Origin: Clostridiales bacterium
GTDB lineage: Bacteria; Bacillota; Peptococcia; Peptococcales; Peptococcaceae
Assembly: GCA_003343815.1 (NCBI GenBank)
Contig: QAKL01000101.1
Span: forward strand, 1-38,466
Direction of reading: 5' to 3'
DNA: 38,466 nucleotides
Shown: positions 1-38,466 of the stretch, one piece after another
How the letters are laid out: each line of letters starts with the position of its first letter
Numbering within the stretch: position 1 is the stretch's first letter
Made by a program: the position numbers and the translations under genes
The notes under the pieces: model-generated
The model's database searches: none
What the model was told of the DNA's origin: nothing
The model's input: the letters and a program-made list of their open reading frames with translations, nothing else

Positions 1-569
1 TTATCGTTACCATAATGTTCGTAAGCAAAACGATATTCGACAGCAAGTTTAAGTAATGATTGGTCGGCATATGCTGCGTTTTCTAATATATAATTGCACA
101 GATTTTTCTTATTAAATTCAGTCAATGGTGTATTAATAATTTCTGTTTTTGAAGAAAACTCAACTTGAGTATCCGATTTAAAAGAAATTTTTGTTGTAGT
201 CTTTTTATTTGATGGTTCGAGAAATGGAAAATCTTCAAAAGGATAATCTTTTTTCTCGCTAATTTTTGAGAAATAACGTAAGTATTCAGATTGTGTGACG
301 ATAGAATATAGATGACTATATAGTATCGAATATTGCTTAAAATAAAAATCATATTTAAACTCAACATCAGAAGAAAAAATCTCAAAACTTTCTTTAAACT
401 CTTTTTGTATAGATTCAGTTTTTCGAGTAATTTCTTCAATATCTTGTTTTGTAGCTAAATTTTTTGCTTTTTCCGTTAAGTATGCTGGAAATGATTTTTT
501 AAAAAAATATACGGCAACACTTAATATTATTATAGTTGCAACATTAATTACATTTGAAAATGTTATCAT
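1..569 (-). CDS. Partial (window-truncated) membrane-anchored hypothetical protein; AT-rich moron-like gene
   Basis: The frame from ATG (569-567, minus) runs to position 1 with no stop. It is missing from the ORF track because it is open-ended. SD GGGGGA lies ~8 nt upstream. The N-terminus MITFSNVINVATIIILSVAVYFF looks like one TM helix. The region is visibly more AT-rich than the genes from 735 onward. The track ORF 122..439(-) is in another frame. Confidence 0.55.
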   Translation of the reverse strand, partial: MITFSNVINVATIIILSVAVYFFKKSFPAYLTEKAKNLATKQDIEEITRKTESIQKEFKESFEIFSSDVEFKYDFYFKQYSILYSHLYSIVTQSEYLRYFSKISEKKDYPFEDFPFLEPSNKKTTTKISFKSDTQVEFSSKTEIINTPLTEFNKKNLCNYILENAAYADQSLLKLAVEYRFAYEHYGND

Positions 570-734
570 AATAATTTCCCCCATTGTATTGTTGAATTTA
601 TTAATATTATAGCACGATTTAATTATGATCTCAATAGCATTCACGCGAAAAATACACGCCCTTTTATGAGGAGAGAGGATAAATGAGCTATTTTTAGTTC
701 ACCCTCTCTTTTTTTGTGCGGTTTTTAAGAAAGG

Positions 735-1034
735 GTGATGGTAATGCTGGAAAGTCAATTTCAAAGGCTATTGATCAAAGATCTGGAGCGGATGTTTCCG
801 GGATGTATCGTCATGAAGACAGATCCTGAGTATATCCAAGGCTTACCGGATCTTTTAATTTTATATCGCGGCAAGTGGGCGGCTTTGGAATGCAAGCGTC
901 ACATAAACGCCGCGAGGCAGCCGAATCAAGAATATTATGTGAGCAAGATGGATGAGATGGCGTTTGCACGTTTTATCTATCCGGAGAACAAAAAGGAGGT
1001 ATTGGATGAACTTCAACAAGCATTTGAATCTTGA
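735..1034 (+). CDS. VRR-NUC-like PD-(D/E)XK nuclease
   Basis: The motif GLPDLLILYRGKWAALECK gives a D...E-x-K nuclease signature typical of small phage VRR-NUC proteins. The start could be GTG 735, ATG 738 or ATG 744. Confidence 0.6.
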   Translation: MMVMLESQFQRLLIKDLERMFPGCIVMKTDPEYIQGLPDLLILYRGKWAALECKRHINAARQPNQEYYVSKMDEMAFARFIYPENKKEVLDELQQAFES

Positions 1035-1563
1035 GGGACAGCACGCTTTTTTGGGAGCGAGCAAGTATCATTGGATAAATTATGATGAGGGAAAAATCGC
1101 CGAGGCATATTCTAAATTTTTGGCGGCGCAAAAGGGGACGGAGCTGCATGAGTTTGCGGCACAGTGTATCCGTCTGGGACAAAAGCTGCCGAAATCGAAG
1201 AAGAGCTTGAATATGTATGTCAATGATGCGATCGGCTATAAGATGACGCCGGAGCAGACTTTGTTTTATTCAGAGAATTGTTTTGGGACGGCGGATGCGA
1301 TCGGGTTTCGTGATGGACTTTTGCGAATCCATGATCTGAAGACCGGGGCTACTCCGGCTAAGATGGAGCAGCTGGAAATTTATGCAGCGTTATTTTGTTT
1401 GGAATATCGGATGAAGCCGGGAGAGATCGCGATGGAGCTCCGATTATACCAAAGCGATGAGGTGATCGTCCATGAGCCGACAGTAGAAGATATTGCGCCG
1501 ATTATTGATAAGATTATCACTTTTGATAAAATTATTGCCAAAATCAAAGATCAGGAGGGGTGA
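1006..1563 (+). CDS. RecB/Cas4-like PD-(D/E)XK exonuclease (DUF2800-like, no Fe-S cysteines)
   Basis: ATG 1006 is preceded by AAAGGAGG (992-999). GTADAIGF...LRIHDLKTG provides D...D-x-K. EQLEIYAALF provides the QxxxY motif of RecB-family nucleases. It overlaps the upstream gene by 29 nt. Confidence 0.6.
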   Translation: MNFNKHLNLEGQHAFLGASKYHWINYDEGKIAEAYSKFLAAQKGTELHEFAAQCIRLGQKLPKSKKSLNMYVNDAIGYKMTPEQTLFYSENCFGTADAIGFRDGLLRIHDLKTGATPAKMEQLEIYAALFCLEYRMKPGEIAMELRLYQSDEVIVHEPTVEDIAPIIDKIITFDKIIAKIKDQEG

Positions 1564-1565
1564 AG

Positions 1566-4307
1566 ATGAATCCCATACTTGAAGATATGCTGATGCATTA
1601 CGGTACGCCGAGGCATTCGGGGAGATATCCATGGGGGTCGGGGGAGAATCCTTATCAGCACAGCGGTGATTTTTTGAGTCGTGTCGAGAGTTTGAAAAAA
1701 GAGGGTGTAAGCGAGACAAAGATTGCCGAGATGATGGGGATGTCGACGACAGAGCTGCGTGCGTATAAGTCAATCGCCAAAAACGAACGGCGTGCGGCGG
1801 AAGTAGCAAAGGCGAAAGCTCTGCGTGATGAGGGATATTCTCTGCAGGAAATCGCCGATAAGATGGGATATGCAAATGATTCGTCGATCCGCTCGCTTTT
1901 GAATGAAACCTCTGAGGCGCGAATGAATAAATCAGTCAAGACTGCAGAATTTTTGAAAAAACAGATCGATGAAAAAGGTATCGTCGATGTGGGCGCCGGG
2001 GTGGAAAAAGAACTGGGCATTTCTAAAGAAAAGCTGAATGAGGCGTTGGCGATATTGCGTGCCGATGGGTATGAGGTGTATGGCGGCGGTGTGCCGCAGG
2101 CGACAAATCCCGGAAAGCAAACTAATTTGCGTGTCGTGTGTCCGCCGGGGACGGAGCACAAAGATATTTACGATTATGAGAATATTCATCAAATCACAAA
2201 CTATACTTCACATGATAATGGCGAGACTTTTACGCCGTTTGTGTATCCGAAGAGTATGGACAGCAAAAGGTTGGCGATCCGTTATGCGGAGGATGGCGGG
2301 TTGGAAAAAGACGGTGTCTTGGAGATTCGCCGCGGAGTCGAGGATTTATCGCTTGGGGATGCGCACTATGCGCAGGTGCGTATCTTGGTCGATAATAAAA
2401 AGTATTTGAAAGGTATGGCAGTTTACAGCGATGATTTGCCGAATGGTGTGGATATTGTCTTTAACACCAATAAAACAAAAGATGTCGCAAAATTGGATGT
2501 GCTGAAGAATATCAAGGATGATCCGGATAATCCTTTTGGCTCATATATCAAGGCAAATGGGCAGAGCTATTATACTGATAAAAATGGCGAACAACAGCTT
2601 TCATTGATCAATAAGCGAGCGGAAGAGGGAGATTGGGGCGAGTGGGCGAAGAAGCTGCCTAGTCAATTCCTCTCTAAGCAGCCGAAAGCGCTGGCAGAGA
2701 AACAGTTAAAGTTAGCTGAAGCGGATAAGGTAGCAGAGTTTGAGGAGATCTGCTCGCTGACTAATCCGACGGTGAAAAAGGCGCTGCTGAAATCTTTTGC
2801 AGATGACTGCGATGCAGCAGCGGTGCATTTGCAGGCAGCGGCTTTGCCGAGACAGCGCTATCAGGTAATTATGCCGATTACTTCGATGAAAGATGACGAG
2901 GTGTATGCACCGAATTATAAAAATGGCGAAAAGGTGGCGCTGGTGAGGTTTCCGCATGGCGGTACTTTTGAGATCCCGGTGCTGACGGTAAATAATAAGC
3001 AGGCGGATGCGAAGAAGATTTTGGGTACGAATGCGCTTGACGCGGTAGGGATTAACTCGAAAGTGGCGGAGCGCTTGTCGGGTGCGGATTTTGACGGGGA
3101 TACGGTAATGGTGATTCCGTGCAATTCGTCGATGAGTAAGGTGAAAATTACTTCGACACCCCCTCTGGAGGGGTTAAAGGGATTTGACCCCAAGACGAAA
3201 TATGGTGCGGATGAGACACGAGTTGATTCCTCGGGAAAAGAGCATTATTATCGCGGTGGTAAAGAGTATCGGCAGATGAAAGCTACGCAAAAAGAGATGG
3301 GTGTGATTTCTAATCTGATTACCGATATGACTTTGAAAGGTGCGACACAGGATGAGCTGGCGAGAGCAGTACGCCACTCGATGGTGGTTATTGACGCGGA
3401 AAAGCATAAGCTGGATTACAAGCAGAGCGAGATCGATAACGATATTGCTTCATTGAAAAAGCGCTATCAAGGGCGGATCGGAGAGGACGGCAAGTACCAC
3501 GAGGGGGCATCAACGCTGATTTCGCGGGCGAAGAGCGAGGTTTCGGTGAACAAGCGGCAGGGCTCGCCGCAGATCGATCCCAAGACTGGGCGGCAGTATT
3601 GGAAAGACGCAGACAAGCTGGAATATACGGACTCTAGGGGGAGGGTGAAAAAACGCACCCAGCCCTCGACGGCGATGGCTGAGGCCGGGGACGCCCGTAC
3701 TTTGTCGTCTGGACACCCCGTCGAGGAAGTTTACGCTGATTATGCAAACAAGATGAAGTCGCTGGCGAATCAGTCGCGCAAAGAGATGTTGGCGACAGGT
3801 AAGATCGAGTACAGCGCGCAGGCGAAGAAGACTTATCGGGTGGAGTGTGATTCGCTGGATGCCAAGTTGAATGTGGCGTTAAAGAATGCGCCGCGTGAAC
3901 GGCAAGCACAGATCATGGCGAATAGTATTGTGAAAGCGAAGAAAGAAGCGAACCCTGATATGACGAAGGGCGAGGTTAAGAAGATCAGTCAGCAGGCATT
4001 GGCTCAGTCTAGGGTAAAAGTCGGCGCGCAGCGTACGCCGGTGAAGATCACGGATCGGGAATGGGAAGCGATTCAAGCTGGTGCGGTGAGCGAGAATAAA
4101 TTGACGCAGATTTTGAATAATGCAGATATGGATGAAGTGCGTAAGCGAGCGACTCCGCGGGCGACTAATTCACTTTCTGCGGGACAAATTGGTCGGATTA
4201 AGGCGCTGAAAGCGTCGGGTTACACGAATGCAGAGATCGCGGATGCTTTGGGTGTGTCGACATCGACGGTGAGTAAACATTTGACGAATGAGAGGAGTGG
4301 ACAGTGA
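1566..4307 (+). CDS. Single-chain two-barrel RNA polymerase homologue (YonO-like) with HTH modules
   Basis: ATG 1566 follows AGGAGGGG. NKKYLKGMAVYSDDLPNGVDIVFN (2397-2465) resembles the RpoB barrel (GNKGV...P..G.PVDIVLNP). VALVRFPHGG...SGADFDGDTVMVIP (2934-3119) carries the RpoC-type DFDGD metal site (3087-3101). HTH-like segments lie near nt 1700-1900 and 4183-4284. The N-terminus is HYGTPRHSGRYPWGSGENPYQ. Confidence 0.6.
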   Translation: MNPILEDMLMHYGTPRHSGRYPWGSGENPYQHSGDFLSRVESLKKEGVSETKIAEMMGMSTTELRAYKSIAKNERRAAEVAKAKALRDEGYSLQEIADKMGYANDSSIRSLLNETSEARMNKSVKTAEFLKKQIDEKGIVDVGAGVEKELGISKEKLNEALAILRADGYEVYGGGVPQATNPGKQTNLRVVCPPGTEHKDIYDYENIHQITNYTSHDNGETFTPFVYPKSMDSKRLAIRYAEDGGLEKDGVLEIRRGVEDLSLGDAHYAQVRILVDNKKYLKGMAVYSDDLPNGVDIVFNTNKTKDVAKLDVLKNIKDDPDNPFGSYIKANGQSYYTDKNGEQQLSLINKRAEEGDWGEWAKKLPSQFLSKQPKALAEKQLKLAEADKVAEFEEICSLTNPTVKKALLKSFADDCDAAAVHLQAAALPRQRYQVIMPITSMKDDEVYAPNYKNGEKVALVRFPHGGTFEIPVLTVNNKQADAKKILGTNALDAVGINSKVAERLSGADFDGDTVMVIPCNSSMSKVKITSTPPLEGLKGFDPKTKYGADETRVDSSGKEHYYRGGKEYRQMKATQKEMGVISNLITDMTLKGATQDELARAVRHSMVVIDAEKHKLDYKQSEIDNDIASLKKRYQGRIGEDGKYHEGASTLISRAKSEVSVNKRQGSPQIDPKTGRQYWKDADKLEYTDSRGRVKKRTQPSTAMAEAGDARTLSSGHPVEEVYADYANKMKSLANQSRKEMLATGKIEYSAQAKKTYRVECDSLDAKLNVALKNAPRERQAQIMANSIVKAKKEANPDMTKGEVKKISQQALAQSRVKVGAQRTPVKITDREWEAIQAGAVSENKLTQILNNADMDEVRKRATPRATNSLSAGQIGRIKALKASGYTNAEIADALGVSTSTVSKHLTNERSGQ

Positions 4308-4552
4308 TGCAGGATGCGTACAGGCTGACGACTTTCGATAATCCGTTTGACCCATTCGAGCAGTTCACTTCGTGGTTTTTGTATGATGAGGAGAAGGGTT
4401 ATCATACTTGCGCTTATTTGGGCAGGATTGCGCGGACTTCGGATGCGTTGACAGATGAAGAAAACGAGCTGGAGATCGAGCGTGCAATTGATGAGATTAT
4501 TAAGTATGATTTCAGGAATGTGTATAAGAAAGTCGCTAGAAAAGCTGTTTGA
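4304..4552 (+). CDS. Small acidic conserved phage protein, function unknown
   Basis: The ORF overlaps the RNAP stop (GTGATG). Sequence is YRLTTFDNPFDPFEQFTSWFLYDEEKGYHTCAYLGRIA. From memory this type occurs just upstream of packaging genes in Firmicutes phages. Confidence 0.45.
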   Translation: MMQDAYRLTTFDNPFDPFEQFTSWFLYDEEKGYHTCAYLGRIARTSDALTDEENELEIERAIDEIIKYDFRNVYKKVARKAV

Positions 4553-4933
4553 TTGGCGCCTATTCGGGCGAAAGATGTGGGATATGGGGGGTATGGCGAA
4601 AAACACACCCCCTGTGTTATCGCGGCGGTCTTAAAAAATTCTCCGGGGGATATTTTGGAGGAATGTGTTTTAAAAGATTGGATGCACGGATAGTAAAAAA
4701 TTAAAGCATAGGTGTGAAGTTTGAGTAAGGGTGCTTGATAGAGTTTATTAAGTCGGTACGATGTGGTATGGGGTAGCTGCGTCCTTTCATTTTTTCTCTC
4801 CTTTCGGTGATCGGCGAAAGACCGGCTTAGTAAGCTCTATCGAGTATCTTTGATGAGGAAAGGTAAAAGTGTTAAAGATGTAATAAATCATGAAACAAAA
4901 TATATTAAGCGAAAAGAAAGGAGGCTGTCGGAG

Positions 4934-5275
4934 ATGGCGCAAAGAAAAAATGCGAGTAATGTAAGTAATGCAAGTAAGCAAAAGTTTCGTCCGGCATGTA
5001 CTCCGGAGGCAAGAGAGAATCAGCTGATATCCTTGGCGGTGGATCTGGCGGAAAAGCAGCTCAGAGAAGGGACGGCATCGTCACAGGTAATCACTCACTA
5101 TCTAAAGCTGGGCTCGACGAAAGAAAAAATCGAGAAAGAGATTTTGGAGAAACAGAAAGATCTGATCGAGGCTAAAACCGAAAATTTGAAAGCGGCGCAA
5201 AGAATCGAGGAACTGTACAATAAGGCGCTGGATGCTATGAAAAGCTACAGTGGACACAGTGACGAGGATGAGTGA
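4934..5275 (+). CDS. Small basic coiled-coil phage protein, possibly small-terminase-like
   Basis: ATG 4934 lies 9 nt after AAAGGAGG (4917-4924). The segment REGTASSQVITHYLKLGSTKEKIEKE is remembered from packaging-region proteins. No clear HTH is present. The assignment is tentative. Confidence 0.3.
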   Translation: MAQRKNASNVSNASKQKFRPACTPEARENQLISLAVDLAEKQLREGTASSQVITHYLKLGSTKEKIEKEILEKQKDLIEAKTENLKAAQRIEELYNKALDAMKSYSGHSDEDE

Positions 5276-5769
5276 GCGGAGGGATATATTTGTGGCAGTA
5301 TAATTATGGGTACGGCGGTGAGCTCTATCACTATGGTGTCAAAGGTATGCGCTGGGGCGTAAGGAGATACCAAAACAAAGACGGGAGTTTAACACCAGAG
5401 GGAAAAAGTCGATATGCTATTGCGAAGCGCGCGAAAAATGGTATAATAGAAAGTAAAAAAGGATTTAGTATTCATCGAGATAAAATTGAAAAGTATATGT
5501 TAAAAGAAGGAGCTAAGCATTCACAAGATTTCTTTAATGTGGGGTACACGAAGAATGACGCAGTTAGACTTTATAAAGATATCGAACGACAGTATGATAT
5601 TAAGAAAGCAACTGGTTTTAGACAAAATGCTAATGGTTCAATTGGATACAGTATCTATATGGATTTAGGGATTATTAAGAAAAGAACATTCTGCACAGCG
5701 TGGATTATCGACGAGGATGGAGCTACTCCAAGATTAACAAGCGCATATAGGAGGGATAAGCGTGTATGA
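5272..5769 (+). CDS. HYGVKGMRWG-leader protein with DUF6883-like putative toxin C-terminus
   Basis: The start is GTG 5272, or TTG 5290 after GGAGG. The N-terminus is ELYHYGVKGMRWGVRRYQNKDGSLTPEG. The C-terminus KIEKYMLKEG..FFNVGYTKND...GYSIYMDLG...TAWIIDEDGATPRLTSAYR matches my recollection of DUF6883 (FF.LGY...Y.I.G.L...VWI...G..PR.VTAYP). Confidence 0.5.
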   Translation: MSGGIYLWQYNYGYGGELYHYGVKGMRWGVRRYQNKDGSLTPEGKSRYAIAKRAKNGIIESKKGFSIHRDKIEKYMLKEGAKHSQDFFNVGYTKNDAVRLYKDIERQYDIKKATGFRQNANGSIGYSIYMDLGIIKKRTFCTAWIIDEDGATPRLTSAYRRDKRV

Positions 5770-5947
5770 GTATTTAGACAAAGTATATGTAAAATCTAAA
5801 AACGTAAGTGGAATAATCGTGGATATTTCAGAAACTAAACCGACAATGTATATAGTGGAAAGTGATATTTATGATGCTAAAAATGATGAGTGGCCGCTAT
5901 ATGATTGCTACGCTGATGATTTAAAATTTATAGCTCATGATGAGTAG
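5762..5947 (+). CDS. Small acidic protein, candidate immunity/antitoxin (DUF4926-like size and position)
   Basis: GTG 5762 overlaps the upstream ORF by 8 nt. SD AGGAGGG (5749-5755) lies inside the upstream gene, which suggests translational coupling. The product is 61 aa. Confidence 0.4.
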   Translation: MYEYLDKVYVKSKNVSGIIVDISETKPTMYIVESDIYDAKNDEWPLYDCYADDLKFIAHDE

Positions 5948-5993
5948 TGCGATAAAAAGCTAATAACAAAATAAGCTACAGTGGAGACATATT

Positions 5994-6239
5994 ATGACCA
6001 TAGGTAAATTGAAGCAGTTAGTTGTAGATGAAGCTAATGACTTTTATTTCTCATATAAGAATATGAGAGCGGGCATAGAAAATACTATCACAAATGGGCG
6101 AATAATCTATAATGTTTGGTGGGGAGATAAGGAAAAGCAATATTCGAGTTTCTATGATGTTGTTACCGATAAGTTTTATGACGGAAAATCTATTATGGAA
6201 TTATTGATGAATAGAGATATTGTCATAGATTTTGTGTAA
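5994..6239 (+). CDS. Small hypothetical protein, second immunity-like ORF in the cassette
   Basis: The ORF encodes 81 aa, is AT-rich like 5762..5947, and is followed directly by a terminator. Confidence 0.4.
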   Translation: MTIGKLKQLVVDEANDFYFSYKNMRAGIENTITNGRIIYNVWWGDKEKQYSSFYDVVTDKFYDGKSIMELLMNRDIVIDFV

Positions 6240-6257
6240 AGAGCCTAATGATTTTGG

Positions 6258-6282
6258 GAGCCGCGTTTGCGGTTCTTTTTTT
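6258..6282 (+). terminator. Rho-independent terminator closing the toxin/immunity cassette
   Basis: GAGCCGC-GTTT-GCGGTTC forms a 7-bp stem with one G-U pair. It is followed by TTTTTTT (6276-6282). Confidence 0.7.
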
Positions 6283-6302
6283 ATGCTTAAGTGAGGTAAA
6301 AG

Positions 6303-6713
6303 ATGCGGTGCTATAGCGATTTAGTGAAGCTGGAAACATTTCAGGAGAGATTTGAATATTTAAGTTTGAACGGGGCGGTGGGGGTGGAGACGTTTGGATT
6401 TGAGAGATATTTAAATCAAATGTTTTACCGCTCGAGAGAATGGAAGCGGGTGCGGAGAGAGGTCATCATCCGCGATATGGGCTGTGATTTAGGAATAAGG
6501 AGTCGCGAAATCGTAGGAAAGGTGATCATCCACCATATGAATCCGGCGACGGTAGAGGATGTGACGAATAATATCGAGCGGCTGCTTGATCCGGAGTATT
6601 TAGTATGTGTGAGTATGGAGACGCATAATGCGCTGCACTATGGTGATGAAGAATTAATAAAAGCAAACGAACCTGTGGTGCGCAAGAAAAACGATACCTG
6701 CCCATGGCGGTGA
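6303..6713 (+). CDS. HNH homing-type endonuclease (packaging-associated)
   Basis: REWKRVRREVIIRDMGCDLG...IIHHMNP...ETHNALHYG is a typical phage HNH motif set. Confidence 0.8.
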   Translation: MRCYSDLVKLETFQERFEYLSLNGAVGVETFGFERYLNQMFYRSREWKRVRREVIIRDMGCDLGIRSREIVGKVIIHHMNPATVEDVTNNIERLLDPEYLVCVSMETHNALHYGDEELIKANEPVVRKKNDTCPWR

Positions 6714-6726
6714 AAGGAGGACGAAG

Positions 6727-7044
6727 ATGGAGATAGGGCGCGGATGTACGCCGGTAATCAAGGTGAAATTATCGGTGGATACGGAATACATAACGATATG
6801 CCATGCGGCATTTGCCCAAAGGGGGCAAGTGGTGCTGGTGAAAACATTAGAAAACGGAGTAAGTAAAAACGGAAATATAGTCGAAATCGCCTTGAGCGAA
6901 GATGATACGTTAAAGTTTGATGAGACGGCAGATGTGGATTTTCAATTACGAGTTGGGTTTAATGACGGGGGCAGAGCAAAAACGCAGGTATTTCGTCTGG
7001 CGGTGGGGCGGATACTGGAAGATGGGGTGATAGGTGATGATTGA
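6727..7044 (+). CDS. Small phage structural protein (fibre module), function unknown
   Basis: The gene is tightly packed immediately upstream of the fibre-like genes. No diagnostic motif was found. Confidence 0.35.
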   Translation: MEIGRGCTPVIKVKLSVDTEYITICHAAFAQRGQVVLVKTLENGVSKNGNIVEIALSEDDTLKFDETADVDFQLRVGFNDGGRAKTQVFRLAVGRILEDGVIGDD

Positions 7045-7432
7045 ACTGGATGGCGAGCTCATAAATACGGTGAGTATAGAGGCGGAGCTAGCCACTGAAG
7101 AGGTGCTGGACGCATGTGTGGGAATAGTACATGAAATAGAAACCGGAGATCACACCAAACTAACCAACCGCGACCAGCCCAACCAGCACCCAATCGAGGC
7201 GATTATCGGTTTAAGTGAGGCGCTTGCAAAAAGTGGAGATAAAAGCTATGTTCATGTGCAGAGCCAAGCGGCTAAGGTGTGGGTAATAAAGCATGATTTG
7301 GATAAGATGCCGTCGGTGGTAGTGAAAGACAGCGCCGGGAATACGGTCGTCGGCGAAAGCGAGTATGTAGATAAAAATACTGTAATCTTGAGCTTTAGCG
7401 GAGCGTTTTCCGGTAAGGCTTTTTTAAATTAG
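7034..7432 (+). CDS. Phage fibre-associated structural protein
   Basis: TNRDQPNQHPIEAIIGLSEAL is a motif recurrent in Firmicutes phage fibre proteins (L.NRD..DQHPI.AI.GL). Confidence 0.45.
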   Translation: MMIELDGELINTVSIEAELATEEVLDACVGIVHEIETGDHTKLTNRDQPNQHPIEAIIGLSEALAKSGDKSYVHVQSQAAKVWVIKHDLDKMPSVVVKDSAGNTVVGESEYVDKNTVILSFSGAFSGKAFLN

Positions 7433-7445
7433 GAGGGGGAATGAG

Positions 7446-8678
7446 ATGCTTTATTTAACAAATATTGATCTAAATCAAAATGAATTGCAAAACGCGATTG
7501 TTCAGCCGTTAGCTGTCGCGCCGAGTAATCCAAAGTTAGGGCAGATTTATACCAACAGCGTAAATTCGCGGATCATGTGGTATAACGGCAGTGAATGGCG
7601 GACAATCGGCGTCGTGGTAGAGTCGTCAGAAACAAACGGTAATATCAAAGTCGACGGTGTGGAGATGAGTGTATATGAACTGCCGATCGCTACAGCAAGT
7701 ACGGTAGGCGGTGTCAAAGTCGGCAGTGGTTTAAAGGTATTGGTAGACGGGACACTGTCCGTCGAAGTAGTAGATAATCTCACGAGCAGCGATACGGATA
7801 AGGCACTAAGCGCGGCGCAGGGTAAAGCGCTAAACGAAGCCATTAACAAGATCAATACTGAGATCGGTGAAATGGCTCAAGGCGACATGCTGAAAAGTAC
7901 CTACGATACTGACGGTGACGGAGTCATAGATAATGCGGCTAAGCTGGGCGGTCAGGCACCGAGCTACTATGCAAAAGCAGAGGACATTCCGCTAAAACTA
8001 AGCGATTTAACGAATGATGAGGGGTTTATCGATAACACGGTAAGTAATTTAGCGAATTATTACAAGAAAAGTGAAACCTACACCAAAGAAGAAGTCAATA
8101 CTTTAATCGGTAATCTGGCGACGATGGAAATCCAAGCGGTAGATAATTTACCTGCAAGCGGTAAGAGCAATGTCATCTATCTGGTGCCGAAAGATAGTGC
8201 GCAGACGAACAACGCTAAGGATGAATATTTATGGACAGGAACGGCGTTTGAAAAATTCGGCGATACGGAGATCGATTTAAGTAACTATCTCACAAAAAGC
8301 GGTAATGCAAGCGATACGACGGTGACATTTACTCAAGCAAGCACGAGAACGAATATCGCAAGCGATGAGAAAATGAGCGTACTGATGGGTAAAATCGCGA
8401 AATATTTCGCTGATTTAAAAACGGTTGCCTTTAGCGGTGATTATGCTGATTTAAGCAATAAGCCGACAATCATCAAAAGCGGAGAGTTTAGTATCGCCAA
8501 AAATCAAAATAGTAATAATGCGACATACACAGGAAGTAAAATCCTAACTGTATTTGTCATGGATACCGTAACAGGCGAGAAAGTAATTTGTGACGTCACG
8601 ATTAATGCTATGAAAGTGACGGTAAGTGTAAGTGAAAATCCGACTAACGAATTAAAGGTCGTAGTCCTCTATGTCTAA
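7446..8678 (+). CDS. Tail fibre-like protein
   Basis: The N-terminus LTNIDLNQNELQNAIVQPLAVAPSNPKLGQIYTN...WYNGSEWRTIG and the later AFSGDYADLSNKPT are both fibre-typical motifs. Confidence 0.6.
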   Translation: MLYLTNIDLNQNELQNAIVQPLAVAPSNPKLGQIYTNSVNSRIMWYNGSEWRTIGVVVESSETNGNIKVDGVEMSVYELPIATASTVGGVKVGSGLKVLVDGTLSVEVVDNLTSSDTDKALSAAQGKALNEAINKINTEIGEMAQGDMLKSTYDTDGDGVIDNAAKLGGQAPSYYAKAEDIPLKLSDLTNDEGFIDNTVSNLANYYKKSETYTKEEVNTLIGNLATMEIQAVDNLPASGKSNVIYLVPKDSAQTNNAKDEYLWTGTAFEKFGDTEIDLSNYLTKSGNASDTTVTFTQASTRTNIASDEKMSVLMGKIAKYFADLKTVAFSGDYADLSNKPTIIKSGEFSIAKNQNSNNATYTGSKILTVFVMDTVTGEKVICDVTINAMKVTVSVSENPTNELKVVVLYV

Positions 8679-8692
8679 GGCGGTGATGACCG

Positions 8693-9223
8693 ATGAAATA
8701 CTACGGTAAAATCGAGGACGAAAAGGACATCGCGACTAAAGGATATGTGGATGACGGCTTAGGTGTTAAGGTCGATAAGATTGACGGCAAAGGCTTGTCA
8801 ATGAATGATTATACGACAGCGGAAAAAACGAAACTCGCAGGTATTGCTGAGGGAGCGAATAAAACAGTTGTAGATAGTGCGCTATCAAGCACCAGCACCA
8901 ATCCGGTGCAGAATAAAGCAGTCTATGCTGCTTTACAAAATGCGGGCGGAGCTCAAAAAGTAAGTTATACAGCGACACTTACGACGACATGGAGCGGAAC
9001 GAGTGCACCGTATACGCAAAGTATCTCGATAAGCGGGATACTGGCTACAGACAATCCACACATCATGCCAGTGTACTCAGCAACTAATGCAACGGCAATT
9101 TTGGAAAAAGAGGCATGGAACTGTATAAGCAAGGCGGTAACGAGCGCAGGGAAGATAACTTTTACCTGCTTTGAAGAAAAGCCCACACAGGCGATCAGTA
9201 TAAATATTGAAATTGTACGATAA
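8693..9223 (+). CDS. Tail fibre-like / receptor-binding accessory protein
   Basis: GKGLSMNDYTTAEKTKLAGIAEGAN and SSTSTNPVQNKAVYAAL are common fibre repeat motifs. Confidence 0.5.
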   Translation: MKYYGKIEDEKDIATKGYVDDGLGVKVDKIDGKGLSMNDYTTAEKTKLAGIAEGANKTVVDSALSSTSTNPVQNKAVYAALQNAGGAQKVSYTATLTTTWSGTSAPYTQSISISGILATDNPHIMPVYSATNATAILEKEAWNCISKAVTSAGKITFTCFEEKPTQAISINIEIVR

Positions 9224-9274
9224 AGGAGGGAATGAGGCGATGAATCGTAAGGCAGAAAATCGCCTCGCAGATAT

Positions 9275-10090
9275 ATGGGAAATGCATTTTTAGCAGGACA
9301 AGGCGGTGGCGGTATGAGTGATAAGAAATTAGATGAGTATTTAACCGGAGGTTCTATCGAGTATAATACGCCTGGTGATTACACATGGATTTGCCCCAAA
9401 GGTGTTAGGTATGTATATGTAATTGCTTGGGGTGGATTTGGCGGCGGCGGAGGTGGCGGGGGTGGTCGTGAATACACTCAGTGGGGAGGTTACAATACAG
9501 CAGGTACCGGCGGAGGTGGCGGTTCTGCGCCTGATGCCATAATGGCGATGATAGCTGTCACACCGAAAACAACATACAATATTACTGTAGGTGCTGGCGG
9601 AAAAGGTGGAGCAGGAGGTGTTGGAACAACCTCATATGTAAGCGCAGGCAGCGCGGGATCAGATGGCGCTGACGGAGGAGATACTTCGTTTGGTGAATTA
9701 ATGATCTGCCGTGGGGGAAAAGGCGGCACAGGGGGGCTAGGATTTATAAGCTTGTCGTCATCATCAGAAGATAATCTCGGTGTTGAACGGCGTGGAGGTC
9801 TTAACGGCGAATATAATACTTCGAGGAATGTAACACTTTATAAAAAATGTTTTGTTTATGCGAGACATGCTGGTGGAGCGGGAGGAGAGGGTATAACTGC
9901 TGTAACGACGGATACCAACACTCGCAAAGGAACATATGGCGGACAAGGAGGCACTAACTCGGTATTGTCGGTATCAGCTGGCTCTGGCGGAAAAGGCGGA
10001 GACGCTTTTTATGGTAATCTTACTGGTTACGATAAGGATGGCGTAAAAGGTGGGGATGGCGTAGATGGGTATATGAAAATTATATGGTAA
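9275..10090 (+). CDS. Glycine-rich domain protein (fibre-locus associated)
   Basis: PGDYTWICPKGVRYVYVIAWGGFGGGGGGGGG is followed by many GGxGG tracts. No SD precedes ATG 9275 (see findings). Confidence 0.55.
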   Translation: MGNAFLAGQGGGGMSDKKLDEYLTGGSIEYNTPGDYTWICPKGVRYVYVIAWGGFGGGGGGGGGREYTQWGGYNTAGTGGGGGSAPDAIMAMIAVTPKTTYNITVGAGGKGGAGGVGTTSYVSAGSAGSDGADGGDTSFGELMICRGGKGGTGGLGFISLSSSSEDNLGVERRGGLNGEYNTSRNVTLYKKCFVYARHAGGAGGEGITAVTTDTNTRKGTYGGQGGTNSVLSVSAGSGGKGGDAFYGNLTGYDKDGVKGGDGVDGYMKIIW

Positions 10091-10104
10091 AGGAGAATAT
10101 GAGA

Positions 10105-10353
10105 ATGTATTATAAAGTACCTCTTGATGATAATTTATCAAATATAAGCTATAGAGCAACCGTAATTCTTAATGGCATAAAATATATAGAGTATAACGAC
10201 GGCATTATTGGAGAGCGCTGGATCGAGATATCAGAAAAAGAATTAAAGAATATATTCGGCAAAAATCCTTTTGTCGTCGATCCTATATCTGAACCCACGC
10301 AAGTTGATCGTATCGAAGCTAATCTCGACTATCTTGTATTACTAAACTCCTAA
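10105..10353 (+). CDS. Hypothetical phage protein
   Basis: ATG 10105 lies 9 nt after AAAGGAG (10089-10095). The track start at 10084 is less likely. The gene is AT-rich. Confidence 0.4.
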   Translation: MYYKVPLDDNLSNISYRATVILNGIKYIEYNDGIIGERWIEISEKELKNIFGKNPFVVDPISEPTQVDRIEANLDYLVLLNS

Positions 10354-10366
10354 GGCGGTGAGATAA

Positions 10367-10498
10367 ATGGATATCGCGAAGATGAAGATGTATTATCAAA
10401 AGGAGCTGTGGAAGAAAGCCATGGTCGATAATCTTTTAAAATTAGGGAAAATCACCGAGGAAGAATATAGAGAAATCGTAGGTGATAGCGAAATATGA
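10367..10498 (+). CDS. XkdX-like small phage protein
   Basis: This 43-aa ORF is not in the track: MDIAKMKMYYQKELWKKAMVDNLLKLGKITEEEYREIVGDSEI. The pattern YY...LW......V..G.IT.EEY.EI.G is characteristic of XkdX. It shares an ATGA overlap with the next gene. Confidence 0.5.
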   Translation: MDIAKMKMYYQKELWKKAMVDNLLKLGKITEEEYREIVGDSEI

Positions 10499-11619
10499 GT
10501 GAAAAATATTTAGGTGCGGTAGTATCGCCAGCGGATAATCGCGACTATCAGGCGAAAGATTATATTTCTGCCGGGGTGCGACCGGAAGAATATTATCCGA
10601 AAGTATTATGCCCAGTGCATCATCAAGAGGCGGGTGACTGCACGGCATGGGCGCTCGCAACAGCAAAATTTTATCATGAATTAAGAGAACGCAAGAGCCA
10701 GTATGAATTCGCCCCGATATTTTCGTATTTCGACCGTACGGACGATGATTACACAGGTGAGGGGCGCTATATGCGTAAAGTGCTGGATAACGCACGGAAA
10801 AACGGTATTTGCTATGCAAAAGATTTGCCCAAAGGTGTGCCGCTTTCGGCTGACTATCCTAACGAGGAGATCAGTGCGAAGTTGGCGCCGTTATTTCCCA
10901 AAGCAAAGGAAAATTGCATAGCCGGGTATGCCTATACGAGCAAAACAGACGAGATTGCCGACTGTGTCTTTCAGCATGGAGCGGCGACTATCACGATTGA
11001 TGTACGAGTGAGTTTTGACGCGTTTGTCTTAAAGAATGAGAATAACTGGGTGCTACCTATGCCGAAAGACGGCGAGCGAGTGCGCGGCTGTCATGAAGTG
11101 TGCGCTGTCGGTTTCACTAAGGATGGGATCATTATCCAAAATAGTTGGGGCACGCCGTGGGGGTATAACGGATTCGCTGTCTTACCGTGGGACTATCCTA
11201 TATTAGAGGGCTGGACTTTGGTCGACGAAGTGAAGCAGTGGGATATCGTCGAACTAATCGTAGGCGAGAATAAGGCGTTTGTTAACGATAAAGAAATAGC
11301 AATAGACGCTCCGGCAATGATTAAAAACGGTAGAACATTCGTACCATTAAGATTTATCGGAGAGGCATTAGGCGCGAAAGTATTCTGGGAAAACGGGACA
11401 AGAACTATCGCAATCAAAGACAAGGATAACGTCATCACCATGCAGATAGGCGAGCGAATCGGGTATGTGAATAATTACGCGCATGTGCTGGACGAAGCTC
11501 CGTTTATTAAAAATGACCGCACTTTTGTGCCGTTAAGGTTTATCGGCGAGGCGCTGGGTGCTGATGTGGAATGGATCGCAAGTGAAAGAAAGATCGTGGT
11601 GAGGAGAGTGCGCAAATGA
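10495..11619 (+). CDS. Papain-family (C1) cysteine peptidase with 2x copper-amine-oxidase-N-like wall-binding repeats; candidate endolysin
   Basis: QEAGDCTAWA supplies the Q/C, GCHEVCAVGF the H, and IIQNSWGTPWGYNGF the NSWG motif. The C-terminus has two repeats, NGRTFVPLRFIGEALGAKV and NDRTFVPLRFIGEALGADV. No signal peptide is present. It follows the XkdX-like gene. Confidence 0.65.
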   Translation: MSEKYLGAVVSPADNRDYQAKDYISAGVRPEEYYPKVLCPVHHQEAGDCTAWALATAKFYHELRERKSQYEFAPIFSYFDRTDDDYTGEGRYMRKVLDNARKNGICYAKDLPKGVPLSADYPNEEISAKLAPLFPKAKENCIAGYAYTSKTDEIADCVFQHGAATITIDVRVSFDAFVLKNENNWVLPMPKDGERVRGCHEVCAVGFTKDGIIIQNSWGTPWGYNGFAVLPWDYPILEGWTLVDEVKQWDIVELIVGENKAFVNDKEIAIDAPAMIKNGRTFVPLRFIGEALGAKVFWENGTRTIAIKDKDNVITMQIGERIGYVNNYAHVLDEAPFIKNDRTFVPLRFIGEALGADVEWIASERKIVVRRVRK

Positions 11620-11972
11620 TCGAAAATGACAGTATATTAAATAGTATAAAGAAGCTTTGCAATATCGCCTATGATGATACACATTTCGATCGCGACATAA
11701 TCTTTCATATCAATGCGGCGCTGGGGGTACTGGCGCAAATCGGCGTCGTTGCAAAAGAGGGGATGATCATAAGCGATCAAAAATCAAAATGGACTGATCT
11801 CACAGAGGATAAGGTCATTTTGGGATTAGCGGTCGAGTATATCCAGCTCAAATGTGTGATCGTCTTTGACCCGCCGAGTGTGAGCGCGGTATTGGACGCT
11901 TATAAGGAGCGGATAAAGGAGCTAGAGTGGAGACTGCAAGAGCAGGCAGAGGAAAGTAACACGATAAATTAA
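11616..11972 (+). CDS. gp6-like head-tail connector protein (putative)
   Basis: ILNSIKKLCNIAYDDTHFDRDIIFHINAALGVLAQIGV...VFDPPSVSAVLDAYKERIKELEWRL resembles the connector/adaptor family seen in Firmicutes phages (from memory). Confidence 0.4.
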   Translation: MIENDSILNSIKKLCNIAYDDTHFDRDIIFHINAALGVLAQIGVVAKEGMIISDQKSKWTDLTEDKVILGLAVEYIQLKCVIVFDPPSVSAVLDAYKERIKELEWRLQEQAEESNTIN

Positions 11973-12886
11973 TTTAGATATTGAAGTGCTAAAGCAATTA
12001 ATGATAGACAGCGATTAAAAAAATAATCATAATATCGAATATCGTTAATATTTATTTTATCGGTTTCATGATGTCTGATACGGAAACTATTTCCAATGAA
12101 AGTTAGCGCTTTAAATTCTTCTGTGAATAGAATTTTATAGTCATCCTGTCCGCAAGACATATTTTCGATTATTTTATTTACGGATTGTTTTTTATCTAAA
12201 TCAGTGTAATATGTCTTTAATCGCTCTAATACATCCCATATTTTCTCAACTGCGTCTTTGTGGGACTGAAGATTTGGTTGCATGTGTTTTTCAATAGCTA
12301 TGTTGAATAATTCTTGTAACTCAGGTTCCGGGATTTGAGCACTCAACGAGATTATATCAGGGCTAAGCACTTCGGATAAAGCTAACTGTTCTATGAGACC
12401 GCTGTCATTGAGATTAAAGGGTATATTGTATTTTTGAAATAATGTATTAATTGCTGAACGAAAATCGAGTTTTTCTTTTGAAGATAACTCTTCATATTGG
12501 AGCTCAATTATGTCGAATAAAAATGGTGTAAAACATGCAGATAAGATCTCATAGTCGAGTGACGAATACATTTTAAATGATTTTAGATCTACAGCTGGAA
12601 CCTGAAGATATTCATTTAAGCGTTCTATAGCACATTCCAAAGCATCTGTGTATACTGTCCAATCGCTATAACGATCTGGCTGATAGCATATGGGTTCTCT
12701 AAAGTGAGATATTATTTTGCAAATGCGGTTTTTGACACTCGAATCAACAGAATAGCTAATATTGTCAGTGGGCTGACCTTGTCCATAGCTTATTAAATCT
12801 TTATAGCGTTCGGTAAAAAGGTTATCCGGGAAAAGCGATTGTATAGCGTTTACACATTTTACAGCGTTTTCAGAATTCTTGTTCAT
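11969..12886 (-). CDS. AT-rich opposite-strand hypothetical protein, candidate prophage defence/Abi-like moron
   Basis: This 305-aa ORF has SD AGGAGG upstream of its ATG at 12886. Its stop codon overlaps the stop of the convergent + gene. It is mostly helical. The C-terminus IGNSFRIRHHETD...YFFNRC is vaguely AbiJ/HEPN-like, but there is no canonical Rx4-6H. Confidence 0.4.
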   Translation of the reverse strand: MNKNSENAVKCVNAIQSLFPDNLFTERYKDLISYGQGQPTDNISYSVDSSVKNRICKIISHFREPICYQPDRYSDWTVYTDALECAIERLNEYLQVPAVDLKSFKMYSSLDYEILSACFTPFLFDIIELQYEELSSKEKLDFRSAINTLFQKYNIPFNLNDSGLIEQLALSEVLSPDIISLSAQIPEPELQELFNIAIEKHMQPNLQSHKDAVEKIWDVLERLKTYYTDLDKKQSVNKIIENMSCGQDDYKILFTEEFKALTFIGNSFRIRHHETDKININDIRYYDYFFNRCLSLIALALQYLN

Positions 12887-12981
12887 ATGGGAGTCCTCCT
12901 ATACTAAAGTAAAATACAAAAATATTTTACCATATATTTGTTGGAAAAGCTACTTGTAATATTAAAAGGAGGTGGTGAGCG

Positions 12982-13347
12982 GTGGATGAATTGTATCACT
13001 ACGGCGTCAAGGGTATGAAATGGGGTATCAGGCGCTATCAAAACTCGGACGGGAGCTATACGAAAGCCGGAAAGAAACGACGGCGGGAGGAACATCCCGA
13101 CTATACAAATGCTCATACCAAGAAACATGTCCGCGAGATGAGTAATGAGGAGTTAAAGAGCCGCAATAATCGATTACAGATGGAAAAAACATATGAGGGA
13201 CTAACTAAAGATCAGCATATCATCGGGCTGGGGATGAAATATGTAGGTACGGCTACAGCGATAACAGGCTCGGCATTAGCTCTGTATAGTAATGCAGATC
13301 GTATCATATCCATAGGGAAAAAGGCCGCGAAGCGAACGCTAAGATAA
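12982..13347 (+). CDS. HYGVKGMKWG-leader small protein with basic middle and C-terminal hydrophobic helix
   Basis: GTG 12982 lies 9 nt after AAGGAGG. The sequence is MDELYHYGVKGMKWGIRRYQNSDGSYTKAGKKRR...MSNEELKSRNNRLQMEKTY...GLGMKYVGTATAITGSALAL. Confidence 0.55.
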   Translation: MDELYHYGVKGMKWGIRRYQNSDGSYTKAGKKRRREEHPDYTNAHTKKHVREMSNEELKSRNNRLQMEKTYEGLTKDQHIIGLGMKYVGTATAITGSALALYSNADRIISIGKKAAKRTLR

Positions 13348-13359
13348 AAGGAGATAAAT

Positions 13360-15102
13360 ATGGCACTGTCGAATACTGCTGTACCGAAATATTACGGCAT
13401 GTTTCGAGATGCCGTAATGCGTGGAGAAATTGCGATCAATCGAGAAATCGAGATGGAGATGAATCGAATCGATAATTTGATCCGTGACAAAGACATTTAT
13501 TGTGACAATACGGCGGTGGAGGGGTTTATCCGCTACTGCGAAAACGAGATGACACTGACTGACGGGGCGGATTTAACGCTGCTGGATACTTTTAAACTGT
13601 GGGCGGAGGAGATATTCGGCTGGTATTATTTCGTGGAAAAGCAGGTGTGGGAGCCGTACGAGGACGGCGGCGGCCGCTATGTGCGCAAGTGGCAGAAAAA
13701 GCGTCTGGTCAATAAGCAGTATCTCATCATCGCCAGAGGGGCGGCGAAGTCGATGTATGGCGCGTGCTTACAAAGCTATTTTTTGAATGTCGATACGACA
13801 ACGACTCATCAAATAACTACGGCGCCGACGATGAAGCAGGCGGAGGAGGTATTGGCTCCGATAAGAACGGCGATCACCAGAGCAAGAGGTCCGCTCTTTC
13901 AGTTTTTAACTGAAGGGAGCTTGCAGAATACGACCGGGAGCAAAGCAAAACGCATGAAGCTCTCACCGACCAAAAAAGGAATTGAGAATTTCCTGACAGG
14001 TTCGCTTTTAGAAATCCGTCCGATGAGTATCCATAAGCTGCAGGGACTGCAAATCAAGGTGGCGACGGTGGATGAATGGCTCTCGGGGGATATCCGAGAG
14101 GATGTCATCGGGGCTATTGAGCAGGGTGCGAGCAAAGTGGATGATTATTTAATCGTGGCAATTTCCTCAGAGGGTACGGTGCGTAACGGCGCAGGGGATA
14201 CAATCAAAATGGAATTGGCGGATATCCTCAAAGGCGAGTATGTCAATCCGCATGTGTCTATCTGGTGGTATAAGCTGGATAATATCGAGGAGGTCAACAA
14301 CCCGGCGATGTGGGTCAAGGCTCAGCCTAATCTGGGTAAGACAGTGAGTTATGAAACCTATCAGCTGGAAGTGGAAAGAGCGGAGAAAGCACCGGCAGCG
14401 CGAAATGATATTTTGGCTAAAAGATTCGGTATCCCGATGGAGGGATATACTTACTACTTTACTTATGAGGAGACGATACCGCATAAGCGAAAATCGTATC
14501 ACGGTATGGCGTGTGCGCTGGGCGGAGACTTTTCCCGAGGGGATGATTTCTGTGCATTGACCTTTTTATTTCCCTTACGAGACGGAGCGTTTGGCGTGAA
14601 AACGAGGAACTATATTTCGGCGCTCACTTATCAGAAACTCGCTCCGGCGATGCGGATGAAATATGACGAATTTATCGAAGAGGGGACGCTAATCGTAATG
14701 GAGGGGACAGTCCTCGATATGGATGACATCTATGACGAACTGGCTGGATATATCGATGAGATGGAATATGATGTGCGGTGCTTTGGCTATGATCCATACA
14801 ATGCAAATAAGTTTGTCGCTCAATTTGAGGTTGATAACGGACCGTTTGGGATTGTAAAAGTACCGCAGGGTGCGAAGACGGAATCAGTGCCGTTAGGAGA
14901 ACTAAAAAGTTTATCCGAAGAAAGAATGCTGTTATTTGACGAGGAAATGATGAGCTTTACGATGGGGAACTGTATTACTTTAGAGGATACGAATGGCAAC
15001 CGCAAACTGTTGAAAAAGCGGCATGATGCAAAGATAGACGCGGTGGCAGCGATGATGGATGCGTATATCGCGTATAAGGAAAACAAAGATGTGTTTGAAT
15101 AA
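13360..15102 (+). CDS. terL: Terminase large subunit (Terminase_1 type)
   Basis: The product is 580 aa. LIIARGAAKS is Walker-A-like and VATVDEW is Walker-B-like. The C-terminal nuclease region is GGDFSRGDDF...QGAKTESVPLGELK...KKRHDAKIDAVAAMMDA. Confidence 0.85.
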   Translation: MALSNTAVPKYYGMFRDAVMRGEIAINREIEMEMNRIDNLIRDKDIYCDNTAVEGFIRYCENEMTLTDGADLTLLDTFKLWAEEIFGWYYFVEKQVWEPYEDGGGRYVRKWQKKRLVNKQYLIIARGAAKSMYGACLQSYFLNVDTTTTHQITTAPTMKQAEEVLAPIRTAITRARGPLFQFLTEGSLQNTTGSKAKRMKLSPTKKGIENFLTGSLLEIRPMSIHKLQGLQIKVATVDEWLSGDIREDVIGAIEQGASKVDDYLIVAISSEGTVRNGAGDTIKMELADILKGEYVNPHVSIWWYKLDNIEEVNNPAMWVKAQPNLGKTVSYETYQLEVERAEKAPAARNDILAKRFGIPMEGYTYYFTYEETIPHKRKSYHGMACALGGDFSRGDDFCALTFLFPLRDGAFGVKTRNYISALTYQKLAPAMRMKYDEFIEEGTLIVMEGTVLDMDDIYDELAGYIDEMEYDVRCFGYDPYNANKFVAQFEVDNGPFGIVKVPQGAKTESVPLGELKSLSEERMLLFDEEMMSFTMGNCITLEDTNGNRKLLKKRHDAKIDAVAAMMDAYIAYKENKDVFE

Positions 15103-15142
15103 AAATAACCGAAAGACGAGAAGTCGATCGGTTAAAAGAAAA

Positions 15143-16306
15143 TCAGTCATCACCACTAGGCAATGCTTTTAAATAAAGGGCATCGCCGCTCATCAAGATG
15201 TCTACAGGCTCATTATAGATAGCGTTAATGTGGTCAATTTTTTCAGCGAATATTTGAGATTTAGTGTCTTGGCAGCTGGCAAGCGATTTGGCTGCTTTAG
15301 AAAAGTGGGCTTTGTCGGTGCTGCGTAAAGCATAGGCACCGTCAGATAAATGCTCATGAATAGGGGTTTTACGCAAAAGAGGAGTTTTTTCAAAAACTAA
15401 GGAGGCGGCGGTTCCGGCTTTAGCGACGGTCTTAATGGCGTGATGCTCCAAGGCTCGCGCAGAAAGCGCATCTAAGTGTGCGCAGGATTTCTGGTAGTAA
15501 GCGTCATATTTAGTGGATACGTCGGATATTTGCTTAGAAACAGAGGAGAGGTAACCTGAACTGCTGTAGTTTTCGGTAAAGATGACTTCGGCATAGGAAG
15601 CGAGGGCGTAAATGGAAACACAAAGGCGGTAAATCTGAAGTGGTTTGCGCAAGGAATTGGCGGCTTTGTCGATATCGCCTTTCGTAACAATGCGCTCTTT
15701 ATCGGTAAAAACTTTGTCGATTTGCTTTTGATAAAATTCTATATTCTGATAAGCTTCATTTTTAGCGTCTTGGAGCTTGACAAAAACACCGGTTTTATAA
15801 AGCTCGTTTTGGCTACTGTATTTGTAGTTGCTCAAAGCATCGTGTAAATACAGAATAGTGCCGCGTATTTTGGATTGCTTATCTGTTTCGAGGAAATATA
15901 AAAGCTGCTCTTGCATAGCGGTGATTTGGTTAAGTTGGGAAGTAACGGCGGATATAGCAGCAGAGGCGCAAAGTGTAGCCGGATTAACCGCCGAAATTTT
16001 AACCGGCTGAAAGGAAGCCTTGCCGACAAGCTTGCCGTTTTTGAAAATCATATCACGGTATCCTTGTCCGTTCAAAGATTTGGTGGATAGGCGAATTGAT
16101 TTGCCGACATCGTCTACGGCGCGGTAAAGTAATTTGTCTTTTTTGAAAAAGTTTGGTATTTCCGAAACGCCCATGCCTAAGGATGATAACTGAGCGAAAG
16201 GAATTTTCTCATATTTAGAAAGCTCGACGGTAGAATCAAGCGGAATAAGCTCAAGCTCCAAAGGAGCGAGAAAGTCATAATTTTGGGCAGCTGAAGTAGT
16301 ATCCAT
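15143..16306 (-). CDS. Opposite-strand hypothetical protein inserted between terL and portal
   Basis: This 387-aa ORF has SD AGGAG (16316-16320, minus) 9 nt from its ATG at 16306. The first ~120 aa look beta-rich, followed by a long helical region. No TM segment and no family motif were recognised. Confidence 0.5.
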   Translation of the reverse strand: MDTTSAAQNYDFLAPLELELIPLDSTVELSKYEKIPFAQLSSLGMGVSEIPNFFKKDKLLYRAVDDVGKSIRLSTKSLNGQGYRDMIFKNGKLVGKASFQPVKISAVNPATLCASAAISAVTSQLNQITAMQEQLLYFLETDKQSKIRGTILYLHDALSNYKYSSQNELYKTGVFVKLQDAKNEAYQNIEFYQKQIDKVFTDKERIVTKGDIDKAANSLRKPLQIYRLCVSIYALASYAEVIFTENYSSSGYLSSVSKQISDVSTKYDAYYQKSCAHLDALSARALEHHAIKTVAKAGTAASLVFEKTPLLRKTPIHEHLSDGAYALRSTDKAHFSKAAKSLASCQDTKSQIFAEKIDHINAIYNEPVDILMSGDALYLKALPSGDD

Positions 16307-16340
16307 GAGTGTCGTCTCCTTGATAATATAGATTAAATAA

Positions 16341-16369
16341 AGTATAGCACTATCACAAAACTAACACAA
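16341..16369 (-). promoter_or_regulatory. Putative sigma-A promoter for 15143..16306
   Basis: On the minus strand the -35 is TTGTGT (16369-16364), followed by a 17-nt spacer and an extended -10, TGcTATACT (16349-16341). Confidence 0.35.
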
Positions 16370-16370
16370 T

Positions 16371-16393
16371 CCGAAAATTGGAAAAATTTTCGG
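16371..16393 (+). promoter_or_regulatory. Perfect 9-bp hairpin in the leader of 16406..16783
   Basis: CCGAAAATT-ggaaa-AATTTTCGG. The 3' arm runs into the G9 tract that acts as the SD. Confidence 0.5.
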
Positions 16394-16400
16394 GGGGGGG
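16392..16400 (+). repeat. G9 homopolymer tract, 5 nt upstream of ATG 16406
   Basis: The sequence cGGGGGGGGGtaaaaATG is read directly from the window. Confidence 0.9.
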
Positions 16401-16405
16401 TAAAA

Positions 16406-16783
16406 ATGTATTATTACAATGATAAAAATAATGAATTATATCACTACGGTGTCAAAGGGATGCGTTGGGGCGTAAGAAAACATAGGGACTCTGCTTCCTC
16501 ACAAACACGCGCTCAAAGAAAAAGCGAAAAACAGGCGTATAAACAAAAATTAAAAGCTGATGTCCGTATGAATAAAAAGGGCATGATCGCGAAAACACAG
16601 GATTTTGACGTAACGACGGGACGAGCTGTCAAAGGCAGTGAGCGCTACTATAATACAATGACCGGTGAAGAATACAGCAAGGCGTATATTAAAAAGGTGA
16701 ATAAAAAAACAGCAGTATCTCAATTAAGCAAAGTCGGTATTGCAACCGGGGCATATGTAACCGCACGCTATTTAGCACATTAG
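16406..16783 (+). CDS. HYGVKGMRWG-leader small protein
   Basis: MYYYNDKNNELYHYGVKGMRWGVRKH is followed by a Lys-rich middle and a C-terminal hydrophobic segment, VGIATGAYVTARYL. Confidence 0.55.
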   Translation: MYYYNDKNNELYHYGVKGMRWGVRKHRDSASSQTRAQRKSEKQAYKQKLKADVRMNKKGMIAKTQDFDVTTGRAVKGSERYYNTMTGEEYSKAYIKKVNKKTAVSQLSKVGIATGAYVTARYLAH

Positions 16784-16801
16784 ATGAGGTGAAAATTCAA
16801 A

Positions 16802-18046
16802 ATGGATTTGATGAACAGGGCAAAAAATGCCTGGAATGTATTTATGAATAAGGATCCCACCCAATCATGGCATGATTATGGGATGAGCTACAGCTATCGA
16901 CCGGATAGGCCGAGGTTTACCGGCGGTAATGCGCGGACGATGGCGACACCTATTTATAATCGGATTGCAATGGACGCAGCGGCTGTGAATATCCGCCATG
17001 TGCTGCTGGATGAAAACGGGCGGTATAAAGAGGACGTGGAGTCGGGGCTGAATAACTGTCTGAAGCTGGAGGCAAATATTGATCAAAGTGCGCGCGCCTT
17101 TATCCAAGATGTGGTGATGAGTCTTTTGGATGAGGGATGTGTGGCGATCGTGCCGATAGATACTGATCGTAATCGGCTGACAGGTGAGGTGAAAGAGATA
17201 TTCACGCTGCGGACGGGAAAGATCGTCCAGTGGTATCCGGAACACATCAAGGTGAGCGTCTATAATGACCGCACGGGGCAAAGGGAAGAAGTCATCGTCT
17301 CGAAACGAAGTGCGGCAGTCATCGAAAATCCGCTCTATGCAGTGATCAACGAGAAAAACTCGACTATGCAGAGATTAATCAGAAAATTAAGTCTATTAGA
17401 CGCGGTGGACGAGGAAAACAGTGCGGGGAAATTTAATATGATCATCCAACTGCCGTATGCAGTGAAAACAGAGACGAGACGCAATCAAGCGGAGCGCAGG
17501 CGCAAGGATATGGAGGAACAGCTCAAGCAGTCGAAATACGGGATCGCTTATGTAGACGCGACAGAGAAGATAACGCAGCTGAATCGACCGCTCGAAAACT
17601 CGCTGAATGCTCAGGTAGAGTATCTGACAAATAAGCTTTACGGCGAGCTGGGGATGACGCTAAGCATTCTCGACGGAACGGCGGATGAAAAGACAATGCT
17701 GAATTATTATTCGCGGACGATCGAGCCGATTGTCAGTGAGATCGCAATCGGGATGAAAAGAGTGTTTCTAACTCAAGCGCAGCGTGAGAATCATGAGTCG
17801 ATCGAGGTTTATCGTGATCCGTTTAAACTGGTGCCGGTGAATAATATTGCCGAGATCGCCGATAAGTTTACGAGAAATGAGATTATGACTTCGAATGAGA
17901 TCCGTCAGGTCATCGGGATGAAGCCGTCGGATGATCCGAAAGCGGATGAGCTCCGCAACAGCAATATCAGCGCGTCTAAGGAAGAAATGCAGTATATGTA
18001 TGACGATGACGGCTATGAGGAGGGAGAAAATCAAAATGGATGGTAA
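16802..18046 (+). CDS. Portal protein
   Basis: The 414-aa product lies between terL and the protease-capsid gene and has an acidic C-terminal tail. The call rests on position and size. The portal family was not identified. Confidence 0.65.
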   Translation: MDLMNRAKNAWNVFMNKDPTQSWHDYGMSYSYRPDRPRFTGGNARTMATPIYNRIAMDAAAVNIRHVLLDENGRYKEDVESGLNNCLKLEANIDQSARAFIQDVVMSLLDEGCVAIVPIDTDRNRLTGEVKEIFTLRTGKIVQWYPEHIKVSVYNDRTGQREEVIVSKRSAAVIENPLYAVINEKNSTMQRLIRKLSLLDAVDEENSAGKFNMIIQLPYAVKTETRRNQAERRRKDMEEQLKQSKYGIAYVDATEKITQLNRPLENSLNAQVEYLTNKLYGELGMTLSILDGTADEKTMLNYYSRTIEPIVSEIAIGMKRVFLTQAQRENHESIEVYRDPFKLVPVNNIAEIADKFTRNEIMTSNEIRQVIGMKPSDDPKADELRNSNISASKEEMQYMYDDDGYEEGENQNGW

Positions 18047-19763
18047 CAAATATGATTTTAGCGGCTGGGCAACGAGAAATGATTTGCGCTGCTCGGACGG
18101 TAGGGTAATCATGCGTGACGCTTTTAAGGAAAATAACGGCAAAGTGGTGCCGCTAGTCTGGAATCATCAGCATAATGAGGCATTTAATGTGCTGGGGCAC
18201 GCTCTTTTAGAGAACAGACCCGAAGGAGTGTATGCCTATGGTACATTTAATGATACAGAGGTGGGCAGACATGCCAAAGAGATGGTGAAAAACGGCGATG
18301 TGTCGGCACTGTCTATTTATGCAAATGGGTTAAAGCAGCAGGGTAGTAATGTCCAGCACGGAACGATCCGCGAGGTAAGCTTGGTCTTAGCCGGGGCAAA
18401 TCCGGGAGCATTTATCGACACGGTGATGAGCCACCGCGAGGAGAATGAGGAAGAGGCAGTTATCTATACCGGCGAAAGACTGGAACTGTATCATGCGGAT
18501 GGGGCAGGAAACAATAATCTCAAGGAGGATAAGCAAATGGCAGGAGAAAGCGATAAAACTGTAGAGGATGTCATCAATTCGATGAATGAAGAGCAGAAAA
18601 ATGTAATGTATGCTTTGATCGGGCAGATCATGGAGGATGCAGGAATTGAAATTGACGAGGAGAGTGGGGAAATGAAACACAATTTATTTGACGGTGAAAC
18701 TATGCAGGATGAGGGTGAATTTTTAAGCCATGCGGAGATGGAGGCGGTAATTAACGACGCGAAGAGATATGGGTCTCTGAAAGAAAGCGCTCTGGCGCAC
18801 GGGATCGAGCAGATTGATTATTTGTTCCCGGAGGCGCAAAGCTTGAATACGCCGCCGTCCTTTATCCAAAGAGATATGGGCTGGGTCGGTAAGTTTATGA
18901 ATGCAGTGCATCATACGCCGTTTAGCCGTATCAAATCGACTTTCGCCGATATCACCGAGGATGATGCAAGAGCAAGAGGCTATATCAAAGGTAAACAGAA
19001 AAAGGATGAGGTATTCAGTCTTTTGAAAAGAACGACCAGTCCAACTACGATTTATAAGAAACAAAAGCTGGATCGCGACGATGTGATCGACATTACCGAT
19101 TTTGATGTGGTGAGCTGGCTTAAAGGTGAAATGCGCATGATGTTAGACGAGGAAATTGCCAGAGCTGCATTGGTCGGAGATGGCAGATTGTCCTCCAGTG
19201 ATGATAAAATTAACGAAAGCAATGTGCGCCCGATCTGGACTGATGAAGATTTGTACACAATTAAAGCAGCAATAGGTACGGCTAAGGATGCGAGCAGTGC
19301 GGAGAAAGCTAAGGCGTTTATCAGATGTGCGATTAAATCTCGTAAAGATTATAAAGGTACGGGTGAGCCGACACTGTACACTACCGAGGATATGCTGACC
19401 GAAATGCTTTTATTAGAAGATACTACGGGGCGTACAATTTACGACAGTGTAGAGAAATTGAGAACGGTGCTGCGCGTGAAAGAAATTGTGACAGTATCTG
19501 TCATGGAGGGATTGAGCCGCGAGGATAAAAGCGGTAATAATTGCGCATTGCTGGGTATCGTCGTTAATCCTGCGGACTACAACATCGGTGCTGATAAAGG
19601 CGGAGCGGTGAATATGTTTGATGATTTCGACATCGACTACAACGCGCAGAAGTATTTGATCGAGACTAGAATCAGCGGTGCTTTGATCAAACCGTACAGT
19701 GCAATTGCGATCGAGGATAAGCAGGCGAAGAGTGCTGTAAGCGATCCTGTGGAGAACCAGTAA
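18036..19763 (+). CDS. HK97-type prohead protease fused to major capsid protein
   Basis: ATG 18036 follows GAGGAGGGAG. The N-terminus FSGWATRNDLRCSDGRVIMRDAF...VPLVWNHQH...GDVSALSIYA is S78-protease-like. An acidic linker follows. The C-terminal ~330 aa are capsid-like (DYLFPEAQ...ALVGDG...IVVNPADYNIGADKGG). Confidence 0.7.
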   Translation: MDGNKYDFSGWATRNDLRCSDGRVIMRDAFKENNGKVVPLVWNHQHNEAFNVLGHALLENRPEGVYAYGTFNDTEVGRHAKEMVKNGDVSALSIYANGLKQQGSNVQHGTIREVSLVLAGANPGAFIDTVMSHREENEEEAVIYTGERLELYHADGAGNNNLKEDKQMAGESDKTVEDVINSMNEEQKNVMYALIGQIMEDAGIEIDEESGEMKHNLFDGETMQDEGEFLSHAEMEAVINDAKRYGSLKESALAHGIEQIDYLFPEAQSLNTPPSFIQRDMGWVGKFMNAVHHTPFSRIKSTFADITEDDARARGYIKGKQKKDEVFSLLKRTTSPTTIYKKQKLDRDDVIDITDFDVVSWLKGEMRMMLDEEIARAALVGDGRLSSSDDKINESNVRPIWTDEDLYTIKAAIGTAKDASSAEKAKAFIRCAIKSRKDYKGTGEPTLYTTEDMLTEMLLLEDTTGRTIYDSVEKLRTVLRVKEIVTVSVMEGLSREDKSGNNCALLGIVVNPADYNIGADKGGAVNMFDDFDIDYNAQKYLIETRISGALIKPYSAIAIEDKQAKSAVSDPVENQ

Positions 19764-19781
19764 TAGGGAGAAAAATTCAGA

Positions 19782-20096
19782 ATGGCAAAATATTGCGGAA
19801 AAATCGGCTACGCTGTGAGCGAAGAAACAAGCCCGGGGGTATGGGAAGAGAAAATCACCGAGCGAGAGTATTATGGGGAACTCATAAAAAACACCAGAAA
19901 GCTCGCGAGTGGGGAAAATCTGAATGATGATATTACTGTGGCAAATGATGTGAGCATCGTAGCCGATCCGTTTGCCATGGAGCATTTTTATCAAATACGC
20001 TATGCCGTGCTTTACAGCGTCAAATGGAAAGTAAGCGATGTCGAAGTCAAAAGTCCGCGACTGATTCTCAGACTGGGAGGCGTGTATAATGGATAG
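19782..20096 (+). CDS. Head closure/connector-like protein (putative)
   Basis: The product is 104 aa and lies directly after the capsid gene. FYQIRYAVLYSVKWKVSDVEV has a head-closure-like pattern. Confidence 0.4.
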   Translation: MAKYCGKIGYAVSEETSPGVWEEKITEREYYGELIKNTRKLASGENLNDDITVANDVSIVADPFAMEHFYQIRYAVLYSVKWKVSDVEVKSPRLILRLGGVYNG

Positions 20097-20394
20097 ACGA
20101 TTGAAACTGCATGAGGTGCTGTGTGAAACTTTAGAAAGCAGAAATGTCTACTATCAGCCGCCGAATGGACTCGTGATGAAATATCCGGCGATCGTCTATA
20201 AGCGGGAAGAGATAAAAAATACTTACGCTGACGGAGGGGTATATCGCAAGGATACGGGATATATGGCTACGGTGATCGACAAAAATCCGGATAGCGAAAT
20301 TGTACAAAGAATGAGCGAATTGCCGTTTTGCCGATATGTGCGGCACTATGCGGCGGATAATCTAAATCATGATGTGTTTATCATTTATTATTAA
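20089..20394 (+). CDS. Tail completion/terminator-like protein (putative)
   Basis: The product is 101 aa and lies just upstream of the major tail protein. The call is positional. Confidence 0.35.
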   Translation: MDRRLKLHEVLCETLESRNVYYQPPNGLVMKYPAIVYKREEIKNTYADGGVYRKDTGYMATVIDKNPDSEIVQRMSELPFCRYVRHYAADNLNHDVFIIYY

Positions 20395-20409
20395 AGGGGG
20401 AAATGAAAG

Positions 20410-21063
20410 ATGCCGAAATTAGAATGGGATAAAACCGGGGAGCGCTTTTACGAAACCGGCGTGGAAAAAGGCGTGCTGTATCCGATGGTGAGCGGAGCCT
20501 ATCCGAAAGGTGTAGCGTGGAATGGTTTGACTGCGGTTAATGAAAAGCCGACGGGCGCCGAGCCGACTGCTCTCTGGGCGGATAATACTAAATATTTAAA
20601 TTTAATCAGTAATGAAGAATTTGAGGCGGGTATCGAGGCGTATACCTATCCTGATGAATTTAAAGAGTGCGACGGTTCAAAAGAGATTGCAGTCGGTGTA
20701 TCTATCGGTCAGCAGGCAAGAAAGATGTTTGGTCTGAGCTATGTGACAAAAATCGGCAACGATGTGGAGCTGAGCGAACATGGCTACAAAATCCATTTGA
20801 TTTATGGGGCAACTGCCAGCCCAAGTGAAAAGGGATATAGCACGATCAATGACTCACCGGATGCGATTACTTTCTCGTGGGATGTGGCAACTACTCCTGT
20901 GAATGCGGCGGGGCATAAACCGACGGCTAGTCTGGAAATCGACAGTACCAAAGTAGACGCTACTAAACTGGCGGCGTTTGAAAAAGTGCTTTACGGTGAT
21001 GGCGATACAGAGGCAAGACTACCGCTGCCGGATGAGATCGCAGAAATGTTTAAGAGTGAATAA
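20410..21063 (+). CDS. Major tail (tube) protein
   Basis: GERFYETGVEKGVLYP...GVAWNGLTAVNEKPTGAEPTALWADNTKY...EAYTYPDEFKECDG is a well-known Firmicutes siphovirus tube-protein pattern. A terminator follows. Confidence 0.8.
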   Translation: MPKLEWDKTGERFYETGVEKGVLYPMVSGAYPKGVAWNGLTAVNEKPTGAEPTALWADNTKYLNLISNEEFEAGIEAYTYPDEFKECDGSKEIAVGVSIGQQARKMFGLSYVTKIGNDVELSEHGYKIHLIYGATASPSEKGYSTINDSPDAITFSWDVATTPVNAAGHKPTASLEIDSTKVDATKLAAFEKVLYGDGDTEARLPLPDEIAEMFKSE

Positions 21064-21070
21064 TTTTTAA

Positions 21071-21096
21071 GGGACGGCTACGGCTGTCCCTCTTTT
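21071..21096 (+). terminator. Rho-independent terminator after the major tail gene
   Basis: GGGACGGC-tacg-GCTGTCCC forms an 8-bp stem with one G-U pair, followed by TCTTTT. Confidence 0.55.
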
Positions 21097-21137
21097 AATA
21101 AAAAATTCAAAATGAAATAAGAAAAGGAGAGAATATC

Positions 21138-21503
21138 ATGCGTGTAGAGACGATTAAATATGCGGATTATGATGGTAAAGAAAGATGCGAGGATTTTTAC
21201 TTTAATCTGAATAAGGCGGAGTTAGCCGAGATGCAGCTAAGCGGTAACGGCGATATGGCAAAAACGCTTAGCGAGGCTATCGAGAAAAATGATATGCCGA
21301 CATTGGTGAAATTCTTAAAGACGCTGGTGTTGAAAAGCTACGGCGTAAAGAGCGAAGATGGTCGCAGATTTATCAAATCAGAAAAACTGAGCGAGGAGTT
21401 TGCCCAGACAGAGGCATATGGCGAATTATTCTACAAATTGCTAAGCGACGGAGAGCATACGACAGCGTTTATCAATCAAGTAATCCCAAATGTAAGTGAG
21501 TAA
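21138..21503 (+). CDS. Tail assembly chaperone
   Basis: The product is 121 aa and acidic. It lies between the tube and tape-measure genes. FYFNLNKAELAEMQL is TAC-like. Confidence 0.55.
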   Translation: MRVETIKYADYDGKERCEDFYFNLNKAELAEMQLSGNGDMAKTLSEAIEKNDMPTLVKFLKTLVLKSYGVKSEDGRRFIKSEKLSEEFAQTEAYGELFYKLLSDGEHTTAFINQVIPNVSE

Positions 21504-21527
21504 AATGACATAAAGGAGGCAGGGAGA

Positions 21528-22070
21528 ATGCTCGAAATCAATATTGCCCCAATAGAGCTGTGGGATGAAAAGAACGAGGAGTTTATCCAAATTAAAGGCG
21601 GGAAATTGGTGCTGGAGCATTCTCTGGTCTCTATGAGCAAATGGGAAGCGAAATGGATGAAGCCGTTTCTCTCAAGTAAGGAAAAAACGATAGAAGAAAC
21701 GATTGATTATGTCCGTTTTATGACCGTGAGCAAAAATGTGGATGAAAGAGTATATGAGTATTTAAGCGATGAAAACATCCGCGCGATCAATGAGTACATA
21801 AACCAGCCGATGACGGCGACATGGTTTCATGAGGAAAAAGGCGGCGGGAAGTCGAATGAGCAGATCACCAGTGAATTGGTGTATTATTGGATGATTTGCT
21901 TTAATATCCCGTTTGAGTGTCAGAAATGGCATTTTAACCGCTTGATGACTTTAATCAGAGTGTGTGAAGAGAAAAATAAGCCACCGAAAAAGATGAGCAA
22001 GAAAGAAATCATGGCGCGCAATAACCGGCTGAATGACGAGCGCCGCAAGAAACTGGGGACGAAAGGGTGA
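21528..22070 (+). CDS. Conserved phage protein in the second chaperone position
   Basis: LEHSLVSMSKWEAKWMKPFL...MTATWF...YYWMICFNIPFECQKWHFNRLMTLIRVC is remembered from Firmicutes phages upstream of the TMP. It is a separate ORF. No slippery frameshift site was seen. Confidence 0.45.
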   Translation: MLEINIAPIELWDEKNEEFIQIKGGKLVLEHSLVSMSKWEAKWMKPFLSSKEKTIEETIDYVRFMTVSKNVDERVYEYLSDENIRAINEYINQPMTATWFHEEKGGGKSNEQITSELVYYWMICFNIPFECQKWHFNRLMTLIRVCEEKNKPPKKMSKKEIMARNNRLNDERRKKLGTKG

Positions 22071-22075
22071 TAGAA

Positions 22076-22675
22076 ATGCGCTATGGGTATCCGTTTAGGG
22101 GAAAATTCAAAATGACTTGCGCTTTTGGTAAAAAAGGAAATTGGCACTGCGGCTGGCATACAGGAGTAGACATCGTGGGAATAGACGACAAGTCAGTCTG
22201 TGCGATAGCCGACGGGGTGGTCGAAAGTATTAATGCACACGGAAGCTCATATGGGAATCATATTTGTATCCGTCATACTGATGGGATGATGAGCCTCTAT
22301 GCTCATTTGGCAAGTGTAAAGGTGAAAGCAGGCGCTAAGGTGTGTATGGGTGAGGTAATCGGGATTATGGGCAAAAGCGGTAATGCAAGTGGCGAGCATT
22401 TGCATTTAGAGCTGCATACTGGAAAATATAGTTATCCAGCAAAAGGCAGTACAGCGGATAAGGTAAAAAGTCCAATCGACGGCTATGCATGGATCGAAGA
22501 TCATATCGGGAGGGATGAGGATATGAATAGCACAAACGAAAACGAGCCAAGCGCGTGGGCATGCGAGGCGTGGGGGTGGGCGAAGAAAGAAAAGCTGATG
22601 GACGGTACACGTCCAAAGTCAAGTTTAACGCGCGAGGAACTGGCAGTAATTTTAATGCGGTTAAGTAAGCGGTGA
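22076..22675 (+). CDS. M23 (LytM) metallopeptidase with one C-terminal SLH-like segment
   Basis: GWHTGVDI supplies HxxxD and GEHLHLELH supplies HxH. The C-terminus SAWACEAWGWAKKEKLMDGTRPKSSLTREELAVILMRL looks SLH-like. ATG 22076 follows GAAAGGG. Confidence 0.75.
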   Translation: MRYGYPFRGKFKMTCAFGKKGNWHCGWHTGVDIVGIDDKSVCAIADGVVESINAHGSSYGNHICIRHTDGMMSLYAHLASVKVKAGAKVCMGEVIGIMGKSGNASGEHLHLELHTGKYSYPAKGSTADKVKSPIDGYAWIEDHIGRDEDMNSTNENEPSAWACEAWGWAKKEKLMDGTRPKSSLTREELAVILMRLSKR

Positions 22676-22679
22676 TGAG

Positions 22680-23060
22680 ATGAAGATCGTATTTCACGAA
22701 AAGGGCGATTTTTCAAAGTTGGAAAAATTTTTATTAAAAGTTAAAGGGTATACGCACGCTTTGGATTTGGACAGCTACGGACGGGACGGAGTAGAGGCGC
22801 TTAAGGCGGCAACGCCTGTCGATAGTGGAAAAACGCGCGAAAGCTGGTACTATGAGATCGTGGAGGAGAAAGGGCGGACAAGCATTCGCTTTTTAAACTC
22901 GAATATTCAAAATGGTGTGCCGATTGCGATTATTTTGCAGTATGGACACGCGACAAGAAACGGCGGCTGGGTCGAGGGGCAAGACTATATTAACCCGGCT
23001 GTTGCACCGATATTTGACCGTTTAGCCTATGAGGCATGGAGGGAGGTAGAGAAATTGTGA
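22680..23060 (+). CDS. HK97 gp10-family head-tail protein
   Basis: GVEALKAATPVDSGKTRESW...IAIILQYGHATRNG matches the gp10 family pattern (tP.dtG.l..sw ... eyG). Confidence 0.6.
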   Translation: MKIVFHEKGDFSKLEKFLLKVKGYTHALDLDSYGRDGVEALKAATPVDSGKTRESWYYEIVEEKGRTSIRFLNSNIQNGVPIAIILQYGHATRNGGWVEGQDYINPAVAPIFDRLAYEAWREVEKL

Positions 23061-26000
23061 GTGAGGTAATTGATGAAAAAGTAGTCGAGATGCGCTTTGA
23101 TAATCGAGATTTTGAGGAAAATGCGGCAAAGAGTATGTCGACTATAGGCAAGCTGAAGCAGTCGCTCAATATGGATGGGGCGACGAAAGGACTGGAAAAT
23201 GTCGATAAGGCGGCGAAAAATATTGATTTATCCGGGGTGAGCAATGCTGCAGAAACGGTGCGGCTGAAATTTTCGGCGATGGAAGTGGTCGGAGTAACGG
23301 CGTTGGCGAACATTGCAAATCGAGCAATGTACACCGGCGAAAGCATGGTGAAAGCGCTGACGACAGACTCGGTCAAGGCAGGTCTTGCTGAGTACGAGAT
23401 GCAGATGAACTCGATCCAGACGATCATGGCAAATACCCAATCGAAAGGAACGACACTCAAAGATATCAATCAGACGCTGGATGAACTGAATACATACGCA
23501 GATTTAACTATTTACAATTTCTCGCAGATGACACGCAATATCGGTACCTTTACGGCAGCGGGCGTAGATCTGGATACCTCAGTATCAGCAATCAAAGGTA
23601 TTGCTAACTTGGCGGCAGTTTCGGGCTCGACTTCTCAGCAAGCAAGTTTAGGAATGTATCAGCTTTCGCAGGCAATCGCCGCGGGTACGGTGAAGCTGCA
23701 GGACTGGAACTCGGTCGTAAATGCCGGAATGGGCGGTGAGGTATTTCAAAATGCACTGAAAGATACGGCAAGAGTGCATGGGATAGCAATTGATGAGATC
23801 ATCCAAAAGGAGGGCAGTTTCCGCGAAAGTCTGCATACAGGGTGGCTGTCGAGCGAAATGCTGACGGAAACTTTAGCGAAGTTTACGGGTGATTTGAGCG
23901 AGGCTGAGCTGAAAGCAATCGGCTACACTGATGAGCAGACGGCGGCAATCCTCCAAATGGGGGTAACTGCGAACGAGGCAGCTACTAAGGTTAAAACTTT
24001 TTCTCAATTGGTAGATACGATCCAAGAGGCGGTAGGGAGCGGCTGGGCGCTAACATGGAGAACGGTTATTGGCGATTTTGAAGAGGCTAGGGAACTCTAT
24101 ACCGGAATCAATGATGTCATAAGCGGGATGATTAATAATTCGTCTGCTGCACGCAATGATATGCTCAAACTTTGGAAAGACATGGGCGGTAGAACGGCGC
24201 TGATAGAAAGTGCTAAGAATGCGTTCGAAGCGTTAGTAAAGGTGATCACTCCGATAAAAGAGGCGTTTCGCGAGATATTTCCCAAGACGACGGCGCTTAA
24301 TCTATATGTACTGACGATGCATTTGCGGGATTTCACCAAAGAGTTAGCGATAAGTGATGAAAGCGCGGAAAATCTCAAGAATACGTTTAAGGGGTTATTC
24401 TCTATTTTAGGTGTGATAAAAAAGGTTGCTGCTGGGTTATTGGGATTAATCAGTCCTGTCGTAAAAATTATGGCGAGCCTCGGGGCAATGGTGTTAAATG
24501 TCACGGGTAATATCGGCAATCTTTTGAGCGCACTCGGTGAAAAGTTTAACACTGAGGGATTGGAAAAGCTGAATGATTTTCTGGAAAGCGTGCATAAAAA
24601 GCTGGAAGAAATTTATCAAAGTATCAGCGGTGCGCGCAAGAGTGTGGGTGATACGATAAGCGAAACCGGGGAAAAAATCGAGAAAAGCAAAATCGGCGAA
24701 TGCTTAACGGCGATAGGATCGGCGATAAAGACTCTGGGGAGCGGGGTATTGAATGCCTTTTCTACGGCGCTTACTACTCTGACCAATGCTGTGAGTAATG
24801 CCGATTTTACAAATCTGACAGCGTTTATTAATGCGTTAGCCTTTGGAGGATTGTCTTCGGCGTTATATGCGTTTAGTGTAAATGGTATTTTGGATGATTT
24901 GCGCGATACACTGAAACTGTATCAAACGATATTAAACGCGAAAGCTTTATTGAATATTGCGAAGGCGATCGGAATTTTGGCGGCGTCGCTTTTGGTGATG
25001 TCCTTAATTGATACCGGTAAACTCGCAGGGACCGTAGCGGCAATGGGGGTATTATTTGCCGAGTTAGGATTAATGATAAAAGCATTTGCCGGTGGCGGAA
25101 ATCTCAAAGATGTGATCGCCGGGAATATCGCGCTATCGGGGGTAGCAGGGTCATTGGTGAGTATTGCTTCGGCAATGTTTATTTTAGCAATGGCTGTGAA
25201 ATCACTGGGAGAATTGGATTTCAAACAGTTAGCGGTAGGTGTAGCCGGGGTAGGCTCACTCATGGCAATGATGACGGCTACGGCTAAGGTCATGGCAAGC
25301 GGTGGTAAGACGGTCATCAAAGGTACTACGAGCATGGTGATATTTGCAGCGAGTGTAAAAGTGTTAGCCAGCGCGTGCAAAGATCTGGCGGCGATGAAAT
25401 TTGGCGAGATGACGAAAGGTCTCGTCGGCATGGGTGCGCTTTTAGCGGAGCTGTCAATATTTTTGAATAAAACGGGCGGACAGGTGAAACTGCTGGCTGT
25501 GAGTACGGCGATGGTCGGAATCGGCGTCTCGATGAAGATATTTGCTTCAAGCATGAGCGATTTAGGCGCATTAAGCTGGGGCGAAATTGCACGAGGACTT
25601 GCGGCGATGGCAGGAGCATTAGTCGCGATCACGGCGGCACTGAAACTGATGCCTAAGGGATCGCTTATCCAAGGGACGGAGCTTGTCGCTGTATCAGGAG
25701 CGCTAATAATATTAGCAGGTGCGCTCGACAGAATGGGCGGCATGAGCTGGGATGAAATCGGACATGGTCTGGTAGTATTAGGCGGTGCTTTAGCAATATT
25801 AGCCGTAGGTCTAAAGGCAATGCAAGGAACGATGGTCGGAGCGGCGGCGATGACTTTGGCGGCGGGTGCGGTGGGGACACTGGCACCGATGCTGGCTATT
25901 TTAGGTGCGATGAAGTTGGGGGCAATCGGCAAGAGTTTGGTTGCCTTAGGCGGTGCCTTTACGGTGCTGGGGGTGGCAGGAGCGGTATTAGGTCCTGTGA

Positions 26001-28831
26001 TCCCGGCGTTATTAGGATTAAGTGCAGCGTTTACGCTTTTAGGAATTGGGGTCGCCGGAATCGGAGCGGGGTTGGCTTTGGCGGCGGCAGGAATTGCGAC
26101 TTTTGCTACGGCAAGTGCGGTCGGAGCGGCGGCGATAGCAACCTCGCTTGGAGCGATCGTGGTGGCGATAGCAGGGTTAGTGCCAACGATTGCTGTTACA
26201 GTAGCGAACGGTGTTATTGCTTTTGTCCAAGCGATAGGAGCAGGTGCGCCGATACTGATTACGGCAGTAGTTGATATTTTAAATGCGGTGCTTACGGCGG
26301 TAGAAGAAGTCGTCCCCAAAGCAGTAACGGTCGTGGTTGATATTTTACTGTATCTTTTGGATACGATACAAGCCAAACTGCCGTTATTTATGGATGTCGG
26401 GGCAGATTTGATCGTTAAATTCCTCCATGGAGTAGAGGAACATTTGCCCGAGGTGGTGCAGGCAGGATTTGATCTGGTAGTTGGTTTTCTAAACTCGATG
26501 GCAGATAGTATGCGCAAAAATGCGCCTATTTTAGGCGAGGCTATTGCTAATGTGGTGACTGCGCTATTAGATGCGGCAATCGGGATAATTTTCGGATTTG
26601 GCAATAAATTTGTCGAAGCCGGAGGCGAAAGTGTCGAGCATTTCATCAAGGGTATAGATGAGATGCGTGATACAGTGAAAGAAGCGGTTAAAGGCATTGC
26701 GCTTGCGGCAGTGGAGACGGTCAAAAATGCATGGGCGGATTTCAAGGCAGCAGGTAAATATGTCATCGACGGATTATTAAACGGTATCAGGGATAAGAAA
26801 AATGCGCTGGTCGATGGGGCGAAGAATGCGGCGAATAGTATTTTAAACGCAATGGAAAATACGCTGGAAATTAATTCACCGTCGAAAAAGACTTATCAAA
26901 TCGGTGTCTATACGATGTTAGGCTTGATTAATGCGCTAAAAGCAATGAAAAATAAGCTCTCGGCACAGACGAAAAATACGATTAATGATGGATTGCTCGC
27001 GCCGATGAACGAGTTGGTCGACGAGACGGCTGAGGAAATGATATTTGGCGCTGAGGCGATGAAAGCGTTTGTCGAGCAGTATGCAGCGCTTTTAAGCGTG
27101 ATGAAATATACGGACTACATCGAAAAGGCACGCGACGCGATAACTGACTATGGTGTCAAACTCTACGAGGAAAGCGAACAGTATCAGAATGACGCGGAGG
27201 AGTTAGAGAATTATCAAAATGATTTAATAGAATTGACTGAGCTGCGCGATGAGGTACAAAAGAAACTCGAGACACAAAGTGCGGAGCGCAAGGCGATGTC
27301 GGCGGATGAGGTCGCGCAATTACAGAGTGATTTAGCGGATATTGAAAGCTCTATCGAGGATACGACGCAGGCGATCGAGGATACGCAAAGCCAAATGGCG
27401 GAGCATATTGCTGATATTTACGAAAATTTGCGCAGCTCGATTAAGGAGAAATTGGCTGACAGTATGGATCCGCTTAGTTTGGATATCACAAGCGGGGTTG
27501 ATATTTTCAAAAGCTTTGAGAAAAACGAGGCGATCAGTGCGAATGAGCTTTTGGATAATATGTATTCTCAGCTTGATGGTGTCCGTGAGTGGCGGGATAA
27601 TCTGAACGCATTGGCGGCGAGCGGGCTCGATAGCGGTTTGGTTGATATTTTAAAGAACCTCGGTATTGACGGAGCAAATTATGTCGATACTTTTATGAGC
27701 ATGACGACCGAACAGATGGAGGCGGCAAATCAAGCATTTATCGAATCCAGCCATTTAACGAGCGAAACACTACTTAGTAATTTTAGTGATACGCTAAATA
27801 ATACTAAAGAATGGGTCGGCAAGATTCAGACGTTAGCAGCAAGCGGACTAAACCAAGCGGTGGTCGAGGGCTTGGGCAAGATGGGCGTAAGCGGAAGTGA
27901 GTATGTAGACGCATTTCTCGGGATGAGCTATGCGGAGATCCAAGAATTTAATGCGCAGTATGCGGAATATTTGAAACTGCCGGAAGAGGCGGCGGATAGT
28001 GTGATTGCGTCGTTTGCCTTTGCCGGGACGAACTCGGCGGCGGAATTCAGAGCGTCGTTAGAAGAAACGTTTGATCCGGAGTCGGAGGTGGCGCAGGGAA
28101 TCGTCGATAATTTGCTTGCTTTAGGCGAGAAGATGGCGGAAAAGCTCCAAAGCGGAATTGCAGCGAAAGAAAGTGCGGTTGAGGATACGGCATATACGCT
28201 GGGTAAGAGTACCTATGACGGGGTAAATAAAAATGTCTCGGAGAAAAAAGGGCGCAGTTTAGCTGACATGATGAGTAAAGGTTTAATCGGCGGCTTATAT
28301 AATAACCAAAACGCGGTGAAAACGGCGGCGGAAGCAGTGGCACGCTCGGCGTATACGGCGGCGATGAATGCATTAGAAATCCACTCGCCGTCGAAAGCGT
28401 TTGCGAGATTAGGAATGTATGCTGACGCGGGACTGGCAAATGGATTTACGAAATTTGCCTATACGGCGATCGGCGCGGCGAAAGATATGGGCGAGAACTC
28501 GGTAAAAGCATTAAGTAGGACGCTTAGTCAAGTGAATAAGGTGATTAACGGCGAGGTCGAGCTAAATCCGACGATCAGACCGGTATTGGATCTAACGGAT
28601 GTGGAGAGTAAGAGCCGTAGACTCAATGTACTTTTGAGCCGCGAGCAGGCGTATAGTGTAAATACAATGATGAAAGCTAATGATGTGTCGGAAATTCAAA
28701 ATGGCGGAAATGGCGAAAAAAGCGGTAATAATTACAGCTTTATCCAGAACAATTATTCTCCGAAAGCACTGTCGAAGGCTGATATTTATCGTGCGACTAA
28801 GAATCAGTTTGCACAGATCAAAGGGGTGTAG
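23057..28831 (+). CDS. Tail tape measure protein (~1925 aa)
   Basis: GTG 23057 lies ~10 nt after GGAGGGAGG; ATG 23036 is an alternative start. The protein has a coiled-coil N-terminus and a very long Ala/Gly-rich hydrophobic core. Two SPSK motifs are present (LEINSPSKK, LEIHSPSKA), plus an internal duplicated segment. Confidence 0.9.
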   Translation: MSEVIDEKVVEMRFDNRDFEENAAKSMSTIGKLKQSLNMDGATKGLENVDKAAKNIDLSGVSNAAETVRLKFSAMEVVGVTALANIANRAMYTGESMVKALTTDSVKAGLAEYEMQMNSIQTIMANTQSKGTTLKDINQTLDELNTYADLTIYNFSQMTRNIGTFTAAGVDLDTSVSAIKGIANLAAVSGSTSQQASLGMYQLSQAIAAGTVKLQDWNSVVNAGMGGEVFQNALKDTARVHGIAIDEIIQKEGSFRESLHTGWLSSEMLTETLAKFTGDLSEAELKAIGYTDEQTAAILQMGVTANEAATKVKTFSQLVDTIQEAVGSGWALTWRTVIGDFEEARELYTGINDVISGMINNSSAARNDMLKLWKDMGGRTALIESAKNAFEALVKVITPIKEAFREIFPKTTALNLYVLTMHLRDFTKELAISDESAENLKNTFKGLFSILGVIKKVAAGLLGLISPVVKIMASLGAMVLNVTGNIGNLLSALGEKFNTEGLEKLNDFLESVHKKLEEIYQSISGARKSVGDTISETGEKIEKSKIGECLTAIGSAIKTLGSGVLNAFSTALTTLTNAVSNADFTNLTAFINALAFGGLSSALYAFSVNGILDDLRDTLKLYQTILNAKALLNIAKAIGILAASLLVMSLIDTGKLAGTVAAMGVLFAELGLMIKAFAGGGNLKDVIAGNIALSGVAGSLVSIASAMFILAMAVKSLGELDFKQLAVGVAGVGSLMAMMTATAKVMASGGKTVIKGTTSMVIFAASVKVLASACKDLAAMKFGEMTKGLVGMGALLAELSIFLNKTGGQVKLLAVSTAMVGIGVSMKIFASSMSDLGALSWGEIARGLAAMAGALVAITAALKLMPKGSLIQGTELVAVSGALIILAGALDRMGGMSWDEIGHGLVVLGGALAILAVGLKAMQGTMVGAAAMTLAAGAVGTLAPMLAILGAMKLGAIGKSLVALGGAFTVLGVAGAVLGPVIPALLGLSAAFTLLGIGVAGIGAGLALAAAGIATFATASAVGAAAIATSLGAIVVAIAGLVPTIAVTVANGVIAFVQAIGAGAPILITAVVDILNAVLTAVEEVVPKAVTVVVDILLYLLDTIQAKLPLFMDVGADLIVKFLHGVEEHLPEVVQAGFDLVVGFLNSMADSMRKNAPILGEAIANVVTALLDAAIGIIFGFGNKFVEAGGESVEHFIKGIDEMRDTVKEAVKGIALAAVETVKNAWADFKAAGKYVIDGLLNGIRDKKNALVDGAKNAANSILNAMENTLEINSPSKKTYQIGVYTMLGLINALKAMKNKLSAQTKNTINDGLLAPMNELVDETAEEMIFGAEAMKAFVEQYAALLSVMKYTDYIEKARDAITDYGVKLYEESEQYQNDAEELENYQNDLIELTELRDEVQKKLETQSAERKAMSADEVAQLQSDLADIESSIEDTTQAIEDTQSQMAEHIADIYENLRSSIKEKLADSMDPLSLDITSGVDIFKSFEKNEAISANELLDNMYSQLDGVREWRDNLNALAASGLDSGLVDILKNLGIDGANYVDTFMSMTTEQMEAANQAFIESSHLTSETLLSNFSDTLNNTKEWVGKIQTLAASGLNQAVVEGLGKMGVSGSEYVDAFLGMSYAEIQEFNAQYAEYLKLPEEAADSVIASFAFAGTNSAAEFRASLEETFDPESEVAQGIVDNLLALGEKMAEKLQSGIAAKESAVEDTAYTLGKSTYDGVNKNVSEKKGRSLADMMSKGLIGGLYNNQNAVKTAAEAVARSAYTAAMNALEIHSPSKAFARLGMYADAGLANGFTKFAYTAIGAAKDMGENSVKALSRTLSQVNKVINGEVELNPTIRPVLDLTDVESKSRRLNVLLSREQAYSVNTMMKANDVSEIQNGGNGEKSGNNYSFIQNNYSPKALSKADIYRATKNQFAQIKGV

Positions 28832-28837
28832 GATAAG

Positions 28838-29761
28838 ATGATCAAAAGCTTTACGATTGTGAATTTTTTAGGGGAGAGTTTGAAATTGGAGTTGGGAAGT
28901 CCGGAGAAATCCGGCTTTCTGATCCAATCGGTGACAGGGATCGGTCCTGCGAAAGCGGATATTAATAAAACGGAAGTGGCGACTAATGACGGGGCGCTCT
29001 ATAACTCTGCGCGGGTAAACAGCCGCAATATCGTATTTAATTTTATATTTACCGAGACGGAAGACGGAGAGTCGATCGAGGATGTCAGGCATAAGTCGTA
29101 TAAATATTTTCCGTTAAAAAAGGGTGTGGATATTATCATCGAGACGGATAAGCGTCTCTTGAAAGCGAGCGGCTATGTGGAGTCGAACGAGGTGAATATT
29201 TTTAGCCAAAGGGAAAGCGCGCAGGTCTCAATCGTGTGTCCGGATCCGTATTTTTATTCGTACGGAGAGGGCGGGATCATTAAGACGATATTTTACGGTG
29301 TGGAGCCGAAGTTTGAATTTCCCTTTGCAAATGAGTCGTACGAGGAAAAGACGATGGTCATGGGTGAGCTTTTGAGTAAGACCAAGAGCGTGATTTATTA
29401 TCCCGGGGATAGTGAGGTCGGGATCATGATTTATATTCACGCTTTAGATGAGGCGGTGAATCCGTTTATCTATAATATCCGCACCAATGAGCGAATGACA
29501 ATCAATACAGAGAGATTAAAAACATTGACGGGAAGTGCGTTGGTTGGCGGTGATGATATTGTCATCAATACGGCTAAGGGAGAGAAGAGCATCATCCTGA
29601 AGCGCGATAATAAGGAATATAATATTTTGAATTGCTTGGGGAGAGATACGGACTGGTTTCTGCTTTCAAAAGGGGATAATGTGTTTGCTTTCGGAGCGGA
29701 GGACGGGACGGCGAATCTGCAGTTTTATATCGAAAACAAGGTGGTTTATGAGGGAGTGTGA
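28838..29761 (+). CDS. Distal tail protein (Dit)
   Basis: The gene lies directly after the TMP. The N-terminus FTIVNFLGESLKLELG...GFLIQSVTGIGPAKADIN is a typical siphovirus tail-component start. Confidence 0.75.
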   Translation: MIKSFTIVNFLGESLKLELGSPEKSGFLIQSVTGIGPAKADINKTEVATNDGALYNSARVNSRNIVFNFIFTETEDGESIEDVRHKSYKYFPLKKGVDIIIETDKRLLKASGYVESNEVNIFSQRESAQVSIVCPDPYFYSYGEGGIIKTIFYGVEPKFEFPFANESYEEKTMVMGELLSKTKSVIYYPGDSEVGIMIYIHALDEAVNPFIYNIRTNERMTINTERLKTLTGSALVGGDDIVINTAKGEKSIILKRDNKEYNILNCLGRDTDWFLLSKGDNVFAFGAEDGTANLQFYIENKVVYEGV

Positions 29762-30855
29762 TGAAAATGGAGCTGGTGGTGCTGGATGAAAGCTTTCAGT
29801 CGGTGGCGGTCATCGACTCCTATAAATCGCTGATCTGGGCTGACCGCTATAATGAGTACGGAGATTTTGAATTATATTTGCGGATGGATAATGATCTGCT
29901 TAAATTTATCAAAGAGGATTATTATTTGTGGCGCAAAGACTCGGAGCATTTGATGATCATCGAAAGTTTGGCGATTGACTCGGATGTGGAGGAGGGAAAT
30001 TATCTCACGGTGAAAGGGCGGTCGCTGGAATCAATCCCGGAAAGGCGCATCATTTGGGGGCAGACGATCATCGAGGGCGGTTTGCAGTTGATCATTAGGG
30101 AATTTTTAAATGAGTGTATTATTGCGCCTGCCATCGCAGAGAGGAAGATAGATAATTTTATTTTCAAAATGTCTGACGATGAGCGAATTACGAAGCTAAT
30201 GGGCAGTGTGCAGTATAACGGAGATAATTTGTATGATGTGATAAAGAGTTTGTGCTTGACGAATAAGCTGGGATTCAAAATAGTTTTGGATGAAGAGAAT
30301 CGTTTTGTTTTTAGTTTATATATGGGGACTGATCGCTCGTATGCCCAAGAAGCGAATCCGTATGTGGTTTTTTCGCCAAAGTACGAAAATATTATCAACA
30401 GCAATTTTTACACCTCGAAGGCGGAGATGAAAAATGTGGCGTTTGTCGCCGGAGAGGGCGAGGGTGCTAAGCGGAAAAAAGCGATCGTCTATGAGGGCGA
30501 GGCGCCTCAAGGACTATCACGGCGAGAGATATTTACAGACGCGAGGGATATTTCCACGACTACGGACGGTGAGGAATTGACCGAAACAGAATATCAGGCG
30601 CAGTTGGAAAACCGCGGGAAAGAGGCTTTAAGCGAATGCGGGATAAAAACGGCATTTGAGGGCGAGGTCGAAACGACGCGGCTGTTTCGCTATGGCGAGG
30701 ATTTCTTTTTGGGGGATATTATTCAGATTACGAATGAATACGGGCACGAGGCGGCTGCGTATATTTCGGAAGTGGTTACTTCAGAAGATGAAGAGGGATT
30801 GAAAATTTATCCGACATTTCAAATGATCGAGAAAACGGAAGAAAAGGAGGGATAG
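29758..30855 (+). CDS. Siphovirus Gp37-like (ReqiPepy6 Gp37 family) baseplate/Tal-position protein
   Basis: LVVLDESFQSVAVIDSYKSLIWADRYNEYGDFELYL is the characteristic N-terminus of this family. Confidence 0.7.
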   Translation: MMKMELVVLDESFQSVAVIDSYKSLIWADRYNEYGDFELYLRMDNDLLKFIKEDYYLWRKDSEHLMIIESLAIDSDVEEGNYLTVKGRSLESIPERRIIWGQTIIEGGLQLIIREFLNECIIAPAIAERKIDNFIFKMSDDERITKLMGSVQYNGDNLYDVIKSLCLTNKLGFKIVLDEENRFVFSLYMGTDRSYAQEANPYVVFSPKYENIINSNFYTSKAEMKNVAFVAGEGEGAKRKKAIVYEGEAPQGLSRREIFTDARDISTTTDGEELTETEYQAQLENRGKEALSECGIKTAFEGEVETTRLFRYGEDFFLGDIIQITNEYGHEAAAYISEVVTSEDEEGLKIYPTFQMIEKTEEKEG

Positions 30856-30859
30856 GACT

Positions 30860-31909
30860 TTGAGTGTGACTTATGGATTTTTTAATTCGCTCAATGGCGA
30901 CCGCAAATATGATGCGCTGCAATTATCGAGTATGTTCGACGGCGTGATTTTAGACGGGGTGTTCGCTTCAATCGGCGAATGTTTTTTGACAAAGGCTGCG
31001 GACGGACTGGCGGTGAATATCGGCACGGGAAAGGCTTGGTTTGATCATACTTGGATATTAAACGACGCGGGGTTTAAGGTGGATATTCCCGAGGCGGACG
31101 GATTGTTGGACCGAATTGATGCAGTAGTGCTGGATATTGACAACACGGAGAGTGTCCGCGCGAACTCGATAAAAATCGTGCAGGGGACTCCGGCGACAAA
31201 TCCTGCAGCGCCGGAAATGATAAGCGTCCGCAATCATCATCAGCATCCGATCTGTTATATCCGAGTAGCTGCGGCGGCAAAGTCGATTCGGCAGGCGGAT
31301 ATTACGAATAAGGTGGGAACTACTGAGACGCCGTTTGTGAGTGGAGTGCTGCAGACGATTGATCTGGATAAGCTTTTGGGACAGTGGCAGGATGAGCTGG
31401 ATCAATTTGTTGAAAATGAAACCAGCGATTTTACCGACTGGACGGAGGCAAAGGCTGCGGAGTATGAGGCATGGTTTGCGGGATTAAAGGCGGATCTCGT
31501 GAGTGAAAAAGAGGCGATGAATGCATGGATCAGTAACGAAGAAAGTGCGTTTACTGATTGGTTTAATCAGATGAAAGATCAATTGAGCGAGGACGCTGCG
31601 GGAAATCTGCAATTGCAGGTGGATAAAAAGACGGAGCGGAAAAGCTATCAAATATCATTGGCTGCTGATATTTGGTCGGAAAGTAGCCCCTATGTGCAAA
31701 ATGTGACTCTTGCTGATATTTTAGCGGGTGATATGGTTTTCTTACAGCCAAATGTGGCTGATATTTCGGATAATGCGGCGAAACAGGCGGTAATCGAGGC
31801 GTGGGGAATGGTGTCGTTTGTGAGTGTTACAAATGGGAAACTCACCTTTACTGCTTTGGAAGAATGCCCCGAGGTTGCGATTCCTTTAGATGTCGGGGTG
31901 ATCAGATGA
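30860..31909 (+). CDS. Tail fibre / receptor-binding-like structural protein
   Basis: TTG 30860 lies 9 nt after AAGGAGG. YGFFNSLNGDRKYDALQLSSMFDGVILDGV...GKAWFDHTW...RIDAVVLDID is a recurrent phage fibre N-domain. Confidence 0.55.
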   Translation: MSVTYGFFNSLNGDRKYDALQLSSMFDGVILDGVFASIGECFLTKAADGLAVNIGTGKAWFDHTWILNDAGFKVDIPEADGLLDRIDAVVLDIDNTESVRANSIKIVQGTPATNPAAPEMISVRNHHQHPICYIRVAAAAKSIRQADITNKVGTTETPFVSGVLQTIDLDKLLGQWQDELDQFVENETSDFTDWTEAKAAEYEAWFAGLKADLVSEKEAMNAWISNEESAFTDWFNQMKDQLSEDAAGNLQLQVDKKTERKSYQISLAADIWSESSPYVQNVTLADILAGDMVFLQPNVADISDNAAKQAVIEAWGMVSFVSVTNGKLTFTALEECPEVAIPLDVGVIR

Positions 31910-32229
31910 TTGAGATAGGCTCGCAAATGCTGGTCACAATTATTTGTGCGGCGCTTGCCTCATCAGGATTTTGGGCGTATATGACGAAACGCGCGGAGAA
32001 GAAAGATGTAAAGACCGAGATGCTGATCGGATTGGGACACGATCGGATCATGTATCTGGGGATGGGGTATATTGAGCGCGGATATATTACGAGTGATGAG
32101 TATGAGAATTTGTATGAATATTTGTACAAGCCGTATGAAAAAATGGGCGGTAACGGCTCAGCGAAGAGGATCATGAAAGAGGTTGAGAAGCTGCCGATTC
32201 ATAAAATAGTAAATAATGAGGAGGAATAA
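31906..32229 (+). CDS. Single-TM membrane protein, holin-associated position
   Basis: An ATGA overlap joins it to the upstream stop. The TM segment is QMLVTIICAALASSGFWAYM. The real start is ATG 31906, not the track start at 31801. Confidence 0.5.
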   Translation: MIEIGSQMLVTIICAALASSGFWAYMTKRAEKKDVKTEMLIGLGHDRIMYLGMGYIERGYITSDEYENLYEYLYKPYEKMGGNGSAKRIMKEVEKLPIHKIVNNEEE

Positions 32230-32231
32230 AA

Positions 32232-32441
32232 ATGATTTTTAGTAATAAGACTTATGATATTTTGAAATGGATCGCGATGTATTTGATCCCGGCGGCAGGT
32301 ACTTTATATTTCGCACTGGCAAACATTTGGAATCTGCCGTATGGGGAAGAGGTCGTAGGGACACTGACGGCGGTGGATACATTTTTGGGTGTGCTGCTTG
32401 GTATCAGTACGAATCAGTATAACAAAAATTTGTCGAAGTAG
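32232..32441 (+). CDS. Holin, Dp-1 family-like
   Basis: The 69-aa product reads KTYDILKWIAMYLIPAAGTLYFALANIWNLPYGEEVVGTLTAVDTFLGVLLGIS. It has two hydrophobic segments and a Dp-1 holin pattern. Confidence 0.7.
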   Translation: MIFSNKTYDILKWIAMYLIPAAGTLYFALANIWNLPYGEEVVGTLTAVDTFLGVLLGISTNQYNKNLSK

Positions 32442-32453
32442 GAGGTGCGCTGG

Positions 32454-32648
32454 ATGAAAGAGGTGCCTATTTGGGAGAAGAGCAATTTGACATTGGAAGA
32501 AGCGGCAGCGTACTCGGGGATCGGGATTAATAAGCTGCGTACGCTGAGCGATGAGGAGGATTGCAATTTTGTGTTATGGGTGGGAAGTAAGAGGTTGATC
32601 AAGCGAAGGGCGTTTGATAGATTTATTGAAAGTGCTTTTTCAATTTGA
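32454..32648 (+). CDS. xis: Excisionase, Tn916 Xis-like
   Basis: MKEVPIWEKSNLTLEEAAAYSGIGINKLRTL...LIKRRAFDRFIE parallels Tn916 Xis ([29 protein letters not shown]...IKRKQFEKII, from memory). ATG 32454 follows GGAGGTG. Confidence 0.75.
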   Translation: MKEVPIWEKSNLTLEEAAAYSGIGINKLRTLSDEEDCNFVLWVGSKRLIKRRAFDRFIESAFSI

Positions 32649-32650
32649 TA

Positions 32651-32679
32651 TTGGTTATGGAGCTCTGATGTGGTATAAT
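32651..32679 (+). promoter_or_regulatory. Putative promoter for int
   Basis: The -35 is TTGGTT (32651-32656), followed by a 17-nt spacer and an extended -10, TGgTATAAT (32671-32679). Confidence 0.45.
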
Positions 32680-32696
32680 TAATTATCATATTGGGG

Positions 32697-32720
32697 CTCT
32701 TTCTTTGTTTAAGAAAGGAG
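32697..32720 (+). promoter_or_regulatory. Hairpin occluding the int Shine-Dalgarno
   Basis: CTCTTTCTT (32697-32705) pairs with AAGAAAGGAG (32711-32720) with one bulged G. The loop is tgttt. The 3' arm contains the SD AAAGGAG of int. Confidence 0.4.
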
Positions 32721-32726
32721 AACACT

Positions 32727-33878
32727 ATGTCTGAGAAGAGAAAGGATAATCGAGGACGAATTTTACGGACGGGAGAGAGCCAGAGAAAAGACGGAACGTA
32801 TCAATATCGCTATGCTGATATTTTTGGTACCCGGCGCTATATTTATGATGCCAATTTAAACAAGCTCAGAGAAAAAGAGAAAGATGTTCAAAAACAGTTG
32901 GATCAAGGTCTTGATTATGCGAATGGAAAGATGACTGTAGTTGGACTATATGAGCAATATGTGAGTACAAAAAGAAATACGCGCGAGAATACAAAGAAAT
33001 CGTATGCTTATTTTGCCAAAATGTTGCATAATGACACTTTTGGTAGAAAAGAAATATTAAAAGTAAAAACTTTAGATGTAAAGAAGTGGCTTATAAAATT
33101 GCACGATAGTGGATTAAGCTATGGTACTTTAAATACATTAAAAGTTGTTGTAGGCGGAGCGTTTAAAATGGCGTGTGAAGAAAATATTATTTTGAAGAAT
33201 CCTTGTGCTTTTCCGCTGAGCAGTATAATAAGCAATGATGCGAATAAAAAAGAAGTGTTGTCTTTAGAACAGCAAAAAGAATTTCTGTCTTTTGTTAGAG
33301 ATGATGCATGGGGCAGTAAGTGTTATGATATAATAGTTGTATTGTTAAACACAGGTATGAGAATAGGCGAGCTTAGCGGATTGACTATTGATGATGTAGA
33401 TTTTGAAAGACGCAGGATAAAAATAGATCACCAATTACAATATTATGATAAAAAGGGGTATACGGTTGAAAAAGCAAAATCAAAAAGCGGTAATCGGGTG
33501 ATTCCAATGAGCGACGATGTATATGATTCATTGAAGCGATTATTGAAAAAACGCAATCAAATTGAGCGAGAGTTTGATGATTATGTTTTCTTAAATCGCA
33601 ACGGACGTCCGATTAGGAGTACAACATTTTCAAATTCTTTGAGGCAAATAAGAAAAAGATATAATGAAATCCATCAAGATAATCCATTGCCGAATATTAC
33701 TCCGCATAGTTTTAGGCATATGTTTTGCTCAAACATGGTTAATGCAAAAATGAATGCAAAAATGCTGCAATACATTATGGGTCATGCTGATATTTCGGTG
33801 ACTTTAAATGTGTATTCTCATATTGATTACGATACTGTTGAGAAAAGTATGCTTGATATTTTAAACGTAAAGAATTAG
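32727..33878 (+). CDS. int: Tyrosine integrase, Tn916 Int-like
   Basis: The N-terminus MSEKRKDNRGRILRTGESQRKDGTYQYRY is nearly identical in pattern to Int-Tn916. The catalytic region shows TGMRIGEL, HSFRHMF, GHADISVTLNVYSH. ATG 32727 follows AAAGGAG. The gene is AT-rich. Confidence 0.9.
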   Translation: MSEKRKDNRGRILRTGESQRKDGTYQYRYADIFGTRRYIYDANLNKLREKEKDVQKQLDQGLDYANGKMTVVGLYEQYVSTKRNTRENTKKSYAYFAKMLHNDTFGRKEILKVKTLDVKKWLIKLHDSGLSYGTLNTLKVVVGGAFKMACEENIILKNPCAFPLSSIISNDANKKEVLSLEQQKEFLSFVRDDAWGSKCYDIIVVLLNTGMRIGELSGLTIDDVDFERRRIKIDHQLQYYDKKGYTVEKAKSKSGNRVIPMSDDVYDSLKRLLKKRNQIEREFDDYVFLNRNGRPIRSTTFSNSLRQIRKRYNEIHQDNPLPNITPHSFRHMFCSNMVNAKMNAKMLQYIMGHADISVTLNVYSHIDYDTVEKSMLDILNVKN

Positions 33879-34040
33879 GTTTTGCTGATATTTTGTTCGT
33901 TACTTACGAAGTGGCTACACCATTTTTACACCATTTGACGGAGATTTTGTGTAGATTTAAGCGTATTTATGCAGACAATTATGATTTTTAACGGTGAAAG
34001 AATGCGATAAATATCATGTTTTGTAGGGTTACAAAGAATG

Positions 34041-34111
34041 TTTGGCAAAATAAAAGCAATTACCATTTATTATTGACGGAAATGTGAAAAATACTTGCTC
34101 ATTTTGCCAAA
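34041..34111. repeat. 11-bp perfect inverted repeat pair, function unknown
   Basis: TTTGGCAAAAT (34041-34051) and ATTTTGCCAAA (34101-34111) are separated by 49 bp. They lie between int and the host SBP gene. Confidence 0.6.
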
Positions 34112-34201
34112 TAAGTATATGATAAGCTTAAATATTCGGCTTATGGGGAATAAATCTGCCTAAACCGAGCAATACTTATTTAATGAAAGGAATGTGGTAA
34201 A

Positions 34202-35182
34202 ATGGGTAAGTTGAAAAAAGCAGTAGCTTTGGCTTTATCCGCAGTGATGTGCTTGTCTTTGGCTGCTTGCGGAGAAAAAGAAGAAGACGTGACGATGAAT
34301 ATCGCGGGACTGAAAGGACCTACGACAATGGGCATGGTTAAATTGATTGACGATGCACAAAACGGCAATACGGAAAATGATTACAATTTCACCATGGCGG
34401 GTACTGCCGATGAAATCACCCCGAAATTAATCCAAGGCGAGTTAGACATTGCCGCCGTACCGTGCAATTTGGCATCGGTTTTGTATAATAAAACCGAGGG
34501 CGGCGTGCAGATTTTGGCGGTTAATACTTTGGGCGTGCTGTATTTAGTGGAAAAGGGCGACAGCGTTAATTCGATCGAGGATTTGCGCGGCAAAACCATT
34601 TATATGACCGGTAAAGGCGCGGTTCCCGAATACACCGTACGCTATATTTTGGAGCAGAACGGTTTAACTGTCGATAGTGATGTCAATATCGAGTGGAAAA
34701 ACGAGGCTAATGAAATCGTCGCACTAATGCAGTCTACCGATGAGGATATAGTAGCTGTTCTGCCGCAGCCTTTTGCGACTGTAGCGCAGACGCAGGTCGA
34801 GGGATTGCATACGGTGATGGATTTAAACGAGGCGTGGAACGCTTTGGATAACGGCAGCCAGATCGTGACCGGTGTCATCGTGGCACGCACCGAGTTTGTC
34901 GAGAAGTATCCGAAACATGTGGAAGCTTTCCTCAAAGAATACTCCGAGTCGATTGATTATGTAGTGAATAATCCCGCTGACGCAGCAACTTTGATCGAAA
35001 ATGTAGGCATCGTGAAAGCAGCTGTGGCGGAAAAAGCTTTGCCCTACTGCAATATCACCTATTTAGACGGCGATGAGATGAAAAACGCAGTAAACGGCTA
35101 TTTGACTGTGCTTTACGAGCAGAACCCGAAAGCTGTCGGCGGTGAATTGCCGGGAGACAATTTCTACTACACCGGCAAATAA
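34202..35182 (+). CDS. ABC transporter substrate-binding lipoprotein (NMT1/THI5-like fold, ligand unknown)
   Basis: The signal peptide carries the lipobox LSLAAC-G. AGLKGPTTMGMVKL...DIAAVPCNLASVLYNK is typical of aliphatic-sulfonate/HMP-type SBPs. Confidence 0.7.
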   Translation: MGKLKKAVALALSAVMCLSLAACGEKEEDVTMNIAGLKGPTTMGMVKLIDDAQNGNTENDYNFTMAGTADEITPKLIQGELDIAAVPCNLASVLYNKTEGGVQILAVNTLGVLYLVEKGDSVNSIEDLRGKTIYMTGKGAVPEYTVRYILEQNGLTVDSDVNIEWKNEANEIVALMQSTDEDIVAVLPQPFATVAQTQVEGLHTVMDLNEAWNALDNGSQIVTGVIVARTEFVEKYPKHVEAFLKEYSESIDYVVNNPADAATLIENVGIVKAAVAEKALPYCNITYLDGDEMKNAVNGYLTVLYEQNPKAVGGELPGDNFYYTGK

Positions 35183-35204
35183 TAAATAAGATGAGCGTAA
35201 AAAA

Positions 35205-35227
35205 GAGCGGATACCCGCTCTTTTTTT
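35205..35227 (+). terminator. Rho-independent terminator
   Basis: GAGCGG-atac-CCGCTC is followed by TTTTTTT, and the A-run upstream extends the stem. Confidence 0.85.
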
Positions 35228-35373
35228 GTGCGTAAAATCGGAAAAATATTTTCCGAAAAGGCAGGAATTTAAATACTAATGTCAAATATAATAAATAAGA
35301 GAATTAATTATATATTAAATAAATAAAAAATGCATAATACTAATATTTAAAATATTTCAAAGGAGGAATTGTT

Positions 35374-37380
35374 ATGAAGGTGTTTGAAACTAACAAAATT
35401 CGCAATGTCGGCATCACAGCCCACGGTGGTGCGGGGAAGACTTCACTGACTGAGTCATTGATCGCTACCTGTCGCGGTACGCGTTTGGGCAGAGTGGACG
35501 ATGGCACCACCGTGACGGATTATCTGCCGGAGGAAATTAAACGCAAAGTTACCATTTCGACCGCGATGTCTCCGGTTGTGTGGCAGGATTACAAGATCAA
35601 TCTTTTGGATACGCCGGGATATTCGGATTTTATCGGCGATGTGATCAGCACGATCGCGGCGGTAGACAGTCTGGTCATGGTTGTCTGCGGCGTTTCAGGA
35701 CCTGAGGTGCAGACGGATGTCGTCTGGGATTACGCCCAAGAAAAAGGTATGCCCCGTATGTTTGTCGTGAATAAATTGGATCGTGAACATGCCTCCTTTG
35801 AAAAGGTTTGGGTGGAACTGCAGGAGCACTACGGTCCGGAGGTCATCCAACTGCATATCCCGATCGGCGAGGAGGAAAATTTCCGCGGCTTTATCGATGT
35901 AATCTCGCATAAGGCTTACGAATTTGACGGAGATAAATTAAAAGAAATCCCGGTGCCGGAGGATCTGAAGATTTTACTGGTAGAGAAATGCTCGACTTTG
36001 ATTGAAGCGGTGGCCGAAGTCGATGATTATGTGATGGAGAAATATTTGGAGGGTGAGGAGATCTGCGAGCAGGATATAGCGCGCGGATTCCGCCAAGGAA
36101 TCAAGCTCGGCAAAATATTCCCTGTATTGTGCGCCAGCGCGATCAATAATAAAGGCGCGGTGCCGATTTTAGACGCGATCATCAAATATTTCCCGGAGCC
36201 CAAGGTCGAGGACGGAGCGAATAAAGCCTTTGTCTTTAAAACAGTAGCCGATCCTTTTGTCGGCAAAATGAGTTTCCTGCGTATTTTGAGCGGTAAATTC
36301 AAATCAGGCGAAACTTTGTATAATGTCAATTTAGGTAAAGAAGAAAAAATCGGCAATCTTTTAACTTTATCCGGCAAAACGCAGGATACTTTGACCGAGG
36401 CAAATGCCGGCGATATCGTCGTGATCGCCAAATTGCAGGAAACGAAAACGGGGCATACCTTGACGACGAAGGGCAGTACGGTCGAGCCTGTATCTGAAAT
36501 AGCTTTCCCTGTGCCTAATCTCACGATGGCAGTTTCTCCGAAGAGCCGCGGTGATGAGGATAAAATGGGCAATGCGTTAGCTCGCCTTTTGGAAGAAGAT
36601 CCGACATTGCGCTCGGGAAAAAATAACGAAACGAAAGAGCAGCTTTTAAGCGGGATCGGCGATATGCATTTGGATATAGTTGCCGAGAGATTTAAAAATA
36701 AATTCGGGGTGGATATTGTTTTAAAAGAGCCGAAGATCCCTTATCGCGAAACGATTAAGAAAAAAGTCGAGGTGCAGGGGCGTCACAAAAAACAATCCGG
36801 CGGCGCAGGACAGTTTGGCGATGTATGGCTCAGGATAGAACCGTATAAGGACGGCGATTTCCTTTTTGGTGAGGAGGTATTCGGCGGAGCGGTGCCGAAA
36901 AACTATTTCCCCGCAGTCGAAAAAGGTGTAGTAGAGGCGATGCGCGAGGGTATCTTGGCAGGGTATCCGGCGACTAATATCAAGGTTACCTTATACGATG
37001 GTTCCTATCATCCGGTAGACTCTAACGAAATGAGTTTTAAAATCGCAGGGGCGTTAGCATTCAAAAAAGGCGCGGAAATGGCTAATCCCGTGATTTTGGA
37101 GCCTATTATGAATTTAACCATAAAAATTCCCGAGCAGTATTTAGGTGATATCATGGGCGATATCAACAGCCGCCGCGGTCGTATTATGGGGATGGATCAT
37201 GAGGGCAAAATGCAGATCATCGAGGCACAGGCACCTATGGCGGAATTAGTGAAATACGCGATTGATCTGAAAGCGATGACCCAAGGACGCGGCAGTTATT
37301 TGAGCGAGTTTGACCATTACGAAGAAGTACCGGCGAAAATAGCCGAAAGTATCATCGCGGCTCATAAAAATAAAGCTTGA
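35374..37380 (+). CDS. Elongation factor G paralogue (EF-G-like translational GTPase)
   Basis: G1 is AHGGAGKTS, G3 is DTPGYSDF, G4 is NKLD. The 668-aa product has EF-G domain IV/V-like regions (HKKQSGGAGQFG). SD AAAGGAGG is present. Confidence 0.8.
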   Translation: MKVFETNKIRNVGITAHGGAGKTSLTESLIATCRGTRLGRVDDGTTVTDYLPEEIKRKVTISTAMSPVVWQDYKINLLDTPGYSDFIGDVISTIAAVDSLVMVVCGVSGPEVQTDVVWDYAQEKGMPRMFVVNKLDREHASFEKVWVELQEHYGPEVIQLHIPIGEEENFRGFIDVISHKAYEFDGDKLKEIPVPEDLKILLVEKCSTLIEAVAEVDDYVMEKYLEGEEICEQDIARGFRQGIKLGKIFPVLCASAINNKGAVPILDAIIKYFPEPKVEDGANKAFVFKTVADPFVGKMSFLRILSGKFKSGETLYNVNLGKEEKIGNLLTLSGKTQDTLTEANAGDIVVIAKLQETKTGHTLTTKGSTVEPVSEIAFPVPNLTMAVSPKSRGDEDKMGNALARLLEEDPTLRSGKNNETKEQLLSGIGDMHLDIVAERFKNKFGVDIVLKEPKIPYRETIKKKVEVQGRHKKQSGGAGQFGDVWLRIEPYKDGDFLFGEEVFGGAVPKNYFPAVEKGVVEAMREGILAGYPATNIKVTLYDGSYHPVDSNEMSFKIAGALAFKKGAEMANPVILEPIMNLTIKIPEQYLGDIMGDINSRRGRIMGMDHEGKMQIIEAQAPMAELVKYAIDLKAMTQGRGSYLSEFDHYEEVPAKIAESIIAAHKNKA

Positions 37381-37409
37381 TTTTATCTTAATATTGGCTA
37401 CACACTTAA

Positions 37410-37451
37410 ACCCTGCTTGTGGGCAAATGCACATGGGCAGGGTCTTCTTTT
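37410..37451 (+). terminator. Rho-independent terminator after the EF-G-like gene
   Basis: ACCCTGC...GCAGGGT forms the stem, with additional inner pairing, followed by CTTCTTTT. Confidence 0.55.
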
Positions 37452-37586
37452 GTCGAAAAAGCGAATATTATGTAATAAATTTCCAAAATTAACATTTGCC
37501 GAAAAACTTTACTTTTTTTGAAATATAATATATGATATGAATATATTACAAATATATATATAAATTTACAAAAAGGAGAGGGTAAG

Positions 37587-38466
37587 ATGATTTATCCACA
37601 GAAAAAGGACGAGCAGTATGGCATAGGGACGATTTTTGCCGCACAAACAAAGGATAAGGAGGTGAGAAATAAGCCGTTTGCTTTGGTTGAAACGGAAAAT
37701 ATCGCTGATGAGGACGGCGTGATTGACCTGTTGGCGGATAATCTGCTGTATGACAGCTCAAGCGGAGGAGTTATGCTGATTGATTCAAAGCTGCTTAAGC
37801 CGCTAAATGCTAAGGCTGAAACGAAAGAGGAGAGTCGAGGATTTGGCGCAATTCAGAGCACAGCAAAGGAAACTAACGATAAGCCCACTACGATCATGGC
37901 GCAAGGCGCACATTTACCAGGTGGGAAAAGCTTTGGCGGGCGTGGTTCTAATACGGCGCCTAAACCAATTATGCCGACTGTCGCGCAAAAGCCGCAAAGT
38001 GCGAAAACAACAATTTTGCAATCGCAGGCTAAAGAACAAATTAGCGGCGTACAGCCAAAGCAGGACGAAAAGAACGGGTGGGATACAGCCTCTAATATAA
38101 CTGATACATTTGGTAAAGCAGCGGACATTCCGCAGGCAGTATATAATTATGACGATGCGGCAAAGGATGTCGGTAAATGGATAGATAAAAGCGGAAGTCG
38201 TTTGCAAAAGCCGCAAAAATGGGACGATCTTGTAAAGCAGCTGAGTCAGGCCGACTATGATTTGGCAGCGGACATAGCTAAGAAATTTAACACTAAAACT
38301 GCCCGCGGAGCGTTTGGCGCGATGGACGTATCCTCTATGATGGTGGATATTACCAATGATTTAGTGAGCCAAAAACGTATCAGTCGAGCTACAGGCGATA
38401 AACTGGCAAAATATTTTATGACAGAGGTAGGCATAAAAGTAGCAAGCAGAGCGATAGCTGGTGTAG
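37587..38466 (+). CDS. Partial (open-ended) hypothetical protein
   Basis: ATG 37587 follows AAAAGGAGAGGG. The frame stays open to the window end (293 codons), so it is absent from the track. It supersedes track ORFs 37807..38100(+), 37853..38128(-) and 37914..38216(-). The middle is low-complexity and Lys/Gln/Pro-rich. Confidence 0.6.
   Translation, partial: MIYPQKKDEQYGIGTIFAAQTKDKEVRNKPFALVETENIADEDGVIDLLADNLLYDSSSGGVMLIDSKLLKPLNAKAETKEESRGFGAIQSTAKETNDKPTTIMAQGAHLPGGKSFGGRGSNTAPKPIMPTVAQKPQSAKTTILQSQAKEQISGVQPKQDEKNGWDTASNITDTFGKAADIPQAVYNYDDAAKDVGKWIDKSGSRLQKPQKWDDLVKQLSQADYDLAADIAKKFNTKTARGAFGAMDVSSMMVDITNDLVSQKRISRATGDKLAKYFMTEVGIKVASRAIAGV

Follow-up and report, generated by a model that had tools for sequence, protein, structure and literature searches.

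A Clostridia-type prophage gene predicted to encode a single-chain two-barrel RNA polymerase with fused helix-turn-helix modules

What kind of enzyme is encoded by a long gene in a 38,466-nucleotide stretch of DNA from a Clostridiales bacterium (GCA_003343815.1, QAKL01000101.1:1-38466; this whole stretch is hereafter the window) is the question addressed here. A preliminary description of the stretch had proposed a prophage-borne, YonO-like RNA polymerase (RNAP) with two barrels in a single chain and fused helix-turn-helix (HTH) modules. Enzymes of this type offer rare views of a possible ancestor of the cellular RNA polymerase, and few have been studied, those covered by the papers considered here being YonO, the crAss-like gp66, gp64/gp96 of phage P23-45, and QDE-1. 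Moreover, where proteins of the present family are filed as 'RNA-dependent RNA polymerase' the label can mislead, and one 2026 paper took a family member for an RNA-virus enzyme.

1566..4307 including the stop codon, + strand: gene of the single-chain two-barrel polymerase with fused HTH modules, 913 aa (open reading frame, ribosome-binding site, PHROG 4291)

A single open reading frame ends at the stop codon 4305-4307, and its start is placed at GTG 1560 in the mechanical list of reading frames. The true start is almost certainly ATG 1566 instead, because AGGAGG at 1553-1558 lies 7 nt before it, the TGA of the upstream gene occupies 1561-1563, the N-termini of close homologues read MNPI..., and a length of 913 aa is also that of the 99% identical cluster P0001. 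One forward-strand gene with an ATG start, as originally described, thus agrees with both the reading frame and the ribosome-binding site. Residues are numbered throughout from GTG 1560 (a 915-aa translation), the numbers for the protein started at ATG 1566 being lower by 2.

Along nearly its whole length (residues 3-910, against 909 profile positions) the protein matches PHROG 4291, 'RNA-dependent RNA polymerase', with 1333.8 bits, while the Pfam RdRP profile PF05183 covers residues 501-617 only and stays below threshold (16.3 bits for a gathering value of 23.8, E 0.004). A beta-like barrel (YLKG...GVDIVFN) comes first in the chain and is followed ~226 aa downstream by a beta-prime-like barrel (VRFPH...SGADFDGD), with the following features in the core.

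2271..2474, + strand: beta-like barrel, DPBB-B, residues ~238-305 (AlphaFold strands and invariant residues)
2310-2312 (D251), 2379-2381 (R274) and 2409-2414 (K284-G285), + strand: key residues of DPBB-B
2685..2828, + strand: pair of long helices that connect the two barrels, residues 376-423 (AlphaFold secondary structure)
2856..3122, + strand: beta-prime-like barrel, DPBB-A, residues 433-521 (invariance, hhalign to YonO)
2946-2954 (R463 and P465) and 3087-3101 (predicted metal-binding D510, D512 and D514), + strand: key residues of DPBB-A
3285..3467, + strand: conserved helices past the catalytic loop, MGxxSNLITDM...HSMVVIDAEKH, residues 576-636

Two barrel-like segments in one polypeptide, the beta-like one first, had been anticipated, and they correspond to the two beta-rich modules of the AlphaFold model (residues 238-305 and 433-521; pLDDT 77.5, pTM 0.62 for the whole chain), the strands of DPBB-B being 238-241, 253-257, 270-277, 281-290 and 299-302. 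The sequence segments that had been singled out are also found, VALVRFPHGG...SGADFDGDTVMVIP at 2934-3119 and the DFDGD motif at precisely the position given for it, whereas NKKYLKGMAVYSDDLPNGVDIVFN, although present, is encoded by 2394-2465 and had been made to start one codon late, at 2397.

Conservation was evaluated over 268 distinct family members that reach ~40% identity and two bacterial phyla; ~80 of these are biased for GADFDGD and HSMVVID because they were fetched with these two patterns, a bias from which the 150 representatives of a phmmer scan are free. R274, K284, G285, D298, R463, P465 and the stretch S507-D514 (SGADFDGD) are invariant in 268/268 homologues, so that both the KG and the DFDGD segments on which the original proposal leaned are strictly kept, and D251 is retained in 266. 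The DxDGD loop is accompanied by an upstream R-x-P in the same barrel, and the lysine and aspartate of the beta-like barrel (compare QDE-1 K743 and D709) find their counterparts in K284 and D251. These catalytic residues match the eight-residue signature common to all two-barrel RNAPs (Rpb1 R446/P448/D479-483; QDE-1 R962/P964/D1007-1011; Ruprich-Robert and Thuriaux 2010, PMC2919709). R274 faces K284 in the predicted hairpin but lies 10 residues before the lysine rather than 5, and the YonO arginine situated 5 residues before its lysine falls on a non-basic column of the PHROG 4291-type family in hhalign; the hairpin geometry of the model makes R274 a candidate equivalent of QDE-1 R738 (Rpb2 K979). 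In the helices at 576-636, M580, G581, N585, D589, D612, K615 and H616 are invariant in the 268 sequences and the profile aligns with IGxISN...IDxAKT of the YonO family, pointing to a candidate bridge-helix region, while the connector helices would, by their position, be the counterpart of the clamp connector that the P23-45 paper describes in QDE-1 and gp66.

A Foldseek comparison of the AlphaFold model, one of the checks initially suggested, retrieved from the PDB a significant double-psi-barrel polymerase match, the best being QDE-1 (7y7q_B, E 7.9e-8, probability 1.0), followed by plant RDR2 (probability 1.0, E 7e-6 to 6e-4) and then, weakly, by Rpb1 and beta-prime. Neither gp66 nor gp64/gp96 was among the best 50 of the 80 PDB matches. 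Against BFVD, other phage 'RdRP' proteins and RlpA-type single-barrel proteins were matched, and crAss-like proteins appeared as weak matches with E 0.18 or worse. Searches of the PDB sequences with the protein (phmmer) and with the family profile (hmmsearch) returned HTH proteins only and no polymerase, and the core is not represented in NCBIfam; the PDB polymerases are out of reach of sequence-only methods that start from a PHROG 4291-type protein. Altogether, homology and architecture support placing the protein in the two-barrel (double-psi beta-barrel) superfamily, alongside QDE-1/RDR and YonO in one of its branches.

How close the relation to YonO is depends on the level considered. The epithet 'YonO-like' holds for the superfamily, core profiles aligning with E 1.5e-4, but not for the family, since tblastn searches of the phage collection in both directions never retrieved the YonO family from the window family or the reverse. 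The family profile did not match the single YonO sequence in hhalign, and for this reason a YonO-family profile of 7 members was built, which aligned over the full length with E 6e-4 (probability 29%) and over 343 core columns with the E-value just given (52%). R463/P465 and D510/D512/D514 are thereby paired with YonO R492/P494 and D535/D537/D539, and YLKG falls on WvKG, which is invariant in the YonO family (K284-G285 on K271-G272); when the comparison is limited to the beta-like barrel, only five residues align (YLKGM/WVKGL). D251-G252 likewise parallels YonO D249-G250, and the overall spacing is similar (D249/K271/R492/P494/D535-539 in YonO, D251/K284/R463/P465/D510-514 here).

The core is flanked at both ends by small helical units.

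1659..1793, + strand: HTH unit N1, residues 34-78 (hhalign to the C-terminal HTH)
1785..1925, + strand: HTH unit N2, residues 76-122 (hhalign to the C-terminal HTH)
1977..2147, + strand: small alpha/beta unit, residues 140-196 (weak hhalign, AlphaFold model)
4161..4304, + strand: C-terminal HTH unit C1, residues 868-915 (Pfam)

The two N-terminal and one C-terminal HTH units first proposed by eye are recovered, C1 by Pfam (HTH_38 44.5 bits, E 1.3e-11; HTH_23 38.5 bits; Sigma70_r4_2 29.1 for a cut-off of 25.7) and the other two by hhalign against C1 (N1, probability 96.2%, E 2.7e-9; N2, 97.5%, E 6e-12; N2 with N1, 96.2%), the helices of N1 being modelled at 38-47, 52-58 and 63-90. Profile comparison thus indicates that N1, N2 and C1 are mutually homologous (hhalign probability 96-97.5%). 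The sigma-70 region 4 profile does not rise above the generic ones, HTH_38 and HTH_23 both outscoring it, and by these scores C1 is a generic tri-helical HTH. The unit at 140-196, modelled as helix, helix and beta-hairpin and weakly similar to N1 (probability 75%) and C1 (32%), is possibly a degenerate winged HTH. Direct and inverted repeat searches of the window's intergenic regions gave no promoter-like repeat motif, and the 10-mers shared among 13 intergenic regions were AT-rich low-complexity words only; a sigma-70-type promoter scan was set aside as uninformative for a phage polymerase.

Ahead of N1 lies a further conserved element.

1596..1643, + strand: N-terminal motif HYGTPRHSGRYPWGSG, residues 13-28 (invariance, hhalign to DUF7211)

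This motif, in which H13, G15, S20, G21, R22 and P24 are invariant, is retained in nearly all 268 sequences; residues 1-36 have pLDDT <50, and the motif is disordered in the model. It had been noticed as a degenerate copy of an HYG..WG leader starting at 1596, and this observation is sustained by an hhalign match to DUF7211 (probability 78.7%, E 1.7e-5) whose score of 22.9 compares with 4.8-11.3 for 30 column shuffles. DUF7211 heads 1-4 additional proteins in 35/36 related loci, typically on both sides of the large terminase and adjoining the portal gene, with variable C-termini that in two cases carry a polymorphic-toxin-type glutamine deamidase domain. Literature searches with DUF7211 and the motif strings found no paper, and NCBIfam has no DUF7211 model.

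The surroundings of the gene are those of an integrated phage.

735-1034, + strand: VRR-NUC-type endonuclease, upstream neighbour (PHROGs 93 and 3953, as a pair with the exonuclease)
952-1563, + strand: RecB/Cas4-type exonuclease, upstream neighbour (the same pair of PHROGs)
4304..4552, + strand: conserved 82-aa protein directly downstream, overlapping the polymerase stop codon (PHROG 4303, E 2e-35)
32691-33878: integrase, followed by host-type genes

The prophage label is upheld by the integrase, by the host-type genes beyond it and by ~70%-identical copies inside Clostridia chromosomes, and prophage copies of the gene are present in chromosomes and assemblies of Clostridia such as Hungatella hathewayi, [Ruminococcus] torques, Blautia faecis and Clostridium leptum. 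The order endonuclease, exonuclease, polymerase recurs in Arthrobacter phage Nason, in gut relatives and in Koert et al., and a similar small gene lies 3' of the polymerase in all relatives examined. No other large gene of the replication/recombination module comes after the polymerase, and in related genomes just one gene separates it from the physical right end. Within the window it is followed by the small ORF, a 297-bp gap and the structural genes, but the termini of virion DNA separate polymerase and structural genes, so that it is directly upstream of them only in circularised or prophage form. A conserved G-run/C-run element at the genome end was considered as a hairpin and rejected as not significant (z -1.8).

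Alongside the homology, fold, catalytic-residue invariance, HTH identity and synteny documented above, the reading that we consider fairly probable is that of a competent single-chain two-barrel phage DNA-dependent RNAP whose own HTHs find its promoters, with late genes as probable targets. As alignments and model largely demonstrate, its active site would lie between the two barrels of one polypeptide, the beta-prime-like barrel contributing R463, P465 and the putative Mg-binding D510/D512/D514, and the beta-like one K284, its hairpin neighbour R274, and D251. The product would be RNA rather than DNA and the template DNA; since QDE-1 uses both RNA and DNA templates, template choice is not readable from homology. 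The three paralogous tri-helical HTHs may confer sequence-specific binding to duplex DNA, and through them promoters could be recognised without a separate sigma-like factor. Late structural genes, which YonO serves in SPbeta, would be the most probable targets, because the polymerase directly precedes co-oriented morphogenesis genes once the genome is circular or integrated. Replication need not be invoked as its role, since the related phage Nason has a separate DNA primase/polymerase and a helicase. Should the fused HTHs indeed direct the enzyme to specific promoters, it would represent a cellular-type transcriptase that is compact and needs no separate factor, usable as a minimal system for studies of initiation and as an orthogonal expression tool.

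An enzyme of the same kind might instead act early, being packed into the capsid by its DUF7211-like N-terminus, ejected with the DNA and set to transcribe the first phage genes, the DUF7211-type motif marking other cargo proteins too (compare crAss-like gp66, N4 and P23-45). We regard this as unlikely, while acknowledging that, catalytic residues aside, nothing in the protein is better conserved than the N-terminal motif, which the model leaves disordered and whose relative DUF7211 heads other proteins of the same phages, near terminase and portal. In MuF-fused, capsid-packaged toxins one N-terminal module is combined with varied C-termini, a pattern that the DUF7211 proteins show as well, although their likeness to the motif spans only ~10-27 residues and their co-occurrence with it is confounded by the common ancestry of these phages. 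Lambda-type phages inject the right genome end first, which is where the polymerase gene sits in related genomes. Some JGI records name homologues 'structural protein', but this is an unexplained automatic label; the literature yielded no virion proteomics for any member, and the model is that of an ordinary globular multi-domain enzyme, while P23-45 gp96 is flat and without clamp, a shape proposed to permit tail passage (P23-45 paper). The more elaborate proposal of a self-sufficient two-barrel core with sigma-like HTHs, loaded into the capsid by a DUF7211-type peptide common to variable, partly toxin-domain cargo and ejected with the DNA, seems to us rather more doubtful; were it true, the motif would be a new capsid-targeting or ejection signal in a phage lineage spanning Actinobacteria and Firmicutes.

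An RNA-templated or priming enzyme, making replication/recombination primers at genome ends or serving dsRNA/antisense regulation, is improbable in our judgement. The closest solved structures are indeed RNA-silencing polymerases (QDE-1 and RDR2), the PHROG label says as much, the gene closes the replication/recombination module next to the VRR-NUC nuclease and the RecB-type exonuclease, and a stretch of the C-terminal region shows weak similarity to DNA-binding proteins of the small-terminase type (PHROG 309, E 5e-5). Nevertheless, priming is downgraded because phage Nason encodes its own primase/polymerase, three HTHs of duplex-DNA type would be more at home on promoter DNA than on RNA, the phage enzymes characterised in the branch (YonO and crAss-like gp66) are DNA-dependent transcriptases, and no bacterial RNA-silencing pathway is known to use such an enzyme. 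Least credible, and very improbable, is that the protein is no RNA polymerase in practice but an HTH regulator or DNA-binding protein with a decayed core, or a PolD-like DNA polymerase: most deposited annotations do name the HTH domain only, NCBIfam offers nothing for the core, and PolD shares the two-barrel core (PMC7708050), yet a decayed core is unexpected because the whole catalytic signature is kept over 268 sequences from two bacterial phyla, and PolD chains are absent from the best 50 of the 80 PDB matches.

The DNA-dependent, HTH-guided transcriptase that we favour belongs to a large family, with 1003 clusters at 50% identity with E 1e-30 or better, and 250 phage records in the searched collection carry the polymerase, 249 of them covering at least 80% of the query in tblastn. 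The lineage comprises Lactococcus phage 1706, Faecalibacterium phage FP_oengus and an actinobacteriophage supercluster (clusters BI, AM, AU, AW, DJ, CC and EL). For this lineage, a polymerase with terminal HTHs was predicted by Ruprich-Robert and Thuriaux (2010, PMC2919709), who listed the phage 1706 branch as a YonO-like family, and by Koert et al. (bioRxiv 10.1101/842583), who set out exactly this architecture and whose family alignment reached an RdRP with an HHpred probability of 95.7%. Family and architecture had accordingly already been predicted computationally, the window gene is a further member, and what goes beyond Koert et al. is the mutual homology of the three HTH units, the invariant N-terminal motif and the link to DUF7211. 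In most GenBank records the protein remains a 'helix-turn-helix DNA-binding domain protein', an annotation that prevails because standard profiles recognise no part other than the HTH. Our literature searches found no biochemical study of any family member, no proteomic or biochemical data for FP_oengus or phage 1706, and nothing relevant on YonO from 2021 onward.

Compared with the supercluster protein (PHROG 4291), the window polymerase shows 38-54% identity over at least 98% of the length in 249 phage records, the best match in the phage collection being only 54.5% identical. Both have HTHs at the two ends, the DxDGD loop, and the set of nuclease, RecB exonuclease, polymerase and small protein at the genome end; however, the window copy is accompanied by an integrase and belongs to a prophage integrated in a Clostridia-type gut bacterium, while no integrase is annotated in the regions examined of phage Nason. 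QDE-1 of Neurospora and plant RDR2 share with it two barrels per chain, the DxDGD loop and the lack of a beta-flap insert, at only 10-13% sequence identity, and they serve RNA silencing, whereas the window polymerase would take part in phage gene expression. To our knowledge, eukaryotic enzymes of the QDE-1/RDR2 type bear no fused HTH modules. The crAss-like phi14:2 gp66 and P23-45 gp64/gp96 are also phage single-chain two-barrel RNAPs that need no cellular subunits, but they are far larger or joined to tail proteins, and delivery in the virion has been demonstrated for them, whereas it is conjectural for the window polymerase.

YonO of SPbeta, which has been shown to be a processive DNA-dependent RNAP requiring its Asp triad and which transcribes the late operon just downstream of its gene (Forrest et al. 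2017, PMC5467207), offers a functional precedent. It is likewise a prophage-borne single chain (839 aa, compared with 913), and its gene lies immediately before the morphogenesis genes and in their orientation, the same arrangement as in the window. On the contrary, it lacks the HYG...WG N-terminus, its relatives show no HTH modules in Pfam-type searches, and the YonO-family loci have a separate HU/IHF-like gene 1-2 genes downstream in 6/6 cases examined; if its HTHs do direct it to promoters, the window polymerase would thus provide a natural contrast to YonO-type enzymes accompanied by a separate HU-like protein.

One open reading frame spans window positions 1560-4307 on the forward strand. 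Its start codon is likely ATG 1566, because AGGAGG precedes it by 7 nt, the stop codon of the preceding gene is at 1561-1563 and close homologues begin MNPI..., which gives a product of 913 aa. Alignments used the translation from GTG 1560, hence residue numbers here count from that codon and are 2 higher than in the protein starting at ATG 1566. Every peptide quoted in the preliminary description is present in this frame, with HYGTPRHSGRYPWGSG beginning at 1596 and VALVRFPHGG...SGADFDGDTVMVIP placed as claimed at 2934-3119 (DFDGD at 3087-3101), but NKKYLKGMAVYSDDLPNGVDIVFN is encoded at 2394-2465, one codon before the start assigned to it.

Only the C-terminal HTH exceeded the Pfam threshold (HTH_38, E 1e-11), an RdRP match (PF05183, residues 501-617) remaining below it, and sequence searches of the PDB returned no polymerase among their matches. 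PHROG 4291, labelled 'RNA-dependent RNA polymerase', covers the protein end to end (1333.8 bits). The structure predicted from an alignment with 37 homologues of 40-88% identity (pLDDT 77.5, pTM 0.62) displays beta-rich modules at residues 238-305 and 433-521, with two long helices between them. Foldseek comparison of this predicted model with the PDB retrieved QDE-1 (7y7q_B, E 7.9e-8, and 7y7r_A, probability 1.0) and plant RDR2 (E 7e-6 to 6e-4, probability 1.0), followed by weaker matches to Rpb1 and bacterial beta-prime, while among predicted viral structures its matches were further phage proteins named 'RdRP' and RlpA-type proteins with a single barrel.

Residues R274, K284, G285, D298, R463, P465 and SGADFDGD (507-514) are invariant in 268 distinct family members, and D251 is conserved in 266 of them; about 80 of these sequences came from pattern searches (GADFDGD/HSMVVID) and carry a bias towards the two motifs, from which the 150 phmmer-scan representatives are free. 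These residues correspond to the eight-residue signature of all two-barrel RNAPs (QDE-1 D709, R738, K743, R962, P964 and D1007/1009/1011; Ruprich-Robert and Thuriaux). The equivalence of R274 with R738 is to be read with caution, as R274 stands 10 residues ahead of K284, versus 5 in the signature, and is matched through its place opposite K284 in a predicted hairpin. Both the proposed two-barrel architecture, through the QDE-1/RDR2 matches and the invariant catalytic signature, and the expected conservation of the KG (K284-G285) and DFDGD motifs are thereby supported at the level of homology and architecture.

Ruprich-Robert and Thuriaux (2010) counted the protein of Lactococcus phage 1706 among five YonO-like families. 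Koert et al. (bioRxiv 842583, peer-reviewed via PCI Genomics) described the polymerase protein in phage 1706, FP_oengus and an actinophage supercluster, with an HTH at either end and a DxDGD loop; HHpred matched it to PF05183 with probability 95.7%, and the authors suggested that it acts as an RNA polymerase. This kind of polymerase is, then, already described computationally, and its function in the present protein we infer; no biochemical or transcriptomic study of the family was found in the literature. Most records name it an HTH DNA-binding protein, and NCBIfam holds no model for its core. The database name 'RNA-dependent RNA polymerase' misleads: a Streptomyces phage protein so labelled, probably a homologue, has been discussed as an RNA-virus replicase (PMC13587820, FEMS Microbes 2026).

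Profile-profile comparison showed residues 34-78, 76-122 and 868-915 to be mutually homologous (probability 96-97.5%, E 3e-9 to 6e-12), the last being validated as HTH by Pfam, in agreement with the two N-terminal and one C-terminal units previously suggested. Sigma70_r4_2 also exceeds its threshold on the C-terminal unit, with HTH_38 and HTH_23 scoring above it. Residues 140-196 may form a degenerate fourth, winged unit.

Genes surrounding the polymerase gene in the window
upstream of the polymerase gene: VRR-NUC-type nuclease and RecB-type exonuclease
downstream: conserved 82-aa protein
further downstream: HNH endonuclease, large terminase, portal, protease/capsid, tail genes, 1931-aa tape measure
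32691-33878: integrase, after the tail genes
34202-35182: NMT1/THI5-like substrate-binding protein, host-type, after the integrase
35374-37380: EF-G paralogue, host-type, after the substrate-binding protein

The order nuclease, exonuclease, polymerase and small conserved protein recurs in Arthrobacter phage Nason and gut metagenome relatives, and is also the one that Koert et al. describe. Since structural genes are followed by an integrase and then by host-type genes, the window represents the right-hand portion of an integrated prophage; this succession, together with a fall of G+C to 0.37 at 32-34 kb, places the right boundary at about 33.9-34.2 kb. Copies about 70% identical sit in chromosomes of Hungatella, [Ruminococcus] torques, Blautia, Clostridium leptum and many Lachnospiraceae, and the prophage label holds. 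Two reverse-strand genes break the one-directional structural module, 11969-12886 (-), with a weak AbiJ N-terminal-domain match below the Pfam cut-off, and 15143-16306 (-), which matched nothing; both are possible moron or defence cargo.

The sequence of 32 related contigs, including several of 47-70 kb and two complete phage records, stops 93-683 bp past the polymerase stop codon, which makes the polymerase gene the last but one at the physical right end of related genomes. A conserved element (ATAGGGGGGGGGTC, 4 nt, AAAA, 3 nt, CACCCCCT) lies 10-25 nt from that end in relatives from Arthrobacter phage Nason to Lactococcus phage P162 (related loci L001, L002, L008, L046, L050, L054, L058, L066, L070, L073, L077 and L086), with an internal copy at window 4581-4612, as expected in a prophage. 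The element probably belongs to the cos/terminase site; its fold as a hairpin is not significant (z -1.8). The last 40-70 bases of contigs L047 and L042 (AGATCGGAAGAGCACACGTCTGAACTCCAG; CTGTCTCTTATACACATCTCCGAGCCCACGAGAC) we take to be sequencing adapters, untrimmed contamination in the public IMG/VR collection.

The polymerase N-terminus carries HYGxPRxSGRYPWGSG, nearly invariant in the family and disordered in the model. A related motif, Pfam DUF7211, for which no paper mentioning it was found, starts three other proteins.

Window proteins starting with DUF7211 (25 aa, ELYHYGVKGM[KR]WG(VRR))
5272-5769 (+): DUF7211 protein
12982-13347 (+): DUF7211 protein
16406-16783 (+): DUF7211 protein

The preliminary description had regarded the polymerase motif as a degenerate copy of this HYG..WG leader, which hhalign supports (probability 78.7%, score 22.9, versus 4.8-11.3 for 30 column shuffles), as does the DUF7211 HMM, which ranks polymerase N-termini among 8353 six-frame ORFs directly under true members and above almost all others. 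DUF7211 proteins occur in 35/36 related loci with enough downstream sequence, their genes typically flanking the large terminase gene on either side; in relatives they typically lie just ahead of the large terminase and of the portal gene (14705-15085 and 16866-17318 in locus L004). Their C-termini vary: the window has DUF6883, whereas two relatives have a toxin domain of the glutamine-deamidase type (PF15644). A DUF5662 protein of 314-345 aa, encoded 8-11 kb ahead of the polymerase gene in relatives (L004 4224-5168, with equivalents in L005, L007, L013, L020 and L027), holds an internal DUF7211-like motif, HHGVKGQKWGVKNGPPYP, so the motif is not confined to N-termini.

Such a distribution points to a peptide used in common for targeting or docking, and would be compatible with a less likely rival reading in which the virion carries the polymerase and ejects it along with the phage DNA; the literature yielded no proteomic data. 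A priming role is less likely, since phage Nason possesses its own primase/polymerase. The best reading would be that of a phage transcriptase, given the invariant catalytic signature and the precedent of YonO, a demonstrated DNA-dependent RNAP that requires its Asp triad (PMC5467207). Within the transcriptase reading, the fusion of three duplex-DNA-type HTHs to the core suggests promoter recognition by the polymerase itself. Late genes would be its most likely targets, given that, once the genome is circular or integrated, the polymerase gene immediately precedes the morphogenesis genes and shares their orientation, mirroring the arrangement of yonO and its late operon (PMC5467207). Searches of the intergenic regions of the window for repeats and shared words found no promoter motif.

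Regarding YonO itself, tblastn of the phage collection in both directions returned no match between the SPbeta protein and the polymerase family. A profile made from seven YonO relatives aligned with the family profile over the beta-prime-like barrel (E 6e-4), pairing R463/P465 with R492/P494 and D510-514 with D535-539 of YonO, while 343 core columns gave E 1.5e-4 (probability 52%) and paired YLKG with WvKG and MGxxSN...IDAEK with IGxISN...IDxAK; motif spacing is also similar. Together these results argue for sister families in one superfamily, so the earlier term 'YonO-like' applies at superfamily level but not as membership of the same family. The two families also differ in that HTHs are fused to the polymerase here, whereas a separate HU/IHF-like gene lies just downstream in 6/6 YonO-family loci examined.

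HU/IHF-like genes within one or two genes after the YonO-family polymerase
L003 (SPbeta) 15834-16112: yonN
L088 4439-4726: HU/IHF-like gene
L089 4580-4870: HU/IHF-like gene
L090 5844-6200: HU/IHF-like gene
L092 5939-6214: HU/IHF-like gene
L093 4561-4869: HU/IHF-like gene

The HU/IHF-like protein of YonO loci may correspond, in trans, to the HTH modules that form part of the present polymerase.

What the first reader, a model, noticed from the sequence alone, without database searches (positions are those of the whole stretch)
1596..16483. Shared N-terminal HYG-V-K-G-M-[RK]-W-G leader on otherwise unrelated phage ORFs
Three ORFs begin with near-identical peptides within their first 35 aa: ELYHYGVKGMRWGVRRYQ (5320-5373), ELYHYGVKGMKWGIRRYQ (12982-13041) and ELYHYGVKGMRWGVRKH (16433-16483). 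The RNAP homologue starts with a degenerate version, LMHYGTPRHSGRYPWGSGENPYQ. Downstream of the leader the four proteins are unrelated: a toxin-like domain, two basic proteins with hydrophobic tails, and a polymerase. A common N-terminal tag on diverse cargo suggests a targeting, processing or packaging signal, for example capsid or virion targeting with possible removal by the prohead protease. T4 capsid-targeting sequences and the MuF-domain polymorphic toxins of temperate Firmicutes phages are precedents. The function of the leader is my inference only.
Basis: partly seen in the sequence, partly recalled or inferred. Interest (0 to 1): 0.75.

Follow-up and report, generated by a model that had tools for sequence, protein, structure and literature searches.

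The report
Shared virion-loading tag on phage proteins
Three unrelated proteins and, in diverged form, the RNA polymerase of this prophage start with the same short peptide (Pfam DUF7211). It is the hallmark of one large family of Gram-positive phages, and it most likely serves as an address label that loads enzymes and toxins into the virus particle for injection into the next host.

Summary
ORFs 5272-5769, 12982-13347 and 16406-16783 carry [DN][DGN]ELxH[YH]G[VI]KGM[KR]WG[VI]R[RK] within their first 30 residues. All three pass Pfam DUF7211, a family with no assigned function and no literature. The RNAP homologue (1560-4307) carries a conserved diverged copy, LxHYG[TVI]xRxSGRYPWGSG.

The window is a temperate siphophage of the 1706/Oengus/ReqiPepy6 supercluster. 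Outside the window the leader occurs in about 36,000 protein clusters. In every context examined it lies in this phage lineage, and it fills the connector-TerL-portal block with 3-8 tagged genes per genome.

Cargo is mostly unknown. Where recognisable it is GNAT acetyltransferases, 2H phosphoesterases, ADP-ribosyltransferase, glutamine deamidase, Ntox50 or DUF6883. The window's DUF6883 cargo, together with a homologue of its small downstream gene, also follows a fragment resembling the end of a MuF domain in another contig.

The authors' GenBank record of phage 1706 labels both its leader protein (ORF7) and its RNAP homologue (ORF75) "structural protein".

Best reading (about 0.55): a docking peptide that loads ejected effectors and a virion RNAP into the head, playing the role of MuF domains or the T4 capsid-targeting sequence. 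The binding partner and any cleavage are untested. I rate it a new variant of a known kind.

The parts
1560..4307 (+). YonO/RdRP-like single-subunit RNA polymerase homologue (915 aa) with the DFDGD catalytic motif and helix-turn-helix domains
   Evidence: phrog_4291 E = 0 over the full length. Pfam RdRP is weak (E 0.0041) and the C-terminal HTH is strong. GADFDGDT is visible in the translation. 250 phage records hold an orthologue. It is the signature gene of the supercluster.
1581..1658 (+). Diverged leader at the RNAP N-terminus: EDMLMHYGTPRHSGRYPWGSGENPYQ
   Evidence: Conserved in RNAP orthologues. hhalign to the leader profile gives 94.5% over 11 columns. The combined pattern has no true background hit in 627,479 residues. 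It does not reach the Pfam DUF7211 threshold.
5272..5769 (+). Leader plus DUF6883 cargo protein (165 aa), toxin-like
   Evidence: Pfam DUF7211 E 6.1e-10 and DUF6883 E 5.4e-06 (27.1 bits, cut-off 27). Close homologues P0079-P0085.
5320..5421 (+). Canonical leader, copy 1, with its extension: ELYHYGVKGMRWGVRRYQNKDGSLTPEGKSRY
5467..5751 (+). DUF6883 cargo domain
   Evidence: Pfam residues 66-160. About 40-45% identical to the C-terminal half of P0086, whose N-terminal part resembles the end of a MuF domain.
5762..5947 (+). Small gene overlapping the stop codon of the toxin-like gene; candidate immunity protein (61 aa)
   Evidence: Homologous to the gene downstream of the P0086 toxin (L133:757-993): BLASTP E 4e-06, 31% identity over the full length. 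No Pfam or PHROG hit.
11616..11972 (+). Head-tail connector gene (equivalent of 1706 orf6); upstream boundary of the tagged-gene block
   Evidence: Pfam Phage_connect_2 E 1.7e-29. A homologue is present in 95 of the fetched loci.
12982..13347 (+). Leader protein directly upstream of TerL (121 aa, basic). Member of the conserved 1706-ORF7 / FP_oengus-gp69 family.
   Evidence: DUF7211 E 8.6e-10. phrog_32444 E 6.9e-31. BLASTP to FP_oengus gp69 9e-18 and to 1706 ORF7 2e-06.
12985..13041 (+). Canonical leader, copy 2: DELYHYGVKGMKWGIRRYQ, two residues after the GTG start
13135..13209 (+). Second conserved motif: EMSNEELKSRNNRLQMEKTYEGLTK
   Evidence: A regex and alignments find it in 50 of 331 leader proteins, 48 of them in the large cargo cluster.
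13360..15102 (+). Large terminase
   Evidence: Pfam TerL_nuclease E 2.1e-34.
16406..16783 (+). Leader protein directly upstream of the portal gene (125 aa, basic, hydrophobic C-terminal tail)
   Evidence: DUF7211 E 2.1e-11. FP_oengus gp69 occupies the same position.
16433..16483 (+). Canonical leader, copy 3: ELYHYGVKGMRWGVRKH
16802..18046 (+). Portal protein with an acidic C-terminus; candidate docking partner (inference)
   Evidence: Pfam Phage_portal E 2e-16. Sequence. One metagenomic portal has a leader fused in frame to its C-terminus (L092).
17931..19763 (+). Fusion of the prohead protease (S78) and the major capsid protein; alternative docking partner or processing enzyme (inference)
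   Evidence: Pfam Peptidase_S78 plus Phage_capsid. A conserved His-containing motif ends the protease domain.

Best explanation
**What it is.** The leader is Pfam DUF7211. Its core is [DN][DGN]-E-L-x-H-[YH]-G-[VI]-K-G-M-[KR]-W-G-[VI]-R-[RK], often followed in Firmicutes phages by YQNKDGSLTxAGKKRY. It behaves as a short docking peptide and is specific to the 1706/Oengus/ReqiPepy6 siphophage supercluster.

**How it most likely works.**
- It marks proteins for incorporation into the assembling head, probably at or near the portal.
- The tagged proteins travel in the virion and are ejected into the next host together with the DNA.

**What each genome tags.**
- A conserved small basic protein with a hydrophobic tail. 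In the window this is 12982-13347. Its relative 1706 ORF7 is labelled a structural protein.
- A variable set of accessory cargo. In the window these are 16406-16783 and the DUF6883 toxin-like protein 5272-5769, which has a candidate immunity gene at 5762-5947.
- The YonO-like RNA polymerase, through a diverged copy of the tag. On this reading it is a virion RNAP that starts early transcription.

**Comparison.** Functionally the tag plays the role of the MuF domain in MuF polymorphic toxins, or of the T4 capsid-targeting sequence.

**Shown versus inferred.**
- Shown: the motif, its modularity, its lineage restriction, its synteny, the cargo types, and the sharing of one cargo cassette with a MuF-like fragment.
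- From database annotation: virion association in phage 1706.
- Inferred: that the peptide itself mediates loading, its partner, ejection of the cargo, and any proteolytic processing.
For: **1. One short peptide on diverse cargo.**
- 146 of 147 representative tagged proteins hit DUF7211, while their cargo parts fall into 105 clusters.
- An exhaustive HMMER search finds 36,189 cluster representatives at E<=1e-3 and 21,822 at E<=1e-10.

**2. Position in the head-assembly module.** Of 341 tagged ORFs:
- 121 lie between TerL and the portal gene;
- 78 lie directly upstream of TerL;
- 50 lie downstream of TerL in loci where the portal gene is off the locus;
- most of the remainder appear to lie between the connector gene and TerL.

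Every annotated gene between TerL and portal is tagged in Rima (gp9-11), Kenosha (gp15-18), ReqiPepy6 (gp15-21) and Tribby (gp9). In FP_oengus the only same-strand gene there, gp69, is tagged; gp68 lies on the opposite strand and is not.

**3. Cargo types.** Recognisable cargo matches known injected effectors and polymorphic toxins:
- 2'-5' RNA ligase / LigT 2H phosphoesterase
- GNAT acetyltransferases
- ADPrib_exo_Tox
- Gln_amidase
- Ntox50
- DUF6883

Ntox50 and ADP-ribosyltransferases are also cargo of MuF toxins (PMC5576092).

**4. Shared cargo cassette.** P0086 combines a fragment resembling the C-terminal end of a MuF domain (PF04233, E 0.0023, with the HCRC motif) with a homologue of the window's DUF6883 cargo. 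Its downstream gene is homologous to window 5762-5947 (E 4e-06).

**5. Virion association.** The authors' GenBank record of phage 1706 (EU081845) labels ORF7 (two leader copies) and ORF75 (the RNAP homologue) "structural protein". The ReqiPepy6 and ReqiPoco6 annotators repeat this label for their orthologues.

**6. Co-occurrence with the RNAP.**
- 237 phage records hold the leader and 250 hold the RNAP.
- Genus counts are identical for Arthrobacter (95), Gordonia (55), Streptomyces (54), Curtobacterium (7), Rhodococcus (4), Microbacterium (4) and Faecalibacterium (2).
- The 'Siphovirus contig89' records listed are 23.5 kb partial contigs. This probably accounts for most of the RNAP-only 'Siphovirus' records. 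Five Lactococcus records are also undetected by the short tblastn query.
- All 7 genome-contig hits carry lineage TerL and connector genes.

**7. Other supporting points.**
- The RNAP gene lies immediately upstream of the late and structural genes, as expected for a virion component.
- AlphaFold2 of the leader alone gives mostly coil (pLDDT 73), as expected for a peptide that folds on a partner.
- The tagged window proteins are strongly basic, like T4 internal proteins (the T4 comparison is my own knowledge).
- One portal protein has a leader fused to its C-terminus (L092).
- No MuF-domain protein was found among the window ORFs scanned.
Against: - No experiment links the peptide itself to packaging.
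- The 1706 evidence is an annotation. I could not read the paper. The same record also labels two untagged early-region proteins (orf62, orf71) as structural, so either other routes into the virion exist or the preparation carried contaminants.
- Co-occurrence with the RNAP cannot be separated from shared ancestry.
- About 17% of leaders are internal, and some proteins hold 2-5 copies. That differs from strictly N-terminal signals such as the T4 capsid-targeting sequence.
- The MuF match in P0086 is below the Pfam threshold and comes from a 1-kb contig.
- More than 90% of cargo has no recognisable domain.
- The portal fusion is a single metagenomic case.
Confidence: 0.55

Rival explanations
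1. Protease-recognition propeptide. The leader is mainly a docking or cleavage site for the S78 prohead protease, which in this lineage is fused to the capsid protein. Tagged proteins and multi-leader polyproteins would be processed at or near each leader during head maturation. This could coexist with targeting, as it does for the T4 capsid-targeting sequence.
For: - Multi-copy proteins look like polyproteins, with a leader about every 220 residues.
- A conserved Phi-x-(Phi)-H-[AS]-[DE] motif ends the protease domain of the protease-capsid fusion. In the window this reads LELYHADG, which resembles ELYHYG.
- A K/L-H-[SD] element recurs 10-25 residues upstream of internal leaders.
Against: - The resemblance covers only 3-4 residues.
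- The leader HMM gives no positive score on any of 48 protease-capsid proteins.
- A C-terminal His is not enriched in single-module proteins: 1.6% against 2.1% background.
- No N-terminal sequencing data are available.
Confidence: 0.15
2. Homotypic assembly module. Leaders bind one another, for example by forming a beta-sheet ring. All tagged proteins of one phage would then co-assemble into a single internal or ejection complex seeded by the conserved ORF7-like member, rather than each docking on the portal or capsid.
For: - Each genome has several tagged proteins, always including one conserved ORF7-like member with a hydrophobic tail.
- Natural fusions join 2-5 modules in one chain.
- The YQ extension co-varies between the RNAP N-terminus and the canonical leaders of the same genome.
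Against: - The co-variation is confounded by phylogeny (Firmicutes versus Actinobacteria) and has exceptions (L023, L116).
- The leader alone is predicted to be largely unstructured.
Confidence: 0.15
3. Not a virion signal. The leader is an interaction peptide for an intracellular partner, for example the phage RNAP, as transcription factors or regulators. Alternatively it targets the host membrane or cell wall during late infection.
For: - Near-perfect co-occurrence with the RNAP.
- One multi-leader protein carries a sigma-70 region 4 domain.
- Hydrophobic tails are common, and some actinophage records annotate these proteins as "membrane protein".
Against: - The RNAP itself carries the motif.
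- The tagged genes sit inside the head-assembly block, not among early or regulatory genes.
- Toxin and enzyme cargo that acts on cytoplasmic targets fits delivery into a new cell.
- 1706 ORF7 and ORF75 are annotated as structural.
Confidence: 0.1
4. The motif is a chance or low-complexity match, or a DNA-level repeat such as a recombination linker or recent duplication, with no function as a peptide.
For: None beyond the shortness of the motif.
Against: - 3 matches against 0.01 expected.
- Pfam scores above threshold.
- 36,189 clusters across two bacterial phyla.
- Nucleotide differences between copies are mostly synonymous.
- Invariant H, G, G, W and G across 451 unique instances. In one search these positions are fixed by the selecting pattern. 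The independent alignment shows G, G, W and G invariant and H at 90% or more.
Confidence: 0.01

Closest known systems
Pfam PF23847 (DUF7211)
   Same: It is the same motif. The three window ORFs score above the gathering threshold, as do 146 of 147 representative tagged proteins.
   Different: The family has no assigned function and no paper mentions it. The 25-residue model misses the diverged RNAP version and the YQNKDGSLT extension.
MuF polymorphic toxins of temperate phages (Jamet et al. 2017, PMC5576092); SPP1 gp7
   Same: - A constant N-terminal module is fused to variable C-terminal toxins or enzymes (ADP-ribosyltransferase, Ntox50).
- The genes lie next to the portal and terminase genes.
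- An immunity-like gene lies downstream.
- The proposed route is head packaging followed by injection.
- The window's DUF6883 cassette also follows a MuF-like fragment.
   Different: - The carrier here is an 18-35 residue peptide, not a MuF domain of roughly 110 residues or more.
- There is no sequence similarity, and no MuF domain in the window.
- Several tagged genes occur per genome, not one.
- The tag also occurs in virulent actinophages and on an RNA polymerase.
T4 capsid-targeting sequence of the internal proteins IPI-III and Alt (my own knowledge of the T4 literature; see also PMC9026906 and PMC7697877, listed)
   Same: A short N-terminal peptide shared by unrelated small basic proteins and an ADP-ribosyltransferase, which directs them into the prohead for later injection.
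   Different: - The T4 signal binds the scaffolding core and is removed by gp21 at L/I-x-E.
- No such site is conserved here and there is no sequence similarity.
- Here the tag can be internal or repeated.
- The scaffold here is part of a protease-capsid fusion protein.
Virion RNA polymerases: N4 gp50 and the YonO-like gp66 of crAss-like phages (N4: PMC13434306, listed; crAss gp66: my own knowledge)
   Same: A phage-encoded RNAP (here a YonO/RdRP-like two-barrel enzyme with DxDGD) that appears to be a virion component, encoded next to the late genes.
   Different: - Here it is a 900-aa protein in a siphophage of Gram-positive hosts.
- It shares its N-terminal tag with other cargo.
- Ejection and early transcription have not been shown.
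Encapsulin cargo-loading peptides (my own knowledge)
   Same: A short conserved peptide on diverse cargo enzymes that docks on the interior of an HK97-fold shell.
   Different: Encapsulin peptides are usually C-terminal and bind the shell protomer. The partner here is unknown and the particle is a DNA-filled phage head.

Membership tests
Pfam DUF7211 (PF23847) | HMM score above the gathering threshold of 27 bits | tested here: met
   38.8, 38.3 and 43.4 bits for ORFs 5272-5769, 12982-13347 and 16406-16783.
Pfam DUF7211 (PF23847), RNAP N-terminus | HMM score above the gathering threshold | tested here: not met
   - No DUF7211 hit for 1560-4307 even at E<=1.
- Only the first half of the motif aligns (hhalign 94.5% over 11 columns).
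- Treated as a diverged relative on the basis of pattern specificity.
MuF polymorphic toxins | N-terminal MuF domain (PF04233, PF06152, or MuF3/4) | tested here: not met
   No MuF hit in the tagged proteins or in any other window ORF scanned.
MuF polymorphic toxins | Variable C-terminal toxin domain shared with other polymorphic-toxin families | tested here: met
   Ntox50, ADPrib_exo_Tox and Gln_amidase occur on tagged proteins. DUF6883 is shared with the MuF-like fragment P0086.
MuF polymorphic toxins | Gene adjacent to the portal or terminase genes | tested here: met
   Met for the family as a whole. The window's toxin-like member 5272-5769 is an exception: it lies 7.6 kb upstream of TerL.
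MuF polymorphic toxins | Cognate immunity gene immediately downstream | tested here: inconclusive
   A conserved small downstream gene exists (5762-5947, similar to L133:757-993, E 4e-06). Its immunity function is untested.
T4-type capsid-targeting sequence | N-terminal peptide removed by the prohead protease at a conserved site | not testable with these tools
   - No N-terminal mapping data are available.
- No conserved L/I-x-E follows the leader.
- Internal copies exist.
T4-type capsid-targeting sequence | Sufficient to direct foreign proteins into proheads | not testable with these tools
   Requires fusion experiments.
Virion (ejected) RNA polymerases | The RNAP is present in purified virions | tested here: inconclusive
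   Only the authors' annotation "structural protein" for 1706 ORF75, echoed for ReqiPepy6 gp106 and for ReqiPoco6. The primary paper is not held.
Virion (ejected) RNA polymerases | Two-barrel catalytic core with the DxDGD motif | tested here: met
   GADFDGDT is in the translation. phrog_4291 E = 0. Pfam RdRP E 0.0041. HHpred evidence is reported in 10.1101/842583.
1706/Oengus/ReqiPepy6 supercluster (proposed family Sisseviridae) | Shared TerL, portal, protease-capsid fusion, Gp37-like tail protein and RNAP | tested here: met

The most novel reading that the evidence does not exclude
DUF7211 is a transferable head-loading and ejection tag used across a whole family of Gram-positive siphophages (more than 36,000 protein clusters). 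It docks on the portal or on the interior of the HK97-fold shell. It delivers a virion RNA polymerase together with a rapidly exchanging arsenal of anti-host or anti-defence enzymes and toxins. On this reading these siphophages run an N4- or crAss-like strategy of bringing their own polymerase, and the tag could be used to package foreign proteins into their capsids.
Probability: 0.4. Interest if true: 0.8.

Novelty: new variant of a known kind. Interest (0 to 1): 0.62.

Why it matters
**Biology.** If the reading is right, an 18-residue peptide identifies, from sequence alone, the set of proteins that these phages inject.
- The lineage is abundant in human and pig gut viromes, in dairy lactococci and in soil actinobacteria.
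- The injected set would include a YonO-like RNA polymerase, 2H phosphoesterases, acetyltransferases, ADP-ribosyltransferases and deamidases.
- That gives a direct way to catalogue thousands of candidate host-takeover and anti-defence effectors.
- It would extend the virion-RNAP strategy to Gram-positive siphophages.
- It would show that MuF-type toxin delivery has an independent peptide-based counterpart.

**Application.** A short tag that tolerates many different cargos is attractive for loading reporters or enzymes into capsids.

**Testability.** The hypothesis can be tested at once on cultured phages such as 1706, FP_oengus and more than 200 SEA-PHAGES isolates.

Tried and rejected
- **Protein search with the 41-aa leader alone** returned only fragments of 72 aa or less, which are useless for architectures. 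It was replaced by a scan of viral contigs plus my own HMM and by the exhaustive search.
- **Search with the cargo part of 5272-5769** found only 8 close relatives and no further carrier domains.
- **AlphaFold2 of 5272-5769** gave pLDDT 49, so I ran no fold search. The fold of DUF6883 stays unknown.
- **AlphaFold2 of the leader alone** showed no stable fold.
- **PDB sequence searches** with the leader profile, 5272-5769 and the RNAP found nothing.
- **Literature:**
  - No paper mentions DUF7211 or the peptide.
  - The 1706 paper (Garneau 2008) and the ReqiPepy6 paper (Summer 2011) are not held.
  - No Arthrobacter phage mass-spectrometry paper was found.
- **Protease-site idea:** the leader HMM does not match the protease-capsid proteins, and a C-terminal His is not enriched. 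I kept it only as a weak rival.
- **Small-terminase idea for 12982-13347:** rejected. Its relative 1706 ORF7 is annotated as structural, the same tag sits on enzymes, and tagged genes also fill the TerL-portal gap.
- **DNA repeat or gene conversion:** rejected because the differences between copies are mostly synonymous.
- **megablast of the window against phage records:** no match.

Full report
**1.

Translations of ORFs 5272-5769, 12982-13347 and 16406-16783 begin with ...GGELYHYGVKGMRWGVRRYQ, VDELYHYGVKGMKWGIRRYQ and ...NNELYHYGVKGMRWGVRKH at the reported coordinates.
- A back-translated pattern for HYGVKGM finds exactly these three sites, against 0.01 expected from shuffles.
- All three pass Pfam PF23847 (DUF7211), a 25-residue family of unknown function, at 38-43 bits against a cut-off of 27.
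- The three DNA copies differ at 20-30% of positions, with synonymous codon changes outnumbering non-synonymous ones in each pair (8 vs 2, 6 vs 2, 6 vs 4). What is conserved is the peptide, not a DNA repeat.
- Only four window proteins contain Phi-x-HYG, all within their first 18 residues. The fourth is the RNAP homologue.

**2. The RNAP version is a real, diverged copy**

The 915-aa protein at 1560-4307 matches phrog_4291 end to end (E = 0). It carries GADFDGDT and helix-turn-helix domains. It does not reach the DUF7211 threshold.

Its N-terminus, (E/D)DxLxHYG[TVI]xRxSGRYPWGSG, is nevertheless conserved in orthologues from Faecalibacterium, Lactococcus, Gordonia and Streptomyces phages and from metagenomes. 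Variants such as HYGVKRRSGRYPWGSG bridge it to HYGVKGMKWG.
- hhalign gives 94.5% probability, but only over the 11 columns ddxLxHYGvK.
- The combined pattern Phi-x-H-[YFWH]-G-[VTI]-x(3-12)-WG has no true background hit in 627,479 residues of other ORFs. All 12 raw hits were leader proteins. It is present at the N-terminus of 10 of 16 long RNAP ORFs (over 850 aa, not de-duplicated).
- The YQ that follows WG in Firmicutes-type leaders is also present in the RNAPs of those genomes, and is absent from both in actinophages. This is suggestive, but phylogeny confounds it.

**3. What the window is**

The window is a temperate siphophage.

| Coordinates | Feature |
|---|---|
| 952-1563 | Exonuclease |
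| 1560-4307 | RNAP homologue |
| 6303-6713 | HNH endonuclease |
| 7446-10090 | Fibre-like genes |
| 10495-11619 | Lysin-like gene |
| 11616-11972 | Connector (Phage_connect_2) |
| 13360-15102 | Large terminase (TerL) |
| 16802-18046 | Portal |
| 17931-19763 | S78 protease fused to the capsid protein |
| 23036-28831 | Tape measure |
| downstream of the tape measure | Dit and a Gp37-like tail protein |
| 32691-33878 | Integrase |
| from 34202 | Host genes |

This is the gene order of the supercluster described by Koert et al. (bioRxiv 10.1101/842583). That supercluster joins Streptomyces BI, Arthrobacter AM/AU/AW, Gordonia DJ, Rhodococcus CC, Microbacterium EL, the Lactococcus 1706 group and Faecalibacterium FP_oengus. 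Its signature gene is this RNAP homologue. Billaud et al. call the clade Oengus-like and mention the proposed family name Sisseviridae (PMC9723715).

**4. The leader outside the window**

*Cultured phages.* tblastn with a Firmicutes-type leader hits 197 phage records, and an actinophage-type leader hits 237 (920 places, about 4 per genome). The RNAP hits 250.
- Genus counts are identical for Arthrobacter (95), Gordonia (55), Streptomyces (54), Curtobacterium (7), Rhodococcus (4), Microbacterium (4) and Faecalibacterium (2).
- The listed RNAP-positive records without a leader are 23.5-kb partial contigs.

*Metagenomes.*
- With my own HMM I found 351 tagged ORFs in 130 loci.
- 116 loci carry the lineage's TerL.
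- All 7 hits in bacterial genome bins carry the lineage's TerL and connector, and the RNAP where the flank reaches far enough. This is true whatever the taxonomic label of the bin.
- The exhaustive HMMER search of 1.84 billion cluster representatives gives 36,189 proteins at E<=1e-3 and 21,822 at E<=1e-10.

The consensus from 451 unique instances is [DN][DGN]-E-L(93%)-x-H-[YHWF]-G-[VI]-K(90%)-G-M(94%)-[KR]-W-G-[VI]-R(91%)-[RK]. An independent alignment shows G, G, W and G invariant and H at 90% or more.

**5. Anatomy of tagged proteins**

About 80% of copies have the leader within 40 residues of the earliest possible start. The median distance from the leader to the stop codon is 164 residues.

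About 17% of copies are internal. The top exhaustive hits are proteins of up to 1,569 aa with 2-5 leaders about 220 residues apart, that is, chains of tag-cargo modules.

In actinophages a Gly/Ser-rich linker follows the leader. In Firmicutes phages YQNKDGSLTxAGKKRY and a Lys/Arg-rich stretch follow it.

Cargo parts fall into 105 clusters, 104 of them small. The one large cluster (167 members) is defined by a second motif, LSNxEL..R..RMxLExxY, plus a hydrophobic tail. It includes:
- window 12982-13347;
- FP_oengus gp69 (cargo E 9e-18);
- the first module of 1706 ORF7 (E 2e-06).

The cargo parts of the three window proteins have no pairwise similarity. All three proteins are strongly basic.

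**6. Genomic position**

Of 341 tagged ORFs, 121 lie between TerL and the portal gene and 78 lie directly upstream of TerL. Another 50 lie downstream of TerL in loci where the portal gene is off the locus. Most of the rest appear to lie between the connector gene and TerL.

Every annotated gene in the TerL-portal gap is tagged in these phages:
- Rima gp9-11;
- Kenosha gp15-18;
- ReqiPepy6 gp15-21;
- Tribby gp9.

In FP_oengus the only same-strand gene in that gap, gp69, is tagged; gp68 lies on the opposite strand.

In the window:
- 12982-13347 sits directly upstream of TerL.
- 16406-16783 sits directly upstream of the portal gene.
- 5272-5769 is atypical. It forms a cassette between a conserved small gene and the HNH gene.

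**7. Cargo identity**

Pfam scans covered 147 representatives and 69 multi-leader proteins. Precomputed domains were also available for 120 further homologues. Apart from DUF7211 they gave:

| Domain | Count |
|---|---|
| 2'-5' RNA ligase / LigT 2H phosphoesterase | 6 |
| GNAT acetyltransferases | at least 10 |
| Gln_amidase (papain-fold toxin 1) | 5 |
| Ntox50 | 2 |
| DUF6883 | window protein plus 3 relatives |
| ADPrib_exo_Tox | 1 |
| CW_7 | 1 |
| Sigma-70 region 4 | 1 |
| Portal | 1 |

Counts are summed over the three sets, which may share a few proteins.

Most cargo has no recognisable domain. Ntox50 and ADP-ribosyltransferases are also typical cargo of MuF polymorphic toxins, for which head packaging and injection have been proposed (PMC5576092).

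**8. The same cargo follows a MuF-like fragment**

P0086 (232 aa, on a 1-kb Logan contig) has two parts.
- Its N-terminal part resembles the end of a MuF domain (PF04233 positions 76-111 of 112, E 0.0023, with the HCRC motif).
- Its C-terminal part is homologous to the window's DUF6883 cargo (one search reports 44% identity over 84% of the query).

The gene downstream of it is homologous to window 5762-5947, which overlaps the stop codon of 5272-5769 (E 4e-06).

So one toxin-plus-small-gene cassette occurs behind either a MuF-like fragment or the DUF7211 leader. This is the strongest sequence-based argument that the two carriers do the same job. The MuF match is sub-threshold, so the argument needs more examples.

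**9. Virion association**

The authors' GenBank record of phage 1706 (EU081845) labels orf6, orf7, orf62, orf71 and orf75 "structural protein".
- ORF7 carries two leader copies.
- ORF75 is the RNAP homologue.
- The ReqiPepy6 and ReqiPoco6 annotators repeat the label for their orthologues.
- My recollection is that the 1706 structural proteins were identified by mass spectrometry of virions. I could not read the paper.
- ORF62 and ORF71 have no leader. The tag is therefore not the only route into the preparation, or contaminants were present.

**10. Structure**

AlphaFold2 of the leader with 50 homologues gives pLDDT 73, mostly coil with one hairpin bridge and a short helix. This fits a linear docking motif rather than a domain. 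AlphaFold2 of 5272-5769 was unusable (pLDDT 49). No PDB entry contains a relative of the leader, of 5272-5769 or of the RNAP.

**11. Mechanism and rivals**

The best-supported account is a docking peptide that loads cargo into the head for ejection. The cargo comprises a conserved basic, hydrophobic-tailed protein, variable effectors, and the RNAP.

The partner may be the portal, whose C-terminus is acidic. One metagenomic portal has a leader fused in frame to its C-terminus (L092). The interior of the protease-scaffold-capsid protein is the alternative.

Rivals:
- A protease-recognition propeptide. The evidence is weak: a conserved His motif at the end of the protease domain and upstream of internal leaders, but no HMM similarity and no C-terminal His enrichment.
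- A homotypic assembly module.
- An intracellular interaction peptide.
- Chance or a DNA-level repeat, which is excluded.

**12. Novelty**

The motif is already catalogued as DUF7211, but no function is assigned and no literature exists. Its likely role resembles MuF carriers, the T4 capsid-targeting sequence, and virion RNAPs. It fails the defining sequence features of each of these, so it is not a member of any.

I rate it a new variant of a known kind, with interest 0.62. It is a large, cleanly defined and experimentally tractable system. Its function is so far inferred only.

Noticed in passing
window 11969-12886 (- strand): An opposite-strand gene inserted between the connector gene and the leader gene. 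It matches Pfam AbiJ_NTD4 (E 1.6e-06, below cut-off) and the PADLOC candidate defence protein PDC-S32 (E 1.3e-65). It is probably a prophage-borne defence moron.
   Followed up: partly
window 15143-16306 (- strand); L001 38952-40004: An opposite-strand 387-aa gene between TerL and the leader and portal genes has no Pfam, PHROG or PADLOC hit. It is homologous (E 1e-10) to FP_oengus gp68, which sits at the same position. This is a conserved moron of unknown function inside the packaging module.
   Followed up: partly
window 17931-19763; alignment of 48 homologues: The protease-capsid fusion has a conserved motif at the end of the protease domain, TG-x-x-[LI]-E-(L-x)-H-[ASG]-[DE], followed by an acidic low-complexity linker. 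In the window it reads LELYHADG, which resembles the ELYHYG of the leader. It may be an autocleavage or docking site.
   Followed up: partly
L092:5124-6575 (IMG/VR contig IMGVR_UViG_..., metagenome): A portal protein with a canonical leader (DLKHYGVKGMKWGVHK) fused in frame to its C-terminus. It may be a natural fusion hinting at proximity of the leader to the portal, or a sequencing artefact.
   Followed up: partly
P0199-P0347, e.g. P0203 (1,569 aa, 5 leaders): Polyprotein-like chains of 2-5 leader-cargo modules about 220 residues apart. A K/L-H-[SD] element often lies 10-25 residues before each internal leader.
   Followed up: partly
window 13135-13209; 50 of 331 tagged proteins in related loci: A second conserved motif, LSNxEL..R..RMxLExxY, followed by a hydrophobic tail. 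It defines the member that seems present in most genomes (1706 ORF7, FP_oengus gp69, Tribby gp7, Kenosha gp13). Its function is unknown.
   Followed up: partly
L132 7441-8052 (Arthrobacter phage Tribby gp11, the gene after the portal gene): The N-terminus EDFLEHYSSQYYD keeps only the first half of the leader (D-F-L-x-H-Y). In some metagenomic relatives the gene after the portal gene carries a full leader (L036, L114, L102).
   Followed up: no
window 10495-11619: A papain-family Peptidase_C1 domain (weak hit) fused to two Cu_amine_oxidN1 domains (E 7.9e-55), at the position where relatives encode the endolysin. This is an unusual lysin architecture.
   Followed up: no
window 32691-33878 and 35374-37380: The prophage integrase has the Tn916-type N-terminal DNA-binding domain (PF02920). 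Flanking host DNA encodes an NMT1-like binding protein and an EF-G/Tet(M)-like GTPase of 668 aa. I did not determine whether the latter is a ribosomal-protection gene.
   Followed up: no
L138, L139 (genome contigs): Contigs carrying this phage lineage are binned in MAGs labelled Bacteroidaceae and Thermoplasmata archaeon. These are probably binning errors rather than true hosts.
   Followed up: no

Follow-up and report, generated by a model that had tools for sequence, protein, structure and literature searches.

A small AT-rich unit in a prophage probably encodes, as far as its sequence can tell, a phage-borne polymorphic toxin together with its immunity protein. The unit lies in a 38,466-nucleotide stretch of DNA (the window) and contains a gene in which a short DUF7211 leader is joined to a C-terminal DUF6883 domain, followed by a gene for a small acidic protein. 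In a related phage, the DNA behind the identical leader has been exchanged for an unrelated toxin, and the small acidic protein persists as an orphan. RNase activity and toxicity of the one protein, and its neutralization by the other, we infer. To our knowledge, phage-delivered polymorphic toxins, although proposed since 2012, are almost untested, and the immunity of lysogens is unexplained.

Results

All three ORFs of the unit, at 5272-5769 (165 aa), 5762-5947 (61 aa), and 5994-6239 (81 aa), were found in the sequence. Across about 5400-6250, the GC content drops from 44-50% to 32-36%, in agreement with the original prediction, which had the DNA turning AT-rich from about 5400. The clean terminator that it had also described is an intrinsic one on the forward strand at 6256-6284, with a stem at 6256-6277 followed by a T-run. 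This terminator ends the AT-rich unit and is kept in two relatives, L031 and L162; in L162 it is still present although the cassette has been replaced there. On the left, the unit is flanked by a conserved gene of 113 aa (4934-5275, forward strand; phrog_4259, PHROG E = 1e-45) of the ReqiPepy6 gp008/phage 1706 gp04 type, and on the right by an HNH endonuclease gene (6303-6713, forward strand; phrog_4321, PHROG E = 4.5e-60). The ORF positions confirm that the unit sits between these two genes. As the left gene directly abuts the HNH gene, with no cassette between them, in 73 of 84 related phages, the sequence comparison identifies the toxin/small-ORF unit as an AT-rich insertion.

The host element is a prophage of gut-type Firmicutes, and the unit lies within its packaging/head gene region. 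The ORFs for terminase (at 13360) and portal (at 16802) take their identities from Pfam matches of the equivalent genes in close relatives. An ORF at 32691-33878 has the size of an integrase, judged by size alone, and is followed by ORFs that do not look like phage genes. Megablast of the region against GenBank phages gave no match. A nearby hotspot of the same prophage holds the defence candidate PDC-S32.

The toxin gene most likely starts at TTG 5290, giving a protein of 159 aa (5290-5769, forward strand), rather than at 5272 (165 aa). Thus, the ORF 5272-5769 of the original prediction is present, but its likely start has moved: a Shine-Dalgarno sequence, GGAGGG, read at 5278-5283 on the forward strand, precedes TTG 5290, and the 159-aa start is called in more than 20 metagenome contigs. 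Pfam, AlphaFold2, and Foldseek together describe a DUF7211 leader, a linker, and a C-terminal DUF6883/BECR-Tox3 domain. The leader, with its HYG-x-KGM-x-WG motif, matches Pfam DUF7211 with E = 6e-10 (38.8 bits against a cutoff of 27) and a local HMM with E = 1e-22. Its core spans aa 11-28 (nt 5320-5373; aa 17-34 in the 165-aa ORF), and the AlphaFold2 model predicts the leader to be disordered.

The C-terminus had been assigned to DUF6883 in the original prediction, and the Pfam profile search agrees, with a score right at the threshold: aa 66-160 of the 165-aa ORF match with E = 5.4e-6 and 27.1-27.2 bits against a cutoff of 27.0. In the 159-aa numbering the domain spans aa 60-154 (nt 5467-5751). 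Homologues at 35-45% identity score higher for DUF6883, up to 36 bits, and bear the precomputed label PF21814. DUF6883 is BECR-Tox3, a colicin-like RNase for which a downstream immunity gene and MuF fusions have been reported (bioRxiv 10.64898/2026.08.28.747851).

The toxin is basic (pI 9.8), and its AlphaFold2 model reaches a pLDDT of 82 overall and >90 in the C-terminal domain, where helices at 63-70, 78-83, and 91-101 are followed by a sheet of four strands at 108-112, 118-126, 132-140, and 148-154. The best PDB match in Foldseek was 6cp9_A, a CdiA-CT toxin of the CDI tRNase type (probability 0.98, TM-score 0.51, with a non-significant E = 0.12), and the best viral matches were annotated as "minor capsid proteins" (E = 3e-5). 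RelE- and HigB-like structures were among the weaker fold matches. Searches of PDB sequences with the leader, toxin, and immunity profiles returned chance-level matches only. H77, Y86, and W138 do not vary among 26 homologues, and conservation is at least 90% for K76, D90, T136, and R154. From this conservation, K76, H77, Y86, D90, T136, and R154 are candidate functional residues of the putative RNase.

Directly downstream is the candidate cognate immunity gene (5762-5947, forward strand; 61 aa). The overlap and the Shine-Dalgarno sequence that had been described for this acidic ORF are present: its GTG start at 5762 precedes the end of the toxin stop codon (TGA 5767-5769), giving an 8-nt overlap, and its Shine-Dalgarno sequence, AGGAGGG at 5749-5755 on the forward strand, lies within the 3′ end of the toxin gene. 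The product has a pI of 4.3 and a net charge of −8. The two genes are linked across the family. All 29 DUF6883 genes examined in IMG/VR are followed by an ORF of 52-81 aa with its start at −17 to +4 nt relative to the toxin stop, and a profile built on the 61-aa family recovers all 29 of these ORFs (E = 1e-10 to 5e-31). Further loci outside this set show the small gene in the same position.

The original prediction had expected the small partner of DUF6883 to be a DUF4926 protein. Such a pairing, with DUF4926 downstream, is stated in a 2026 preprint (bioRxiv 10.64898/2026.08.28.747851), and the downstream position was found in 29 of 29 cases; the part that failed is the family, as neither the 61-aa ORF nor any of six homologues has a Pfam match to DUF4926 at E ≤ 1. 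We therefore rejected DUF4926 membership for the 61-aa ORF. Five of these seven proteins gave weak matches to the MSSS SH3 domain instead (best E = 5.7e-4), and the 61-aa protein is probably small and all-beta (SH3-like). Its single-sequence AlphaFold2 model is of low confidence (pLDDT 60).

Stronger evidence than the profile matches that toxin and immunity gene form an exchangeable cassette came from natural alleles. At the same site in L031, the DNA is identical up to 5405, then about 600 nt encode an Ntox50 domain and a 66-aa ORF, and from 5746 on the two sequences match again, beginning with the 61-aa gene, now an orphan, 98% identical and complete with its Shine-Dalgarno sequence. Pairwise DNA alignment with L031 therefore divides the gene into a constant leader segment (aa 1-39; 5290-5405, forward strand), nucleotide-identical to the leader of the Ntox50 allele, and a variable cassette (5406-5745, forward strand) that includes the toxin domain and an embedded promoter-like site. 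At L162 only a leader stump occupies the site, and L006 contains a decayed remnant of the cassette. In relatives, the cassette is found also at a second site. In L012, the immunity gene seemed to be missing, but the cause proved to be an assembly gap of Ns. The cassette replacement for which related phages were to be compared is thus present in nature, as Ntox50 and a 66-aa ORF behind an identical leader.

Together, the profile matches, L031, L162, and the 73 of 84 phages with adjacent flanks uphold the earlier proposal of a leader with an exchangeable toxin/immunity cassette, as in polymorphic toxin loci. We favor this reading because of the profile matches and, more strongly, because of the allele comparison. 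Of the features by which polymorphic toxins are recognized (Zhang et al. 2012), these sequences show a constant N-terminus with unrelated C-terminal toxins, a cognate immunity gene just downstream, an orphan immunity gene left by displacement, and a toxin domain that is shared with other carriers.

Three independent toxin-null alleles, with nonsense or frameshift mutations and an intact immunity gene, indicate that the toxin is dispensable. Such alleles, and the relatives with remnants, could also mean that the whole locus is a decaying, non-functional remnant in which chance small ORFs lie beside a pseudogenizing toxin fragment. We consider this very improbable, since about 20 contigs from different samples contain the intact set of three genes at 98-100% identity, and conservation extends to the signals that couple the genes and, throughout the family, to the linkage of toxin and immunity gene.

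The third ORF, of 81 aa (5994-6239, forward strand), lies in the AT-rich unit and matches phrog_15041 with E = 3.8e-5. Here the original prediction of a further immunity-like gene was not supported. The 81-aa ORF is 90% identical in L031, behind Ntox50, and searches of the phage collection and of IMG/VR found no relative of it. As it stays in place whichever toxin is upstream, and lacks relatives, we rejected it as a second immunity gene and class it, on this sequence comparison, as an accessory ORF that is not tied to toxin type.

Within the toxin ORF, 349 nt before its stop, we identified a predicted strong sigma-70-like promoter (5420-5447, forward strand) that consists of TTGCGA, a 16-nt spacer, and TATAAT, with an extended −10 TG. 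The −10 element employs the minor Ile codon ATA. In ten of 14 DUF6883 genes scored, a promoter match of 10/12 or better lies 334 to 406 nt before the toxin stop; the other four have near matches only. The loci with the site are homologous to each other, so that a binomial P value overstates their independence. As background, matches of at least 10/12 occurred only three times in about 65 kb of flanking sequence and only three times in 179 other leader ORFs. The site is found at the boundary of the toxin domain whatever the N-terminal carrier, and it travels with the cassette across four carriers. From these data, we lean slightly toward the view that the embedded site works as a promoter.

This site bears on one alternative, that the locus is a conventional type II toxin-antitoxin or abortive-infection module that stabilizes the prophage or defends the lysogen. 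The toxin would then act only in the producing cell, and the leader would have no role in trafficking. BECR/RelE-like RNases are common as toxin-antitoxin toxins, and RelE- and HigB-like structures appeared among our weaker fold matches. In addition, the AT-rich unit, which has a promoter-like site and a terminator of its own, is a moron, and the neighboring hotspot of the prophage contains a defence candidate. However, a promoter downstream of the toxin start is the reverse of an addiction module, as transcription in the lysogen would yield immunity without full-length toxin. At the loci examined, the toxin domain is never stand-alone; it is always C-terminal to a virion-associated carrier or a DUF7211 leader and is encoded on the late strand in the packaging/head region. 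Moreover, the 61-aa family has no match to HTH, RHH, or AbrB DNA-binding domains, and PADLOC returned no match. We therefore regard the type II or abortive-infection alternative as unlikely.

To place the leader in context, we looked at its other occurrences. Three ORFs in the window, starting at 5290, 12982, and 16406, have a significant DUF7211 leader. The second gene (12982-13347, forward strand; 121 aa) is directly upstream of the large terminase gene, and in relatives a leader-DUF6883 toxin and its immunity gene lie just upstream of its equivalent. The third (16406-16783, forward strand; 125 aa) is directly upstream of the portal gene and differs at its C-terminus in L031, where the protein is 185 aa. 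The RNA polymerase ORF at 1560-4307, a further candidate for the HYG leader, was ruled out (local HMM E = 7; DUF7211 not among its Pfam matches).

DUF7211 comprises about 25,000 sequence clusters and is without a described function. The leader can occur several times within one polypeptide, and two DUF7211 proteins, phage 1706 gp07 (with two motifs) and ReqiPoco6 gp020, are annotated as structural. Other cargo on leader-bearing paralogues includes GNAT, a papain-fold deamidase, and a 2H-phosphoesterase-like domain (ReqiPepy6 gp013). As most DUF7211 proteins have no recognizable toxin domain, the leader is not toxin-specific. An exact search of IMG/VR for the leader DNA gave no match, and a protein search with the leader alone in a word-indexed database returned only fragments of <90 aa, which are uninformative on architectures.

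The variety of cargo fits a second alternative, in which the locus encodes a non-lethal phage effector, such as an RNase for RNA processing or host takeover (for example, host tRNA or mRNA cleavage, or counter-defence), with the small ORF serving as its chaperone or timer. Jamet et al. (PMC5576092) considered that such toxins might take part in the lysis-lysogeny decision, and an embedded host-type promoter would turn off an injected enzyme soon after DNA entry. Arguing against an effector are the swap to an unrelated RNase toxin, Ntox50, the private small ORF that comes with each toxin, and the orphan immunity gene, all of which are signatures of diversifying conflict, as well as the toxin-null alleles in circulation. 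We judge this alternative improbable and retain the polymorphic toxin as our preferred reading.

In other phages, VG15, Phage_Mu_F, or Phage_min_cap2 is the N-terminal carrier for the same module of C-terminal toxin and immunity gene. No Phage_Mu_F or SPP1 gp7-type domain is present in the toxin protein described here, for which Pfam gives only DUF7211 and DUF6883. The DUF7211 leader stands in for the known MuF-type carriers; by analogy with them, and from the two database annotations, it may act in the virion. Delivery of the toxin by the virion is a serious possibility on this analogy, if one that we stop just short of favoring.

Discussion

We propose that the 159-aa protein combines a DUF7211 leader, predicted to be disordered, with an exchangeable BECR-fold RNase domain, and that the 61-aa acidic protein is its cognate immunity protein, translated in a coupled manner and neutralizing the toxin in the cell that makes it. 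In the lytic cycle, late transcription would yield full-length toxin and immunity protein together. The leader, replacing the MuF, VG15, or minor-capsid-protein-2 carrier, would steer the toxin into the virion, and the virion-borne toxin would enter the next cell together with the DNA. The host-type promoter at 5420-5447, at the 5′ edge of the sequence encoding the toxin domain, and the terminator at 6256-6284 may delimit a self-contained unit that makes the immunity protein and the 81-aa ORF without late transcription. Such a unit would protect lysogens, and also newly infected cells early after DNA entry. The conserved leader sequence could serve as a recombination handle for swapping toxin/immunity cassettes.

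More tentatively, and as a possibility that we rate below virion delivery of this one toxin, DUF7211 may be a general leader for loading cargo into virions and ejecting it, with which a very large group of siphophages of Firmicutes and Actinobacteria would package and inject interchangeable effectors, RNase toxins among them. The promoter in the cassette would then provide immunity in lysogens and after DNA entry, making the toxin pulse self-limiting.

The locus offers a compact test system, in which a toxin of 159 aa and an immunity protein of 61 aa come with a naturally occurring allelic series (Ntox50 swap, orphan, null, and remnants). The conserved promoter-like site inside the toxin gene is a lead on how lysogens may stay immune. 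For DUF7211, a large uncharacterized family of phage motifs, our analysis suggests a testable role as a recombination handle and possibly in virion loading. Should this role be confirmed, the leader might also serve for loading phage particles with designed cargo.

The closest known systems are the MuF polymorphic toxins of temperate phages (Zhang et al. 2012, PMC3482391; Jamet et al. 2017, PMC5576092). As with MuF toxins, the locus lies in the packaging/head region of a gut-type Firmicutes prophage, with a small ORF directly downstream. A conserved N-terminus is likewise followed by variable C-terminal toxins that are common to other polymorphic families (Ntox50, the papain-fold deamidase Pfam Gln_amidase, and BECR RNases), and MuF, VG15, and minor-capsid-2 proteins are among the carriers of exactly this DUF6883 and immunity module. 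Unlike MuF toxins, the protein has no MuF-type domain; in its place is a DUF7211 leader of about 40 aa, predicted to be disordered, which also heads non-toxin paralogues beside the terminase and portal genes. The examined regions of phages of the 1706, FP_oengus, and ReqiPepy6 types contain no MuF gene.

The locus resembles BECR-Tox3/DUF6883 as described in the preprint (bioRxiv 10.64898/2026.08.28.747851) in its DUF6883 match and the conserved small downstream gene, and its modeled domain may share the colicin-like BECR fold. It differs from the pairing given there in that the downstream protein, here and in the examined phage loci, has no Pfam DUF4926 match, and the preprint makes no mention of the DUF7211 architecture or the embedded promoter.

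The constant region, the sharply bounded variable C-terminal domain, and the cognate immunity gene are also found in CDI (CdiA-CT/CdiI) and Rhs systems, where recombinational displacement likewise leaves an orphan immunity gene downstream, as in L031; for CDI, the likeness may extend to the toxin fold, the closest structural match of our model being the CdiA-CT toxin 6cp9_A. In CDI and Rhs proteins, the boundary is marked by VENN or PxxxxDPxGL motifs, whereas here it is marked by the DUF7211 leader. The present protein is tiny (159 aa), and its vehicle would be the phage particle rather than type V or type VI secretion.

Nuclease colicin operons contain a constitutive promoter for the immunity gene within the colicin gene. 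The promoter-like site described here similarly precedes the immunity gene and lies within the sequence that codes for the toxin, and it could drive immunity when the toxin promoter is silent. It differs in lying at the 5′ boundary of the toxin domain and in moving with the cassette between carriers, and its function is predicted.

As an analogy only, the internal proteins of phage T4 have capsid-targeting sequences and encapsulins use cargo-loading peptides; these, like the DUF7211 leader, are short, conserved terminal peptides on unrelated cargo, which for DUF7211 is encoded near head genes. The leader has no sequence similarity to these peptides. Phage polymorphic toxins are known as a kind, and what is new here is the DUF7211 leader as a putative carrier and the promoter-like site at the boundary of the toxin domain.

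Layout of the locus and the toxin domain

The longest form of the toxin ORF spans 5272-5769 (+) and is followed by ORFs of 61 aa (5762-5947, +) and 81 aa (5994-6239, +). The toxin stop codon (TGA, 5767-5769) overlaps the start of the 61-aa ORF (GTG, 5762) by 8 nt, and the Shine-Dalgarno sequence AGGAGGG (5749-5755, +) lies within the toxin gene. A terminator-like hairpin followed by a T-run (6256-6277, +; terminator span 6256-6284) closes the locus, and between ~5400 and 6250 the GC content drops from 44-50% to 32-36%. The arrangement described in the original prediction is therefore present in all its parts. More than 20 public metagenome contigs contain the same three ORFs at 98-100% identity. 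As the toxin gene in these contigs is called from TTG 5290, behind the Shine-Dalgarno sequence GGAGGG (5278-5283, +), we took this to be the real start; residue numbers refer to the resulting 159-aa protein. Conservation across so many samples makes it very improbable that the locus is a dead remnant.

Pfam searches detected the DUF7211 "HYG" leader at aa 11-28 (E = 6e-10) and, as had been proposed, DUF6883 at aa 60-154 (E = 5e-6), the latter at a marginal 27.2 bits against a cutoff of 27.0. Several observations back this marginal score. Homologues of 35-45% identity are labelled PF21814, and in a 26-sequence alignment H77, Y86, and W138 are invariant, while K76, D90, T136, and R154 are at least 90% conserved. 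In an AlphaFold2 model (pLDDT 82 overall, >90 for residues 50-155), three helices pack on a four-stranded sheet and leader residues 1-25 are disordered. Using Foldseek, the top PDB match was 6cp9_A, a CDI toxin of Klebsiella pneumoniae 342 (probability 0.98, TM-score 0.51, E = 0.12), and the top matches in a viral structure library were "minor capsid proteins" (E = 3e-5 to 7e-5). In a 2026 preprint, DUF6883 is assigned to the colicin-like BECR RNases as BECR-Tox3; it is described as often fused to Phage_Mu_F and as followed by a DUF4926 gene (bioRxiv 10.64898/2026.08.28.747851). We infer that the domain is an RNase and is toxic.

The 61-aa ORF is linked to DUF6883 toxins

The 61-aa product is acidic (pI 4.3), while the toxin is basic (pI 9.8), and it is 34-44% identical to small ORFs behind DUF6883 genes elsewhere. 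At each of 29 DUF6883 loci in IMG/VR, an ORF of 52-81 aa starts -17 to +4 nt from the toxin stop and matches a profile of the 61-aa family (E = 1e-10 to 5e-31). The ORF had been proposed to encode a DUF4926 protein, but none of seven family members matched this Pfam profile. Five of the seven gave weak matches to MSSS, an SH3-type domain (best E = 5.7e-4), and a single-sequence model of the protein is all-beta, with low confidence. Because linkage was complete and DUF4926 matches were absent, we classify the protein by linkage and not as a demonstrated DUF4926 member. On these genetic grounds we treat it as the cognate immunity protein, which would neutralize the toxin.

The 81-aa ORF, also originally considered immunity-like, found no support in that role, as it is 90% identical behind a different toxin in L031 (L-numbers denote the loci or contigs compared). 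It belongs to the AT-rich unit, and matches PHROG families of unknown function weakly; searches of the phage collection and IMG/VR recovered no relatives.

Toxin cassettes are exchanged, orphaned, and inactivated

The strongest evidence for a polymorphic toxin locus is cassette exchange, as judged from sequence comparisons. The anticipated replacement of the C terminus and immunity gene was found in L031/L032, a close relative that matches the window nucleotide for nucleotide across the upstream gene and the leader, as far as position 5405. The next ~600 nt are unrelated and encode an Ntox50 domain (PF15542, E = 2.5e-22) and, overlapping the Ntox50 gene by 4 nt, an acidic 66-aa ORF. Identity restarts at 5746, retaining the Shine-Dalgarno sequence and a 98%-identical 61-aa gene, now an orphan, followed by the 81-aa ORF, the terminator, and the HNH gene.

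The L031 phage also carries a second leader-DUF6883 toxin (70% identical) and a 62-aa partner, at a site flanked by the connector gene and the pre-terminase leader gene. L009 has the same arrangement at this second site, and L006 retains a 93-aa remnant only, without a partner. At the window's site, L162 has only the first 13 leader codons, then AT-rich DNA of unrelated sequence and the terminator. Three independent toxin-null alleles, each with an intact 61-aa gene, occur in the lineage of the window itself: C5476T (R63stop) in three contigs (L014, L018, and L029), a 2-bp deletion at 5427-5428 in L013, and a 1-bp insertion at 5454 in L027. Polymorphic toxin loci are defined by the combination of a constant head, variable toxin domains with sharp boundaries, downstream ORFs private to each toxin, orphaned immunity genes, and decay (Zhang et al., 2012, PMC3482391).

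The unit occupies a cargo site in a prophage

The prophage in the window belongs to the Lactococcus 1706/Faecalibacterium FP_oengus/Rhodococcus ReqiPepy6 supergroup, whose signature gene, for an RdRP-like RNA polymerase, is present (1560-4307, +; phrog_4291). The polymerase is a YonO/crAss-type protein of 915 aa with a C-terminal HTH and the N terminus MLMHYGTPRHSGRYPWGSG. By eye, this N terminus resembles the HYG leader; we rejected the resemblance, as the match was non-significant (E = 7). The large-terminase and portal ORFs start at 13360 and 16802, an integrase-sized ORF, called by size, spans 32691-33878, and ORFs beyond 34200 are apparently non-phage.

The genes flanking the toxin unit, phrog_4259 (4934-5275, +) and the HNH gene phrog_4321 (6303-6713, +), adjoin in ReqiPepy6 (gp008 and gp009) and 1706 (gp04 and gp05). 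They are at most 60 nt apart in 73 of the 84 loci holding both (80 IMG/VR relatives, four other loci, and the window itself), identifying 5276-6300 as an insertion. Other phages carry different cargo here, and the gp008-like/HNH junction is a general hotspot: a ~319-aa calcineurin-like metallophosphoesterase lies exactly at the cassette site in L164, L167, L177, L208, L213, L216, and L221, and two larger ORFs lie in the gap in L176.

Two further spots vary. One is the hotspot flanked by the connector gene and the pre-terminase leader gene, where L031 and L009 carry the leader-DUF6883 toxin and immunity gene. In the window it is filled by an AT-rich (33% GC) 305-aa ORF on the opposite strand (11969-12886, -), whose product matches PDC-S32, a candidate defence protein in PADLOC (E = 1.3e-65), and has a weak match to AbiJ_NTD4. 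The other lies between terminase and the pre-portal leader gene; here the window has a 387-aa ORF without a family match (15143-16306, -) and L031 an EcsC-domain protein (10481-11176).

The DUF7211 leader may direct packaging

Three window ORFs gave significant DUF7211 matches, those at 5290, at 12982 (directly ahead of terminase), and at 16406 (directly ahead of portal), and the leader is conserved at the nucleotide level at these sites. The family contains 24,948 representative clusters at E <= 1e-3. Leader genes in IMG/VR contigs are single or in tandem arrays of two to four, and many long proteins contain two to five copies. Most of 88 IMG/VR leader representatives, scanned together with the window toxin, have no recognizable C-terminal domain; the exceptions carry Ntox50 (one), DUF6883 (one besides the window's), the papain-fold deamidase Gln_amidase (two), and GNAT (two). 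Literature searches returned no mention of DUF7211 or the HYG motif.

The pre-portal leader proteins of the window (16406-16783, 125 aa) and L031 (11281-11838, 185 aa) are nearly the same over the first ~25 residues and differ in their C termini; thus, exchange behind the leader is not confined to toxin genes. Proteins P0129-P0139 (780-1,570 aa) have three to five motifs along the chain, some with GNAT or papain-fold deamidase domains, and may be genuine polyproteins, in which the motif could serve for processing or docking, or gene calls fused because the phages recode a stop codon. In actinophage relatives, such as L004 7487-9082 (ReqiPepy6 gp013) and Gordonia phage Fazel gene 13 (annotated "RNA ligase"), DUF7211 is internal. 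The preceding domain has two H-x-T motifs, resembles 2H phosphoesterases/LigT, and looks like a further enzymatic cargo linked to DUF7211.

Two DUF7211 motifs are present in phage 1706 gp07, whose annotation is structural protein, and ReqiPoco6 gp020, a virion structural protein by annotation, begins with one. At 28 of the 29 IMG/VR loci, the same DUF6883-immunity module is fused to VG15, Phage_Mu_F, or Phage_min_cap2, all head-associated carriers. By analogy, and most simply, the leader would stand in for these carriers and bring about incorporation into the virion.

A promoter-like element is embedded in the toxin gene

The best sigma-70-like promoter match in the region (TTGCGA-16 nt-TATAAT, extended -10 TG, 10/12; 5420-5447, +) lies inside the toxin ORF; it follows directly on the left cassette breakpoint and precedes the toxin stop by 349 nt. 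Each of the five leader-toxin genes examined has a single site of this kind, 110-134 nt from the beginning of the ORF, with the Ntox50 allele scoring 11/12, compared with three sites in total across 179 other leader ORFs. Among 14 distinct DUF6883 genes, spanning four carrier kinds and GC contents of 43-60%, ten have a site of at least 10/12 at -334 to -406 from the toxin stop and three of the remaining four (L115, L121, and L142) come visibly close to a match; in ~65 kb of coding-strand sequence flanking these genes, we counted three such sites. The nominal P value of 5e-20 is inflated because the loci are homologous. The element occurs in two different peptide contexts and as an AT-rich island in GC-rich genes, and the minor Ile codon ATA recurs in its -10 element. 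Extended -10 promoter matches at the DUF6883 boundary are perfect or nearly so in L119 (~4068-4095, stand-alone gene; TTGACA-16 nt-TGgTATAAT, perfect) and L256 (~2439-2466, VG15-type fusion), the latter conspicuous as an AT-rich island in a 60% GC phage. The L013 deletion also shortens the window's spacer from 16 to 14 nt.

The site and the terminator together delimit a self-contained unit whose extent matches that of the AT-rich stretch. We infer that the immunity gene and the 81-aa ORF are expressed from this unit with no need for late transcription. A moron-like unit would also fit an intracellular toxin-antitoxin or abortive-infection role, which we consider unlikely, as both the obligatory fusion to virion carriers and a promoter that skips the toxin start would be left unexplained. 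A non-lethal takeover enzyme with a timer protein, a reading that overlaps with our preferred one, seems similarly doubtful.

Cassette exchange, linkage, and domain matches support the originally proposed leader joined to a swapped toxin-immunity cassette. Late transcription would produce the leader-toxin and, via translational coupling, the immunity protein, and the leader would carry the toxin into the particle. The RNase would then act in infected cells lacking the cognate immunity protein; lysogens would make this protein and be protected, as would cells in which the host-type promoter on the incoming genome fires. Cassettes could be shuffled via leader homology, given the three nucleotide-conserved copies in one genome.

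We regard the locus as a phage polymorphic toxin of new architecture, in which a DUF7211 leader replaces the MuF domain of MuF polymorphic toxins. The embedded promoter-like element is an additional feature, apparently undescribed as far as we found: neither Jamet et al. (2017, PMC5576092) nor the 2026 preprint mentions a promoter.

The locus deserves experimental follow-up. Nuclease colicin operons express their immunity genes independently, and late-transcription-independent expression of the immunity gene would be a likeness between these operons and the window unit.

What the first reader, a model, noticed from the sequence alone, without database searches (positions are those of the whole stretch)
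15143..16783. 387-aa opposite-strand gene wedged between terL and portal, again paired with a leader ORF
TerL-portal adjacency is among the most conserved arrangements in tailed phages. Here it is interrupted by a minus-strand 387-aa ORF with its own plausible extended -10 promoter (16341-16369) and SD. Divergent from it is another HYG-leader ORF (16406..16783). This repeats the architecture at 11969..13347: unknown minus-strand gene, short divergent control region, then a leader protein. The recurrence suggests a two-gene module type rather than chance. The 387-aa protein has a non-helical N-terminal ~120 aa followed by long helices, and no motif I can place.
Basis: partly seen in the sequence, partly recalled or inferred. 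Interest (0 to 1): 0.7.

Follow-up and report, generated by a model that had tools for sequence, protein, structure and literature searches.

The report
Solitary accessory gene in prophage hotspot
The 387-aa gene is a real, self-contained accessory gene dropped backwards into a variable slot between the terminase and portal genes of a gut Clostridia prophage; it belongs to a large unnamed protein family that sits alone in variable, defence-gene-rich regions of bacterial genomes, and it is not a functional partner of the neighbouring "leader" gene.

Summary
ORF 15143..16306 (-) is a real gene: dN/dS is 0.12 against a 91%-identical copy. It has a Shine-Dalgarno site, a plausible extended -10 promoter and its own hairpin plus U-tract terminator. 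It lies between TerL and a DUF7211 ("HYG-leader") gene that precedes portal.

The "two-gene module" reading fails.
- In about 70 related phages (TerL 73-81% identical), DUF7211 genes fill the same two slots, connector->TerL and TerL->portal. They occur as 1-5 plus-strand copies with almost never a minus-strand partner.
- None of the 80 best-matching TerL loci other than the window phage's own copies carries a 387-aa homologue.
- Around 97 bacterial homologues (729 kb) there is no DUF7211 motif and no conserved neighbour.

The protein belongs to a large unnamed family: 739 clusters at 50% identity, about 390 aa, with no Pfam, PADLOC, NCBIfam, PHROG or PDB match. The model shows an N-terminal beta domain and a long helical bundle, and the conserved residues are structural rather than catalytic. 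Neighbours are mixed but repeatedly include McrBC, GmrSD, BREX, type I/III restriction enzymes, RhuM, AbiEii-like ATPases, Fic, integrases and transposases.

A 28%-identical member sits minus-strand in the sister slot of a related phage. In the window that slot holds an AbiJ-like/PDC-S32 gene.

Best reading: a solitary prophage moron, probably a non-enzymatic anti-phage or superinfection-exclusion protein. That function is inferred, not shown.

The parts
15143..16306 (-). 387-aa accessory (moron) gene. It belongs to a large unnamed family of about 390 aa with an N-terminal beta domain (28-102), a helical bundle (109-365) and C-terminal strands (370-380).
   Evidence: ORF. dN/dS 0.12. 739 homologous clusters. 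AF2 pLDDT 76. No Pfam, PHROG, PADLOC, NCBIfam or PDB hit.
15098..15134 (-). Putative intrinsic terminator of the 387-aa gene. The hairpin spans 15106-15134 and the minus-strand U-tract spans 15105-15098, overlapping the TerL stop codon. There is no U-tract on the plus strand.
   Evidence: Fold -12.9 kcal/mol, z=-4.2, 0 of 200 shuffles as stable. Sequence.
16307..16405 (.). Divergent control region. It holds the SD of the 387-aa gene (16315-16321), a putative extended -10 promoter on the minus strand (-10 at 16341-16346, TG at 16348-16349, -35 at 16364-16369), the palindrome CCGAAAATT-GGAAA-AATTTTCGG (16371-16393), and a G9 run (16392-16400) that serves as the SD of the DUF7211 gene.
   Evidence: Sequence. 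Hairpin -11.2 kcal/mol, z=-3.9. Almost invariant against L001. No Rfam match.
16406..16783 (+). DUF7211 ('HYG-leader') gene, 125 aa. It has a constant N-terminal leader (residues 8-27) and a swappable C-terminal part. It belongs to the plus-strand late operon and ends 18 nt before portal.
   Evidence: PF23847 E=2e-11. Homology with L001 breaks at 16493 and resumes at 16777. Family survey.
13360..15102 (+). Large terminase gene, upstream border of the slot.
   Evidence: PF20441, phrog_9.
16802..18046 (+). Portal gene, downstream border of the slot.
   Evidence: PF04860, phrog_12.
11969..12886 (-). Second, unrelated minus-strand moron in the sister slot (connector->TerL). It is a 305-aa AbiJ-like protein matching PADLOC candidate defence family PDC-S32. 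GC is 33%.
   Evidence: PDLC04995 E=1.3e-65. AbiJ_NTD4 29.1 bits, below the cut-off of 34. GC.
12982..13347 (+). DUF7211 gene directly upstream of TerL. This position is syntenic in most related phages.
   Evidence: PF23847 E=9e-10. A DUF7211 ORF is the last gene before TerL in the great majority of 72 related loci.

Best explanation
The 387-aa gene is a solitary accessory gene (moron) acquired by this integrated siphovirus-type prophage of a gut Clostridiales bacterium. It sits in one of two hyper-variable cargo slots that flank the large terminase gene. It is a single-gene transcription unit pointing against the late operon, with its own extended -10 promoter, SD and terminator. It would therefore be made in the lysogen and probably be damped by convergent late transcription during lytic growth (inferred). 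The protein belongs to a large unnamed family of cytoplasmic proteins of about 390 aa. The family's conserved positions are structural (Gly, Pro, aromatic, aliphatic) rather than catalytic. Members occur as stand-alone genes in variable, mobile-element-rich and defence-gene-rich neighbourhoods of Bacillota and some other phyla. The most likely role is a prophage-encoded anti-phage or superinfection-exclusion protein that works by binding or oligomerisation, with the beta domain and the conserved NYKYNWDN loop as a possible recognition surface and the helical bundle as effector or scaffold. This role is inferred and untested. The adjacent DUF7211 gene is not its partner. It is part of the phage's own plus-strand late operon and belongs to a polymorphic family with a constant leader and variable cargo that populates these slots across the lineage.
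For: Real gene under purifying selection. Own signals and terminator. Prophage status: integrase at 32691..33878 followed by host SBP and EF-G genes, and the exact protein is PWM50750.1 on a 104-kb Clostridiales MAG contig. Accessory status: absent from the 80 best-matching TerL loci other than L001/L002. The TerL-portal gap ranges from 14 to 3592 nt with variable content. GC is 43.2% against 47.5% (TerL) and 48.2% (portal). The family is large and unnamed. It is solitary: no neighbour cluster occurs in more than 5 of about 95 loci. Neighbours include GmrSD, McrBC, RhuM/PDC-S05, AbiEii-type AAA_21, C5-methylase, ResIII, type I R subunit, SNF2, Fic, integrases and transposases. BREX BrxL lies upstream of one member. 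McrBC lies in the same locus in L085 and directly adjacent in L209. A 28%-identical member was captured independently, also on the minus strand, in the connector->TerL slot of a related phage, L213 (TerL 74% identical). In the window that slot holds a PDC-S32/AbiJ-like gene. No invariant polar or catalytic residues in 81 sequences.
Against: No experimental or HMM link to any known defence family. The defence-neighbourhood signal is qualitative: roughly 10% of immediate neighbours, with no matched background control. Many neighbours are ordinary genes such as GNAT, NUDIX and tRNA methyltransferase. The fold has no informative match (Foldseek PDB best E=0.13, TM<0.25), so the mechanism is conjecture. 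The promoter is only a sequence match with a weak -35. The family motif was found in only 8 IMG/VR viral contigs, of which 3 carry a clear family member, so it is mainly a chromosomal gene rather than a typical phage gene.
Confidence: 0.55

Rival explanations
1. One reading: the minus-strand gene and the divergent DUF7211 leader gene form a functional two-gene module, for example an effector with its regulator, or a toxin with its partner, and this module recurs at 11969..13347.
For: Two instances in the window. A third in related phage L213, where a 28%-identical family member is divergent from a DUF7211 array. The control region is almost invariant between the window and L001.
Against: No DUF7211 motif in 729 kb around 97 bacterial family members. 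DUF7211 genes are present without minus-strand partners in about 70 related phages. The third window copy, 5272..5769, has no minus-strand neighbour. The 305-aa and 387-aa proteins are unrelated families. L219 carries the 387-aa gene without the 305-aa gene. DUF7211 genes are tightly coupled to the downstream TerL and portal genes (12 and 18 nt gaps).
Confidence: 0.06
2. A lysogenic-conversion or fitness gene unrelated to phage defence, for example an envelope or stress-related helical protein of the TelA, PspA or TerB type, carried by mobile elements.
For: All-helical bundle with weak, non-significant structural echoes of PspA/Vipp1, ClyA-type and chemoreceptor bundles. One UniRef entry names a member 'TerB family tellurite resistance protein'. 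Many neighbours are not defence genes.
Against: No Pfam TelA, TerB or PspA hit for any of 81 members, nor for P0161 itself. No TM segment or signal peptide: maximum KD19 is about 1.4. It is co-located with a PDC-S32/AbiJ-like gene in twin slots, and R-M, McrBC and BREX neighbours recur.
Confidence: 0.22
3. A phage life-cycle protein, such as an opposite-strand scaffold or structural protein, a packaging regulator or an anti-defence factor, needed by this phage.
For: Its position inside the packaging and head module. One BFVD homologue in an uncultured siphovirus.
Against: Absent from the 80 best-matching TerL loci other than L001/L002, which share the same TerL, portal and capsid genes. The great majority of homologues lie in bacterial chromosomal contexts without phage genes. 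The gene is antisense to the late operon.
Confidence: 0.07
4. An immunity protein that protects the lysogen from toxin domains carried by DUF7211 proteins of the same or of superinfecting phages.
For: Some DUF7211 proteins carry polymorphic-toxin domains such as Gln_amidase. The gene is adjacent to DUF7211 genes in the window and in L213.
Against: Immunity genes of polymorphic toxins are typically small and lie immediately downstream on the same strand (PMC5576092). Here the gene is large, upstream and divergent. The window's 125-aa DUF7211 protein has no recognisable toxin domain. Bacterial homologues lack DUF7211 neighbours. The cargo swap between the window and L001 left the 387-aa gene in place.
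Confidence: 0.05

Closest known systems
Phage morons and prophage cargo hotspots, e.g. lambda bor (from my own knowledge) and the P2 old/tin and Z/fun hotspots (Rousset et al. 2022, PMC9122126; bioRxiv 10.1101/2024.10.15.618418)
   Same: An accessory gene with its own promoter and terminator, sitting between conserved core genes, variable among close relatives, with deviating GC. The neighbouring slot carries a candidate defence gene.
   Different: The slots here flank the large terminase (connector->TerL and TerL->portal) in a Clostridia siphovirus lineage. They are co-populated by arrays of DUF7211 genes. The cargo is antisense to the late operon. No anti-phage activity has been shown.
Single-gene abortive-infection or candidate defence proteins (AbiJ-like/PDC-S32, which is the window's 305-aa gene; other PADLOC PDC-S singletons)
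   Same: A stand-alone, fast-diverging gene of about 300-400 aa, found in prophages and in variable islands next to R-M, McrBC and BREX.
   Different: The 387-aa family matches no PADLOC, Pfam or NCBIfam model. It has no recognisable enzymatic or nucleic-acid-binding domain.
ClyA/AhlB/Hbl-type alpha-helical pore-forming toxins and JukB (weak Foldseek echoes)
   Same: About 300-400 aa, a long antiparallel helical bundle plus a small beta element.
   Different: The matches are not significant (E of 0.13 or more, TM 0.12-0.24). The beta domain is N-terminal rather than an internal tongue. There is no signal peptide and no clear hydrophobic membrane segment. This is not a member.
MuF polymorphic toxins of temperate phages (Jamet et al. 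2017, PMC5576092). This comparison concerns the neighbouring DUF7211 gene, not the 387-aa gene.
   Same: Encoded in the packaging module next to portal and terminase. A constant N-terminal part with variable C-terminal cargo that includes toxin domains.
   Different: The constant part of DUF7211 is only about 25 aa and is not a MuF domain. The genes lie upstream of portal or TerL, often in tandem arrays. Most cargo is unrecognisable. Virion association has not been tested.

Membership tests
Phage moron / hotspot cargo | Present in some but absent from closely related phages at the same position | tested here: met
   Absent from the 80 best-matching TerL loci other than L001/L002. The TerL-portal gap ranges from 14 to 3592 nt with variable content.
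Phage moron / hotspot cargo | Own promoter and terminator, forming an autonomous transcription unit | tested here: inconclusive
   Sequence-level only. TTGTGT-17-TGcTATACT plus SD. Hairpin plus U-tract, -12.9 kcal/mol, z=-4.2. Control region conserved. No expression data.
Phage moron / hotspot cargo | Base composition deviating from the flanking core genes | tested here: met
   GC is 43.2% against 47.5% (TerL) and 48.2% (portal), a modest difference. The sister moron is at 33.1%.
Known anti-phage defence families (PADLOC-DB v2) | HMM match to a known or candidate defence protein | tested here: not met
   No hit for the window protein. Only scattered weak hits among the 81 members (3 to AriA, the others to single members).
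Known anti-phage defence families (PADLOC-DB v2) | Preferential location next to known defence genes (defence islands) | tested here: inconclusive
   Neighbours include GmrSD, McrBC, RhuM, AAA_21, ResIII, type I R, SNF2, Fic and BrxL, but there was no background control and the majority of neighbours are not defence genes.
Known anti-phage defence families (PADLOC-DB v2) | Protection against phage on expression | not testable with these tools
   Needs wet-lab phage challenge.
   0 motifs in 729 kb around 97 bacterial homologues. The only other co-occurrence is in the related phage L213, inside a DUF7211-populated slot.
   About 140 distinct DUF7211 ORFs lie in slots of about 70 related phages, nearly all with no minus-strand neighbour. 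Window copy 5272..5769 has none.
Phage structural or scaffold protein | Conserved and syntenic among related phages, and restricted to phage genomes | tested here: not met
   (absent in relatives). (mostly non-phage chromosomal contexts). No PHROG hit.
ClyA-type alpha-pore-forming toxins | Significant structural similarity and a hydrophobic membrane-inserting element | tested here: not met
   Foldseek E of 0.13 or more and TM of 0.24 or less. Maximum KD19 about 1.4, no signal peptide.
DUF7211 (PF23847), for ORF 16406..16783 | Pfam HMM above the gathering threshold, with the motif near the N-terminus | tested here: met
   43.4 bits against 27, residues 8-27. H13, G15, G18 and W21 are invariant across 123 sequences.
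PDC-S32 / AbiJ-like, for the 305-aa ORF 11969..12886 | PADLOC PDC-S32 HMM match, and Pfam AbiJ_NTD4 | tested here: inconclusive
   PDLC04995 E=1.3e-65, but only over residues 135-304. AbiJ_NTD4 scores 29.1 bits, below the cut-off of 34.

The most novel reading that the evidence does not exclude
The 387-aa protein represents a new, widespread family of single-gene, non-enzymatic anti-phage defence proteins (beta domain plus helical bundle; at least 739 clusters at 50% identity across Bacillota and other phyla). Gut Clostridia prophages repeatedly capture members, antisense, in cargo hotspots that flank the terminase gene. These hotspots are otherwise filled with a polymorphic family of DUF7211-led, possibly virion-delivered, effectors.
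Probability: 0.35. Interest if true: 0.6.

Novelty: new member of a known kind. Interest (0 to 1): 0.4.

Why it matters
If family members protect against phage, this adds a common, so far unnamed single-gene defence family of gut Firmicutes with no enzymatic domain. The work also shows that the neighbouring "leader" genes are a separate phenomenon: a polymorphic family with a constant leader and variable cargo inside the packaging module. That family may be the more interesting lead.

Tried and rejected
- The word-indexed protein search found only the protein's own cluster. The full HMMER scan was needed to find the family.
- Pfam, PHROGs, PADLOC, NCBIfam and PDB sequence and profile searches of the protein and of 81 family members gave no family.
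- The single-sequence AF2 model was unusable (pLDDT 51).
- The MSA-based model gave no significant PDB fold match. In BFVD it matched only one uncharacterised homologue.
- tblastn against GenBank phages gave no match, and against plasmids one weak hit. megablast of the region against phages gave nothing.
- The search for related loci with the whole family alignment failed because no stretch was conserved enough. I replaced it with a motif scan for NYK[YF]NW[DN]N.
- The UniRef label 'TerB family' for one member is not supported by Pfam.
- No Rfam family and no flanking direct or inverted repeats delimit the insertion.
- The two divergent control regions are not homologous to each other.
- Several minus-strand ORFs in the slots of related phages look like spurious antisense ORFs, being low-complexity. 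I did not count them as genes.
- Literature searches for DUF7211, PF23847, the leader motif and PDC-S32 found nothing relevant.
Full report
**What is there**

The window is an integrated siphovirus-type prophage with nearly all genes on the + strand. A Tn916-type tyrosine integrase (32691..33878) is followed by host genes for an NMT1-type binding protein and EF-G. The 387-aa protein is identical to PWM50750.1 from a Clostridiales MAG, on a 104-kb contig.

Around the finding the gene order is:
- lysin (10495..11619)
- connector (11616..11972, PF24829)
- [305 aa, minus strand]
- DUF7211 (12982..13347)
- TerL (13360..15102)
- [387 aa, minus strand]
- DUF7211 (16406..16783)
- portal (16802..18046)
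- protease-capsid fusion

The window holds three copies, and the third (5272..5769) is fused to DUF6883.

**Is the 387-aa ORF a gene?**

Yes. Against a 91% nt-identical copy (L001), dS is 0.33, dN is 0.040 and dN/dS is 0.12.

Its expression signals are as follows:
- An AAGGAGA SD lies 8 nt before the ATG.
The -35 is weak, so the generic scan did not list it.
- The 99-nt divergent control region is almost invariant between the window and L001, although the CDS differs by 9%.
- Downstream, a hairpin at 15106-15134 (-12.9 kcal/mol, z=-4.2) is followed by a U-tract only on the minus strand, overlapping the TerL stop codon.

It therefore looks like a one-gene transcription unit antisense to the late operon. 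Late + strand transcription has no U-tract at that hairpin. It presumably reads through the gene in antisense to reach the DUF7211 and portal genes (inference).

**The protein family**

The protein has no hit in Pfam, PHROGs, PADLOC, NCBIfam or the PDB sequence search. The word-indexed search found only its own cluster. A full HMMER scan of 1.84 billion representatives found 739 clusters at E<=1e-3 and 82 at E<=1e-30. Hits are mostly full-length, about 380-400 aa and 25-33% identical.

None of 81 aligned members hits a Pfam family consistently, and PADLOC gives only scattered weak hits. A profile search of the PDB is empty. NCBI calls the members "hypothetical protein". One UniRef "TerB family" label is not supported by Pfam.

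With the alignment, AF2 gives pLDDT 76 and pTM 0.70. The model has a beta-rich domain (28-102), seven long helices (109-365) and two C-terminal strands. Foldseek finds nothing significant in the PDB. The best E is 0.13 and TM is below 0.25, for generic long helical bundles such as ClyA, AhlB, JukB and HAMP-Tsr. In BFVD it finds one uncharacterised homologue.

Nearly invariant positions are Gly, Pro, Tyr, Phe, Ile, Leu and one Asn. There is no catalytic-looking constellation. There is no signal peptide and no convincing TM segment (maximum KD19 about 1.4). A conserved loop motif, NYK[YF]NW[DN]N..YK, lies between two helices.

**Test of the two-gene module idea**

I tested this in four ways.

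1. Related phages. The 80 best IMG/VR loci have TerL 73-81% identical.
   - The connector->TerL slot almost always ends with a DUF7211 gene directly before TerL.
   - The TerL->portal slot is empty (116 nt or less) in 18 of 70 loci. In about 40 of 70 it holds 1-5 tandem + strand DUF7211 genes.
   - Credible minus-strand genes are rare.
   - None of these loci except the window phage's own copies (L001/L002) has a 387-aa or 305-aa homologue.
2. Bacterial genomes. A motif scan returned 97 loci with a family member. They are mostly Lachnospiraceae, Oscillospiraceae, Erysipelotrichaceae, Eubacterium, Bacillus/Neobacillus and Acetobacterium, with a few Bacteroidota and Chloroflexota. Their 729 kb contain no DUF7211 motif.
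3. Conserved partners. No neighbour protein cluster recurs in more than 5 loci, so there is no conserved partner of any kind.
4. Independence of the two morons. They are unrelated families (AbiJ_NTD4/PDC-S32 against the unnamed family), and L219 has the 387-aa gene without the 305-aa gene.

One further co-occurrence exists. In L213, a related phage (TerL 74% identical), a 28%-identical family member lies on the minus strand between the connector gene and a DUF7211 array. This is an independent capture in the sister slot. It shows that the slots, not the leader genes, are the common denominator. Morons land upstream of the DUF7211 genes because those genes are tightly coupled to TerL and portal, with gaps of 12 and 18 nt.

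**What the context says about function**

Annotated contexts of homologues:
- BrxL/BREX genes lie upstream of one member (L086).
- SbcCD-like genes, a helicase-DUF2726 gene and McrBC accompany another (L085/L216).
- PT-HINT polymorphic toxins accompany a third (L083).
- McrB and McrC lie directly adjacent, with ImuB-like and WYL genes, in L209.

Among 150 immediate and 133 second neighbours, the recurrent families are:
- restriction and defence-type: GmrSD, McrBC, RhuM (PDC-S05), AbiEii-type AAA_21, C5 methylase, ResIII, type I R subunit, SNF2, Fic, mad3/mad8;
- mobile-element genes: integrases, transposases;
- ordinary or regulatory genes: HTH regulators, GNAT, NUDIX and others.

This is the signature of variable islands rich in mobile elements and defence genes. 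I could not run a matched background control, so the enrichment is qualitative.

Several observations point the same way:
- the twin slot holds a PDC-S32/AbiJ-like gene;
- the gene has lysogen-type signals;
- GC is modestly lower than in the flanks (43.2% against 47.5-48.2%);
- the family diverges fast.

The most likely role is therefore a prophage-encoded defence or superinfection-exclusion protein that acts by binding or oligomerisation rather than catalysis. I put about 0.85 on "independent moron, not a DUF7211 partner". I put about 0.4-0.45 on "anti-phage defence".

**Comparison with what is known**

The arrangement is a classical moron or hotspot situation, as in the P2 old/tin and Z/fun hotspots (PMC9122126; bioRxiv 10.1101/2024.10.15.618418). 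Here it lies at terminase-flanking positions in a Clostridia phage lineage. The protein is not a member of any named family tested.

The DUF7211 genes resemble MuF polymorphic toxins, which also lie in the packaging module and combine a constant N-terminus with variable C-terminal toxin domains (PMC5576092). They are not MuF proteins.

**Verdict**

The module interpretation is rejected in favour of a solitary cargo gene in a hotspot. This is a new member of a known kind, with moderate interest as a lead to an unnamed candidate defence family.

Noticed in passing
window 5272..5769, 12982..13347, 16406..16783; L003-L082 slots; L213:3321-4205: DUF7211 (PF23847) behaves as a constant N-terminal leader of about 25 aa (H13, G15, G18, W21 invariant) on hyper-variable C-terminal cargo of 105-444 aa. 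It occurs in 1-5 tandem plus-strand copies around TerL in this phage lineage. A few cargos are recognisable: Gln_amidase papain-fold toxin, GNAT, 2H phosphoesterase, DUF6883 and HTH. This resembles a polymorphic-toxin or effector system, possibly virion-delivered. I found no literature on it.
   Followed up: partly
window 16493..16777 vs L001 (reverse complement): The window and L001 are 94-98% identical on both sides. Homology breaks exactly after the DUF7211 leader (the first 29 aa are identical) and resumes just before portal. The C-terminal cargo of this gene has therefore been swapped as a cassette (125 aa against 155 aa).
   Followed up: yes
window 11969..12886 (-): The 305-aa minus-strand gene matches PADLOC candidate defence family PDC-S32 (E=1.3e-65, C-terminal 170 aa) and, weakly, AbiJ_NTD4. 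Its GC is 33% against about 45% for the prophage. It is a second, unrelated moron with its own extended -10-like promoter (TGGTAAAAT) and SD.
   Followed up: partly
window 12982..13347 and most related loci: No recognisable small terminase gene was found where it was looked for. The ORF directly upstream of TerL, the usual TerS position, is a DUF7211 protein in the great majority of related phages. Both small DUF7211 proteins in the window end in a hydrophobic C-terminal helix.
   Followed up: no
window 16371..16400: A perfect 9-bp-arm palindrome, CCGAAAATT-GGAAA-AATTTTCGG, abuts a G9 homopolymer that serves as the SD of the DUF7211 gene. L001 has GGGGGGAGGGG at this site. It could be an operator, or a slippage-prone tract affecting translation.
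   Followed up: partly
window 15143..16306 and 11969..12886: Plus-strand GC skew stays positive (+0.19 and +0.09) across the two minus-strand genes. Their coding strands are therefore C-rich, unlike every other gene in the prophage. Strand bias here follows the DNA strand, not the coding sense.
   Followed up: no
L219 (Logan SRR31464337 contig, 4160 nt): A variant contig carries the identical 387-aa gene. TerL is split in two, and DUF7211 and DUF7211-DUF6883 genes lie directly upstream of it. The connector, the lysin and the 305-aa gene are missing. It may be a rearranged or deleted derivative, or an assembly artefact.
   Followed up: no
window 17931..19763: The prohead protease (Peptidase_S78) and the major capsid (Phage_capsid) domains are encoded in one 610-aa ORF (phrog_3270). 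As listed, its start overlaps the end of portal, and gene callers place the start later (575 aa).
   Followed up: no
L044:7752-8195 (-) and L030:4101-4817 (-): Other credible minus-strand cargo in the same slots of related phages. One is a 148-aa protein with a lipoprotein-like signal (LACCS) and no Pfam hit. The other is a 239-aa EcsC-family protein.
   Followed up: partly
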